The position numbers were made by a program, and so were the translations under genes. Below are positions 1-64,000 of a DNA stretch of 64,000 nucleotides, in pieces. The stretch comes from an uncultured Actinomycetota bacterium (lineage in GTDB: Bacteria > Actinomycetota > Actinomycetes > CAVWCF01): the NCBI GenBank assembly GCA_963753435.1, contig CAVWCF010000001.1:672001-736000 (forward strand). The letters run 5' to 3'. Each line of letters begins with the position of its first letter. Position 1 is the stretch's first letter. The notes under the pieces were generated by a model. The model worked only from the letters and a program-made list of their open reading frames with translations. It was not told the origin of the DNA and did not search any database.

Positions 1-936
1 CACCGCGTCGGGGACCAACTCACCGGACAAGGCCAGGCGCACAGAGCGGGCCACGGCCACGCCGGCCTTCTCCTGCGCCTCGTCCGTGGAGGCACCCAAG
101 TGCGGCGTCGCAACCACGGAGTCGAACGCGAACAGAGGCGAATCGGTGCACGGCTCCTTGGCGAAGACGTCGACCCCGGCCCCGGCAACACGGCCGTCGG
201 CCAGCGCCTGCGCCAGCGCCGCCTCGTCCACGATGCCGCCGCGGGCAGCGTTGATGATCCGCACGCTGGGCTTGACCTTGTGCAGCGCTTCGTCACCGAT
301 GAGGCCAATGGTCTCCGGAGTCTTGGGCAGGTGGACGCTGATGAAGTCCGAGGTTGCCAGCAGTTCGTCCAGGTCGACCATGCGCACGCCCAACTGCCCC
401 GCCCGCGCCGGTGGCACGTAGGGGTCGTAGGCGATCAACTGCATGCCGAACGCCGACAACCGCTGGGCCACGAGCATGCCGATGCGGCCGAGTCCGACGA
501 TGCCCGCAACCTTGTCCTGCAACTCCACGCCGGAGTACTTCGACCGTTTCCACTCCCCCGCCTTCAGCGCGGCGTTGGCCGGGGCGATGTTGCGCGCGCA
601 CGCGATCAACAGGCCCACAGCGATTTCTGCCGCGGACACGATGTTCGAAGTGGGGGCGTTGACGACCATGACGCCAGCGGCGGTCGAGGCCGGCACGTCC
701 ACGTTGTCCAGCCCGACGCCGGCCCGCGCGATCACCTTGAGGTTCTTGGCCACAGCCAGCGCCTCAGCGTCCATCTGGGTAGCACTGCGGACCATGACCG
801 CGTCAACTTCCGGCAATGCGGCCAGCAGTTGCTCCCGGTCCGCGCCGTCGCAGAAGCGAATCTCGAAGTCCGGTCCAAGTGCCTCGACGGTCGCCGGTGA
901 CAACTCCTCGGCGATCAGAACGATCGGCTTGCTCAC
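1..936 (-). CDS. serA: D-3-phosphoglycerate dehydrogenase, 3' end runs off the window
   Basis: Absent from the ORF track; translated by hand from GTG 936: MSKPIVLIAEELSPATVEALG...ARAGVGLDNVD...GLGRIG...INAARGGIVDE...TPHLGAST. Lies directly downstream of ilvC. Confidence 0.95.
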   Translation of the reverse strand, partial: MSKPIVLIAEELSPATVEALGPDFEIRFCDGADREQLLAALPEVDAVMVRSATQMDAEALAVAKNLKVIARAGVGLDNVDVPASTAAGVMVVNAPTSNIVSAAEIAVGLLIACARNIAPANAALKAGEWKRSKYSGVELQDKVAGIVGLGRIGMLVAQRLSAFGMQLIAYDPYVPPARAGQLGVRMVDLDELLATSDFISVHLPKTPETIGLIGDEALHKVKPSVRIINAARGGIVDEAALAQALADGRVAGAGVDVFAKEPCTDSPLFAFDSVVATPHLGASTDEAQEKAGVAVARSVRLALSGELVPDAV

Positions 937-960
937 AGTCTCCGCTTTCTACCGACGCCC

Positions 961-2591
<1,631 letters not shown>

Positions 2592-2596
2592 CGGGC

Positions 2597-4339
2597 TCAC
2601 TCCTCGCGGTCCCACGACGGGGCCAGGCCCCGCGCGACCATGATTTCGTCGTTGCTGGTTCCGGCGGCGACCATCGGCCACACCATCGCGTCCTTGTGCA
2701 CCGTGAAGTCGACGACGACGGGTCGGTCGTTGATCGAAAGCGCCTTGTCGATGGTCGCGTCCACGTCCTCAGGTGCATCGCAGCGCAGCCCGGCGCACCC
2801 GTATGCCTCCGCCAACTTGGCGAAGTCGGGGATGCGCTTGGAGTGCAGGTCGGTGTTTGAGTACCGCTCGTTGTAGAACAGCGTCTGCCACTGGCGGACC
2901 ATGCCGAGCGACTCGTTGTTGATGACCGCCACCTTGATGGGAATGTCGTTGATGGCGCAGGTGGCCAACTCCTGGTTGGTCATCTGGAAGCAACCGTCGC
3001 CGTCGATGGCCCAGACGGTGGTGTCCGGTCGGCCCACCTTGGCCCCCATCGCCGCGGGGACCGCGAATCCCATGGTCCCCAGCCCGCCGCTGTTCAGCCA
3101 AGTTCCCGGCTTTTCGTACTTGATGAACTGCGCCGCCCACATCTGGTGCTGGCCGACGCCGGCGGCGAACACGGTGTCCGGGCCGGACATCGCCCCGATG
3201 CGCTCGATGACGTGCTGCGGCGACAGGCTGCCGTCTGCGGGCGCGTCGTAGCCCAGCGGGTAGGTCCGGCGCCACTGGTCCAACTGCGCCCACCAGGCCG
3301 CGTAGTCGCCGACGCGGCCGGACTCGTGCTCGGCGCGGATCATGCTGATGAGTTCGCGCAGGACGTTGCCGACGTCACCGACGATCGGCAGGTCGGCCTG
3401 CCGGTTCTTGGAGATCTCTGCCGGGTCAATGTCGGCGTGAATGACCGCGGCCCCCGGCGCGAAGGTGCTCAGGTTGCCGGTCACACGGTCGTCGAAGCGG
3501 GCGCCCAGCGCCACGATCAGGTCGGCCTTCTGCAGCCCGCCGACCGCGGCCACGGTGCCGTGCATGCCGGGCATGCCCAGGTGCTGGCGGTGGCTGTCCG
3601 GGAACGCGCCGCGGGCCATGAGGGTCGTCACCACCGGGGCTCCAGTGAGTTCGGCCAGCTCCAGGAGCGCGGCCGAGGCCCGGGCCTTGATCACGCCGCC
3701 ACCGACGTAGAGGACCGGGCGACGCGCCTGCACGATCATGCTGGCCGCCTCGCGGACCTGCCGGGAGTGCGGTTTGGTCGTCGGCTTGTAGCCGGGCAGG
3801 TCCAGGGCATGCGGCCAGGTGAATCCAGTGGTGGCCTGCAGCGCGTCCTTGGAGATGTCAACCAGAACCGGCCCGGGTCGCCCGGTTGCGGCGATGTGGA
3901 ACGCCTCGGCAATGGCCCGGGGGATCTCCGCCGGGTCGGTGATCAAGTAGTTGTGCTTGGTGATGGGCATCGTGATGCCCCGGATGTCCGCCTCTTGGAA
4001 GGCGTCGGTCCCGATGGCGGCGCTGGGGACCTGACCGGTGATGGCCACCAGGGGCACGGAGTCCATGTAGGAGTCGGCGATCGGGGTGACGAGGTTGGTG
4101 GCGCCGGGGCCGGAGGTGGCCATGCAGACCCCGACTCGGCCCGTGGCCAGCGCGTACCCCTGGGCTGCGTGGCCGGCGCCCTGCTCGTGCCGGACCAGGA
4201 TGTGGCGGACCTGCGAGGTGTCCATCAACGGGTCGTACGCGGGCAGGATCGCCCCACCCGGGATGCCGAAGACCGTCTCTACCCCCGCGTGCTCCAGCGA
4301 TCGCACGAGGGACTGCGCGCCGGTGATCTGCTCGCTCAT
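2597..4339 (-). CDS. ilvB: acetolactate synthase large subunit
   Basis: [18 protein letters not shown] and the TPP-binding GDGCFQM...NN motif; start set at MSEQITGAQ. Confidence 0.97.
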
Positions 4340-4375
4340 CTGGCTTCCTTGGGGATCGTTCGGGGGCGGGACATG

Positions 4376-4410
4376 AAAAAGCCCCTCCGCCATTGTGGCT
4401 GACGAGGGGC
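4376..4410 (-). terminator. attenuator terminator of the ilvB leader
   Basis: Minus strand GCCCCTC-gtcagccacaatggcg-GAGGGGC followed by TTTTT, located between the leader peptide and ilvB. Confidence 0.85.
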
Positions 4411-4432
4411 GCGCGTCCGACAGGCGGGCGCG

Positions 4433-4462
4433 CTAGATAACTACTACCTGAGTGCTGTGCAC
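4433..4462 (-). CDS. ilvB operon leader peptide MHSTQVVVI
   Basis: GTG CAC AGC ACT CAG GTA GTA GTT ATC TAG: a Val/Ile codon run immediately before the terminator. Confidence 0.8.
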   Translation of the reverse strand: MHSTQVVVI

Positions 4463-4468
4463 GCGCAA

Positions 4469-4497
4469 AGGGTGACTGATGCGGGCCGGTTAGTCAA
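4469..4497 (-). promoter_or_regulatory. sigmaA-type promoter of the ilvB leader
   Basis: TTGACT-17 nt-CACCCT, then 6 nt to the leader GTG (leaderless spacing). Confidence 0.6.
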
Positions 4498-4525
4498 CAC
4501 CGCCGAGGCCGCAGCCGGGGCCGAG

Positions 4526-6208
4526 TCAGCCGGTGACGGCTCCAGTGGCCGCACTCGACACCAGGCGCGTGTACTTGGCCAGCACGCCGCGGTCGTAGCG
4601 CGGGGGCAGTGGCGACCACTGTTCGCGGCGCCGCGCCAGCTCGGCGTCGTCGACCAGCAGGTCGATGGTCCGGGCCGCGACGTCAACGCGGATGCGGTCC
4701 CCGTCGGCCACCAGGGCGATCGGCCCGCCGTCCACGGCTTCGGGAGCGATGTGTCCGATGCACAGCCCGGTCGTGCCGCCGGAGAAGCGGCCGTCGGTGA
4801 GGAGGAGTACGTCCTTGCCCAGGCCGGCGCCCTTGATGGCCCCGGTGATGGCGAGCATCTCGCGCATGCCTGGGCCGCCCTTGGGGCCCTCGTAACGGAT
4901 TACGACCACGTCCCCGGCCGACAACTGTCCGGCCTCCAACGCGTCCATCGCCGCCCGCTCCCGCTCAAACACGCGGGCGATTCCCTCGAAGACCTCTGCG
5001 TCGAAACCGGCGGTCTTGACGACAGCGCCGTCGGGGGCGAGTGACCCCCGCAGGATCGCGAGCCCACCGCTGGCGTGAATGGGATCGGATATGGCGCGCA
5101 CGATCTGGCCGTCAGGGTCCGGCGGGGAGATCTCGGCCAGGTTCTCGGCCATGGTCTTGCCGGTGACGGTCAAAGCATCCCCGTGCAGGAGTCCGGCGTC
5201 CAACAGCGCCCGCATCACCACGGGCACCCCGCCAATGCGGTCGACGTCGGTCATGACGTACCGGCCGAACGGCTTGACGTCGGCCAGGTGCGGCACCCGG
5301 TCGCCGATGCGGTTGAAGTCGTCCAAGGTCAGCTCGACCTCGGCCTCGTGCGCGATGGCCAACAGGTGCAGCACAGCGTTGGTCGAACCGCCGACCGCCA
5401 TGACTACGGCGATCGCGTTCTCGAACGCCGCACGCGTCAGGATCTGCCGCGCCGTGATCCCCTGCTCCAGCATGCGCACTACTGCTTCGCCGGACCGCCG
5501 GGCGTAGCCGTCGCGCCGGCGGTCGACGGCCGGGGGCGCCGCCGAACCGGGTAGGGACATGCCGAGGGCCTCGGCAACGCTGGCCATGGTGTTGGCGGTG
5601 TACATGCCGCCGCAGGCGCCTTCACCCGGACAGATCGCCCGCTCGATGGCGTCGACCTCTGCACGAGTGATCAGCCCCCGCGCGCAAGCGCCCACGGCCT
5701 CGAAGGCGTCGATGATGGTTACGTCCTTGTCGCCAAGGCGGCCCGGCATAGTGGATCCGGCGTAGAGGAACACCGCAGCCAGGTCCAGGCGTGCCGCGGC
5801 CATGAGCATTCCCGGCAGCGACTTGTCGCATCCGGCCAACAGCACCGCACCGTCGAGCCGCTCCGCCTGCATGACGGTTTCAACGGAGTCCGCGATGACC
5901 TCTCGGCTGACCAGGGAGAAGTGCATCCCCTCATGCCCCATGGAGATGCCGTCGGAAACCGAGATGGTTCCGAACTCCAACGGGTACCCGCCGGCGGCGT
6001 GCACACCCTCCTTGGAGGCGGTCGCGAGCCGGGCCAGGCTCAGGTTGCAGGGGGTGATCTCGTTCCAGGACGAGGCCACGCCGATCTGCGGCTTGACCCA
6101 GTCGTCGTCGCCCATACCGACCGCGCGCAGCATCCCGCGGGCGGCGGCACGCTCCAGCCCGTCGGTGACGTCGCGGCTGCGCGGTTTGATGTCCGGTGCG
6201 TCGTTCAT
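4526..6208 (-). CDS. ilvD: dihydroxy-acid dehydratase
   Basis: [39 protein letters not shown] and TDGRFSGG motifs. Confidence 0.98.
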
Positions 6209-7149
6209 GCGCTGACGCTATCCGGGCGCGGCATGACGTTGAGCAGAGGTTGACCGGCGGCGAACCGCTGCAGTTGCTCAGCCACCAGGCGGTGCGCCCG
6301 CGGCAGGAAAGCGCTCGTGTTGCCGCCGACGTGCGGGGAGATCAGCACGTTCGGTTCGGCCCACAGCGGGTGGTCGGCGGGCAACGGTTCCGGATCGGTC
6401 ACGTCCAGGGCGGCGCGCACCTGACCGGACCTGACCGCGCTCAGCAGGTCCTCGGTCACCACCACCGGGCCGCGTGCGGCGTTGACGAGCAGGGCTCCCG
6501 GCTTCATCCGGCCCAGGAACTCGGCGTCCACCAGGCCCTTGGTCTGCTCGGTCAGCGGCGTCACGAGGACGACTACGTCGGCGTGGGGCAGCAACTGCGG
6601 CAGGTCGTCGAAACCGTGGACCTGTGGGTCGCCCTGGCGTTGCGACCTGGCAACCCGCAGCATCTCCACCTCGAAACCGGCCAGGCGTCGTTCGATTGCT
6701 TCTCCGACTGACCCGTACCCGACAATCAGAACGGTCTTGTCGGCCAGGGCCTCGTAGCGGCCGTAGCGCCATTCGCCGGTGGCCTGGGCCCGCACGAACT
6801 CGGGGATGCGCCGCAGCGAGGCGATGATCAACCCGACGACCAGTTCCGCCGTGGACGCGTCGTGGACCCCCCTGGCGTTGCACAACTCCGCGCCGCGCGG
6901 CAGGTGCGGCCACACGTTGTCGACGCCGGCGGTCAGCGTCTGCACCACCTCCAGCGAAGGCATGCGCCCGCAGATCGCGACCGTGTGCTCCGGGGCCATG
7001 TACGGCGGGACGTAGAAGGCGACCTCGTCGATGCCGGGCGGCTCGACATCGCCGGTGTAGACCTCGGCCCGAAGTCCGGATGGCAGTCCGCCCACGTCCG
7101 CTGGGGGGAACGGCAGCCACACAAGTCGCTCGGGAGGGTCGGGGCTCAC
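6205..7149 (-). CDS. D-isomer-specific 2-hydroxyacid dehydrogenase
   Basis: [24 protein letters not shown] and SPHVGG motifs; start GTG 7149 chosen from the upstream TAGCCT -10 box. Confidence 0.9.
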
Positions 7150-7185
7150 GACGCGCGAGGCTAGCGAGCCATTCACAATGGAGAC

Positions 7186-8301
7186 ATGAAGGACCCCCGC
7201 TGGTTCGCCGCGGCTGCAGCCGGTGCTCTGGTGCTGACGCTTGCCGGATGCAGCTCAGGCGACGACGTCGCCGAGCCATCGGCCGCACCGACATCACCCT
7301 CGACGTCGCCGCCTGGAAGTCCATCGGCGGCGCCGATCCCGGACGTCGCCGTTGCGGCGGATGTCGCGACCGGGCTAGAGGTCCCCTGGGGTATCGCCGC
7401 GTTGCCCGCAGGCGGAGCGCTGGTCAGCGAACGCATCAGTGGGCAAGTCCTTCGGGTGGCGGCCGATGGCACTGCCACAGCGCTGGGACGCGTGCCCGGG
7501 GTGCAGGCGCGTGGTGAAGGCGGACTGCTGGGCCTCGCGGTGGACCCCGCCGACCCAGACTTCTTCTTCGCCTACCTGACGGCTGGTTCGGACAACCGTG
7601 TCGTCCGCGTTCAGTTCGCCGGTGACCGACTCGGTGCCGTCGAGCCGCTGCTCACCGGAATCCCGTCGGATGCGATCCACAACGGCGGACGGCTGCTCGT
7701 GGGACCGGACCGGTTCTTGTACGTGGCCACCGGGGATGCCGGCGACGGCGACCTCGCCCAGGACACCGGGTCACTGGCGGGCAAGATCCTGAGGCTCAAC
7801 GTGGACGGTTCGATTCCCGCGGACAACCCGTTCGGGAACCCGGTTTGGAGCTACGGGCATCGCAACGTGCAGGGCCTGGCGTTCGATTCGGCCGGGCGGC
7901 TCTGGGCCAGCGAGTTCGGTTCAAAGTTGGCCGACGAACTCAACCTGATCGAGCGCGGTGGCAACTACGGCTGGCCGGTGGTCGAGGGCACCGCTGATGG
8001 CTTCCGCGACTTCATTGACCCGCAGGTCACCTGGCCCACCGACGAGGCGTCCCCCAGCGGTCTGGTGATCGTGGACGACATCGCTTACCTGGCGGCCCTA
8101 CGCGGGCAGCGCCTTTGGCAGGTGCCGCTGACCGACGGCGTGGCTGGAACCCCACGGGCGTGGCTTGAGGATGAACTGGGCCGACTGCGCACCCTGGCGG
8201 TCCTGCCGGACGGTCAGGTCTGGCTGACGACGTCCAACCGTGATGGGCGCGGCGATCCCCGTGATGGCGACGACCGGATCGTCCGCCTCTCCTTCACATA
8301 G
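7186..8301 (+). CDS. PQQ-dependent sugar (glucose/sorbosone) dehydrogenase lipoprotein
   Basis: Lipobox LAGC; GEGGLLG, HNGGRL, YGHRNVQG and NYGWP motifs. Confidence 0.9.
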   Translation: MKDPRWFAAAAAGALVLTLAGCSSGDDVAEPSAAPTSPSTSPPGSPSAAPIPDVAVAADVATGLEVPWGIAALPAGGALVSERISGQVLRVAADGTATALGRVPGVQARGEGGLLGLAVDPADPDFFFAYLTAGSDNRVVRVQFAGDRLGAVEPLLTGIPSDAIHNGGRLLVGPDRFLYVATGDAGDGDLAQDTGSLAGKILRLNVDGSIPADNPFGNPVWSYGHRNVQGLAFDSAGRLWASEFGSKLADELNLIERGGNYGWPVVEGTADGFRDFIDPQVTWPTDEASPSGLVIVDDIAYLAALRGQRLWQVPLTDGVAGTPRAWLEDELGRLRTLAVLPDGQVWLTTSNRDGRGDPRDGDDRIVRLSFT

Positions 8302-8308
8302 CCCGCCT

Positions 8309-9532
8309 CTAGACGAGCGCAGGAGCACGGGGGGCGGACGCTCGCGGATAGCCAAGCGTGCTGCCGTCCGGTCGACTGACGCTGACCGCGGCACCGTCCA
8401 ACTCGAGCCGGAACCCGCCTTCGTGAACCGCGCGATGGTGCCGACGACACAGGAGCACCAGATTCGACCTGTCGGTAGCCCCACCGTGCGCCCACGGCAC
8501 CACATGATGGGCATCGCACCAGGCGACCGGGCGGTCGCACCCGGGGAAGCGGCAGCCGCCATCCCGGGCGGCCAGGAATCGGCGCAGCCGCTGCGGGACG
8601 ACCCTGGTGCTCCTGCCCACATCGATCGGATCGCCGGAGCGCATGAGCAGTGGTGTCAGCATCGCGTCGCAGGCGAGCCGCTGCGTCGCCGTGGCGCCGA
8701 GTGGCAGATCACGGACAGCGCCCAGCAGTTGAGCGCCGCCATGGCCGTCGCTCAGCGCCCGATAGTCGACGGCAACCAGCAGGTGCGGTCGGTCACCCGC
8801 CACCTGCGGCATCGCCCCGGTGTCCAGGGCCATCCGCGCCAACTCGACGAGCGCGTCGGCGCGACGCTGGGCCGACGTCCGCCCGTCCTCACTGGCACCT
8901 GGGGCGGCTAGGGCCTGTACGGCCGCCATGAGCGTGGCCCCCGACTCCGGGTCCAGCAGTCCATCGATGGCGACCATGCCGTGCAGGGTTGGCGAAATGG
9001 ACAACCGGCGCAGTTCATGGGCGCGTTGCTCATCCGCTACGGCCGCGGCCGGGTCGACCGCATCGGCCCATCGGCGAACCACGGTCGCAAACATGCGCGG
9101 CCCCAATCGGCGGGCCGCGTCGATGAGCAGCGGCTCCGCCTCGGCCAGGCTGGCCCGCCGGTTCGGATTGGCGGTGGCGGCTCGCGCGATCACCCGGACG
9201 TGGTCACTGCCGATCTCGCCGGCAGCAAGAGCCGCAGCAGTCAGTGGGAGGTCATCACGCAGGAGCCGAGCGGTCCGCAACTGATCGCGCGCCGCCCCTT
9301 CAGTCACGCGCGCTTCATGCCGCAGCCAGGCTGCGGGGGTGACCGCACCGTCGGCCTGCCACGCAGCCCCGGCCTCGAAGGCAGCGGTGGTGCGCAACAG
9401 TTCTGCGTGCAGCCGAGCGGCGGCTCGGTGCAACGCGAGGAGTCGGTTGGGCAGATCCGCGGCTGGCAGCTCAATCGTGGGTTCGCTCGCCAGCTCGTCT
9501 ATCGCCGCGGACAGCCGATTCAGGCCATCCAT
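8309..9532 (-). CDS. DUF222 domain + HNH endonuclease protein (13E12-repeat-like family)
   Basis: QRRADALVEL, RLACDA, and C-terminal RDGGCRFPGC...HHVVPW..GG.T...NLVLLCRRHH..VH. Confidence 0.9.
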   Translation of the reverse strand: MDGLNRLSAAIDELASEPTIELPAADLPNRLLALHRAAARLHAELLRTTAAFEAGAAWQADGAVTPAAWLRHEARVTEGAARDQLRTARLLRDDLPLTAAALAAGEIGSDHVRVIARAATANPNRRASLAEAEPLLIDAARRLGPRMFATVVRRWADAVDPAAAVADEQRAHELRRLSISPTLHGMVAIDGLLDPESGATLMAAVQALAAPGASEDGRTSAQRRADALVELARMALDTGAMPQVAGDRPHLLVAVDYRALSDGHGGAQLLGAVRDLPLGATATQRLACDAMLTPLLMRSGDPIDVGRSTRVVPQRLRRFLAARDGGCRFPGCDRPVAWCDAHHVVPWAHGGATDRSNLVLLCRRHHRAVHEGGFRLELDGAAVSVSRPDGSTLGYPRASAPRAPALV

Positions 9533-9538
9533 GCGAGC

Positions 9539-9560
9539 AAGCTAGGCAAGGGGTCCGACA
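9539..9560 (-). promoter_or_regulatory. PafBC / RecA-NDp DNA-damage promoter motif
   Basis: TGTCGG-ACCCCTTGCC-TAGCTT exactly fits TGTCGG-N10-TA-N3-T, 6 nt before ATG 9532. Confidence 0.8.
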
Positions 9561-9612
9561 GGAACTCGCCGACATAATCCACACTCGAGCCCGTTCGCGG
9601 CCAGGAGGTCAG

Positions 9613-10042
9613 ATGACGCGCGAGAGTCAGGTATCGGGCGTTGCCGACGCCGGCCCGTTCTTCCACGGCACCAAATCGCAACTGGCAACCTGGAGACCTG
9701 CTCGCGCCCGGCAGGCAGTCGAACTTCGGGTCGCGGCAGGTCTCCAACTTCGTCTACGTCACCGCGACCATGGACGCAGCCACCTGGGGAGCCGAACTCG
9801 CCGATGGCGACGGACCGGGGCGGATCTACCAGGTCGAGCCGACGGGGCCGATTGAAGACGACCCGAACCTGACCAACAAGAAGTTCCCCGGCAACCCGAC
9901 CAGGTCATATCGATCCCGCGAACCGCTGCGAGTCATCGCGGAAGTCGTCGACTGGGAGGCCCACAGCGCTGAACAGTTGACCGCGATGCGAGAGCACCTT
10001 GCCGAACTCAAGCGGCAGGGAGTCGAAGCGATCAACGACTAG
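9613..10042 (+). pseudogene. arr: rifampin ADP-ribosyltransferase, frameshifted near 9684-9685
   Basis: The N-terminal GPFFHGTKSQL is in the frame of ATG 9613 (RBS AGGAGG). The rest (QPGDLL...WGAELA...EPTG..EDDPNLTNKKFPGNPTRSYRS) is in the +1 frame. One extra G in CTG-G-CAA-CCT separates them. Confidence 0.85.
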
Positions 10043-10102
10043 GTCGCGCCGAATCTCAAGTCGCTACCGTGGGCTCAACCGTCGACCCAGGAGGTGACAG
10101 TG

Positions 10103-10648
10103 ATGTCCGGATCAGGTGGGGGCGCGGACTCGACACCGATCAGCCCGCCGGTCGACGAGGTCTACCCCGAAGAGGCGGGACCGGGACGAGACCTGCAACG
10201 CAAGGCCGCGTACGCCTTTCGACGGGACTGCCGCCAGGACGTATCGGTGCATCTCGCCTTCCGCGACGCGGTAGGCAGTGGGGAGCCGGCGGCAGTCGAG
10301 CAAGCCCGCGCGCTCTTGGACGAAGCGGTCGAAGCCGACGCTTGGAGTGCCGCGCAGCACGCCCACCAAGTTCTCGTGATCCGGGCGAAACGGGCCGCCG
10401 GGCCGGACCCCGAGACACGCGAGTCGGTCATCCCGGGGTTGTCCGACCGGGAGGCATGGGACGCCGCCGCGCCAGTGCGCCGCGAACTTGAGGTGCTGGC
10501 CGATCTTCGTCGCCAGCACGAAAGGGCCGTCGCCAGCGGCCAGCCGGCGCCAGGGTCAAGTGAGCTCGCGCAAATCGAGGATGCGTTGCGTGCCCAGGAG
10601 GGACTTTGCGCGCGGCTGGAACCCGTAGCGCGGCCCGCTGGGGCCTAA
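10103..10648 (+). CDS. hypothetical protein
   Basis: RBS AGGAGG 8 nt before ATG 10103; fills the gap between neighbours; no motif recognised. Confidence 0.55.
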   Translation: MSGSGGGADSTPISPPVDEVYPEEAGPGRDLQRKAAYAFRRDCRQDVSVHLAFRDAVGSGEPAAVEQARALLDEAVEADAWSAAQHAHQVLVIRAKRAAGPDPETRESVIPGLSDREAWDAAAPVRRELEVLADLRRQHERAVASGQPAPGSSELAQIEDALRAQEGLCARLEPVARPAGA

Positions 10649-10717
10649 CGTTCGGGACCGCGCGCGCAAGCCACGGATCACGTATTCGGAACCCTCAAGA
10701 GCGCTGGGATTCGCCGG

Positions 10718-11500
10718 TCAGGGTCGGGCACCGGCAGCGCTCAGGACTGCGGCGATCTCGTCGTACCCCCGCGAGGTCGCCTGCGCGAGAGGCCGCTGGC
10801 CGTTGCCAACCAAGTTCACATCAGCACCGGCGTCGACGAGCAGTCGGACAACCTCAACGTGAGCCGGCCCGCCATCGCCCAGGACGATCGCCTCGTGAAG
10901 CGCCGTCCAACCAAGCCGGTTGACGTGATTCACGTCGATGTCGGTCTGAAGTAGCCGAGCGATGATGCGCGGGTAGCCACGCTCAGCGGCCCTGATCAGC
11001 CCCGTCCCGTTGAACGAATCGCGGGAGTCGGCCGTCGCCCCGCCGTCGAGCAGCAAGTCGAGCAGCGATGGGTCATCCCCGACTTCGCTCGTCGCGATTA
11101 GGTACGCACTCTGGACCGTGGCGTCCTTCTCGTCCGGATTCCCACCCCCCACCAGCAGCACCCTGGCGACATCCACATGGTTGCCGTACGCGGCCGCCAC
11201 CAGCGGCGTACGACCGCGCGCGTCCGTCGCCCGGACACTCGCCCCCCGCCGGAGCAGGCTCTCCACCTCTTCTAGGTCACCGCGAGCCGCGGCCGCTATC
11301 AGCGGCAGATCGAGTGCGGATTCACGTGTAGGAGCAGGACCTGGTGACCCAGGAGACATCGTCGCCCGCGGGCTGGCTTCGGACTCCCGACTCGGCTCCC
11401 CGGTGGCAGTCACGGTCGGGGTTGCCGTAGGAACGGACTCGCCGACCGTCGTGCAACCGGCCAGAAGTACCACCTGGGCAACCATTACTGGCCACCTCAC
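10718..11500 (-). CDS. ankyrin-repeat lipoprotein
   Basis: Lipobox LLAGC, Pro/Thr linker, ankyrin repeats (GRTPLVAAA, GTGLIRAA, GWTALHEA, RPLAQA). Confidence 0.85.
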   Translation of the reverse strand: MRWPVMVAQVVLLAGCTTVGESVPTATPTVTATGEPSRESEASPRATMSPGSPGPAPTRESALDLPLIAAAARGDLEEVESLLRRGASVRATDARGRTPLVAAAYGNHVDVARVLLVGGGNPDEKDATVQSAYLIATSEVGDDPSLLDLLLDGGATADSRDSFNGTGLIRAAERGYPRIIARLLQTDIDVNHVNRLGWTALHEAIVLGDGGPAHVEVVRLLVDAGADVNLVGNGQRPLAQATSRGYDEIAAVLSAAGARP

Positions 11501-11528
11501 GCGAGCATCCTAGGCTTCGGTCGGAAGG

Positions 11529-13031
11529 CTATTCGGTGACGCCAAGACGCTCGAGCAGGAGTTCACGGACCCGGGCGGCATCCGCCTGACCGCGTGTCGT
11601 CTTCATCACGGCACCCACGAGCACGCCAGCGGCTTGCACCTTGCCGCCAGCCACCTTCTCGGCAACATCGGGGTGGGCCGCGATCGCTTCGTCCAAGGCA
11701 GCGACCAGAGCCGAGTCGTCCGAAACAACCCCTAGTCCACGAGCCTCAACCACGACCTCAGGGCCGCCCTCGCCGGCGAGCACGCCCTCGATCACCTGCC
11801 GGGCCAACTTGTCGTTGATCCGCCCGGCGTCAACAAGAGCCACGAGTTGCGCCACATCGCCTGGAGTAATCGCCAGCGCGGCCAGGTCCACTTCGGCCTC
11901 GTTGGCCAGGCGAGCCAACTCCCCCAGCCACCACTTCCGGGCAGCGGCGGGCGCGGCCCCGGCCTCTACGGTCGCCTCGATCAACTCGATGGCACCGGCG
12001 TTAGCAGCCGACGCCAAGTCCTCGTCGGAGAAGCCCCAGGCCTGCTGCAGCCGGCGGCGCCGTTGCAGCGGCGGCTCCGGCAGCGTCGCCCGCAGCGCCT
12101 CCACCCACTCCGGGTCCGGCGCGATCGGCGTCAGGTCCGGCTCGGGGAAGTAGCGGTAGTCCTCCGCCTCCTCCTTGGTCCGTCCCGACGTCGTCGAACC
12201 GTCGGTCTCGTGGAAGTGGCGTGTCTCCTGGATGATCGTGCCGCCGTCGCTGAGAACCGCCGCCTGTCGACAGATCTCGTAGGTGACGGCCCGCTCGACG
12301 CTGCGCAGGGAGTTCACGTTCTTGGTCTCGGTGCGGGTTCCGAACTCCCGCGCCCCCGTCGGCTTCAGCGACAGGTTCGCATCGCAACGCAGCGACCCTT
12401 GGTGCATATGGGCGTCGGATACGTCCAACGCCACGATGAGGTCGCGCAACTCCGTCACGTAGGCGCGGGCCACCTCCGGGGCGATCTCGCCGGGCACCTC
12501 GATCGGCTTGGTGACGATCTCAATCAGCGGCACACCCGCACGGTTGAAGTCCACCAACGAGTAGTCCGCACCGTGGATACGACCGGTGGCCCCGCCCACG
12601 TGGGTGTTCTTGCCGGTGTCCTCTTCCATGTGGGCGCGCTCGATACCGATCCGGAACACCTGGCCGGCCGCCTCGACGTCCAGGTAACCGTCAAACGCGA
12701 TCGGCTCGTCGTACTGCGACGTCTGGAAGTTCTTCGGCATGTCCGGGTAGAAGTAGTTCTTGCGCGCGAACCTTGACCACGGCGCAATCGAGCAGTTCAG
12801 CGCCAGGCCGATACGCACCGCGGCCTCCACTGCGGCCTCGTTCACGACCGGCAGGGCGCCGGGCAACCCCAGACACGTCGGGCATACCTGGCTGTTCGGC
12901 TCGGCACCGAAGACCGTGGAGCAGCCGCAGAACATCTTCGACGCCGTGGACAACTCGACGTGGACCTCCAGGCCCATCACCGGGTCGTACTTGGCGATCG
13001 CATCCTCAAAGCGCATCAGCGAAGCAGTCAC
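11529..13031 (-). CDS. gatB: Asp/Glu-tRNA amidotransferase subunit B
   Basis: [16 protein letters not shown] and [10 protein letters not shown] motifs; GTGA overlap with gatA. Confidence 0.98.
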
Positions 13032-14518
13032 AGCGCCGGCGCCTCCTCGATCAGGTGGTGACCCCATCGGTCCACCAACGCACGCTCCAAGGCCGCCGCC
13101 ACCTGGTAGGCGCGGTCATCGGCCATCACCGGAGCCATCACCTGCACTCCGACCGGGAGTCCGTGCGCCCCCAGCCCCGCGGGCACGGAGACAGCCGGAC
13201 CCCCGTACAGCGAACTTGGCAGCGTGCACAGGTCCGCGGCGTACATCGCCAGCGGGTCATCCGCCCGCTCGCCGATCTCGAAAGCAACCGTCGGAGTAGT
13301 GGGGCTGAGGAGCACGTCCACGTTCGCGAAAGCGGCCTCGAAGTCCCGGCTGATGAGAGTGCGGACCTTCTGCGCCTGGCCGTAGTAGGCGTCGTAGTAA
13401 CCCGCGCTCAGGGCGTAGGCGCCGAGCATGATCCGACGCTTGACCTCGGCTCCGAAGCCGCTCTCCCGAGTGGCCGCCATGACGTGTTCCACACCGGCGT
13501 CACCGTCGTCGACACGCAACCCGTATCGCATGGCGTCGAACCGGGCCAGGTTCGACGACGCCTCGCTTGGTGCGATGAGGTAGTAGGCGGGCAGCGCGTA
13601 GGTGAAGTGCGGGCAGGAGACCTCGGTCACGGTCGCACCGGCTTCGGTCAGCAACGCCACCGCCTCGTTGAAGCGCTGCAGCACCTCCGGTTCGTAGCCG
13701 TCGCCGGAAAGCTCGGTCACCACACCGATCCGCATTCCCGAAACGTCGCCGCGACGGGCCGCCTCGACCACCGGGGGCACCGAAGCCTGGATGGAGGTGG
13801 CGTCGAGTGGGTCGTGCCCGGCCATGACCTCGTGCAGCAACGCCGCATCAAGGACAGTGCGGGCGAACGGGCCGGCCTGGTCCAGCGACGAGGAGAACGC
13901 GATGAGGCCGTAGCGCGAAACCCCACCGTACGTCGGCTTTGCGCCGACGATCCCGGTCACGGCGGCCGGCTGCCGGATGGACCCACCCGTGTCGGTGCCG
14001 ATGCCCAGCGGTGCCTCATACGCCGCCACCGCAGCCGAGGACCCACCCGATGAACCGCCGGGGATTCGCGAGGTGTCCCACGGGTTGTGGGTGGGGTGAA
14101 ACGCGGAGTTCTCCGTGGACGAGCCCATTGCGAACTCGTCCATGTTGGTCTTGCCCAGGACGACGACGCCGGCGTCCTTGAGTTTGCGCGTGACGGTTGC
14201 GTCGTATGGCGGGACCCAGCCATCGAGGATCTTCGAGCCGGCCGTAGTCGGCACGCCCTCGGTGACCAAGACGTCCTTCAGCGCGAGCGGGACGCCGGCC
14301 AGCGGGCCCAGGGGTTGGCCGGCAGCGCGCTGCTCGTCCACCTTGGCTGCGGCGGCCAACGCACCGTCGGCGTCGACATGTAGGAACGCCCTAATGCTCG
14401 GGTCCACCGCGCCGATTCGGTCCAGATGCGCCTGGGCCACCTCCACGGCGGAGGTGGTGCCGTCGGCCACCCATTCGGCGAGTTGGGCCGCAGTTGCCCT
14501 GGTGAGTTCGGCGGACAT
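13028..14518 (-). CDS. gatA: Asp/Glu-tRNA amidotransferase subunit A
   Basis: Amidase signature [35 protein letters not shown]. Confidence 0.98.
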
Positions 14519-14814
14519 CAGTCCTCCTCCAGGATTCGCGGCACCCGGAACCGGCCATCCTCGGTCGCCGGCGCTGCCGCCAACGCCTGTGCGGCGGTGA
14601 GGCCGGGCCGCACTGCGTCCGGCCTGCTGACGTTCGTGGACGGCACCGCGTGGGTGGTCGGCGGGATGTCGTCGGCGGCCACCTCAGCCACTCGGGCGAC
14701 CGCGGACAGGATGAGGCCCAGCTGGCCGCCGAGGTGGTCCATCTCTTCCTCATTCAGGGCCAGGCGGGACAGTCGCGCAAGGTGCGCGACTTCTGCACGC
14801 GACAGCGATGACAT
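14518..14814 (-). CDS. gatC: Asp/Glu-tRNA amidotransferase subunit C
   Basis: [11 protein letters not shown]...F.VPRIL; overlaps the gatA start. Confidence 0.96.
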
Positions 14815-14853
14815 GGCCTGGGCTCCGATTCGGGCAGCGGGAGGAAGCGCCGC

Positions 14854-18101
<3,248 letters not shown>

Positions 18102-18135
18102 GCGCGCAGGCTAGGGCCGCTGCCACGATGGGCGC

Positions 18136-18822
18136 GTGGACGACGTCGTAACGGTGCCGGTGTGGGTCGATGCCATGGCGGTGACCGTCGGTGCCATCGC
18201 CGGTGCGCTGCACGCGGAGAAGAAGCGCCTGGACATCGTGGGGATCCTGCTGCTGGCGGTGACCCTCGGTATGGGTGGCGGCATCATCCGCGACCTGCTC
18301 CTGGCCCAGGGCACTCCCGTCTTCTTGACCACTCCGCTGTATCTGACGCTGGCGCTGGTCGTCGGCCTCGTCGCGTTCTTCTTCGCGGCGACGCTGTCTC
18401 GGGCGAACCCGTTGCTCATCATCTTCGACGTCTTCGGTGTCGGGTTGTTCGCGATGATCGGTGCCAACAAGGCGCTGCTGGTCGGCCTCGACGTGCTGCC
18501 GGCCATCTTCGTCGGCGCCGCGGCCGGGGTCGGCGGCGGCGTGATGCGGGACGTCCTTTGCGGCGACGTACCGGTGATCATGCTGCCCGGACGGCTGAAC
18601 GCCGTGGCGACCGTCCTCGGGGTGGGCGTCTTCGTTGCGCTCGCGGAATACACCGACCTGACCGCGGAAGCTGCCGCCGTCATTGGCGTCGCCTTCGTCG
18701 CCGCACTCAGATTCCTGTCGGCCGGCCTGGGCTGGGAATCGCCGCAGCCGATGGGGCTCGATCGACGGGTCAGGCGGTGGTGGCGACGGCGGCAGTCTCC
18801 AGCACCCGGGCCGACCCGATAA
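18136..18822 (+). CDS. TRIC / YadS (UPF0126) family membrane protein
   Basis: Duplicated GGG-xx-RD motif ([18 protein letters not shown]), about 7 TM segments. Confidence 0.88.
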
Positions 18823-19855
18823 CCCGGTCCCCGTCGTAGAACGCGACCAGTTGACCGGGTGCCACGCCGTACTCGGGCTCCAGCAGCCGAACCTCGACGC
18901 GGCTGTCGGCGCGCTCCAGGATCGCCGGGATGCGGCGTCCATGCGCACGCACCTGAGCTGCACAGCGCTGCGGCGGCTGCGGCGCCGCGAACCATCGGGT
19001 CTGCTCACCAAGAACCCGATCGACAGCCAACTCCGCGCGCGACCCCACCACGACCCGGCCCTGGGCGGGCTCGATGTCGAGCACGTAGCGGGGTTGCCCG
19101 TCGGGAGCGGGCCGACCCAGCCGCAGCCCCCGCCGCTGCCCCACGGTGAACGCCCACGTGCCGTCATGGGTGCCGACCTCGTTGCCCCTTGCGTCCTCGA
19201 TTACCCCCGGCCGCAGCGGCAGTCGGTCGCCCAGGAAGGCGGCGGTGTCGCCATCCGGGATGAAGCAGATGTCGTGCGAGTCCGGCTTGGACGCGACCAG
19301 CAACCCGCGCTCGGCGGCTTCCGCCCGGATCCGATCCTTGGTCGAGTCGCCCAGCGGGAACATCGCACTCTGCAACTGCTCCTGCGTCAGCCCCGCCAGG
19401 ACGTAGGACTGATCCTTGGTCTCGTCAACCGCGCGATGCAGCGCGACGCCGGTGCTCGTCTCGACAAGGCGCGCGTAGTGGCCGGTCGCGATTCGGTCGA
19501 AGCCCAACGCCAGCGCACGCTCGGCGACCGCAGCGAACTTGATCCGCTCATTGCAGCGCAGACACGGGTTAGGCGTGCGCCCGGCCTGGTACTCAGCAAC
19601 GAATTCGTCGATCACGTCGACGGCGAAACGCTCCGCGACGTCCCACACGTAGAAGGGGACGCCGAGTATGTCGGCGACGCGACGGGCATCGTTGGCGTCC
19701 TCCAGGGAGCAGCAGCCGCGGGCCCCCTCGCGATGGGTCCGCGGCTTGGCGGACAACGCCAGGTGCACCGCGGTGACATCGTGGCCGGCGTCGACCAATC
19801 TGGCGGTGGCTACTGCCGAGTCCACTCCGCCGCTCACCGCGGCCAGAACCCTCAT
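18770..19855 (-). CDS. mnmA: tRNA 2-thiouridine(34) synthase
   Basis: [33 protein letters not shown] and FTVGQRRGL motifs. Confidence 0.97.
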
Positions 19856-21039
19856 GCCGACGTGGCGCGGCGCAGCCGAGGCGCGACCCGCGCGCGCTCG
19901 ACTGCCGCCGGCAAAGCGGCGAGGAGGGCATCGACGTCGGCGGCTGACGACGTGTGCCCCAGCGTGAACCGAAGCGAGGACCGAGCGCCCGCCTCATCCA
20001 TACCCATGGCGATGAGCACGTGGCTGGGTTGGGCCAACCCCGCCGAGCACGCCGAGCCGGTGCTGCACTCCACACCGCGTGCATCCAGCAGCAGGAGCAA
20101 CGCGTCGCCCTCGCAGCCAGGGAAGGAGAAGTGTGCGTTTCCCGGCAAGCGGCCCGCCGGGTCGGGATCACCGTTGTAGTGCACGTCAGGTACGGCTTCG
20201 GTGACCCGCCGAACGAGGTCCGCACGCATGCCGGCCAGCCGGGCGGACTCGGATTCCTGCTCGGCCGCAGCGGCAACCATCGCGGCAGCGAAGCCGGCAA
20301 TCCCCGCAACGTTGAGTGTGCCCGACCGGACGCCGCGCTCCTGGCCGCCGCCATGCAGTTGGGCGAGCAGGTCAGCCTTGCGGTCCAGCACCAAGGCACC
20401 CACCCCAAGCGGCCCGCCGAGCTTGTGCGCGGTGACCGCCATGGACGTCAAGCCGGACTTGCCGAAATCGACGGGGACACTGCCCACGGCCTGAACCGCG
20501 TCGCTGTGCATGGGGATGCCGTGCTCGGCCGCCAGTCCGGCCACTTCCGGCACGGGTTGGGTGGTGCCGACCTCGTTGTTGGCCCACATCACGGTCACGA
20601 AGGAGACGGAATCCGGGTCTGCGGTCAGTTCGGCAGCAGCCACATCGACGCGCACGCGGCCCAGGCCGTCCACCGGCAGCCAGACGATGTCGGCTTGGCC
20701 GGACTCCTCCAACCAGACGAGCGGGTCCATCACTGCGTGGTGCTCCACGGAACTGGCAAGGATGCGGCGCCGACTCTGATCGGCAGCCCGGCGAGAACCA
20801 TGCAAGCCCTTGACCGCGAGGTTGTCCGCCTCCGTGCCGCCGCTGGTGAAGATGAGGTCACCGGGGCGGCAGCCGAGCACTTGCGCCATCGCTTCTCGGG
20901 ATTCCTCCACAACGCGCCGCGCCCGGCGGCCCGAGGCATGCAGGGATGACGCGTTGCCAGTGTCCATCGCGGCCTTGGCCATCGCCTCAGCGGCTTCCGG
21001 GCGCAACGGCGTGGTTGCCGCGTGGTCGAGGTAGGCCAT
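19852..21039 (-). CDS. iscS: cysteine desulfurase (IscS/NifS family)
   Basis: [26 protein letters not shown] and STGSAC motifs. Confidence 0.93.
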
Positions 21040-21063
21040 GGTGAGCAGAAGTCTAGGCGTGGC

Positions 21064-22185
21064 TCAGCGCAGTTGCCCGTGCGCGGATTCCATTGCAGCC
21101 AATAAAAGGAGCGCGGGCTGTCCGGCTCCGGCGCGCGAGAAGTGGATGCCATCGGATTGCCGGGCCACGACCGTCTTTCCAGCCCGGGTCCAGGTAGCGG
21201 AGTACTTGCCGTTCACGGCAGTTCCGTTGAAGAGGTCCACATGACCGACCCCGGGTTCCACGGCGGCCGCGGTGACCACGGCCGAGTTGATTCGCGCGAA
21301 GATGCGATTCCACTTGGTTTCAGCGGCCGTCGGCGGACCGGACCAGTAGACGGTCGCCCCAGCGGAGGTGAACTGCCGCATCACCGCAACCGCACGTCGG
21401 GCGTACTCCTGCTCCCAAGCGTCGGAGTTGGGGCCCGAGGGCGAGGCACCGGGCGCCCCCATGTTCCAGCCGTCGTTGCCGCCGATGAGCATGATGACCA
21501 CCTCGGGCTTGTTCTCCACCATGAGCTCGGCGGCCTTGGCTTCCCAATTCAAGAACTTGGGGTTGGACAAGCCACTCCCGTTGAACCAGACCTGCGTCAC
21601 ATCCACCAGACCGGCGTCCGCCGTCAGACTCTTGAGGGAATCCCCGACGAACGTCGACAACGAGTCGCCGGTAACGAGTACCCGAAGCGGGGCGGCCGGC
21701 GTAGGGACTCGACCGGCAGGTGGGTCCGTTGTTACCGCCGGTGCTTCGGCCGCCTCGTCGTTGACCGACGGCGCAGCGGCAGAACCCGGCGGAGCCGGTG
21801 CTGCCGCCTTGGGCGGGTCGGGGGTCAACCGTTCCAGCGCAGTTACCTCGGGCAGGGTCACGGATTGGCCGATTACGTCGCCAACCTGCGTTTCCCTTCC
21901 GAACGCCCGATCCAGAGCCGCACGTGAATCGGAGAGACCGACCGTGTCGGCAACAGCGTCGAATGCGGTCGCCACCGCCGTCGCCACGGTCTTGCCCGGC
22001 CCAGACGGCATCCCTTCGGCCGTGCGAACCATGGCGTCCGACGAAAGCAGCCCGGCCACCGTCAGGGCCGTCAGGACTACGACGATTACGTGGGCCACCG
22101 GCCAGGGAGTGCGGCCCGGATCAGCCGCTGGATGGGCCTCGACGACGTCCTCCGACTGCGCGAGCAGGGTGGACGACTGCGACAC
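21064..22185 (-). CDS. membrane-anchored SGNH/GDSL hydrolase-fold protein (DUF459-like), putative O-acetyltransferase
   Basis: TGDSL, GGNDG and DGIH blocks; N-terminal TM helix; start uncertain. Confidence 0.8.
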   Translation of the reverse strand: MSQSSTLLAQSEDVVEAHPAADPGRTPWPVAHVIVVVLTALTVAGLLSSDAMVRTAEGMPSGPGKTVATAVATAFDAVADTVGLSDSRAALDRAFGRETQVGDVIGQSVTLPEVTALERLTPDPPKAAAPAPPGSAAAPSVNDEAAEAPAVTTDPPAGRVPTPAAPLRVLVTGDSLSTFVGDSLKSLTADAGLVDVTQVWFNGSGLSNPKFLNWEAKAAELMVENKPEVVIMLIGGNDGWNMGAPGASPSGPNSDAWEQEYARRAVAVMRQFTSAGATVYWSGPPTAAETKWNRIFARINSAVVTAAAVEPGVGHVDLFNGTAVNGKYSATWTRAGKTVVARQSDGIHFSRAGAGQPALLLLAAMESAHGQLR

Positions 22186-22219
22186 CGGCGGATCCCTTCT
22201 GAGGCAAGAATCGTAAGCC

Positions 22220-23689
22220 CTAGAACTGGAAGTAGAGGAATGGAGCAGCGCCCTCGGTTCCAGTGGCAACGCTGATCACGACCAGGAACAACCCGGCCAC
22301 CAGCCCCTGTAGCAGCAGCGGCAACCGCCCGTAGGCGGCTTCGATCCCGGCGAAGGTGCGGCGGGGCACAACGTGGGTCGCCGCGCCGGCCAGCAGCGCC
22401 AGTGCCACCGCCGCCGACAGCACAGTCACGGCGCCGGGATCGGCCAGTCGACTCAGCAACTCCACGGCGGTGGCGAACGAGTCGGCCCGGAAGAACACCC
22501 AGGCCAGGCAGACCAGGTTGAACGTCACCAGCAGCGCCAGCGGTCGCGGCAGCGGTCCGAGGACAGTGAGCGGACGAGCGGCTACCGGCACATCGGCGAC
22601 AGCCGATCCGGGGACCGGTGCCGTACTACGACTTCGCCGCGCCGCCCAGGACCGCTCTGCGACCAGATAGGCGCCATGCAAGCCACCCCAAACGACGAAG
22701 GTCCAGGCCGCGCCGTGCCAAAGGCCGCCCAGCAGCATGGTCAGCATCAGGTTGAACGCCGTCCGCCGACGCCCACCGCGGTTGCCGCCCAGCGGGATGT
22801 AGAGGTAGTCCCGCAGCCAGCGCGACAAGGTCATGTGCCAACGGCGCCAGAAGTCCTGAACCGACCAGGCCCGATACGGGTGGTCGAAGTTCTGGGGGAA
22901 TCGGAACCCAAGCAGCAGGGCTACCCCGATGGCGATGTCGGTGTACGCGGAGAAGTCGCAGTAGATCTGCAGTGCGTAGGCGTAGACGGCCAGCAGCACA
23001 TCCGGCGCCGAATATGCCGCCGGCACCGCGAAGACCGGATCCACCACCTGCACCGCCAAGGTGTCTGCGATCAGCACCTTCTTGACCAGGCCACCGGCAA
23101 TCAGGAACAGGGCGCCCACGGCGGGGATCCGGCGCGGATCCCGCGGGGTCGCCAGTTGCGGCAGGAATTCCCGGGCCCGGACGATCGGTCCGGCGACCAG
23201 TTGCGGGAAGAACGCCAGGTACACGGCGAAGTCGGCCCAGGACGCCGGGCGCAGCAACCCCCGGTACACGTCGACGACGTAGGACAGCGCCTGGAACGTG
23301 TAGAAGGAGATCCCGACAGGCAACAGGATCTGCAGCAGCGGCAGCGGCGCCTCCAACCCGAAGCGCCCGAGCAGCTCCGCCACCGTCGTAACGAAGAAGT
23401 CGTAGTACTTGAAGAAGCCGAGGATGCCGAGATCGGCGGCGACGACGCTGATCAGCCAGATCCGGGCAGCCCGGGCGTTGGGTGCGCGGGCGATCCCGAC
23501 AGCGGCGACTTGGTTGATGACTGTCATGGCCGCCAGCAGCGCCATGTACCGCCACTCCGCGAAGCCGTAGAAGACGTACGACGAGACGAGAATGAAGGCC
23601 TTCCACGCCCGCGGTACGGGCATCAGCAGCCAGTTCCCGACGAGGACGACGGCGAAGAAGGCCGCGAACTCAATCGTCGGGAAGATCAA
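22220..23689 (-). CDS. MBOAT family O-acyltransferase (AlgI/PatA-like)
   Basis: LPVGISFYTFQ, FFPQLVAGPI, FWRRWHMTLS.WLRDYLYIPLGG, GLWHGA and C-terminal FLYFQF. Confidence 0.95.
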   Translation of the reverse strand: MIFPTIEFAAFFAVVLVGNWLLMPVPRAWKAFILVSSYVFYGFAEWRYMALLAAMTVINQVAAVGIARAPNARAARIWLISVVAADLGILGFFKYYDFFVTTVAELLGRFGLEAPLPLLQILLPVGISFYTFQALSYVVDVYRGLLRPASWADFAVYLAFFPQLVAGPIVRAREFLPQLATPRDPRRIPAVGALFLIAGGLVKKVLIADTLAVQVVDPVFAVPAAYSAPDVLLAVYAYALQIYCDFSAYTDIAIGVALLLGFRFPQNFDHPYRAWSVQDFWRRWHMTLSRWLRDYLYIPLGGNRGGRRRTAFNLMLTMLLGGLWHGAAWTFVVWGGLHGAYLVAERSWAARRSRSTAPVPGSAVADVPVAARPLTVLGPLPRPLALLVTFNLVCLAWVFFRADSFATAVELLSRLADPGAVTVLSAAVALALLAGAATHVVPRRTFAGIEAAYGRLPLLLQGLVAGLFLVVISVATGTEGAAPFLYFQF

Positions 23690-23729
23690 TGCAGGCTCCG
23701 TTCGGTGTGCGGAGGGTAGGCCAACGAGA

Positions 23730-23760
23730 AACGGCCGGGGCGGTTCTCGCCCCGGCCGTT
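23730..23760 (-). terminator. intrinsic terminator hairpin downstream of etfA
   Basis: Perfect 13-bp stem AACGGCCGGGGCG/CGCCCCGGCCGTT with a 5-nt loop and short T-rich flanks. Confidence 0.75.
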
Positions 23761-23776
23761 CTTTCAGTTCGTTGGC

Positions 23777-24730
23777 TCAGCCTTTGCGCTTGCGCACCTC
23801 GTCGGTCAACTGCGGGACCACGTTGAACAAGTCACCGACAACGCCGTAGTCGGCCAGCTCGAAGATCGGCGCCTCTTCGTCCTTGTTGATCGCCACGATG
23901 GTCTTGGACGTCTGCATGCCCGCTCTGTGCTGGATCGCACCGGAGATACCGGCGGCCACATACAGCTGCGGTGAGACGGTCTTGCCGGTCTGGCCAACCT
24001 GGAACTGGTGCGGGTAGTAGCCGGAGTCGGTGGCCGCACGCGACGCACCGACGGCTGCACCCATCGCATCAGCGAGCGACTCGATCAGCGCGAAGTCATC
24101 GGCGCTGCCCACACCGCGACCGCCGGACACGACAATGGCCGCCTCCGTCAGGTCCGGTCGACCACCCCGCTCGGCAACGACACGGTCGGTGACCTTGGCC
24201 GCCGTGTCAGCCGGCGACAGGCTGACCGACACGTCGACGCGCTCAGCCGCACCCGTTGCGGCGACCGGCGACGTCGAGTTGGGGCGAACCGTGATGATCG
24301 GCGTTCCCTTGGTGACGGAGGAGTGCACGATCGTCGAACCGCCGAACACCGACTGCTCCGCAACGCCCTCGGCTGACACCGCCACGGCATCTGTCAGCAC
24401 GCCGGATCCCGTGCGGATCGCGAGGCGACCTGCGGTCTCCTTGCCATCCGGCGTGGACGCAAGCAGCACAGCGGCCGGCTGTGCGTCGGCCACGACCTGC
24501 GCCAGAACCGCGGTCGCCGGTCCGCTGACGTGCGAGGCGTACTCCGCGCCCTCGGCCACGTAGACCTTCTCGGCGCCGAACTCGGCCAGCCGCGGCTGCG
24601 CCGCGTCGAAGCCCGCACCAACGAAGACGGCCGCCGGAGTACCCAGCTGACGCGCCAACGTGAGTAACTCGGTCGTCACCTTCTTAACCGCACCGTCGAC
24701 GTGCTCGACGAGAACCAGTACTTCAGCCAT
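23777..24730 (-). CDS. etfA: electron transfer flavoprotein alpha subunit
   Basis: [15 protein letters not shown] and GISGAIQH motifs. Confidence 0.97.
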
Positions 24731-24746
24731 CAGATCTCCCTCGCCC

Positions 24747-25526
24747 TCAGAGCAGCTTCTGCTCGGTCAGGTAGTCGGCGATCTTCGTGCCGCCGTCACC
24801 TTCGTCAGCTACGCGCACGCCGGCCGCACGCGGCGGCCGGGCGGCAAAGTCGGAGACAGTGCTCCAGGCAGCGGCCAGCCCGACCTCAGCCGCATCCAGA
24901 CCCAGGTCCGCGACCGCGTAGGTCTCAACCGGCTTCTTCTTCGCGGCCATGATCCCCTTGAACGACGGGTACCGCGGCGGGCTCGTCTTCTCGACGATCG
25001 AGATGACCGCCGGCGTGGTTCCGGTCACGACGTCGTGGCCGGTCTCCGTCTGCCGGTGCACGGTCACGTCTGTGCCGTTGACCTCGACATGGTTGGCGAA
25101 GGTCAACTGCGGCAGGGAAAGCCGCTCGGCGATCATCGCCGGCACTACGGACATGCGGGCGTCGGTGGACTCCGAGCCGAACAGCACGAGGTCGAACTCG
25201 AGCTTGGCCAGGGCTCCCGCAATCAGCGCCGACGTCGCGACGGCATCCGAGCCGTGGATGGCGTCATCGAGAACGTGGACACCCTTGTCGGCGCCCATCG
25301 ACAACGCCTTTCGGATGGCGTCGGCGGCACGATCCGGGCCGACCGACAGCACGGTCACCTCGCCACCGTGCTCCTCCACCAACTTCAGTGCCGTTTCGAC
25401 GGCTTCCTCGTCCACCTCGTTGACGATGACGTCGGCCGCAGCGCGGTCGAGGGTCTTGTCGTCCGGGTTGAGTTTCTTCTCGGCCCAGGTGTCTGGAACC
25501 TGCTTTACGCAAACAACGATGTTCAT
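24747..25526 (-). CDS. etfB: electron transfer flavoprotein beta subunit
   Basis: MNIVVCVKQVPD, ALSMGAD and PRYPSFKGIMAAKKK motifs; RBS AAGGAGG. Confidence 0.97.
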   Translation of the reverse strand: MNIVVCVKQVPDTWAEKKLNPDDKTLDRAAADVIVNEVDEEAVETALKLVEEHGGEVTVLSVGPDRAADAIRKALSMGADKGVHVLDDAIHGSDAVATSALIAGALAKLEFDLVLFGSESTDARMSVVPAMIAERLSLPQLTFANHVEVNGTDVTVHRQTETGHDVVTGTTPAVISIVEKTSPPRYPSFKGIMAAKKKPVETYAVADLGLDAAEVGLAAAWSTVSDFAARPPRAAGVRVADEGDGGTKIADYLTEQKLL

Positions 25527-25643
25527 GCGCGCGGAGTCGACCTCCTTCATGCGCCCGAGCGGCGCGGGGGCAAAAAGCCCGACGTTTTGGATCAGTGTGC
25601 CAGCGGCGAGCAAATCCGCCCGCAGCGGGTGTCAATGCGGAAT

Positions 25644-25659
25644 GTTACTCGCCAGTAGG
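25644..25659 (-). promoter_or_regulatory. palindromic operator (copy 1) overlapping the -10 box TAACAT of etfB
   Basis: Minus strand CCTACTGGCGAGTAAC(AT); matches the copies at 38436 and 49599. Confidence 0.65.
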
Positions 25660-26331
25660 GATAGCCCGCATCTCGCCGGGGCCGGCCTGGTTCGGCCCGC
25701 CGGACAGGTCACGAACCACCCGGGCCGGAACGCCGGCCAGCACCTGGTGCGGACCGTGCATGCCGCGCAGGACTGCGCCCGCGGCCAGCACACTGCCGGG
25801 GCCCAAACTGCTGCCCCGCAGCACGGTCGTCTTCGTCCCGAGCCAGGACCCCGCACCGATGCGAATCGGCGACATGGCCAGGCCCTGGTCCTTGATGGGG
25901 CGGGACGGGTCGGTGGCAATGTGGTCGAAATCCCCGATGTAGACATCGTCGGCAACCAGGGTCGCCGCCCCGATCTCGATGTCCAGGTAGCAATTGATGG
26001 TGTCGCGGCAGCCGAGCACCACCTTGTCATGGATCCGCAGCGTGCCTTCGTGCGCACGCAGGGCGGTTGCGTCGCCCACATGCACCCATCGACCCAGGAT
26101 CAATCGCCCGTAGCCGGGTCGACACTCAAGTTGCACTCCTCGACCGAGGAAGACGAACCCCTCGGTGACGATGTCCGGGCGACGCAAGCGCAGCCAGGCG
26201 TACCGCAGGTACCCGATCAGATGCTGCGGCGTGAACGCCCGCTGCCGCCAAACCCACCGCAACGACGGCCACGTGAGCACACGGCACTGCCGCGGGTCCC
26301 GCGCCGGTAGGCCACGCAATCGACGCCACAC
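25645..26331 (-). CDS. hexapeptide-repeat acyltransferase (Rv3034c-like)
   Basis: Left-handed beta-helix repeats, YIGDFDH, PIKDQG and AGVPARVV; start chosen from the upstream TAGCGT -10 box. Confidence 0.85.
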   Translation of the reverse strand: MWRRLRGLPARDPRQCRVLTWPSLRWVWRQRAFTPQHLIGYLRYAWLRLRRPDIVTEGFVFLGRGVQLECRPGYGRLILGRWVHVGDATALRAHEGTLRIHDKVVLGCRDTINCYLDIEIGAATLVADDVYIGDFDHIATDPSRPIKDQGLAMSPIRIGAGSWLGTKTTVLRGSSLGPGSVLAAGAVLRGMHGPHQVLAGVPARVVRDLSGGPNQAGPGEMRAIPTGE

Positions 26332-26375
26332 GACAATCACGCTATCGCCCGCTCCGTCGGGGCTAGCCTGCGCCA

Positions 26376-27668
26376 GTGCCCAAGCCGCAGTCACGATCCG
26401 TCGTCGTTTTGGGGCTGGCCGGACTTCTCGGAATCCCCGTTGCCTTGGCCTCCATTGCGTATCTGTGGGTGGTCCACGAGGTCCAGCACGTCCTCTTCGA
26501 GGCGCTGCCAACCGAACTCGGTATTGGCGGGCTGCCGTGGTGGTACCTGCTGCTCGTTTTGGCCATCGGCGGCGCGGCAACCGGGTTGGCGGTAACCCGA
26601 CTGCGCGGTAACGGCGGGCACCGGCCACTGGGCGGACTCGGCGGCGAGCCGGTTGCACCCAACGCGCTACTCGGCGTGCTCGCCGCGGCAGTAGCGTCCC
26701 TCGGCTTCGGCGCAGTTCTGGGTCCGGAGGCCCCGCTGCTGGCGATGGGTACCGCGCTCGGACTCGCGCTGGCCCGACTGGGCGGCTCATCCGGGGACGA
26801 GTTGTCGGTGGTGGCGGCGGCAGGCGCCTTTGGTGCCCTGAGCGCACTGCTGGGCGGTCCACTGATCGCGGCCATCCTGGTGCTGGAGTTGGCCGTCGTC
26901 ACCGCCCGCCCACTCGTCGCCATCGTTCCGGGCCTCTTCTCCGCCGGGGTCGGATACTTGGTCTTCGCCCAAACCAACGAGTGGGCCGGGGCGCCCGTGC
27001 CGTCGTTCTCCCTTGGCCTGCAACCGGTTGATGAGGTCCAACTCATCGATCTGGCCATCGGAGCCGTCGGGGTGCTGGCGATCGCCATCCTGATCCGTGC
27101 GGTGCTGGCGGGTGCGCGCTCGATCGAGTCCGGCGCCAGTCGACTTGCCAAGCCGGTTCTCACCACGGCCGCGGCCGGCGTCGGGGTCGCCGCTGCCGCA
27201 GTCGTGTTCCGTTGGATCACCGGGGAGTCCGTCGACTTGGTCCTGTTCTCCGGTCAGGAGTCGGCCGGAACGGTGCTCACCGACGGGACGCAGTGGAGTG
27301 CAGCGGTGCTGCTGGCGGTCATCACGGCCAAGGCAGCGGCGTATGCCCTCAGTCTTGGTGGCGGTTTCCGGGGCGGGCTGATCTTCCCAGCCATCTTCCT
27401 TGGCAGCGCGCTGGCGGCGCTCCTGGCGAACCTGCCCGGGGGCGCTAGCGCCCCCGCTCTGGCGACCATCGCGATCGCGGCCAGCGTCGCGGCGATCCTG
27501 CGACTGCCATTCACCGCTGCCGCGATCAGCGTGCTGCTGGTCGGAGCCAGCCCCGAAGCAATGGTCCTGGCCAGCATCGGTGCGGTTCTCGGTCTCTTGG
27601 GTGAGATGGCACTGGACCAGCGCACCCGCGAGGCCGAGGAACGGCTTGGCGCAGGTGCACCGCAGTAA
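26376..27668 (+). CDS. ClC chloride-channel family protein
   Basis: LGPEAP and GGFRGGLIFP motifs, many TM segments. Confidence 0.8.
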   Translation: MPKPQSRSVVVLGLAGLLGIPVALASIAYLWVVHEVQHVLFEALPTELGIGGLPWWYLLLVLAIGGAATGLAVTRLRGNGGHRPLGGLGGEPVAPNALLGVLAAAVASLGFGAVLGPEAPLLAMGTALGLALARLGGSSGDELSVVAAAGAFGALSALLGGPLIAAILVLELAVVTARPLVAIVPGLFSAGVGYLVFAQTNEWAGAPVPSFSLGLQPVDEVQLIDLAIGAVGVLAIAILIRAVLAGARSIESGASRLAKPVLTTAAAGVGVAAAAVVFRWITGESVDLVLFSGQESAGTVLTDGTQWSAAVLLAVITAKAAAYALSLGGGFRGGLIFPAIFLGSALAALLANLPGGASAPALATIAIAASVAAILRLPFTAAAISVLLVGASPEAMVLASIGAVLGLLGEMALDQRTREAEERLGAGAPQ

Positions 27669-28592
27669 TCAGTTCGGCCGCACCCCGGTAACGGATACGT
27701 TGTAGAAAGCCGCGGCCGGAACGACCCGTTCGAAGACGTTTCGGTCCACCCAGGACAGCGAGGTCCACGACCGATAGGCGGCCATCCGCCACCGGTCACC
27801 GAGGCGGTCGGGGTTCACCGCCGCCTCCACGGTCCGGATCGGCCAACCCAGCCAGGCCGCCGTCAACTCATCGGTCACCGTTTGCACATCAACCGCCCCG
27901 GATCGCAAGGCGGTTCGGGCCAACTCCGCCGGATCAAACGTGTGCTGGTCCACGACCGCTTCCAGCGCCGCAGCCGCGCTCGACTCGCGCAACTCGTCCA
28001 TCGGACGCGCCCACCGACGCAGGCCTGGTCGCTGCGTCAGCCAGGTGCTCGCCGCCCATGTTGCCGACGAGAGTCGCCGGGCGACAGCGTTGCCGATGCG
28101 CGTGGGCTCACCGGCGAAGACGAACCGACCACCCGGCCGAAGCACTCGCAGAACTTCGCCGAATGCGGAATCGAGGTCGGGTATGTGGTGCAGCACTGCG
28201 TGCCCGACAACCAGGTCGAAGGCCCGGTCGGGCAGCGGCAACGACTCAGCGTCCGCGATTGAACCGCCAACGGAGAACCCCAGAGTCGCGGCGTTGCGCT
28301 GCGCCGCGGCGACCATGCCCGGCGAAAGGTCAGTGACCGTTCCGGACTCAATGACTCCGGCTGCCATGAGGTTGAGCATGAAGAAGCCGGTACCCGCACC
28401 GATCTCGAGCGCGTTCGCATAGGGCTGGCCGTCCCATTCGGTCGCATGCCGGAAGCGGTCCAGTACGTACGACTGACAGCGCTCGTCGAAGTCGATGGAC
28501 CATTTGGCGTCGTAGGTGTCGGCCTCATAGTCGTGGTAGAGCACGTTGGCCAATTTCGGGTCCGTTCGGGCGGCCTCCCAGTCGATGCTCAT
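27669..28592 (-). CDS. class I SAM-dependent methyltransferase (Rv3038c-like)
   Basis: LEIGAGTG, GHAVLHH and LRPGG motifs. Confidence 0.9.
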   Translation of the reverse strand: MSIDWEAARTDPKLANVLYHDYEADTYDAKWSIDFDERCQSYVLDRFRHATEWDGQPYANALEIGAGTGFFMLNLMAAGVIESGTVTDLSPGMVAAAQRNAATLGFSVGGSIADAESLPLPDRAFDLVVGHAVLHHIPDLDSAFGEVLRVLRPGGRFVFAGEPTRIGNAVARRLSSATWAASTWLTQRPGLRRWARPMDELRESSAAAALEAVVDQHTFDPAELARTALRSGAVDVQTVTDELTAAWLGWPIRTVEAAVNPDRLGDRWRMAAYRSWTSLSWVDRNVFERVVPAAAFYNVSVTGVRPN

Positions 28593-29368
28593 CTGCCGGA
28601 GAACCGAGCCCGACCCGGCCCTTCGGTCACGAACGACGTCATTCCCGCAGCCTGGTCCGCAGTGGCGAACAGAGCCGCGAACTGAATTCGCTCCAACTCC
28701 AGACCAGCCGGCAGGTCAAGTCCGAGCCCGGAGTCGATGGCCTCCTTGGCTGCGCGCAGGGCATACGCCGGACCCGAAACGAACTGCTCGGCCCAGGCCC
28801 TCGCCGCGGCGTAGACCTCGGCAGCAGGCACGGTCCGGTCCACCAATCCGATGCTCAGTGCTTCCTCCGCCGCAACGAAACGGCCCGTGAAGATCAGGTC
28901 CTTCGCGCGTGACGGTCCGATCAGCCGTGGCAACCGTTGGGTGCCACCGGCCCCGGGAATGATCCCCAACGTGATCTCCGGCTGACCCAGCGTGGCGTCC
29001 TCCGCCGCAATACGGAAGTCGCACGCAAGAGCCAACTCACAGCCGCCGCCAAGTGCATAGCCGTTGATCGCCGCGACCGTGGGCTTGGGCAGCTCCGCAA
29101 GCACGTTGAGGCACTCCTGCAACCGCTTGGAACGGTCGACCGCATCGGTGTAGGACCAGCCGGCCATCTGCTTGACATCGGCACCGGCGGCGAACACTCG
29201 CTCCCCGCCGTAGACGACTACTGCGCGTACGTCGGACCGGTCGCCCGCCGCCGCGGCCGCTTCGGCAATCTCGTCCTGCATCTGCGCGTCGAGGGCGTTC
29301 ATCTTTGGCCGGTCCAGCCGGATGGTCGCAACACCGTTGTCAATCTCCAGGCGCACCCACTCGGCCAT
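28589..29368 (-). CDS. enoyl-CoA hydratase/isomerase (EchA17-like)
   Basis: FAAGAD, ALGGGCELALACD and GQPEITLGIIPGAGGTQRL motifs. Confidence 0.93.
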   Translation of the reverse strand: MAEWVRLEIDNGVATIRLDRPKMNALDAQMQDEIAEAAAAAGDRSDVRAVVVYGGERVFAAGADVKQMAGWSYTDAVDRSKRLQECLNVLAELPKPTVAAINGYALGGGCELALACDFRIAAEDATLGQPEITLGIIPGAGGTQRLPRLIGPSRAKDLIFTGRFVAAEEALSIGLVDRTVPAAEVYAAARAWAEQFVSGPAYALRAAKEAIDSGLGLDLPAGLELERIQFAALFATADQAAGMTSFVTEGPGRARFSGR

Positions 29369-29435
29369 CAACGTCTCCATTCGTTTGGCACCGGCTGCGG
29401 TCACCCTAACCACGCACCTGGATAGGTTCCGCGAC

Positions 29436-31385
29436 ATGCGGGACCGCTTTGCGTTCTTGGACGCCCACCCGGAGTTGAACGGTGGGCGGTGGCCGGCTCG
29501 GGCCGTGCCCGACGAAGAAGTGCCGGTGGCGGTGACCCTCGCCTGCGACGGGCATGCGGTGATCCGGGCACAGGCGCAACTGCAGGGGCCGGACGGCACC
29601 GCGCAGGTGTCCGAGTTGGTTGAAGTCCACTCCGGCACCGACCGTTGGAGCGGCTCACTGACCCCCGCGACCACGGGTTCGCACCGAATCCAGTTCCGCG
29701 CCTGGATCGACCGCTACCTCACTTGGCGCAGGGCCGCGGAAGTGAAGGTGACCGCCGAAGTCGATGTGGAGTTGACGCTGTTGGCGGGCGCCGGACTCCT
29801 CCAGCAGGCCCTACGCACAGCAACGGATAGCGGCCGAACCGATGATGCCGCGTTGCTGCGGCAGGCCAACCAGGCCCTCGCCGATCCCGAGCTCAGCGCC
29901 GAGCAGCGGCTCTTGGCAGGCACGGACCCGGGAGTCGCTGCCGTCCTGCACCGGCACCCGCTCACCGAGGACCTGTGCACGTCTGTCCCGCTGCCGCTGC
30001 AGGTCGACCGCGACCGGGCACTCGTCGGCTCCTGGTACGAGTTCTTTCCGCGTTCGGAGGGTGCTGACGCCGACCGCTCGGGCACGTTCGCGACGGCCGC
30101 GCGCCGACTGCCGGGCATCGCGGCCATGGGCTTCGACGTGGTCTACCTGCCACCGGTCCATCCGATCGGCTTCAGCCAGCGAAAAGGTCGCCACGGAACC
30201 CTGCCCGCCGCCGCAGCCGACCCCGGATCTCCCTGGGCGGTGGGCTCGGTGGCCGGGGGCCACGACGCCATCCACCCAGACCTGGGCGGGACCGAGGAGT
30301 TCGCGGCCTTCATGGCGGCCGCAGCTGAGCTGGGACTGGAAGTGGCGCTGGACCTGGCGCTACAGGCATCCCCGGACCATCCGTGGCTGCGCGCGCACCC
30401 GGAGTGGTTCGCCCGGCGACCGGACGGCTCGATCGCGCACGCCGAGAACCCCCCGAAGCAGTACGAGGACATCCATCCGTTGTCGTTCGCAACCGACCCG
30501 GACGGACTCACCGCCGAAGTCGTGCGGATCATCCGCTTCTGGATGCAGCACGGGGTCCGGATCTTCCGGGTGGACAACCCCCACACCAAGCCGCTTTGGT
30601 TCTGGGAGTCGGTGCTTTCGCAGATCCGCGACACCGACCCCGACGTGGTCTTCTTGTCCGAGGCGTTCACCCGTCCCACGATGCTGCAAACCCTGGCCAA
30701 GACCGGCTTCCACCAGTCCTACACCTACTTCACCTGGCGAACGGGTCGGGATGAACTGGCCGACTACCTGGACGAACTGTCCAACCGTACGGGCCACTTC
30801 CTGCGGCCGAACCTGTTCGTGAACACCCCGGACATCCTGCACGGATCACTGCAGACCGCAGGGCCGCCGATGTTCGCCATCAGGGCGATCATCGCCGCTA
30901 CCGCGTCGCCGTCCTGGGGCATGTACTCCGGCTACGAGTTGTTCGAGAACCAACCGGCGCAACCAGGCAGCGAGGAGTACTACGACTCCGAGAAGTACCG
31001 GTATCTGCCGCGGGACTGGGCCGGGGCGGCGGCGCGTGGCCGCACACTCGCCCCGCTGCTGACGCAACTGAACGCAATTCGGTCGCGACACATCGCATTG
31101 CAGCGACTGCGTGGACTACGCGTGCACCACGCCGAAGACGACCTCATGCTCGCGTACTCCCGGACGGCCAAGGGGCCGGCCGGACCGGACACTGTGCTGA
31201 CCGTCGTTTCCCTGGACCCCGATCGGCAGCGCAGCGGCGTGGTCCACGTCGACCCGGCCACCGTCGGCGGTCGCAACTGCTTCAAGGTGCAGGACGAACT
31301 CAGCGGTGAGACGTGGGACTGGGAGCCTGGCCAGGAAGTGACCTTGAATCCGGACCGACCCGCGGTAATCCTCAGCGTGTCCTGA
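29436..31385 (+). CDS. glgE: alpha-1,4-glucan:maltose-1-phosphate maltosyltransferase
   Basis: WYEFFPRS, AENPPKQYEDI, FRVDNPHTKP, FLSEAFT and FVNTPDIL motifs. Confidence 0.92.
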   Translation: MRDRFAFLDAHPELNGGRWPARAVPDEEVPVAVTLACDGHAVIRAQAQLQGPDGTAQVSELVEVHSGTDRWSGSLTPATTGSHRIQFRAWIDRYLTWRRAAEVKVTAEVDVELTLLAGAGLLQQALRTATDSGRTDDAALLRQANQALADPELSAEQRLLAGTDPGVAAVLHRHPLTEDLCTSVPLPLQVDRDRALVGSWYEFFPRSEGADADRSGTFATAARRLPGIAAMGFDVVYLPPVHPIGFSQRKGRHGTLPAAAADPGSPWAVGSVAGGHDAIHPDLGGTEEFAAFMAAAAELGLEVALDLALQASPDHPWLRAHPEWFARRPDGSIAHAENPPKQYEDIHPLSFATDPDGLTAEVVRIIRFWMQHGVRIFRVDNPHTKPLWFWESVLSQIRDTDPDVVFLSEAFTRPTMLQTLAKTGFHQSYTYFTWRTGRDELADYLDELSNRTGHFLRPNLFVNTPDILHGSLQTAGPPMFAIRAIIAATASPSWGMYSGYELFENQPAQPGSEEYYDSEKYRYLPRDWAGAAARGRTLAPLLTQLNAIRSRHIALQRLRGLRVHHAEDDLMLAYSRTAKGPAGPDTVLTVVSLDPDRQRSGVVHVDPATVGGRNCFKVQDELSGETWDWEPGQEVTLNPDRPAVILSVS

Positions 31386-31436
31386 AGTTACTCACGCGCC
31401 CTGATCTGGGCTGAACACCGGCCGGAAAGCGGGTGG

Positions 31437-32351
31437 TCAGAACAGCGCGTTGGCCAAGGCGGTGCGCGCCTTGCCGACTCGCGGATCCGTGTCCCCCACC
31501 ACGCCGAACAATTCGACAAGGCGTTCGCGGGCCTGGGCCCGCTCGGCTCCTTCGGCGTCGACGATCACGGCGATGAGTCGCGCAAAGGCCTCATCCACGC
31601 GGTCAAGGAGAAGTTCCGCGTCGGCCGCATCCAACTGCGACTTGATGTCACCCGGCGCTGCTGAGGACACCAGCGCCGCCAGGTCGGCGCCGCTGACGCG
31701 CTGCATCAGCTGCACGCGCGCGAGACCGATGGCGGCGTCCGCGTCGCCGGGACGTTCCGACAGCACGTTGCGATAGGCCTGCTCGGCACCAGCGAGGTCG
31801 CCACCGGCCAACGCCTCCTCGGCTGCGGCCAGCGACGGGTCAACCGGTGCCGCGCTGGCGTCGGCGGCAGCGGCTGGCGCCTGCCCACCGGTCGCCTGCA
31901 GCAACTCGTCGATGAATTGCCGCAACTGCGGCTCCGGCAGGGCCCCCATGAAGCCGGGGATGGGCTGACCCTGCCAAACCGCGTAAACGGTCGGGATGGA
32001 CTGGATCTGAAAAGCCTGCGCCAGGCGCTGCTCGGCATCGGTGTCGACCTTGACCAGGACGAAGGCGCCCGCGTACTCCGCGACCAGCTTCTCCAGTAGC
32101 GGCGACAACTGCTTGCACGGGCCGCACCACTCCGCCCAGAAGTCCAGCAGCACCGGCACTGTCATGGAACGGTCGATGACGTCTGCCTGGAACGTCGCCT
32201 CGGTCGTATCCAAGACGAGTGCGGCGGTCGGAGCCGCTCCGGTCGAGTCGGCTTGGGCCCTAGCGCTCTCGGCCCGCTTGCGGGCCTCGGTCTGGGCGGC
32301 CACAGCAGCCAGATCCACGGCCCCGGCGGTGTTGAAGGTTGGCATGCTCAC
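31437..32351 (-). CDS. ybbN: thioredoxin-TPR co-chaperone (YbbN/CnoX-like)
   Basis: WAEWCGPCKQL thioredoxin domain followed by a helical TPR C-terminus. Confidence 0.88.
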   Translation of the reverse strand: MSMPTFNTAGAVDLAAVAAQTEARKRAESARAQADSTGAAPTAALVLDTTEATFQADVIDRSMTVPVLLDFWAEWCGPCKQLSPLLEKLVAEYAGAFVLVKVDTDAEQRLAQAFQIQSIPTVYAVWQGQPIPGFMGALPEPQLRQFIDELLQATGGQAPAAAADASAAPVDPSLAAAEEALAGGDLAGAEQAYRNVLSERPGDADAAIGLARVQLMQRVSGADLAALVSSAAPGDIKSQLDAADAELLLDRVDEAFARLIAVIVDAEGAERAQARERLVELFGVVGDTDPRVGKARTALANALF

Positions 32352-32410
32352 GGCCGCATTGTCTCAGGATGCGCTTGGAAACGCCGACCGCCCGGTGCCC
32401 GGGTGAGCGA

Positions 32411-34036
<1,626 letters not shown>

Positions 34037-34093
34037 CCCTTGAGAATGGCACAGTCGAGCACGGCGCGAGCCGCGCACGCGCGGGGAGGTGTG

Positions 34094-35740
34094 ATGACCA
34101 CGACGGTGACGTTGTTCCGCGGCACGATCCGGACCGGCGACCCAGCCGCGCCGACGGCGAAGGCGGTGGCGGTCACCGGTGGCGTGATCAGCGGAACCGA
34201 CGAAACAGCGTTCGCCCAAGCCCGCGCGGCCGACGACTGCGAAGAGATAGAAGCCACCGGCGCGCTGTTGCCGTCGTTCGGCGACGGGCACTGTCACCCC
34301 TTGTTCGGCGGCCTCGAGGACGAGGGTCCGTCGATCAGCGACGCCAGCTCAGTCCAGGAGATCCTGGAGTCCGTCGCCCGGTGGGCGGCCGAGCACCCCA
34401 ACGAACCGTGGGTGCGCGGCGGCTCCTACGAGGCGGCGCTGGCGCCGCATGGCGAGTTCGACGCAAAGTGGCTCGACAGCGTGGTTCCCGATCGGCCCGT
34501 GGCGCTGCGCGCTTCGGACTATCACACGCTGTGGTGCAACTCGGCCGCGCTGCGGCTGGCCGGCATCAACCGCGACACGCCCGATCCCGACTTGGGATTC
34601 ATCGTCAGGCGGCCGGACGGCGAACCGCTCGGGACGTTGCGGGAGTGGCACGCGTGCGACCTGGTCCTCAATGCCCAGCCGCCCTACCGCCCCGAAACGC
34701 TGCAAGCGGCCCTGCTGCGCGCCGGACGACGGATGGCGGCAGCGGGGGTGACGTGGTGGCAGGACGCCTGGGTCGACCCCGGTTCCGGGGTCATCGACGC
34801 ATACCTCGCCGTAGCCGACACGCTGCCGGTGCGCGCCGACCTCGCGTTGCGGGCCGATCCAGATCGCTGGCGCGAGCAGGTGCCGGAGTTCGTCGAGATC
34901 CGGGACCGGCTGGCCGGGTCTCCGACCGCAGCGGGTGTCACTGCGCGCACAGTCAAGTTCTTCGCCGACGGCGTGATCGAGGGCGGAACCGCGGCGCTGC
35001 TGGACGGCTACGCCGACGGGTCCGGTGTGCCCACCGATCGCGGCATGCCGGTCTGGGAACCTTCGGAACTGGCCGAGGCTGCGGTCGTGTTCAGCCGGGC
35101 CGGATTCGGCCTGCACTTGCATGCGATCGGTGACGCGGCGATCCGGTCCGCGCTGAACGCAATTGGCCGCGCGATCGCCCTTACCGGGCCACTACCGAAA
35201 CCACCGGTCATCGCCCACTGCCAACTCATCGACGCGGCCGACCTGCCGCGGTTCGCGGCCCTCGGGGTCATCGCCAACCTCGAGCCGTTATGGCTGTGTC
35301 TGGAGCCGGGCATGACCGAGTTGACGTTGCCCAGGCTAGGTGACCGTGGAGACGCCCAGTACCCACTGGCGGACCTCATCCGCTCCGGGGCCACGGTGTC
35401 GTTCGGGTCGGACTGGCCCATCTCCAGCGAAGTCCCGATGGCCGGTATCGCCACGGCGGTGAGCCGGCAGACCGAGACGGGTGAGCCCCCCGGCGGCTGG
35501 ACGCCGTGGCAACGGATCTCACTGGCCCAAGCGCTGAACGCCTATTCCGCCGCGGTAGCGACCCAAGCCGGGGAGGCTGGGACGTGGGGGCGAATCGCCG
35601 TGGGCAAGCGCGCCGATTTGGTGCTCCTCGACGCTGACCCATACGAGGTGGCGACCTCTGACCTGGCCGGGATCGCGGCCCTGGGCACATGGGCGTCGGG
35701 ACGGCGCACGCACGAGGACACCGGTCAGTCGAGCAGTTGA
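34094..35740 (+). CDS. amidohydrolase 3 family (YtcJ-like) metallohydrolase
   Basis: DGHCH, KFFADG, HAIGD, FGSDWP and GKRADLVLLD motifs. Confidence 0.88.
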   Translation: MTTTVTLFRGTIRTGDPAAPTAKAVAVTGGVISGTDETAFAQARAADDCEEIEATGALLPSFGDGHCHPLFGGLEDEGPSISDASSVQEILESVARWAAEHPNEPWVRGGSYEAALAPHGEFDAKWLDSVVPDRPVALRASDYHTLWCNSAALRLAGINRDTPDPDLGFIVRRPDGEPLGTLREWHACDLVLNAQPPYRPETLQAALLRAGRRMAAAGVTWWQDAWVDPGSGVIDAYLAVADTLPVRADLALRADPDRWREQVPEFVEIRDRLAGSPTAAGVTARTVKFFADGVIEGGTAALLDGYADGSGVPTDRGMPVWEPSELAEAAVVFSRAGFGLHLHAIGDAAIRSALNAIGRAIALTGPLPKPPVIAHCQLIDAADLPRFAALGVIANLEPLWLCLEPGMTELTLPRLGDRGDAQYPLADLIRSGATVSFGSDWPISSEVPMAGIATAVSRQTETGEPPGGWTPWQRISLAQALNAYSAAVATQAGEAGTWGRIAVGKRADLVLLDADPYEVATSDLAGIAALGTWASGRRTHEDTGQSSS

Positions 35741-36660
35741 TCCACAGCTGCAAAGGCGTCGAGGTCACCGCTGGCCACGCGAGCGGCCAACGACTGCAAC
35801 CGCTCCGGGTCGAGGCGGCGGCGTAGCGCGCCGAGCACCAGCCCCTCGACTTCGGCAACAGCTCGCTGCACCCGTCGTCGCCGTCCTTCCCCGCTGTCGC
35901 GCAGGTACTCCTGATGCCGGTCGAGTTCGGTGACCAGTTCCGCCATGCCCTCGCCGGTCGAAGCCACCGTCCGGACCACCGGCGGACGCCACTGCCCCGC
36001 CTCCAAGCCACCCAAGGTGAGCATGGATCGCAACTCCCGCATGGTGGCGTCGGCGCCGTCGCGATCCGCCTTGTTCACTGCGAACACATCGCCCACCTCG
36101 AGGATGCCGGCCTTGGCGGCTTGGATGCCGTCACCCATACCCGGAGCCAGCAGGACGACAGTCGTGTCGGCGCTGGCGGCTACCTCGACTTCGGACTGCC
36201 CGACCCCGACGGTCTCGAGGATCACGACGTCGAAACCGACACCGGCGAGCACACGGGCCGCCTGCGGCGTGGCCGCGGCCAGTCCCCCCAGATGTCCCCG
36301 AGAGGCCATGGACCTGATGAAGACGCCCTCGTCGCCGGCGTGCTCGGACATGCGCACTCGGTCCCCCAACAGCGCACCGCCGGTGAAGGGACTTGAGGGG
36401 TCCACCGCAAGCACCCCGACACGCTCGCCGCGCTCACGGAATGCCCGGATCAACGCGTTTGTGGTGGTCGACTTGCCGACCCCGGGGGAACCGGTGATCC
36501 CGATGATCCGCACGTCGGAACCGGCGCCCGCCAGCGCGGCCATGGCCTCGGGCAACTGCTCGGAGCCGTCCTCAACCACGGACAGCAGGCGCGCCACCGC
36601 GCGTGCTTGCCCGGAACGGGCTGCGGTTACCAGCGCCGCCACGTCAATGGCGTTGGCCAT
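35725..36660 (-). CDS. meaB: mutase-associated GTPase chaperone
   Basis: GSPGVGKST, AVDPSSPFTGGALLGDRVRM, ETVGVGQSE and NKAD motifs. Confidence 0.96.
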   Translation of the reverse strand: MANAIDVAALVTAARSGQARAVARLLSVVEDGSEQLPEAMAALAGAGSDVRIIGITGSPGVGKSTTTNALIRAFRERGERVGVLAVDPSSPFTGGALLGDRVRMSEHAGDEGVFIRSMASRGHLGGLAAATPQAARVLAGVGFDVVILETVGVGQSEVEVAASADTTVVLLAPGMGDGIQAAKAGILEVGDVFAVNKADRDGADATMRELRSMLTLGGLEAGQWRPPVVRTVASTGEGMAELVTELDRHQEYLRDSGEGRRRRVQRAVAEVEGLVLGALRRRLDPERLQSLAARVASGDLDAFAAVDQLLD

Positions 36661-37851
36661 TCAGGAAGCAGGAACCGTAAGGATCAGCGCGTCACCCTGG
36701 CCGCCGCCGCCACACAGTGCGGCCGCACCTCGGCCGCCGCCGCGGCGGCGAAGCTCCAGAGCCAAAGTCAGCGCCAGGCGGGCGCCGGACATGCCGACCG
36801 GGTGCCCCAATGCAATGGCACCACCGTTGACGTTCACTTTTTCGTCCGGCAGGTCCAGCGCGCGCTGGCTGACCAGGCCCACAGCAGCGAAGGCTTCGTT
36901 GATCTCGACCAGGTCCAGGTCCGAGACGTCCAACTGCTGCTTGGCCAGAGCCACCCTGATGGCATTGGCCGGCTGTTCGTGCAGGCTCGGATCCGGTCCG
37001 GCCACGACGCCGTGCGCGCCGATCTCGGCCAGCCAGGTCAGCCCTCGGGCTTCTGCGGCCGCCTTGCTCATGACGACGACGGCGGCGGCGCCATCGGAGA
37101 TCTGCGACGCGTTGCCGGCAGTAATCGTGCCGTCCTTTGTGAAGGCCGCACGAAGCCCCGAAAGGCTGTCGGCGGTGGTGTCCGGGCGGATGCCCTCGTC
37201 GGCGCTGACCACGACCGGGTCGCCCTTGCGCTGGGGGATGGTGACCGGGGCGATCTCCTCGTCGAACAAACCGTTCTTCGCAGCCGCCGCGGCCCGCTGG
37301 TGACTGCGGGCGGCGAACTCATCCTGGTCCGCCCGCGTCAGGCCGTAGCGGCTGTTGTAGTTCTCGGTGGACTCGCCCATTGCGCATTCGTCGAAGGCGC
37401 AGGTGAGCCCGTCGAACAGCATCGAGTCGATCATCTTCCAATCGCCGAACTTGACGCCCTCCCGCGAACCCACGAGCAGGTGCGGTGCGTTGGTCATGGA
37501 TTCCATGCCGCCGGCGACCACCACCTCGAACTCCCCGGCGCGGATCAGTTGATCGGCCAGTGCGATCGCATCGAGGCCGGACAGGCAGACCTTGTTGATC
37601 GTCAGGGCCGGCACGGACATCGGGATCCCGGCCGCAACGGCCGCCTGGCGGGCGGTGATCTGTCCAGTGCCGCCCTGAAGGACCTGGCCCATGACCACGT
37701 AGTCGATGTCGTCGCCGGAAACGCCGGACCGCTGCATCGCGGCCTCGATGGCAACCGCCCCGAGTTGGGCACCACTGAGCGACTTCAACCCGCCGGACAG
37801 TCGCCCCATCGGGGTGCGGGCTCCGGCAACGATGACGCTGGGTCCGGGCAT
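36661..37851 (-). CDS. acetyl-CoA C-acetyltransferase (thiolase)
   Basis: [20 protein letters not shown] and CGGGG motifs. Confidence 0.95.
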
Positions 37852-37945
37852 GTTTCCTCCCGAGTACGGGGCTGATTGGGCGGGTGCCACGATAGTCAGC
37901 ACGGCAGGTCGAATCGCGCCCGCCCCGTACTCGACAGGAGGTCGC

Positions 37946-38386
37946 ATGTCCGCGGTGTTGCCCGACGGCATGGTGGTTCGGATCGATCACGTGGGGATTG
38001 CGGTCGAAGACCTGGACGACGCCATCCGCTTCTACGAGCGTGCCTTCGGCTTTGAGTGCGTGCACCGGGAGCGCAACGAGGAGCAGGGCGTCAACGAAGC
38101 AATGCTGGCCATCGGCGAATCCGGCTCGATGCTGCAGTTGCTCAGCCCGCTGGGTCCGGACACCCCCATCGGCAAGTTCCTGCAGCGCAGCGGACCGGGA
38201 ATCCAGCAGATGGCCTACACCGTGACCGACGTGCGCGCGGCCGCCGCACATCTGCGTGCCCGAGGCCTGCGCCTGCTCTACGACGAGCCCAAGGTCGGGA
38301 CCGCGGGGTCGCTGATCAACTTCGTGCACCCCAAGGACGCCGGCGGCGTGCTGATCGAACTGGTGCAGCCGGGCGAGGACATCTGA
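37946..38386 (+). CDS. mce: methylmalonyl-/ethylmalonyl-CoA epimerase
   Basis: RIDHVGIAV and [16 protein letters not shown] motifs; RBS AGGAGG. Confidence 0.93.
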
Positions 38387-38435
38387 AGCCCAGACCCGAG
38401 TCCACAGCGGCCCACATGGGCTGATTCGCCTCATT

Positions 38436-38451
38436 GTTACTGGCCGGTAAT
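38436..38451 (+). promoter_or_regulatory. palindromic operator (copy 2) overlapping the -10 box TAATAT of ccrA
   Basis: GTTACTGGCCGGTAAT(AT). Confidence 0.65.
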
Positions 38452-38484
38452 ATCAGCGCCTAGTATTCGGTCGAGGAGGCCCAA

Positions 38485-39822
38485 GTGGAGCAGATTCTCC
38501 AGACCATCCTGGCCGGTGCGAATGATCCGGCCGCGTACGCGGCGCTGCCCGTGCCGGAGTCCTACGCAGCCATCACGGTGCACGCCGATGAAGTCGACAT
38601 GTTCGCCGGCACACCGACCCGCGAGCGGGACCCGCGCCAGTCCCTGCACCTCGACGAGGTGCCCGTCCCGGAACTGGGCCCGGGTGAGGCGCTGGTCGCG
38701 GTGATGGCCAGTTCCATCAACTACAACACGGTTTGGACTTCCATCTTCGAACCGGTCCCCACCTTCGACTTCCTCAAGCGGTACGGGCGCATCCACCCAC
38801 TGGCCGCCCGCCACGATCTGCCGTACCACGTGATCGGATCGGACCTGTCCGGCGTGGTGCTGCGCGTCGGCGTCGGGGTGAGCGCCTGGAAACCGGGAGA
38901 CGAGGTAGTCGCGCACTGCCTGTCAGTGGAGTTGGAGCACCCGCAGGGTCACGACGACACGATGCTGGACCCCGAACAACGGATCTGGGGCTTCGAGACG
39001 AACTTCGGCGGGCTGGCGCAACTGGCCCTGGTCAAGTCCAATCAGCTCCTGCCCAAGCCGGCGCATCTGACCTGGGAAGAGGCCGCCGCGCCCGGACTGG
39101 TCAACTCCACTGCCTACCGCCAGTTGGTATCGACCCACGGCGCCGGGATGAAGCAAGGCGACGTCGTGCTGATCTGGGGCGCCTCCGGCGGCCTGGGGTC
39201 GTACGCGACGCAAATGGCCCTCAACGGGGGCGCGACGCCGATCTGTGTCGTCTCAAGTCCGGAGAAGGCCGAGATCTGCCGCAGCCTGGGCGCCGAACTC
39301 ATCATCGACCGGGCCGCTGAGGACTACCGCTTCTGGAAAGACGAGAACACCCAGGACCCCAAGGAGTGGAAGCGGTTCGGTGCCCGTATCCGGGAACTAA
39401 CCGGTGGCGACGACGTGGACATCGTCTTCGAGCACCCGGGACGGGAAACCTTCGGCGCGTCGGTTTACGTCGCACGCAAGGGCGGCACCATCGTCACCTG
39501 CGCTTCCACCTCCGGGTTCCTGCACCAGTACGACAACCGCTACCTCTGGATGAACCTCAAGCGGATCATCGGCAGCCACTTCGCCAACTACCGCGAGGCG
39601 TGGGAGGCAAACCGACTGATCGCCCGCGGCCGGATCCACCCGACCCTGAGCAAGGTGTTCCCGCTTGCCGAGACCGGGCAGGCCGCGCTGGAGGTGCACA
39701 GCAATCGCCACCAGGGCAAGGTCGGGGTGCTCTGCCTGGCCCCGGAGGAAGGCCTTGGGGTCCGCGATGAGGCCCTCCGCGAGCGACACCTGGACTCGAT
39801 CAACCGCTTCCGCGACGTCTGA
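38485..39822 (+). CDS. ccrA: crotonyl-CoA carboxylase/reductase
   Basis: SSINYNTVW, IWGFETNFG, WGASGGLG, FEHPG and IIGSHFAN motifs. Confidence 0.97.
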   Translation: MEQILQTILAGANDPAAYAALPVPESYAAITVHADEVDMFAGTPTRERDPRQSLHLDEVPVPELGPGEALVAVMASSINYNTVWTSIFEPVPTFDFLKRYGRIHPLAARHDLPYHVIGSDLSGVVLRVGVGVSAWKPGDEVVAHCLSVELEHPQGHDDTMLDPEQRIWGFETNFGGLAQLALVKSNQLLPKPAHLTWEEAAAPGLVNSTAYRQLVSTHGAGMKQGDVVLIWGASGGLGSYATQMALNGGATPICVVSSPEKAEICRSLGAELIIDRAAEDYRFWKDENTQDPKEWKRFGARIRELTGGDDVDIVFEHPGRETFGASVYVARKGGTIVTCASTSGFLHQYDNRYLWMNLKRIIGSHFANYREAWEANRLIARGRIHPTLSKVFPLAETGQAALEVHSNRHQGKVGVLCLAPEEGLGVRDEALRERHLDSINRFRDV

Positions 39823-39827
39823 CCTAC

Positions 39828-40571
39828 TCAGGCCTTTTCACAGCGCGCAATCAAGCCCGTCAACGCAGCCGCGACCGCAGCCGGGGTTTCCACCGCGGCC
39901 AGATGCCCCGCACCGCGCACGGTGACCCGCTCTACGTCGGCGAGGGCGTCCGACATCGCCAGGGCATCGGCCTCGGCCGCGAGGGCGTCCTCGTCGCCCC
40001 GGAGCACGAGCGCCGGGCCGTTGAAACCAGCGAGGTCCGCCAGCGAGTCGGGGCGAGCGGCCATGGCCCGCTGGGCCCAGGCCACGGCCATCGGGTTGGC
40101 CGCCGCCACCATGGCGTGAACCTCGGCAACAACGTCGGCGCGATCGCGCTTGGTGCTCTCCCCCACGAGCGCCGGCTCCACGTCCGCGTGCACGACCGCC
40201 AACCCAGCCGACTCCGCCGCAGCGGCGATCCGCTCCCGATTGGCGCGAGCGGCCGGGGGGTCGGCGGCGGCCTTCGTGTCCAGCAACGCCAGGCCGGCCA
40301 CGCGCTGCGGGGATAGCCGCAGCAGTTCCATGGCCACGTAGCCGCCCATGCTGGTGCCGCCCAGGATCACGCGGTGCAGCCCGGCGGCGTCCATTTCGGC
40401 CAGGACGGCCTCCGCGTAGGCCGCCAGGCTGGGCGTACCCGACGGCATCGCAGCCGAGCCGAAGCCCGGGAGGTCCGGGGTGATTACGTCGGCGGCCAAC
40501 TCCCGGTGCAGGCGGTCGTACATCGCGGCGTGCAGCGGGAACGCGTGCAACAGAACCAGTGGCGGGGTCAC
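39828..40571 (-). CDS. alpha/beta-fold hydrolase
   Basis: LLHAFP, GTSMGG nucleophile elbow, GDED and AGHL motifs. Confidence 0.88.
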   Translation of the reverse strand: MTPPLVLLHAFPLHAAMYDRLHRELAADVITPDLPGFGSAAMPSGTPSLAAYAEAVLAEMDAAGLHRVILGGTSMGGYVAMELLRLSPQRVAGLALLDTKAAADPPAARANRERIAAAAESAGLAVVHADVEPALVGESTKRDRADVVAEVHAMVAAANPMAVAWAQRAMAARPDSLADLAGFNGPALVLRGDEDALAAEADALAMSDALADVERVTVRGAGHLAAVETPAAVAAALTGLIARCEKA

Positions 40572-41344
40572 GGCTGCACCGTAGGGGTCAACTCCTGTGT
40601 CAGGTCGCTGAAGGACCAGGCTGGGCCGTCCCACGTGCTCGGCAGCGGCGCGGCCGCGTCCGGCCCAAGTACGCGGCTGACGATGTGGTCCAAGGCGATG
40701 CGGACGAACGGTTCGCCGACCCACAAGTGCTTGGCACCATCCACGCCGACTACTTCCGCTTGCCGTACCGCCGCGAAGCGAGCGGTTGCCTCGGCTGGAC
40801 GCAGGTAGTCGTCCAACTCCGGGATCAACGCCAACAACGGAGTTCCCGCCGCGTCCCAGCGCGCCAGGTGCTCATCGGTACTGAACCGCAACGGCGGCGA
40901 CAGCAGAATCGCTCCGGCTATCGCCGGATCCAGGCCGTGCATCAACGCCAGGTCGGTACCGAAGGACCAACCGAGCAGCCACGGCTGCGGCAGGTGCTCG
41001 AACTCGGCGAACTCGATCGCAGCGGCAACGTCGTACCGCTCACCGACCGCTGCCTCGAACTGCCCTTGGGAAGTGCCGTGCGCAGACGTAGTCCCGCGGG
41101 TGTTGAACCGCAGCACCGCGATCCCGGCCAGGGCGGGAAGTCGCCAGGCCGCCTTGCGCAGGAGGTGGCTGTCCATCATCCCGCCATGCGTCGGCAACGG
41201 GTGCAGGCAGACCAACGTGGCCGCCGGCTCGGAGTCCGGCGGCAACGCCAACTCCCCCACCAGCTCCAGGCCGTCGGCGGTGTGCAGCGTGACCGGGCGG
41301 CGACGAGCCGGCAGGACGGTGTTGGCGCGGATCTGGACGGTCAC
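40568..41344 (-). CDS. alpha/beta-fold hydrolase
   Basis: HPLPTHGGMMDS, RFNTRG, GWSFG and AKHLW motifs; GTGA overlaps on both sides. Confidence 0.88.
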   Translation of the reverse strand: MTVQIRANTVLPARRRPVTLHTADGLELVGELALPPDSEPAATLVCLHPLPTHGGMMDSHLLRKAAWRLPALAGIAVLRFNTRGTTSAHGTSQGQFEAAVGERYDVAAAIEFAEFEHLPQPWLLGWSFGTDLALMHGLDPAIAGAILLSPPLRFSTDEHLARWDAAGTPLLALIPELDDYLRPAEATARFAAVRQAEVVGVDGAKHLWVGEPFVRIALDHIVSRVLGPDAAAPLPSTWDGPAWSFSDLTQELTPTVQP

Positions 41345-41604
41345 GACAGCGGGCGCCGCCGCTCGCGCGCCTGCCAGCAGGCCTTGTGCCAGTGGCGTCG
41401 GTGACCACTGCCCAGATGCTCGGGCCAAACGACCAGGTGCGGAGTGGCGGTCGGGATCTCCAGGTCACAGCCGGGGCAGCGGTACGGCTTGGTGGACGAG
41501 GAACCGCGGATCGGCCGGACCACGTAGTCCTCGCCGTCGAAGGTCTCGATGCGCTCGGGCGCCGGTCCTGAGCCGCCGCGCGCAGCAGGACGCCGCTTGC
41601 TCAC
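41341..41604 (-). CDS. conserved small actinobacterial protein (Rv1322-like), putative Zn-binding
   Basis: YRCPGCD...HLVVWP...RRHWHKACW. Confidence 0.8.
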   Translation of the reverse strand: MSKRRPAARGGSGPAPERIETFDGEDYVVRPIRGSSSTKPYRCPGCDLEIPTATPHLVVWPEHLGSGHRRHWHKACWQARERRRPLS

Positions 41605-43379
41605 GGTGTGTTGTAGACCCGGAACCCGCGCCCGGCCTTGCGACCGAGATATCCGGCCGTGACCAGGTGCTCCAGAAGCGGTGCGGGTGCGAACCCGGGC
41701 TCGCGGAACTCCCGGTACAACTGCATCTGGATGGCCAGCGCCACATCCAGGCCGACGACGTCGAGCAACTCGAACGGCCCCATCGGGTAGCCGGTGCCCA
41801 CCTTCATGGCGGTGTCGATGTCGTCAGCGCTGGCGTAGTGCGCCTCCAACATCTTCACCGCGTCGTTCAGGTACGGGAACAAGAGCGTGTTGACGATGAA
41901 GCCGGAGCGGTCACCGCACTGCACCGGGGTCTTGCCCAGCCGGCGCACCAACGCCGTTCCAGTTGCCAAGGCCTCCGGTCCGGAATGCACCGTGGCCACC
42001 ACCTCGACCAGGTCCATCGCCTGGGCCGGGTTGAAGAAGTGCAGTCCGACCACGTCGGCCGGCCGTTTGGTCGCCGCCGCCATCTCGATGACCGGCAGGC
42101 TGGACGTGGTCGTTGCCAGCACCGCCCCGGGCTTGCAGATCTCATCGAACGTCTCGAACAGGGTCTGCTTGACCGACAACTCTTCGACGGCCGCCTCAAT
42201 GACCACATCGACATCCGCGAGGTCGTCGAGGCGATGCGATCCGACGATTCGATCCAGCAACGGATCCCGCTCGTCGGCGGCCAACTTGCCCCGTAGTACG
42301 GCCTTGTCCACCGAACGCTCGATCTCGGCTCGTACGGCCGCCACCTTCTCCTCGCCACGAGTGACGTAAAGAACGTCCACGCCGGAGCGTGCCAGCGCCT
42401 CGATGATCCCCTTGGCCATGGTCCCCGAACCGGCGACACCGACACGCTGCACCGGCCGTCCGGTCACCTCGCCGTCCGGCCGCGGGGTTGCCGCGTCGTC
42501 AACGACTACCGGCGAGTCAGCGCTCTCGTAGGTGTAGAAACCGCGACCGGTCTTGCGGCCGAGCAGGCCCGCAGTCACCAGTTGCTTGAGGATCGGCGCC
42601 GGTGCGTGCAGCCGGTCCCGGGTCTGGCGGTACATCGTGTCGAGGATCTCGTAGGCGGTGTCCAGGCCGACCAGGTCGAGCAGGGCCAACGGCCCCATTG
42701 GGTAGCCGGCTCCGAGCCGCATGGCGGCGTCGATGTCCTCGCGCGTGGCGTAGCGAGTCTCGTACAGGCGGACCGCGTGGTTGAGGTATCCGAACAGGAG
42801 GGCGTTGGCGATGAAGCCCGCCTTGTCACCGACGACCACCGGCTGCTTGCCCAGCCGCGCGGCCAGCCCCTTGACGTCCTCGACTACCTCGGGGTCGGTG
42901 ACGACGGTCCGCACCACCTCGACAAGCTTGAGTACGGGTGCCGGGTTGAAGAAGTGCATCCCGACCAGCAGCGCCGGCCGCGTCGTCGCCACCGAGATCT
43001 CCGTCACCGACAGCGAGGAGGTGTTGGTAGCCAGAATGGCGTCCGGACGCACGATCTTGTCCACCCGGCCAAGCAGGTCCTGTTTGAGGTCCAGGTGTTC
43101 CGGAACCGCCTCGATGACCAGATCCGCCTCGGCCAGGTCGTCCATGGATGTCGTGAACCGGATGCGGTCGAAAATGGCCTTCTGCTCGTTGTCGGTGAGC
43201 TTGCCGCGCTTGACCGCGCGCCCGGTGGAAGCGGCCAGGTGTCCCCGGCCCCGCTCGATCCCGGACTCCTCGCCCTCCACGCCGATGACGTCGAAGCCGT
43301 TACGGGCAAACACCTCGGCGATGCCCGCACCCATGGTGCCGAGACCGATAACGCCGATAGTGCGGAAGTCGCGGGCCAT
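41601..43379 (-). CDS. 3-hydroxyacyl-CoA dehydrogenase with tandem duplicated domains
   Basis: Two copies of GxGTM / xTSSL / HFFNPA / YPMGP. Confidence 0.93.
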   Translation of the reverse strand: MARDFRTIGVIGLGTMGAGIAEVFARNGFDVIGVEGEESGIERGRGHLAASTGRAVKRGKLTDNEQKAIFDRIRFTTSMDDLAEADLVIEAVPEHLDLKQDLLGRVDKIVRPDAILATNTSSLSVTEISVATTRPALLVGMHFFNPAPVLKLVEVVRTVVTDPEVVEDVKGLAARLGKQPVVVGDKAGFIANALLFGYLNHAVRLYETRYATREDIDAAMRLGAGYPMGPLALLDLVGLDTAYEILDTMYRQTRDRLHAPAPILKQLVTAGLLGRKTGRGFYTYESADSPVVVDDAATPRPDGEVTGRPVQRVGVAGSGTMAKGIIEALARSGVDVLYVTRGEEKVAAVRAEIERSVDKAVLRGKLAADERDPLLDRIVGSHRLDDLADVDVVIEAAVEELSVKQTLFETFDEICKPGAVLATTTSSLPVIEMAAATKRPADVVGLHFFNPAQAMDLVEVVATVHSGPEALATGTALVRRLGKTPVQCGDRSGFIVNTLLFPYLNDAVKMLEAHYASADDIDTAMKVGTGYPMGPFELLDVVGLDVALAIQMQLYREFREPGFAPAPLLEHLVTAGYLGRKAGRGFRVYNTP

Positions 43380-43415
43380 GTTGCTCCTCAGGTGTCGAAC
43401 CGGCATTCTCCCAGA

Positions 43416-44876
43416 TCAATCGGTCAGCAGATCGGCGGCCCGTTCGGCCACGGCGAGCACCGCCGCGTTGGTGTTGGCGCTTACCGGAGCCGGGAAGACC
43501 GACGCGTCGACCACATGCAGGCCGGCCGTGCCCGGGAGGGCCAGCCGACCGTCAAGGACGCTGCCGGCCGCCACCGTTCCGGTCGGATGAAACAGGGTCG
43601 ATGCCCGGGCCCGCACATGCGCGCGCCAGTCCGGTTCGGGGTCGGCCGGGGGCCGGACGCGGCGCGCCAGCAGCCGCCGCAACGGCTCGGCTGCACCGAT
43701 CTGGGCCGCCAGTTGCGCCCCGCCGACAAGTGCATCCGTGTCGGCGTCCGCACCGAGGTAGTTCGGGTCGATCAGCGGCGGGTCGCCCGGCCGTGGACCA
43801 CTCGCCCGGACCCACCCGCGGCTGGTCGGTCGCAACAACACCGCGGCGATCGTGAACCGCGCGGCACCGGGGTAGCCACCCACGTCACCGACGAAGGCGG
43901 CCGGGCCGGCGTGCAGTTGCAGATCGGGTTCGACATTCAATCCGGTCGCCGCGAAGGCGAACGCCTCGGCGTTGCCGCTGACCAGCGGACCGTCGCCGCG
44001 CTCGGACCACCGGCGCAGCGCTAGTTCGGAACTGCCCTCGTGCAGGCCCGGGGTCGCCTGACCGATCCAGAGCAAGGGAACGGCCAGGTGATCGGCGAGG
44101 CCCGCGCCGACAGCAGCGTCCACCAGCACTCGGACGCCGATGCGCTCGAGGTGCTCGACCGGGCCGATTCCCGAACGCTGCAGCAGTACTGGCGAGCCGA
44201 CCGCGCCCGCGCACACGATCACGCGCCCTGCCGGCACCGCGGTGCCGTCGGCCAGTTCCACTCCGACCGCCCGCTGGCCGCGGAACAGCACTCGACTGAC
44301 CACAGCCGAGCGCACCTGGAGGTTGTCCCGCGACATGGCCGGTCGCAGGTAGGCGCTGGCCGCCGAATGCCGCACACCCAGGCGTTGCGTCACCTCGAAG
44401 ACACCGGAGTCGGCCAGTCCAGCTATCCGGGACGCCTGGACGAAGGCGGTGGACAACTCGTGGGCGTACCGCAACGGCTCCGGGGCCATCACCTCTTCGG
44501 CGCGGCGCAGCGCGGGCAGGAGATCGGCCGCACCCCAGCCCAGGAGACCGTGCTCATCACGCCACTGGTCGAAGTCGGCTGGACGTGGGCGCACCCACAA
44601 CGTGGCGTTGATGGCCGACGACCCACCCAGGGCGCGGCCGCGCGGCCACCGCACCGTGCGCCCACCCAGGCCCGCTTGGGGCTGAGTCACATCGCCCCAG
44701 TCGTGCGCCGACCCGATCAGGCGCACCAGACGGGCCGGGATCTCGAAGTCCGCGCCGAGGTCCGGCTCCCCCGCTTCCAGTAAGAGAACGCGGTGATCAC
44801 GGGCCTGGGACAGGCGGGCCGCCAGCACGCATCCGGCACTGCCGCCGCCGACGATGACAGTGTCCACGACCGGCAC
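43416..44876 (-). CDS. GMC family FAD oxidoreductase
   Basis: [29 protein letters not shown] and NTNAAV motifs. Confidence 0.9.
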
Positions 44877-44914
44877 GGGCCGCGACGCTACCGCTGCGGC
44901 TACCGTCGGCGCCC

Positions 44915-45586
44915 ATGCGCCTGGTCATCGCCCGCTGCCGGGTCGACTACGTGGGTCGCCTGACCGCCCACCTGCCGCTGGCCACACGCCTGCTGCTGAT
45001 CAAGGCGGACGGCTCGGTGTCCATCCACGCCGATGACCGCGCCTACAAGCCGTTGAACTGGATGAGCCCGCCATGTGAACTCGAGGAGGGCGCCGGGGCC
45101 GACGGCCTGCTTTGGACGGTCACCAATCGCGGCGGCGAGCGCCTACTGATCGGCATCGAGGAGATCCTGCTCGACTCCAGCCACGAACTCGGCGTCGAAC
45201 CCGGACTCAGCAAGGACGGCGTCGAGGCGCAGTTGCAGTCGCTGCTGGCCGAGCAACTGAACACGCTGGGCGACGACTGGTCGCTGATCCGTCGGGAGTA
45301 CCCGACCGCGATCGGCCCAGTCGATCTGCTGTGCCGAGACGCGGATGGGGTGACAGTCGCGGTCGAGGTGAAGCGCCGCGGCGACATGGACGGCGTCGAG
45401 CAGCTGACCCGGTATCTCGACCTGCTCAACCGCGACGAGTTGCTGGCCCCGGTGCGCGGGGTGTTCGCCGCTCAGGAGATCCGCCCGCAGGCCCGGACCC
45501 TGGCGCTGGACCGGGGCATCGAGTGCGTCGTGGTCGACTACGAGGCGCTGAAAGGGACGGACGACCCGGAGTCGCGGCTCTTCTGA
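44915..45586 (+). CDS. nucS: mismatch-specific endonuclease NucS/EndoMS
   Basis: [36 protein letters not shown] and [15 protein letters not shown] motifs. Confidence 0.97.
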
Positions 45587-45602
45587 CGCTAACGTGCTTT
45601 GT

Positions 45603-46457
45603 GTGGAGCCGGCGATCACAGCGACGGATGTCCGGAAGCGGTACGGCGATACCCAGGCCCTCGACGGCGTCGACCTGCGCGTGGAACATCAGGAGTGCGT
45701 CGCTGTCCTCGGTCCCAACGGAGCCGGCAAGACCACGGCGGTGGAGATATTCGAGGGGTACCGCAACCGCGACTCCGGTGCTGTGACGGTCCTAGGCGCG
45801 GACCCGGCGTCCGCCGACCAGTCCTGGCGCCGACGCATCGGCATCGTGCTGCAGTCGGCCACCGACCTGGGAGATCTGACGGTGGCGGAGACGGTTCACC
45901 ACTTCGCCACGTACTACCCCAATCCCCGCAACCCGGACGAGGTGATTGACCTGGTGGGGTTGTCGGCAAAGCGAGACGCTCGCGGCCGGTTGCTCTCCGG
46001 GGGCCAGCGGCGGCGCCTGGACGTGGCGCTGGGCATCATCGGCCGACCGGAATTGCTCTTCCTCGACGAACCGACGACCGGCTTCGACCCGGAGGCACGA
46101 CGGGATTTCTGGGCGCTGATCGCCCAGCTTCGCGCCGCCGGCACAACGATCCTGCTCACGACGCACTACCTGGAGGAGGCCGAAGCGCTCGCCGACCGGG
46201 TCGTGGTGATCGCGAACGGTCAGGTTCGCGCGGAGGGGCCGCCGGCGACCCTTGGCGGTCGCAGCAACGGCAAGGCCGAAGTTTCATGGGCCGAAGCGGG
46301 CCAGCTGCGCACGGAGGCAACCGACGATCCGACCAAGGTCGTCCTGGACCTGGCGGCCCGGTTCGGTGGACCGATCCCGGAGTTGACGGTGCGTCGGCCG
46401 ACGCTTGAGGACACCTACCTGGCACTTGTGGGCCAGGAGAACGAGCCGGCGTCATGA
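45603..46457 (+). CDS. ABC-2 exporter ATP-binding subunit
   Basis: GPNGAGKT, LSGGQ, FLDEPT and TTHY motifs. Confidence 0.93.
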   Translation: MEPAITATDVRKRYGDTQALDGVDLRVEHQECVAVLGPNGAGKTTAVEIFEGYRNRDSGAVTVLGADPASADQSWRRRIGIVLQSATDLGDLTVAETVHHFATYYPNPRNPDEVIDLVGLSAKRDARGRLLSGGQRRRLDVALGIIGRPELLFLDEPTTGFDPEARRDFWALIAQLRAAGTTILLTTHYLEEAEALADRVVVIANGQVRAEGPPATLGGRSNGKAEVSWAEAGQLRTEATDDPTKVVLDLAARFGGPIPELTVRRPTLEDTYLALVGQENEPAS

Positions 46458-47269
46458 GCGTTACGGAAGCGAGCCCACCATCAGCCTGGAGTCTCGGGCG
46501 GCGCCGTGCCGGCATCGAGTTGAAGCAGTTCTTCCGCGACCGCGAGTCGGCACTGTTCAACTTCGCACTGCCCATGCTGCTGCTGGTCGTCTTCGGTTCC
46601 GCGTTCGATGCGGAGATCGAGCCTGGTGTGACCTTCAGCCAGTACTTCCTGGCCGGCATGATCGCCAGCGGCCTCGTCTACAGCGGCTTTCAGAACCTCG
46701 CCATCTCGATTCCCCTGGAGCGCGACGACGGAACCCTCAAGCGGCTGCGCGGCACCCCGATGCCGTCCGCCTCGTACTTCATCGGCAAGACCATCGTGGT
46801 GCTCATTTCGGTCACGGCGCAGATAACACTGCTGCTCGCCATCGGCGTCCTGCTCTTCGACGTGACGATGCCGGACACCGCGCAGAAATGGTTCACGTTG
46901 CTCTGGGTGAGCCTGCTGGGCGTGGTCGTCTGCTCACTGCTCGGAATCGCCTACTCAGCCATACCTCGCAACGGGCGCAGTGCGTCCGCGCTGGTGACGC
47001 CGGTCGTGCTGGTGTTGCAGTTCACGTCCGGCGTCTTCTTCGTGTTCAGCCAGTTGCCTTCGTGGATGCAGCAATTCGCGTCCCTGTTCCCGCTGAAGTG
47101 GCTGTGCCAGGGCATGCGGTCGGTGTTCCTGCCGGAGTCGTTCGCCGCCGTCGAACCGGCTGGCTCGTGGGAACTGCCCATGGTGGCGCTGGTGCTTGTC
47201 GCGTGGTCGATCGGGGCAGCCGTGCTGGCCCGCCTGGCGTTTCGGTGGACCCGCAGCGATGCTGACTGA
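46454..47269 (+). CDS. ABC-2 exporter permease
   Basis: Six TM segments, ERDDGTLKRLRGTP; ATGA overlap with the ATPase. Confidence 0.92.
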   Translation: MSVTEASPPSAWSLGRRRAGIELKQFFRDRESALFNFALPMLLLVVFGSAFDAEIEPGVTFSQYFLAGMIASGLVYSGFQNLAISIPLERDDGTLKRLRGTPMPSASYFIGKTIVVLISVTAQITLLLAIGVLLFDVTMPDTAQKWFTLLWVSLLGVVVCSLLGIAYSAIPRNGRSASALVTPVVLVLQFTSGVFFVFSQLPSWMQQFASLFPLKWLCQGMRSVFLPESFAAVEPAGSWELPMVALVLVAWSIGAAVLARLAFRWTRSDAD

Positions 47270-47292
47270 CTACGGATCGGAGGAGGAGAAAG

Positions 47293-47604
47293 ATGAACGA
47301 CCAGCGCCAGCAGTGGGACGAGTACGTGGACCGGGCCAGTGACGTACTGAGCGGCTTGATCGCCGACGCCCAGCGCACCTTGGAGGACGGCCGCAAGAGT
47401 CTCGGCGAGTACCAGGCCCGCCGCCAAACGGAGCGTTTGCTCGCTCGACTCGGCGCCGCCGTTTACGCCGCCGAACGATCTGGCGGGCCCGCCGCGGCCG
47501 TGGCTGAAGCGATGTCCGCCGTCGACGAGCACGTGGCAGCGCACGGGTCCGCGGACCTGCCGCCTGCCGATGTCGACCGGGCCGGCAGCGAGGCGAACGA
47601 TTAG
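47293..47604 (+). CDS. hypothetical protein (helical)
   Basis: Strong RBS GGAGGAGG; fills the gap between neighbours. Confidence 0.7.
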   Translation: MNDQRQQWDEYVDRASDVLSGLIADAQRTLEDGRKSLGEYQARRQTERLLARLGAAVYAAERSGGPAAAVAEAMSAVDEHVAAHGSADLPPADVDRAGSEAND

Positions 47605-49571
47605 CCGTCTGCCAACCCCCGGGCCCGGCGGATGGCGCCGACCACCTGCGTCAGGTCCTCGGTCAGGTCGAAGTCCTTCGGGGTGAACACCGCAGCCACC
47701 CCGCCAGCGACCAGGACAGCAGCGTCGGCAGCCGGGATGATCCCGCCGACGACCACGGGCACGTCGGTCAGCCCTGCCTCCCGCAGCCCGGCCACCACCG
47801 CGGGCACCAGGTCCAGGTGCGAACCGGACAGCACCGACAGGCCCACGCAGTGGACGTCGTCGGCGACCGCCGAGGCGACGATCTGCTCCGGGGTGAGTCG
47901 GATGCCCGCGTAGACGACCTCGAAACCCGCGTCGCGGGCGCGCACCGCAACCTGTTCGGCGCCGTTGCTGTGGCCGTCCAAGCCGGGCTTGGCCACCAGG
48001 ATCCGCAATCGAGTCCCTAGCTGGGCTCCGGTGCTCTGCACCAGTTCGCGCAGCTGGGCCAACCCGGCCGAAGGCGTAGTCGGAGCATCGGCTACCCCCG
48101 TGGGCGCGCGGTACTCGCCGAAGACCTCGCGCAGCGCACCCGCCCACTCCCCGGTTGTCACACCGGCACGGGCGCACTGCATGGTGGCCGGCATCAACGA
48201 CTCGGTACCAGCGGCGGCAGCGGTCAAGGCCGCCAAAGCCTCCTTGACCGCCACCGGATCCCGTTGCTCACGCCAACGCTGCAGCGCTGCCACGGCTTCA
48301 GCTTCCGCGGCGGGGTCGACGCTGAGGATCGCCGCGCCACTGGCGGTCAACGGGCTGGGCTCGGTCTCCACGAACGAGTTGACGCCGATGACCTTCTGCT
48401 CACCGGACTCGATGCGGCCGCGACGCTGGGCGTGCGAGCTCACCAACTGCGCCTTCAGATAGCCGTCGGCGACGGCGGCCACTACGCCGCCACGAGCGTC
48501 GATCTGCTCCAGCTCCGCTCTGGCGGCATCGAGGAGTTCGGTGACTTTGCTTTCGACGACCGGAGAGCCGGTGAACAGGTCGGGGTATTCCAGCAAGTCG
48601 GACTCGTATGCGAGTACCTGCTGCATTCGCAGCGACCACTGCTGGTCCCATGGTCGTGGCAGGCCGAGGGCCTCGTTCCAAGCGGGCAACTGGATGGCTC
48701 GGGCCCGGGCGTCCCGACTCAAGGTCACGCCCAGCATCTCCAGCATGATGCGAGCGACGTTGTTTTCCGGCTGCTCCTCCGTGAGGCCCAGCGAATTGAC
48801 CTGCACTCCATACCGGAAGCGACGCTGGTCTGGGTTCTCGATGCCGTAGCGGTCGCGGGTGATCTCCTCCCAGAGGAGACCGAACGCGCGCATCTTGCAC
48901 ATCTCCTCCACGAAGCGAACTCCGGCGTTCACGAAGAAAGACATGCGACCGACAACGTCACCGAATCGCTCCGGTGGCACCTGCCCGCTGTCCCGCACCG
49001 CGTCCAGCACGGCGATCGCAGTCGCCATCGAGAACGCCAACTCCTGCACGGGAGTGGCCCCGGCCTCCTGCAGGTGATACGAGCAGATGTTGATCGGGTT
49101 CCACTTCGGCATCGTCGCCACCGAATGCGCGATGAGGTCTGCAGACAACCGCAGGCTGACCTCCGGCCCGAAGACGTAGGTGCCGCGACTCAAGTACTCC
49201 TTGATGATGTCGTTCTGCGTAGTACCGGACAGGGCTGCGATCTCGACGCCGGTCTCGGCGGCCACCGCCTCGTACAGCGCCAGTAGCCACATCGCGGTGG
49301 CGTTGATCGTCATCGAGGTGTTCATCCGGTCCAGGGGCAACCCGTCGAACAGCGCGCGCATGTCCCCCAAGTGCGCGATCGGCACACCCACGCGGCCAAC
49401 TTCCCCACGCGCCCGGGGGTCGTCAGGGTCGTAGCCGGTCTGGGTGGGCAGGTCGAACGCGACCGAAAGCCCGGTCTGGCCCTTGGCCATGTTGGTGTGG
49501 AAAAGGGCGTTGGAGGCCTGCGCCGACGTGTGTCCGGCGTAGGTCCGCATGACCCAGGGCCGATCCGGCAT
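47601..49571 (-). CDS. meaA: ethylmalonyl-CoA mutase (MeaA/Ecm)
   Basis: WVMRTYAGH, QNDIIKEYLSRG, FRYGVQVNSLGLT and the fused B12 domain KPGLDGHSNG. Confidence 0.93.
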   Translation of the reverse strand: MPDRPWVMRTYAGHTSAQASNALFHTNMAKGQTGLSVAFDLPTQTGYDPDDPRARGEVGRVGVPIAHLGDMRALFDGLPLDRMNTSMTINATAMWLLALYEAVAAETGVEIAALSGTTQNDIIKEYLSRGTYVFGPEVSLRLSADLIAHSVATMPKWNPINICSYHLQEAGATPVQELAFSMATAIAVLDAVRDSGQVPPERFGDVVGRMSFFVNAGVRFVEEMCKMRAFGLLWEEITRDRYGIENPDQRRFRYGVQVNSLGLTEEQPENNVARIMLEMLGVTLSRDARARAIQLPAWNEALGLPRPWDQQWSLRMQQVLAYESDLLEYPDLFTGSPVVESKVTELLDAARAELEQIDARGGVVAAVADGYLKAQLVSSHAQRRGRIESGEQKVIGVNSFVETEPSPLTASGAAILSVDPAAEAEAVAALQRWREQRDPVAVKEALAALTAAAAGTESLMPATMQCARAGVTTGEWAGALREVFGEYRAPTGVADAPTTPSAGLAQLRELVQSTGAQLGTRLRILVAKPGLDGHSNGAEQVAVRARDAGFEVVYAGIRLTPEQIVASAVADDVHCVGLSVLSGSHLDLVPAVVAGLREAGLTDVPVVVGGIIPAADAAVLVAGGVAAVFTPKDFDLTEDLTQVVGAIRRARGLADG

Positions 49572-49598
49572 CCGCTCCTCCTTAAGGAACGGCCCAAC

Positions 49599-49614
49599 CC
49601 TACTCGCCAGTAAC
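49599..49614 (-). promoter_or_regulatory. palindromic operator (copy 3) overlapping the -10 box TAGGGT of meaA/ecm
   Basis: Minus strand GTTACTGGCGAGTAGG(GT). Confidence 0.65.
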
Positions 49615-49635
49615 CTCGACCGAGCAGGCGGAATG

Positions 49636-49953
49636 TCAGCCGACGCTGCGCGTAGCCCGATCCAGGTGCAGCACTCGGTGCAGCCGAGTTACGGCGAGCA
49701 GCCGCAGGACGTTGGGCTGGGGGTCGGACAGCACCAACCGGCGGCCAGCCTGTCGACAACGCCGGTGTGTGCCCACCAGCAACGCCAAACCCGCCGAGTC
49801 CAGCACCTGGACACCGGAGCAATCAAGGATCAGATCGCCGGATCCAGCGGCCACGGCGATCTCCAACTCGTAGCGCACGGCGCCGATGGTGGCGGCGTCT
49901 ACACGATGCGGCAGGGTCAAGCGAACCTCGACGCCCGAGGAATGGGATTCCAC
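49636..49953 (-). CDS. STAS domain anti-anti-sigma-like protein
   Basis: LILDCSGVQVLDSAGLALLV; RBS GGAGGAGG before GTG 49953. Confidence 0.85.
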   Translation of the reverse strand: MESHSSGVEVRLTLPHRVDAATIGAVRYELEIAVAAGSGDLILDCSGVQVLDSAGLALLVGTHRRCRQAGRRLVLSDPQPNVLRLLAVTRLHRVLHLDRATRSVG

Positions 49954-50121
49954 AGCCGACCTCCTCCCGGCGGCGGCCACATGGCCGTGGCGGGGAAGGC
50001 CGCCGGTCTTGGTGAGTCGGGTGCCGCAGCACCCGACTCGGAACAAAGGTAGGGAGTAGGTCCGGCGCCGCCGCTGTGCGACACGCACCAAGCCGATCTC
50101 AGTCGGGTTCGGGCACCGCGC

Positions 50122-50979
50122 TCATTCGGCGTAGTCGAAGAAACCGCGACCGCTCTTGCGCCCCAAATCACCCGCGGCCACCATCCGCTGCAGCAACTCC
50201 GGCGGGAAGAACTTCGGATCCCGGGTCTCGTCATAGACCGCCCGAGCGGCGTTGACCATGACGTCCACACCGGTGAGGTCGATCGTGGCCAGCGGACCCA
50301 TCGCATGACCGAAGCCGAGCCGACAGGCAGTGTCCACGTCAGCGGCGCTGGCCACACCGCTGTCGACAAGGCGCACCGCCTCGTTTGCCAGGGCGCTGAT
50401 CAAGCGCGTTGTGATGAACCCGGCGACATCGCGGTTCACCACCACGCACTCCTTTCCGATCTGCTCCGCGAACTGGCGGGCACGTGCCAACGTCTCATCG
50501 GAGGTGTGTCGGCCCCGGACTAGTTCGACCAGTGGCATCAACGGAACCGGGGAGAAGAAGTGGGTACCGACGACGCGCTCGGGTCGCGTGGTGGCCGCGG
50601 CGATCCGGGTGATCGGGATGGCCGACGTATTGGTGGCGAGGATGCTGGTGGCCGGTGCCGCCGCCTCGACCGCAGCGAAGATCTCCTGCTTCAGCGCCAC
50701 GTCCTCGATAACGGCTTCGACAACGACGTCGGCCGTGGCGACGGCGTCGGACAGAGTGGAAGCCACCTCGATCCGATCGCGGGACGCCGCTGCGGCGTCG
50801 GCGGCCAGGACCGCCTTATCCACGAGTTTGGCCAGCGACTTATCGATGCCGGCGAGCCCGCGTGCGGCGGCCCGCTCGTCGACGTCGTGCAGACGGACTG
50901 AGAACCCGCCTACCGCGGCCACTTGCGCAATACCCGCGCCCATCAAGCCGGCCCCGATAACCGCCACCGTGTCGCCCAT
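50122..50979 (-). CDS. 3-hydroxybutyryl-CoA dehydrogenase
   Basis: GAGLMGAGIAQ, NTSAI, HFFSPVP and GRKSGRGF motifs. Confidence 0.93.
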   Translation of the reverse strand: MGDTVAVIGAGLMGAGIAQVAAVGGFSVRLHDVDERAAARGLAGIDKSLAKLVDKAVLAADAAAASRDRIEVASTLSDAVATADVVVEAVIEDVALKQEIFAAVEAAAPATSILATNTSAIPITRIAAATTRPERVVGTHFFSPVPLMPLVELVRGRHTSDETLARARQFAEQIGKECVVVNRDVAGFITTRLISALANEAVRLVDSGVASAADVDTACRLGFGHAMGPLATIDLTGVDVMVNAARAVYDETRDPKFFPPELLQRMVAAGDLGRKSGRGFFDYAE

Positions 50980-51051
50980 GCGTCCTCCTTGATCGCGGGC
51001 AACGCTAGCCGTCCGGTGTCGAAACCCGTCCGCGCGGAGCACACTGTGGGT

Positions 51052-51366
51052 GTGCTTGACGGCTACTCGTTCCTATGGGCACCGGCGCTGGCCTTCCTCG
51101 CAGTGCTCCTGCTCATCGGCGTGCTGCGCTGGGGTTTCTCCAGCGGCGGCTCCCTCATCGCCCGTCCGGCGCAGCGGGGTCCGAGTGAGTCCTACGGGCT
51201 GCTGGTCGCGGTGGCCGAACCGGCGACCGTTGCCGCCGGTGAGCGGTCGCGCGACCAACTGCTGGCGGCGGGCATCCGCGCAACGCTGGCCCAGACCGAC
51301 GAGGGCTTGCGCCTGATGGTCTTCGACGGTGATCTGGACCGAGCTCGCCGCGCGCTGCAGGGCTAG
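51052..51366 (+). CDS. small membrane protein
   Basis: N-terminal TM helix, YGLLVAV and LLAAGIRATL; CACACT -10 box 6 nt upstream. Confidence 0.7.
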   Translation: MLDGYSFLWAPALAFLAVLLLIGVLRWGFSSGGSLIARPAQRGPSESYGLLVAVAEPATVAAGERSRDQLLAAGIRATLAQTDEGLRLMVFDGDLDRARRALQG

Positions 51367-51379
51367 CCGTTCACGCCGG

Positions 51380-52651
51380 TCAGGGGGCCGGGTCCGGCTC
51401 CCGGATGACGTCAGCGCCGAGCCCGCGCAACTGCGCATCGAAACCCGGATAGCCGCGGTCGATGTGGTACGCGTCGGAGACCGTGGTCACACCCTCGGCC
51501 ACCAAACCGGCGACGACGAGCCCGGCGCCGGCCCGGATGTCGGTCGCGCGCACCGGAGCACCGGACAGCATCTCCTGGCCGCGGATCACCGCGTGGTGCC
51601 CGTCGACGCGAATGTCCGCACCCAGCCGGGCGATCTCGTTGGCGAACATGAAGCGGGCTTCGAACACGTTCTCGGTCACCAAGGCAGTGCCTTTGGCCAC
51701 CGCGGACATCGCGATCACCATCGGTTGCAGATCGGTCGGGAATCCGGGATACGGAAGCGTGACGACGTCCACGGCGCGGGGCCGCTGAGACATCTCCACC
51801 GTGAACCCAGCCGGATCCGTAGTCACCGAAGCGCCGGCCGTCACGAGTTTGTCCAGAGCAACGTCCAAGTGCTCCGCTCGGCCCCGCTCCACCCGCACCC
51901 GCCCACCCGTGGTCGCCGCGGCGAACGCCCAGGTTCCGGCAACAATCCGGTCCGGGACGGCGGTGTATTCCACGGCACTTAACGCGTCCACACCGACGAT
52001 CTCCAGCGTCGGGGTGCCGATCCCGGAGATCTCGGCCCCCATCGCAACCAGCATCTGGCAGAGGTCGACGATCTCGGGTTCGCGCGCGGCGTTATCGATG
52101 ACGGTGGTGCCCTGCGCCGAAACAGCCGCCATCAACAGGTTCTCGGTTGCGCCCACCGACGGAAAGTCCAACCAGATCGTCGCGCCGCTCAGGCCGCGCG
52201 GGGCACGCGCCCGCAGGTAGCCGTGTTCGCTGGTTACTTCGGCGCCGAGGCGCACCAGACCGGCCACGTGCAGGTCCAGGCCCCGCGAGCCGATGGCGTC
52301 GCCACCGGGAAGGGCCACGTCGACCTCACCACATCGCGCCAGCAGCGGGCCCAACACGCTGATCGACGCCCGCAGGCGCCGGACCAGGTCGTAGTCGGCC
52401 TGGTGGCCGGGTCGATCCGGCACTGCCACAGCGAGCGAGGCGGCGTCCACGTCCAAGTCCACCGCGCAGCCGAGTCGTCGCAACAACTCGGCCATGATCT
52501 CGACGTCGAGGATCTGTGGCACCTCATGTAGAACCGACCGACCCTCGGCCAGGAGCGTTGCAGCCATCAGTTTCAAGACGCTGTTCTTGGCTCCAGTCAC
52601 CCGAACCGAGCCGTTCAGCTGCGTGCCGCCACGAACCCTGAGTCGCTCCAC
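51380..52651 (-). CDS. murA: UDP-N-acetylglucosamine 1-carboxyvinyltransferase
   Basis: [23 protein letters not shown] and PGFPTDLQ motifs. Confidence 0.97.
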
Positions 52652-52702
52652 GCGCTGAGGGTACGGACTCCCCAACGCGGTTGCGGCCGTACGCTGCTGG
52701 TC

Positions 52703-53284
52703 ATGGTGAACCTCACGCGCATCTACACCCGCACCGGCGACGACGGCACCACTGCGCTGGGGGATTTCACGCGCACAGACAAGAACGATGCCCGGCTGGT
52801 CGCCTACGCGGACGTGGACGAAGCCAATGCCTGCGTTGGGTTGGTTCTCGTTGCCGCCGGCCTGGACGCGGACGTGTCCCAGACACTGCTGAGGATCCAG
52901 AACGACCTGTTCGACGTGGGTGCTGACCTCTGCACTCCCCCGGCCGAGACCGGCACACAACTGCGTATCACCCAGGAGTACGTGACCTGGCTGGAATCGC
53001 AGATCGACATGTACAACGCCGGGCTCGAGCCGTTGCGTTCGTTCGTGCTGCCCGGCGGCACCGAAGTCGCAGCCCGGCTGCACCAGGCACGAACCGTCGT
53101 ACGTCGCGCCGAACGGGCGACCTGGGCCGCCAGCCAGGGATTCCCCGGCCAGGTGAGCCCGCTAGCCGCGCAGTACCTGAACCGGCTCTCGGACCTGCTG
53201 TTCGTGCTGTCCCGGTACGCCAACCGCGAAGCCGGCGATCTGCTTTGGCAGCCGGGACGGCGGCAGCAGGACGAACCTGCCTAG
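52703..53284 (+). CDS. PduO-type cob(I)alamin adenosyltransferase
   Basis: [20 protein letters not shown] and [10 protein letters not shown] motifs. Confidence 0.95.
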
Positions 53285-53690
53285 ATCGTCACGTCCGGAC
53301 GAATCGCCCCGACAGCCCGCAACCGCGCCGACGCGCGGCGTTCGGCTGCCTCCATGCCGTCGTCGCCCGCAGCCACTGCCTGCTGGGCGCGCGCTAGCGC
53401 CTCCTGGGCCCGCTTGGTGTCGATCTCGCCGGCCAACTCCGCCACGGACGCCAGGACGCGCACGAAGTCCGCGTCCACCGAGACGAAGCCGCCGTGAACC
53501 GCGGCCACAACCGGCTCACCGTCAGCCGGTTTGACCTCCACCACGCCCCCCTCGGCGAGCGAGGCCAGCAGCGGCTCGTGGCCGGGCAGCACGCCGAGTT
53601 GACCATCGGTGGTGCGCACCCCGACGAAGGCCGCCGAGCCTTCCCAAAGCTCCCGGCTCGGCGTGACGATCCGGACCGTCAACTCGCCCA

Positions 53691-53691
<1 letters not shown>
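53281..53691 (-). CDS. atpC: ATP synthase epsilon subunit
   Basis: GQLGVLPGHEP and VHGGF motifs. Confidence 0.95.
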
Positions 53692-56062
<2,371 letters not shown>

Positions 56063-56085
56063 GTTCTCGCCTTCCTACGTCCGGC

Positions 56086-57726
56086 TCAGGCGCCCGAGCG
56101 CGACTTGGCCGTGATGGTGATGTGCTCGACGTCTTCTTCCTCCAACGCCTCCACCGGCACGTCCTTGACCAGCAACTCGCCGCTGCTTGTCGTGAACTGG
56201 CGCTTGAACGTGTTGATCGCCGCTTCCAGCGAGGCCGCCGTGTCGTCGGCGAGGTCGCCGGTCTCGGCGATGGTGGACAGGATTCCGGCCTGCTCGCGGC
56301 CCAGGTAGTCGAGGAACTCGCCCTCGAACCGCCGCACGTCCTCAACCGGCACTTCGTCGATCTGCCCGGTGGTTCCCGACCAGATGCTCACGACCTCGCG
56401 CTCCATGGAGTACGGCGTGTACTGCGGCTGCTTGAGGATCTCCACCAGTCGCGCGCCGCGCTCCAGCGCGGCCTTGGAGGTCTTGTCCAGGTCCGAACCG
56501 AAGGCCGCGAACGCCTCCAGCTCGCGGAACTGCGCCAGGTCGAGCCGAAGTCGACCGGCGACCTTCCGCATCGCCTTCGGCTGGGCCGACCCACCGACTC
56601 GAGACACCGAAATACCGACGTTGATGGCCGGGCGAACACCGGAGTTGAACAGGTCGGTCTCCAAGAAGCACTGACCGTCGGTGATGGAGATGACGTTCGT
56701 CGGGATGTATGCGGAGACGTCGTTGCCCTTGGTCTCGATGATCGGCAGACCAGTGAGCGAACCGCCGCCGAGCTCGTTCGACAGCTTCGCGCAGCGCTCC
56801 AGCAGGCGCGAGTGCAGGTAGAACACGTCGCCGGGGTAGGCCTCACGGCCCGGCGGGCGCCGCAGCAGCAGTGAGACCGCGCGGTAGGCCTCGGCCTGCT
56901 TGGACAGGTCATCGAACACGATCAAGCTGTGCTCGCCCTTGTACATCCAGTGCTGGCCGATGGCTGACCCGGTGTAGGGGGCCAGGTACTTGAAGCCGGC
57001 CGGGTCCGAGGCCGGGGCGGCCACGATGGTCGTGTACTCCAGCGCGCCGGCCTCTTCCAGGGCGCGCCGCACGCTGGCGATGGTCGAGCCCTTCTGGCCA
57101 ATCGCGACGTAGACGCACTTGACGCGCTTGGACTTGTCGCCGGACTTCCAGTTGTCCCGCTGGTTGATGATCGCGTCGATGGCGATGGCCGTCTTGCCGG
57201 TCTGCCGGTCACCGATGATCAACTGGCGCTGGCCGCGGCCGATGGCCGTCATCGCGTCGATGGCCTTGATGCCCGTCTGCAGGGCCTCCTTGACCGGCTG
57301 GCGCTCGACGACGGTCGGCGCCTGCAACTCCAGGGCGCGAATGGCCTCCGCCTGGATGGGACCCAGGCCGTCGATCGGGTTGCCCAGCGGGTCCACGACC
57401 CGGCCGAGGAATCCGTCGCCAACCGGAACCGAGAGGATCTCCCCGGTCCGCTTGACCGGCTGGCCCTCCTCGACGTGGCTGCCCTCGCCCAGGAACACGG
57501 TCCCGATCTCGCGCAGGTCCAGGTTCAGAGCCAGTCCGCGCAGACCACCCTCGAACTCCAACAGTTCGTTGGTCATGGCCGAGTGCAGGCCCTCCACGCG
57601 GGCAATGCCGTCGCCGGTCTCGACTACGCGACCGATCTCCTCACGCGTCGTCTCCGGGCTGTAGTCCTCGACGTGACGCGCGATCGCATCCCGGATCTCG
57701 TCGGGTCGGATCGTCAACTCCGCCAT
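56086..57726 (-). CDS. atpA: ATP synthase alpha subunit
   Basis: GDRQTGKT and [20 protein letters not shown] motifs. Confidence 0.99.
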
Positions 57727-57792
57727 CTTGCGCTTCCTCCGGTTCCACCCGCCTGTCGGCGGTCGGTTGGTTGTCCTAGTGCGAGACCGGCC

Positions 57793-58604
57793 TCAGCCGG
57801 CAACCCGCCGTGCTGCTTGCTCCAGTCGCGTGTCGACCGTTCCGTCGATGATCTCCTCGCCCACGCGGACCCGTACGCCGCCGCGGACCTCGCGGTCCAC
57901 CGCAACCTGCAGGTCGATGCCCCGACGGTAGATCCGCTCCAGCACCGCGGCCAGTCGCTGCTCCTGATCGCCGGTGAGCGGCACCGCCACGGTCACGTCG
58001 GCCAGCAGACGTCCTCGGCGCGCGGCCGCCAACTGGGCCAGTTCGACGACGAAGTCCTCCACCGAGCGTCCCAGCGGCGCGAGGATGGCCTGCTGCAGCA
58101 GGGTCTGCGTCTGCTCGGCGACCCGGCCGTCCAGCAGGTCCGCGACCAACCGCTGCTTGCTGTCCGCTGGGACAGCGGTGCTGTCCAGCACCAACCCCAG
58201 CTCGCCGTTTGCGCTGAGCAGTCGGCCGAAGCGGAACAACTCCTCCTCGACGCGGTCCAACTGACCGGCCGTCTCGGCCAACGCCAGCGTGGCCACCAGG
58301 CCACTGTGCTGAACCGCCTCGACCAGGTCCCGCGGCGACGTCCACCGCAGTGCCACCGCCGCTTTCAGGACGTCCAGTGCCGCAGCCTCGATCCGCGCCC
58401 CGAACAGCGAGTCGACCAACGCCAGCCTTGCCTCAACCGGCTGGCCGGCGTCCGTCAGCGTCGTCCGCAGACTGCGCTCGCGACCGATGACCTCAGCGAC
58501 GGCCAGCAGGTCGTCTGCGGTCGTCTGCGTGACCGCGTCCTGGCTGAGCCGTGCGTCCAGATCGGCGTCAAGAGCGGCCTGGGACTCCCGGCTGACTCCA
58601 AGCA

Positions 58605-58605
<1 letters not shown>
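57793..58605 (-). CDS. atpH: ATP synthase delta subunit (long actinobacterial form)
   Basis: VEEELFRF and GGVRVRVGEEIIDG motifs; operon position. Confidence 0.95.
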
Positions 58606-59162
<557 letters not shown>

Positions 59163-59178
59163 TCAGACTGAAACTGGG

Positions 59179-59397
<219 letters not shown>

Positions 59398-59429
59398 CTA
59401 AGGGACGGATCGCTTGCGCGGTCAGTCGG

Positions 59430-60227
59430 TCAGTGCTCCTCGGCAAGTGCGCCTTGGATGTACAGAGCGGTGAGCAGGGTGAAGATGTAAGCCTGAAGCA
59501 GTTGCACCAAAGCCTCGAAGAAGGTCATGACGATCGCCATGCCGAAGGCGAACGGGCTGAGGAGTTTGGGTAGCAGTTCCTGGCTTTCGAGGAGCATGTA
59601 CTCCCCGCCCAGGATGAAGACGAGCAGCAGCAGGTGGCCGGCGAACATGTTGGCGAACAGACGCAAGGACAGCGTCAGCGGCCGGACCAGGATGTTGCTC
59701 ACGAACTCGATCGGGATCAGCAGCGGGTAGATCCACGCCGGCAGCCCGGGGATGTACACCACGTCCTTGGCGTACCGCGCGAAACCCTTGCGACGGATAC
59801 CAGCGGCGTTGTAGACGACCCACACGACCGTGGCCAGCGCCACCGGGAACGCGATGCGCGCCATGGTCGGGAACTGGATCAGCGGGACGATGCCGAACAG
59901 GTTGTTCAGGTAGATGAACGTGAACAACGTCACCAGCAAGGGCACGTACTTGGCGTAGTCCTTGCTGCCGAGGACATCGCGACCGATGCTGTTGCGGATG
60001 CCGAAGTACACCGACTCGGCCGCGAACTGGAACTTGCCCGGGACCAACTGCATGCGCCGCGCGGCGAGGATGAAGAACAGGGAGATCAGCAGCACGGAGA
60101 AGAACAACTGCACGACCGGCTTGGTGATCTCGTACCCGGCGAAGGTGAAGATCGCGGGATACTCGAAGGCACTCGGCCCGGGGCCGACGAAGCCCTCGCC
60201 CTCACTCATCAGCAGGCTGATGCGCAC
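59430..60227 (-). CDS. atpB: ATP synthase a subunit
   Basis: RPLTLSLRLFANMFAGH and LQAYIFTLL motifs. Confidence 0.98.
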   Translation of the reverse strand: MRISLLMSEGEGFVGPGPSAFEYPAIFTFAGYEITKPVVQLFFSVLLISLFFILAARRMQLVPGKFQFAAESVYFGIRNSIGRDVLGSKDYAKYVPLLVTLFTFIYLNNLFGIVPLIQFPTMARIAFPVALATVVWVVYNAAGIRRKGFARYAKDVVYIPGLPAWIYPLLIPIEFVSNILVRPLTLSLRLFANMFAGHLLLLVFILGGEYMLLESQELLPKLLSPFAFGMAIVMTFFEALVQLLQAYIFTLLTALYIQGALAEEH

Positions 60228-60287
60228 ACGCGTCCTCTCGGGTACTCATCTTCGCAACCATCGGTGGGGCCTGGCGTTGCTGCCGGT

Positions 60288-60500
60288 TCACCCGCGCGTG
60301 CGCAGGTAGACCACGTAGAACGCCGCACCTGTTCCGACCAGCAGTCCGATCAAGGTCAGGAACGAGGTCCCCAGCCATCGATCAGCCAGCCAGCCGACCC
60401 CGCCCCAAACGATCATGCCGCTGAGGAGGGTCGCTGTGATGCCCCAGGGATCCCCACCAGCGGGGGGTGTGCCACCGTCGGACGGATCGCCCTGGCTCAT
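60288..60500 (-). CDS. AtpZ/AtpI-family small membrane protein
   Basis: WGGVGWLADRWLGT; directly upstream of atpB. Confidence 0.8.
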   Translation of the reverse strand: MSQGDPSDGGTPPAGGDPWGITATLLSGMIVWGGVGWLADRWLGTSFLTLIGLLVGTGAAFYVVYLRTRG

Positions 60501-60534
60501 CGGCGCGCGAATGTACCAGCGCTTGGGAACGGTT

Positions 60535-60984
60535 TCACAATCGGGTCTGGCCGCCCTCATCCGAGCCCCCGCCGGGCGCCTGCTCCGGGCTGGACACCAG
60601 CGTGAACTGCGCGGACAGGAAGGCCCGCATCTCGGCGATCAGCCAGACCACCGCGCAGGCCAGAGTGGTCAGGCCGAACGCCTGGACGTCGAAAAGGCTG
60701 GTGTCCCGGAACACCACCAACATCAGCGCCAGGGCAAGAATCTTGACGACGTAGCTGAGCAGTGCCCCGCCCAGAGCGTTCATGGGATCGGAGTGCGCAG
60801 TCCACTTCATGACCAGCAGGGACAGCCCGAAGAACCCGATTACGAGGCCGACGCCCAGCACGGCCCCGATCACCCCGTCCAGGCCGCGAACCCAACCCGC
60901 CACCGCGACCGCGACGGCCCCGGCGATGACGGTGGGAATGGCCGAGCCCCACCAAAGCCGTCGCCAGGCGTCCGTCTCGTTCAT
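60535..60984 (-). CDS. ATP synthase protein I-like 4-TM protein
   Basis: Four TM segments, SYVVKI; operon position. Confidence 0.75.
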   Translation of the reverse strand: MNETDAWRRLWWGSAIPTVIAGAVAVAVAGWVRGLDGVIGAVLGVGLVIGFFGLSLLVMKWTAHSDPMNALGGALLSYVVKILALALMLVVFRDTSLFDVQAFGLTTLACAVVWLIAEMRAFLSAQFTLVSSPEQAPGGGSDEGGQTRL

Positions 60985-62072
60985 GCCGGGACCGTCTCAC
61001 GGGGAGCGCGGATCAGCGCAATCAACGCGACGACGGCCAGACCGACCCCGGCCAACGCCGGGCCCATGGGCAGGAACGACAACGCCAGCGCCCCGTAGGC
61101 GATGAGCGCCGTCCAGGCGTACATGAGCAGGACAGCCCGCCGCTGGGAGTGACCGAGCTCGAGCAGGCGGTGATGCAGGTGCTCCTTGTCCGCGGTGAAC
61201 GGGGAGCGCCCCGCCCGGGTCCGGCGCAGCACCGCCAGGCCCAGATCCAGGAACGGCACGGCCAGCACGGCCAACGGCAGAAGCAGCGGTAGGAGCGCCG
61301 GGAACAACTGCACGCCGTCGAACAACTGGTAGTCGACCCGACCGGTGAGAGAAATCGTGGACGCAGCCAGCAGCAGACCGATCAGCATCGACCCGGTGTC
61401 CCCCATGAATATGCGGGCCGGAAAGAAGTTGTGCATCAGGAAACCGGCACACAGCCCGACCAAGGCGGCCGAGATCAGCGTCGGCGTCAAGGCCCGCTCG
61501 ATGCCGTTCTGGACGCTGAGCAGATAACTGAAGCCGAACGTGGCACTGGCGGCGATCGCAACGATGCCGGCCGCGAGCCCGTCCAGGCCGTCCACGAAGT
61601 TCACCGCGTTCACGACCACCAGCACGATGACGATCGCTACGACGCTGCCGGTCAGTGGGTCCAAAGCGATGGTCTGCCCCGGCAACGGCAGCCAGACCAA
61701 CTGGATGCCCTGGACCACCATCACCCCGGCGGCGAAGGCCTGGCCGCAGAGTTTGGTCAGGGCGTCCAAACCCCAACGGTCATCGGCAGCTCCCAGCGCG
61801 GCGATCAGGGCGGCACCGGACAGCAGGGCCCGGATGTCGTCACCCTCGGCAAAGACCGACGACAGCAGGGGCAACTGGCTGGCCACCACCACGCAGGCGA
61901 AGAGACCCGCCAGCATCGCGGCGCCGCCGAGTCGCGGCACCGGAACATCATGGACGTCGCGGTCGCGAACCTCCGCAAGCACGCCACGCCGTTCGGCGAT
62001 CTGCCGAACCAGCCCGGCGCTCAGCATCACCGTGACCACGGCGATGAGGGCGACGAGCAGGTACTCGCGCAC
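60981..62072 (-). CDS. wecA: polyprenyl-phosphate GlcNAc-1-phosphate transferase (WecA/Rfe, MraY family)
   Basis: PRLGG, NAVNFVDGLDGL, FMGDTG and HLHHRL motifs. Confidence 0.92.
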   Translation of the reverse strand: MREYLLVALIAVVTVMLSAGLVRQIAERRGVLAEVRDRDVHDVPVPRLGGAAMLAGLFACVVVASQLPLLSSVFAEGDDIRALLSGAALIAALGAADDRWGLDALTKLCGQAFAAGVMVVQGIQLVWLPLPGQTIALDPLTGSVVAIVIVLVVVNAVNFVDGLDGLAAGIVAIAASATFGFSYLLSVQNGIERALTPTLISAALVGLCAGFLMHNFFPARIFMGDTGSMLIGLLLAASTISLTGRVDYQLFDGVQLFPALLPLLLPLAVLAVPFLDLGLAVLRRTRAGRSPFTADKEHLHHRLLELGHSQRRAVLLMYAWTALIAYGALALSFLPMGPALAGVGLAVVALIALIRAPRETVPA

Positions 62073-62075
62073 CGA

Positions 62076-63362
62076 TCAGGGGCGCGCGTACGCGGGGTGG
62101 GCGGTAACCAGCGATCGGACCGACTCGCGGATCTCCGCAGCCGCCGAACCGTCGGCATCGCGGACGGCCGCGCCGATCAGTTGGGCCACATCCTTCATTT
62201 CGGTCTCAGTCATGCCCTGCGTCGTAACGGCTGGCGTCCCCACCCGGATTCCGCTGGCCACCATCGGTGGTTGCGGGTCGTTGGGGATCGCGTTCTTGTT
62301 GAGCGTGATGCCAGCCGCATCGCAGCGGGCTTCCGCGTCGGTGCCGGTCACGCCCAGCGGTTGCAGGTCGATGAGGGCCAGGTGCGTGTCGGTGCCGCCG
62401 GAAACCGGGCGCATTCCCTCCGCCGCCAGGCCGTCGGCCAGCGCCTGGGCGTTGCGAATCACCTGCTGCGCGTAGGCGGCGTATTCGGGCTGTGCCGCCT
62501 CTTTCAGGGCCACCGCCTTGGCTGCCACCGCGTGCATCAAGGGCCCACCCTGGGTGAACGGGAAGACGGCCTTGTCGATGGCCTTGGCGTGTTCAGCCCG
62601 GCTGACGATCATCCCGCCGCGCGGACCGCGCAGCACCTTGTGGGTGGTGAAGCAAACGACGTCGGCGTGCGGGACCGGTGAGGGGATCGCCTTACCCGCC
62701 ACCAGGCCGATGAAGTGCGCTGCGTCCACCATGAGGATGGCGCCCACCTCGTCGGCGATCGCCCGAAACGCCGCGAAGTCGATCAACCGCGGGTACGCCG
62801 TGGCCCCACAGATGATCATTCGCGGCTGGTGCGCCCGGGCCAGATCGCGGACCTGGTCATAGTCGATGATCTCGGAATCGGCGTCCACGCCGTAGGAGAC
62901 GGTGTTGAACCACTTGCCGGAGAAGTTCACCTTGGAGCCGTGCGTCAGGTGGCCTCCGTGCGGCAAGGACATCGCCAACACGGTGTCCCCGGGCGAACAG
63001 AACGCCGCATAGGCGGCCAGGTTCGCGCTGGCGCCGGAGTGCGGCTGCAGGTTGGCGTGTTCGGCGCCGAACAACTCCTTGGCTCGGGCGATGCCGATTT
63101 CCTCCGCCCGGTCCACGTCCGCGCAACCGCCGTAATACCGGCGTCCCGGGTAGCCCTCGGCGTACTTGTTGGAAAGCGTCGACCCGAGGGCGGCCAATAC
63201 CGCCGGCGAGGTGAAGTTCTCGCTCGCGATGAGTTGCAGTCCGCCACGAAGGCGCTCCAACTCGTCCAGGAGGATCGCGGCGATGTCCGGGTCCTCGGCC
63301 TGCAATGCGCCGAAGTCCGGGCCCCAGAAGGGCACCACGTTGGTCTCGGACTCTGCGCTCAT
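62076..63362 (-). CDS. glyA: serine hydroxymethyltransferase
   Basis: [21 protein letters not shown] and [12 protein letters not shown] motifs. Confidence 0.98.
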
Positions 63363-63439
63363 GTCGGCTCCTTTGTTCACTTCGACTGCCACATCCATCC
63401 AGTCCAGGCATCTGGCCAGTCGCGCGTGTCGGCGCGATC

Positions 63440-64000
63440 CTACGGGCCGGTGTCCGCCCCGCTGCCGATCGTGGGCACCACCTCAGCCAGCACCGCGGTC
63501 TCGATCGCACCGGTCCGGACCACGACCGGCCGCGGTCCGGTCACGTCGACGATGGTGGACGGGACGTTGTCCATCACGGTGCCGGCATCCAGGTAGAGCT
63601 CAACAGCATCACCCAGTGACTGGTGCGCTGCGGCAGCGGACGTTGCCGGGGGTTCACCGGTTCGATTCGCGCTGCTGACGGCCATCGGGCCGGTCAGCCG
63701 CAGCAACTCCAGTGCCACGGGATGCAGGGGCATGCGCACGGCGACCGTTCCCCCGGCGTCGCCGAGGTCCCAGGCCAGGGAGGGCTGCTGCCGCACGATC
63801 AGGGTCAGCGCCCCCGGCCAGAACGCTTCGATCAGCGCGCGGGCATCGTCGCCGATCCCGGTGGCCAGACCATCGAGCGTTCGGCCCGCGGCGATCAGGA
63901 CCGGTACGGGCATCTGCCGGCTGCGGCCCTTGGCCGCCAGCAGCCGGCCGACGGCATCGCCGGCGAAGGCATCGACCCCGAGCCCGTAGACCGTGTCCGT
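63440..64000 (-). CDS. tsaC: L-threonylcarbamoyladenylate synthase (TsaC/Sua5), 5' end outside the window
   Basis: TDTVYG at the window edge; KGR, WPGALT, VRMP, SSAN and PSTIVD motifs. Confidence 0.93.

What the first reader, a model, noticed from the sequence alone, without database searches (positions are those of the whole stretch)
25642..49614. A shared palindromic operator fused to the -10 box of etfB, ccrA and ecm: candidate acyl-CoA regulon
Seen: read in the gene's sense, three upstream regions spread over 24 kb share one layout. etfB has CCTACTGGCGAG-TAACAT (25659-25642), ccrA has GTTACTGGCCGG-TAATAT (38436-38453) and ecm/meaA has GTTACTGGCGAG-TAGGGT (49614-49597). The consensus is GTTACT-N4-(A/G)GTAAC, and each time the right half-site begins a TAnnnT -10 hexamer, which is repressor geometry. 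Known: acyl-CoA-responsive TetR repressors in actinobacteria (BkaR, AccR and, as I recall, FdmR/Rv0238) bind similar GTTA-N8-TAAC palindromes. Inference: one repressor, not encoded in this window, co-regulates ETF and the two committed ethylmalonyl-CoA enzymes.
Basis: partly seen in the sequence, partly recalled or inferred. Interest (0 to 1): 0.7.

Follow-up and report, generated by a model that had tools for sequence, protein, structure and literature searches.

The report
FasR-type operator on fat-breakdown promoters
Three promoters in this window carry the same short DNA palindrome, which is conserved across actinomycete bacteria and is likely the docking site of the genome's FasR protein, a fatty-acyl-CoA sensor known as an activator of fat synthesis in mycobacteria that here would repress fat breakdown and acetyl-CoA assimilation genes.

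Summary
The three sites are real, at the stated coordinates, and far above chance. The core is TACY-N4-RGTA. It recurs upstream of fadA-fadB, fadE5 and the genome's FasR (Rv3208-type) gene, and in orthologous promoters of relatives (ccr 11/17, etfB 15/25, ecm 8/15, fasR 14/24). The right arm starts a TAnnnT -10 box in 48/50 sites, and leaderless starts cluster 6-8 nt behind it. The etfB/ecm core matches a site in the FasR co-crystal DNA at 11/12 bases. Motif excess tracks FasR across the class (86/102 genomes with it, 3/24 without). A 1.4-Mb genome that shares only FasR among TetRs keeps the sites. So FasR likely represses beta-oxidation, ETF and ethylmalonyl-CoA genes, in a genome lacking its known target, FAS I. 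Binding, repression and transcription starts are untested. The core motif was predicted in mycobacteria in 2012, and this scan reached the same FasR reading before on other DNA; the ethylmalonyl-CoA link is what this window adds.

The parts
25644..25659 (-). Operator upstream of etfB-etfA (12-bp core TACTGGCGAGTA at 25657-25646)
   Evidence: orthologous site in 15 of 25 published relatives
25642..25647 (-). Predicted -10 hexamer TAACAT of etfB, its TA shared with the operator's right arm
   Evidence: the same layout is leaderless (ATG 7 nt behind) in 5 of 5 streamlined genomes
24747..25526 (-). etfB, electron transfer flavoprotein beta subunit
   Evidence: PF01012
23777..24730 (-). etfA, ETF alpha subunit, 16 nt behind etfB (co-transcription inferred)
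38436..38451 (+). Operator upstream of ccr (core TACTGGCCGGTA at 38438-38449)
   Evidence: orthologous site in 11 of 17 published relatives
38448..38453 (+). Predicted -10 hexamer TAATAT of ccr
38485..39822 (+). ccr, crotonyl-CoA carboxylase/reductase
   Evidence: TIGR01751, 615.6 bits, cut-off 378.55
49599..49614 (-). Operator upstream of ecm/meaA (core TACTGGCGAGTA at 49612-49601)
   Evidence: orthologous site in 8 of 15 published relatives
49597..49602 (-). Predicted -10 hexamer TAGGGT of ecm
47601..49571 (-). Fused B12-dependent mutase, MeaA/Ecm type (ethylmalonyl-CoA mutase inferred)
   Evidence: ortholog lies directly behind ccr in G029 and G008 (G008 unpublished); N-terminal RTYAGH signature recalled

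Best explanation
The palindrome is a conserved 12-bp inverted repeat overlapping the predicted -10 box of etfBA, ccr and ecm, and it is likely the operator of the genome's FasR ortholog (G000:C5:175769-176401), which would repress these promoters until long-chain acyl-CoA releases it. Shown: the sites, their non-random spacing and position, their conservation, the FasR ortholog, a site at its own promoter, and the co-occurrence of motif and FasR. Inferred: a FasR dimer sits on the spacer and the first two bases of the -10 hexamer and blocks RNA polymerase. Acyl-CoA entering the hydrophobic tunnel opens the DNA-binding heads, as in mycobacterial FasR. One signal then switches on beta-oxidation (fadA-fadB, fadE5), its electron drain (EtfAB) and, in this genome without isocitrate lyase, the ethylmalonyl-CoA route (ccr, ecm) that assimilates the acetyl-CoA produced.
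For: (1) The FasR co-crystal oligonucleotide contains AACTCGCCAGTA (PMC7382501), 11/12 identical to the etfB and ecm cores; homologous repeats lie upstream of fas in G123. (2) The genome's TetR hits FasR structures at E 8e-51, is 47% identical to the G123 ortholog, groups with it at SH-aLRT 99 in a quick tree, and has the recognition helix SKPVLYQHF seen in all 27 orthologs matched. (3) A site lies at its own promoter and at 14 of 24 published orthologs. (4) Pattern excess of 3 or more over a 1-nt-wider control: 105 of 126 genomes with FasR, 4 of 34 without; 86 of 102 against 3 of 24 for published genomes at least 90% complete. Without any FdmR-like gene: 64 of 79 with FasR, 2 of 23 without. 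(5) G093 has three TetRs, of which only FasR is shared with this genome, and keeps sites at etfB, fadA and fadE5, as do four congeners. (6) The sister paralog has its own tandem TACG-N4-CGTA operator, and none of its 30 loci has the TACY form. (7) TAnnnT follows on the gene strand in 48 of 50 sites against 9 on the other strand; an in-frame start lies 6-8 nt behind it in 13 of 45, against 1 at 0-4 and 1 at 10-14. (8) Y77, L98, L106, F123 and F138 of FasR are identical here, with V163I and L185V conservative. (9) No FAS I and no isocitrate lyase were found in this 98% complete genome, with controls ringing.
Against: No binding, expression or transcription-start data; the RNA runs were contigs at small shares. 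In the passages I read, FasR is described only as an activator of fas-acpS. Three near-complete genomes with motif excess gave no FasR hit: G025 (370 contigs, with a clear etfB site), G122 (has an FdmR-like gene) and G042. 16 of 102 FasR-bearing genomes show no genome-wide excess, and G132 has no site. The fasR promoter lacks an exact site in all five streamlined genomes and in G123. A third to a half of orthologous promoters lack it, including ccr and ecm in G029. mcd has it in only 5 of 21. The promoters of the etfD-like gene, accA and fabD in this genome have none, so no activator-type target was found here. Genomes are kin, so the co-occurrence P values overstate. Non-TetR regulators were not excluded.
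Confidence: 0.78

Rival explanations
1. The sites are true operators, but another regulator binds them: a non-TetR factor that is inherited together with FasR, or FasR in some lineages and FdmR-like proteins in others.
For: G025, G042 and G122 keep the motif with no FasR found. Mycobacteria-like genomes have the most sites (26-36) and carry FdmR, which is described as the repressor of fatty-acid degradation there.
Against: The motif is nearly identical to DNA co-crystallised with FasR, sits at fasR itself and is enriched in 64 of 79 FasR-positive, FdmR-negative genomes. Two of the three exceptions are fragmented assemblies (370 and 220 contigs).
Confidence: 0.1
2. FasR binds the sites, but as an activator or a weak modulator, or the real -10 boxes lie elsewhere, so the switch is not simple repression.
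For: FasR is a proven activator at fas. A second TAnnnT (TAGTAT, window 38462-38467) lies downstream of the ccr site. At fadE5 in the streamlined genomes, and at mcd and glpD here, the hexamer after the arm lacks the final T. One RNA contig starts at 38421, upstream of the ccr site (contigs cannot show starts).
Against: The 48/50 strand asymmetry and the sharp 6-8 nt leaderless peak put the operator over positions -24 to -11. At G123 fas the repeats are not fused to a TAnnnT box.
Confidence: 0.07
3. The Rv1019-like sister TetR (G000:C5:44514-45182; name recalled) is the regulator, or shares the sites.
For: It is the sister clade of FasR with a similar helix, SKPVVYEHF, occurs in 33 of 41 genomes, and its sites also fit TAC-N6-GTA.
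Against: Its operon carries a different tandem operator, TACG-N4-CGTA, in 15 of 25 published relatives and never the TACY form. G039 and G093 lack it yet keep the etfB, fadA and fadE5 sites.
Confidence: 0.04
4. The palindrome is only an extended promoter element or a chance by-product of -10 boxes in GC-rich DNA.
For: The right arm GTA overlaps the -10 box, so part of its conservation is explained by the promoter.
Against: The left arm is fixed at exactly 6 nt: other spacings occur in 0-2 promoters per gene. Genomes without FasR mostly lack it. The targets are coherent lipid-catabolic genes.
Confidence: 0.01

Closest known systems
FasR (Rv3208) of Mycobacterium; Lara et al. 2020, PMC7382501; bioRxiv 10.1101/2020.06.08.140004 (passages read)
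   Same: Orthologous protein, same recognition helix and tunnel residues, near-identical inverted repeat; release by long-chain acyl-CoA is shown for the mycobacterial protein.
   Different: Described as an activator of fas-acpS through three upstream repeats. Here FAS I was not found, and single sites overlap the -10 box of catabolic and ethylmalonyl-CoA genes, which predicts repression.
Predicted TAC-N6-GTA motif of McGuire et al. 2012, PMC3388012 (passages read)
   Same: Same core; reported upstream of fas, Rv3229c and Rv3230c.
   Different: No regulator, -10 fusion, ETF or ethylmalonyl-CoA targets in the passages read. My data suggest it merges two operators (TACY-RGTA and tandem TACG-CGTA), which lie side by side at the G123 desaturase.
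FdmR (Rv0238); Dong et al. 2021 PNAS (paper not held; seen only as cited in PMC12403877)
   Same: Long-chain acyl-CoA-responsive TetR repressor of fatty-acid degradation. In FdmR-bearing G123 the same motif precedes ETF, acyl-CoA dehydrogenase, thiolase, isocitrate lyase and malate synthase genes.
   Different: No ortholog found here; FdmR-like hits in only 27 of 161 genomes. I could not read its published motif.
BkaR (Rv2506), PMC3920632 (passages read), and AccR (motif from review PMC10933834)
   Same: 16-bp TetR palindromes; the BkaR core GTTA(N)T(N4)A(N)TAAC formally admits the ideal site.
   Different: The three EMSA-positive M. smegmatis BkaR sites seen read GTTAAT, and AccR is GTTAA-N6-TTAAC; the invariant C/G pair is missing. 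Both control local branched-chain clusters. No ortholog found here.
E. coli FadR (GntR family; recalled)
   Same: Works like it: one acyl-CoA sensor represses degradation and activates synthesis.
   Different: Unrelated protein family and motif.

Membership tests
FasR (Rv3208) operator/regulon | A FasR ortholog is encoded in the genome | tested here: met
FasR (Rv3208) operator/regulon | 12-bp inverted repeat matching FasR-bound DNA | tested here: met
   11/12 to a repeat in the co-crystal oligonucleotide
FasR (Rv3208) operator/regulon | Recognition helix and acyl-tunnel residues conserved | tested here: met
FasR (Rv3208) operator/regulon | Activates fas-acpS through three upstream repeats | tested here: not met
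   no FAS I found in G000; no site at fabD or accA. Hence a variant regulon, not the described one
FasR (Rv3208) operator/regulon | Direct binding and release by long-chain acyl-CoA | not testable with these tools
   needs EMSA or footprinting
FdmR (Rv0238) regulon | FdmR ortholog present | tested here: not met
   best tblastn 25%; no hit at E 1e-18. The query was the G123 protein, identified as FdmR from recall
FdmR (Rv0238) regulon | Published FdmR motif matches | not tested
   paper not held
FdmR (Rv0238) regulon | Targets are fatty-acid degradation genes | tested here: met
   works like FdmR
BkaR/AccR regulon | Ortholog present | tested here: not met
   six TetRs searched against the PDB; AccR itself was not used as a query
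BkaR/AccR regulon | Motif with GTTAA arms | tested here: not met
   invariant TAC...GTA here
Repressor operator on a housekeeping promoter | Overlap with a functional -10 box and mapped start | tested here: inconclusive
   strand asymmetry and leaderless spacing support it; no start-site data

The most novel reading that the evidence does not exclude
FasR is the ancestral, class-wide FadR equivalent of Actinomycetia: chiefly a repressor coupling beta-oxidation and ETF to whichever acetyl-CoA assimilation route a lineage has (ethylmalonyl-CoA here, glyoxylate shunt genes in mycobacteria). Its known activator role at fas is a mycobacterial add-on, FdmR is a later co-occupant of the same sites, and a sister paralog reads the same core with one base pair changed.
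Probability: 0.55. Interest if true: 0.7.

Novelty: new variant of a known kind. Interest (0 to 1): 0.5.

Why it matters
If right, it names the regulator of fatty-acid degradation for most actinomycetes, including streptomycete-like genomes, where acyl-CoA supply limits polyketide yields. It also gives a regulatory link between beta-oxidation and the ethylmalonyl-CoA pathway. It recasts FasR, studied as an activator of synthesis, as a dual regulator, and it predicts that FasR and FdmR compete for the same sites in mycobacteria. It is directly testable with one purified protein and three oligonucleotides. The mechanism itself, an acyl-CoA-sensing TetR on a -10 box, is conventional.

Tried and rejected
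Transcription starts: 16 RNA runs found, all contigs at shares of 0.14 or less; laying 4 of them gave scattered pieces and no start information. The sigma-70 scan of the ccr promoter found nothing, since it needs a -35 box. My first ccr upstream script mis-oriented minus-strand loci; it was replaced. PF19344 did not separate FdmR from its relatives. PF17951 rang nowhere and was replaced by PF08354. The TetR beside mcd was rejected: no ortholog next to mcd in 21 relatives, one weak HTH-level hit. The DesT-like and two other TetRs were rejected because G093 lacks them yet keeps the sites. The careful tree did not finish; the quick tree is cited. The FdmR, Mondino 2013 and AccR primary papers were not held, so a prior description of this wider regulon there, or in supplements, cannot be excluded. 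Ten paper searches listed no paper whose title or abstract start describes FasR as a repressor of beta-oxidation or ethylmalonyl-CoA genes; two searches returned far more papers than were listed (20 of 387, 25 of 46,122). No structure or complex prediction was run.
Full report
Observation. The window is G000:C1:672001-736000 of a 2.17-Mb, 68% GC genome, 98% complete. The genes are etfB-etfA, ccr (TIGR01751, 615 bits) and a fused B12 mutase. The mutase's ortholog lies directly behind ccr in G029, so it is read as MeaA/Ecm; its N-terminal signature is recalled, not tested. Each site differs from GTTACT-N4-AGTAAC at two positions.

More than chance. YTACY-N4-RGTAR occurs 16 times in the genome against 0-6 at each of 12 other spacings, and 11 times in intergenic DNA against 0-1. 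With the three-site matrix, 5 intergenic hits reach 18 bits, against a mean of 0.13 and a maximum of 1 in 100 column-permuted matrices (three of the observed top hits are the training sites). The next hits of that matrix lie before fadA-fadB, a fadE5-like dehydrogenase, two divergent hydrolases and a TetR gene. A matrix built only from 49 sites in published relatives returns 14 top hits in G000, all intergenic, including the three window sites.

Conservation. In 250 nt upstream of orthologs from a 40-genome sample, TAC-N6-GTA was found at ccr in 13 of 21, etfB in 16 of 29, ecm in 8 of 18 and fasR in 14 of 27; each other spacing from 2 to 10 occurred in 0-2 promoters. Leaving out the unpublished genomes G008, G030, G032 and G036, the counts are 11/17, 15/25, 8/15 and 14/24. 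Two fasR loci at contig edges were dropped. The etfB loci were the best 30 of 40 matches; of six more fetched, two had the site, three did not and one did not align. By matrix score of 12 bits or more, with the unpublished genomes included, the counts were 12/21, 14/29, 9/29 and 7/18 against 0.05-0.15 expected from shuffles. G001 and G002 are congeners and not independent. mcd has the site in only 5 of 21, and ccr and ecm lack it in G029, where they form one cluster.

Geometry. Among 50 sites in published relatives, TAnnnT follows on the gene strand in 48 and on the opposite strand in 9. In 13 of 45 an in-frame start codon lies 6-8 nt behind the hexamer, against 1 at 0-4, 1 at 9 and 1 at 10-14. 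This is the spacing of leaderless transcripts and indirectly supports the -10 assignment. The operator core would cover roughly -22 to -11, which is repressor position. Direct start mapping was not possible.

Which regulator. The genome has six TetR genes. One (C5:175769-176401) matches FasR structures at E 8e-51, lies beside DUF3107 and carries a site at its own promoter. The DNA co-crystallised with FasR contains AACTCGCCAGTA (PMC7382501, passages), 11 of 12 bases identical to the etfB and ecm cores. The recognition helix SKPVLYQHF is the same in all 27 orthologs matched, and the G000 protein groups with the mycobacterial-type ortholog at SH-aLRT 99 in a quick tree. Residues named in that paper map to Y, L, L, F, F unchanged, with V163I and L185V. 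In a 160-genome class sample FasR was found in 126. The pattern YTACY-N4-RGTAR-NNT exceeded its N5 control by 3 or more in 105 of these and in 4 of the 34 without FasR; for published genomes at least 90% complete, 86 of 102 against 3 of 24. Averaged by family, the median excess was 6.3 in 38 all-positive families and 0 in 10 all-negative ones. Kinship inflates any P value.

Excluding others. An FdmR-like protein (G123, identity recalled) has no ortholog in G000 and hits 27 of 161 genomes. Among published near-complete genomes without it, 64 of 79 with FasR and 2 of 23 without show the excess. BkaR (PMC3920632, passages) and AccR (review PMC10933834, passages) read GTTAA arms, and no G000 TetR looks like BkaR beyond family level. 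The sister paralog (Rv1019-like, name recalled) has its own tandem TACG-N4-CGTA operator in 15 of 25 published relatives, several misses being truncated loci, and none of its 30 loci has the TACY form. Five closed 1.4-1.5-Mb genomes of one genus keep sites at etfB, fadA and fadE5; one of them, G093, has three TetRs and shares only FasR with G000.

Against. G025, G042 and G122 have motif excess with no FasR found even at a looser threshold; G025 has a clear etfB site. Sixteen of 102 FasR-bearing genomes show no genome-wide excess. The fasR promoter has no exact site in the five small genomes or in G123. No activator-type site was found before fabD or accA in G000. In the papers I could read FasR is only an activator. 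Non-TetR factors were not excluded.

Mechanism. Shown: sites, spacing, conservation, ortholog, co-occurrence, and that neither FAS I nor isocitrate lyase was found in G000. Inferred: a FasR dimer blocks polymerase at the -10 box and leaves when long-chain acyl-CoA fills its tunnel, so beta-oxidation, ETF and ethylmalonyl-CoA assimilation rise together. In mycobacterium-like G123 the same motif precedes ETF, fadE5, thiolase, isocitrate lyase and malate synthase genes, and three or more related repeats lie upstream of fas. This suggests an E. coli FadR-like dual logic (FadR recalled), with FdmR perhaps sharing the catabolic sites there.

What is known. McGuire et al. 2012 (PMC3388012, passages) predicted TAC-N6-GTA upstream of fas, Rv3229c and Rv3230c without a regulator. 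Balhana et al. 2015 (PMC4482099, passages) list an Rv3208 upstream motif whose logo I could not see. FdmR is known to me only through citing text and recall. I saw it after recording my own reading and do not count it as support. Other look-ups gave nothing relevant.

Verdict. A real, conserved operator, best read as a FasR-type repressor site. It is a new variant of a known kind: known protein, known core motif, but a different sign of control and different targets, with the ethylmalonyl-CoA genes as this window's addition. Confidence 0.78; interest 0.5.

Noticed in passing
G000:C5:46208-46234 (L003), upstream of a desaturase-TetR operon: Tandem TACG-N4-CGTA repeats at a 15-bp period, conserved in 15 of 25 published relatives; likely the operator of the Rv1019-like sister paralog of FasR.
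   Followed up: yes
G000:C5:210471-210499 (L008): A paralog-type site and a FasR-type site back to back between two divergent alpha/beta hydrolases; the same pairing precedes the desaturase in G123. Possible dual control.
   Followed up: partly
G000:C1:1498927-1498965 (L009): Two FasR-type sites 23 bp apart before the fadE5-like gene, each followed by TAnnnT.
   Followed up: partly
G000:C5:176409-176383 (L001): An 8-codon ORF starts 6 nt behind the fasR -10 box and its stop overlaps the likely fasR ATG (read by eye); it could be a leaderless uORF or chance.
   Followed up: no
G000:C1:1069725, C5:124541, C1:1048061, C1:473510, C1:360019, C1:261017: Further high-scoring intergenic sites before a glycerol-3-phosphate-dehydrogenase-like gene, an oligopeptide-binding protein, an M23 peptidase, a DUF3159 operon, a hydrolase and the proteasomal ATPase; conservation not tested.
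   Followed up: partly
G123 loci L201, L209, L216: In a mycobacterium-like genome the same motif precedes isocitrate lyase and malate synthase and lies near monomeric isocitrate dehydrogenase, the counterpart of ccr/ecm here.
   Followed up: partly
G088: 45 pattern matches, many the near-identical CTACTCACCAGTA, some in pairs 56 bp apart; probably a repeat element that has captured or mimics the operator.
   Followed up: no
window 32411-43406: Cluster of mutase large subunit, meaB, thiolase, epimerase, ccr and a tandem-domain 3-hydroxybutyryl-CoA dehydrogenase; only ccr carries the operator here, whereas the tandem dehydrogenase has a site in G127.
   Followed up: partly
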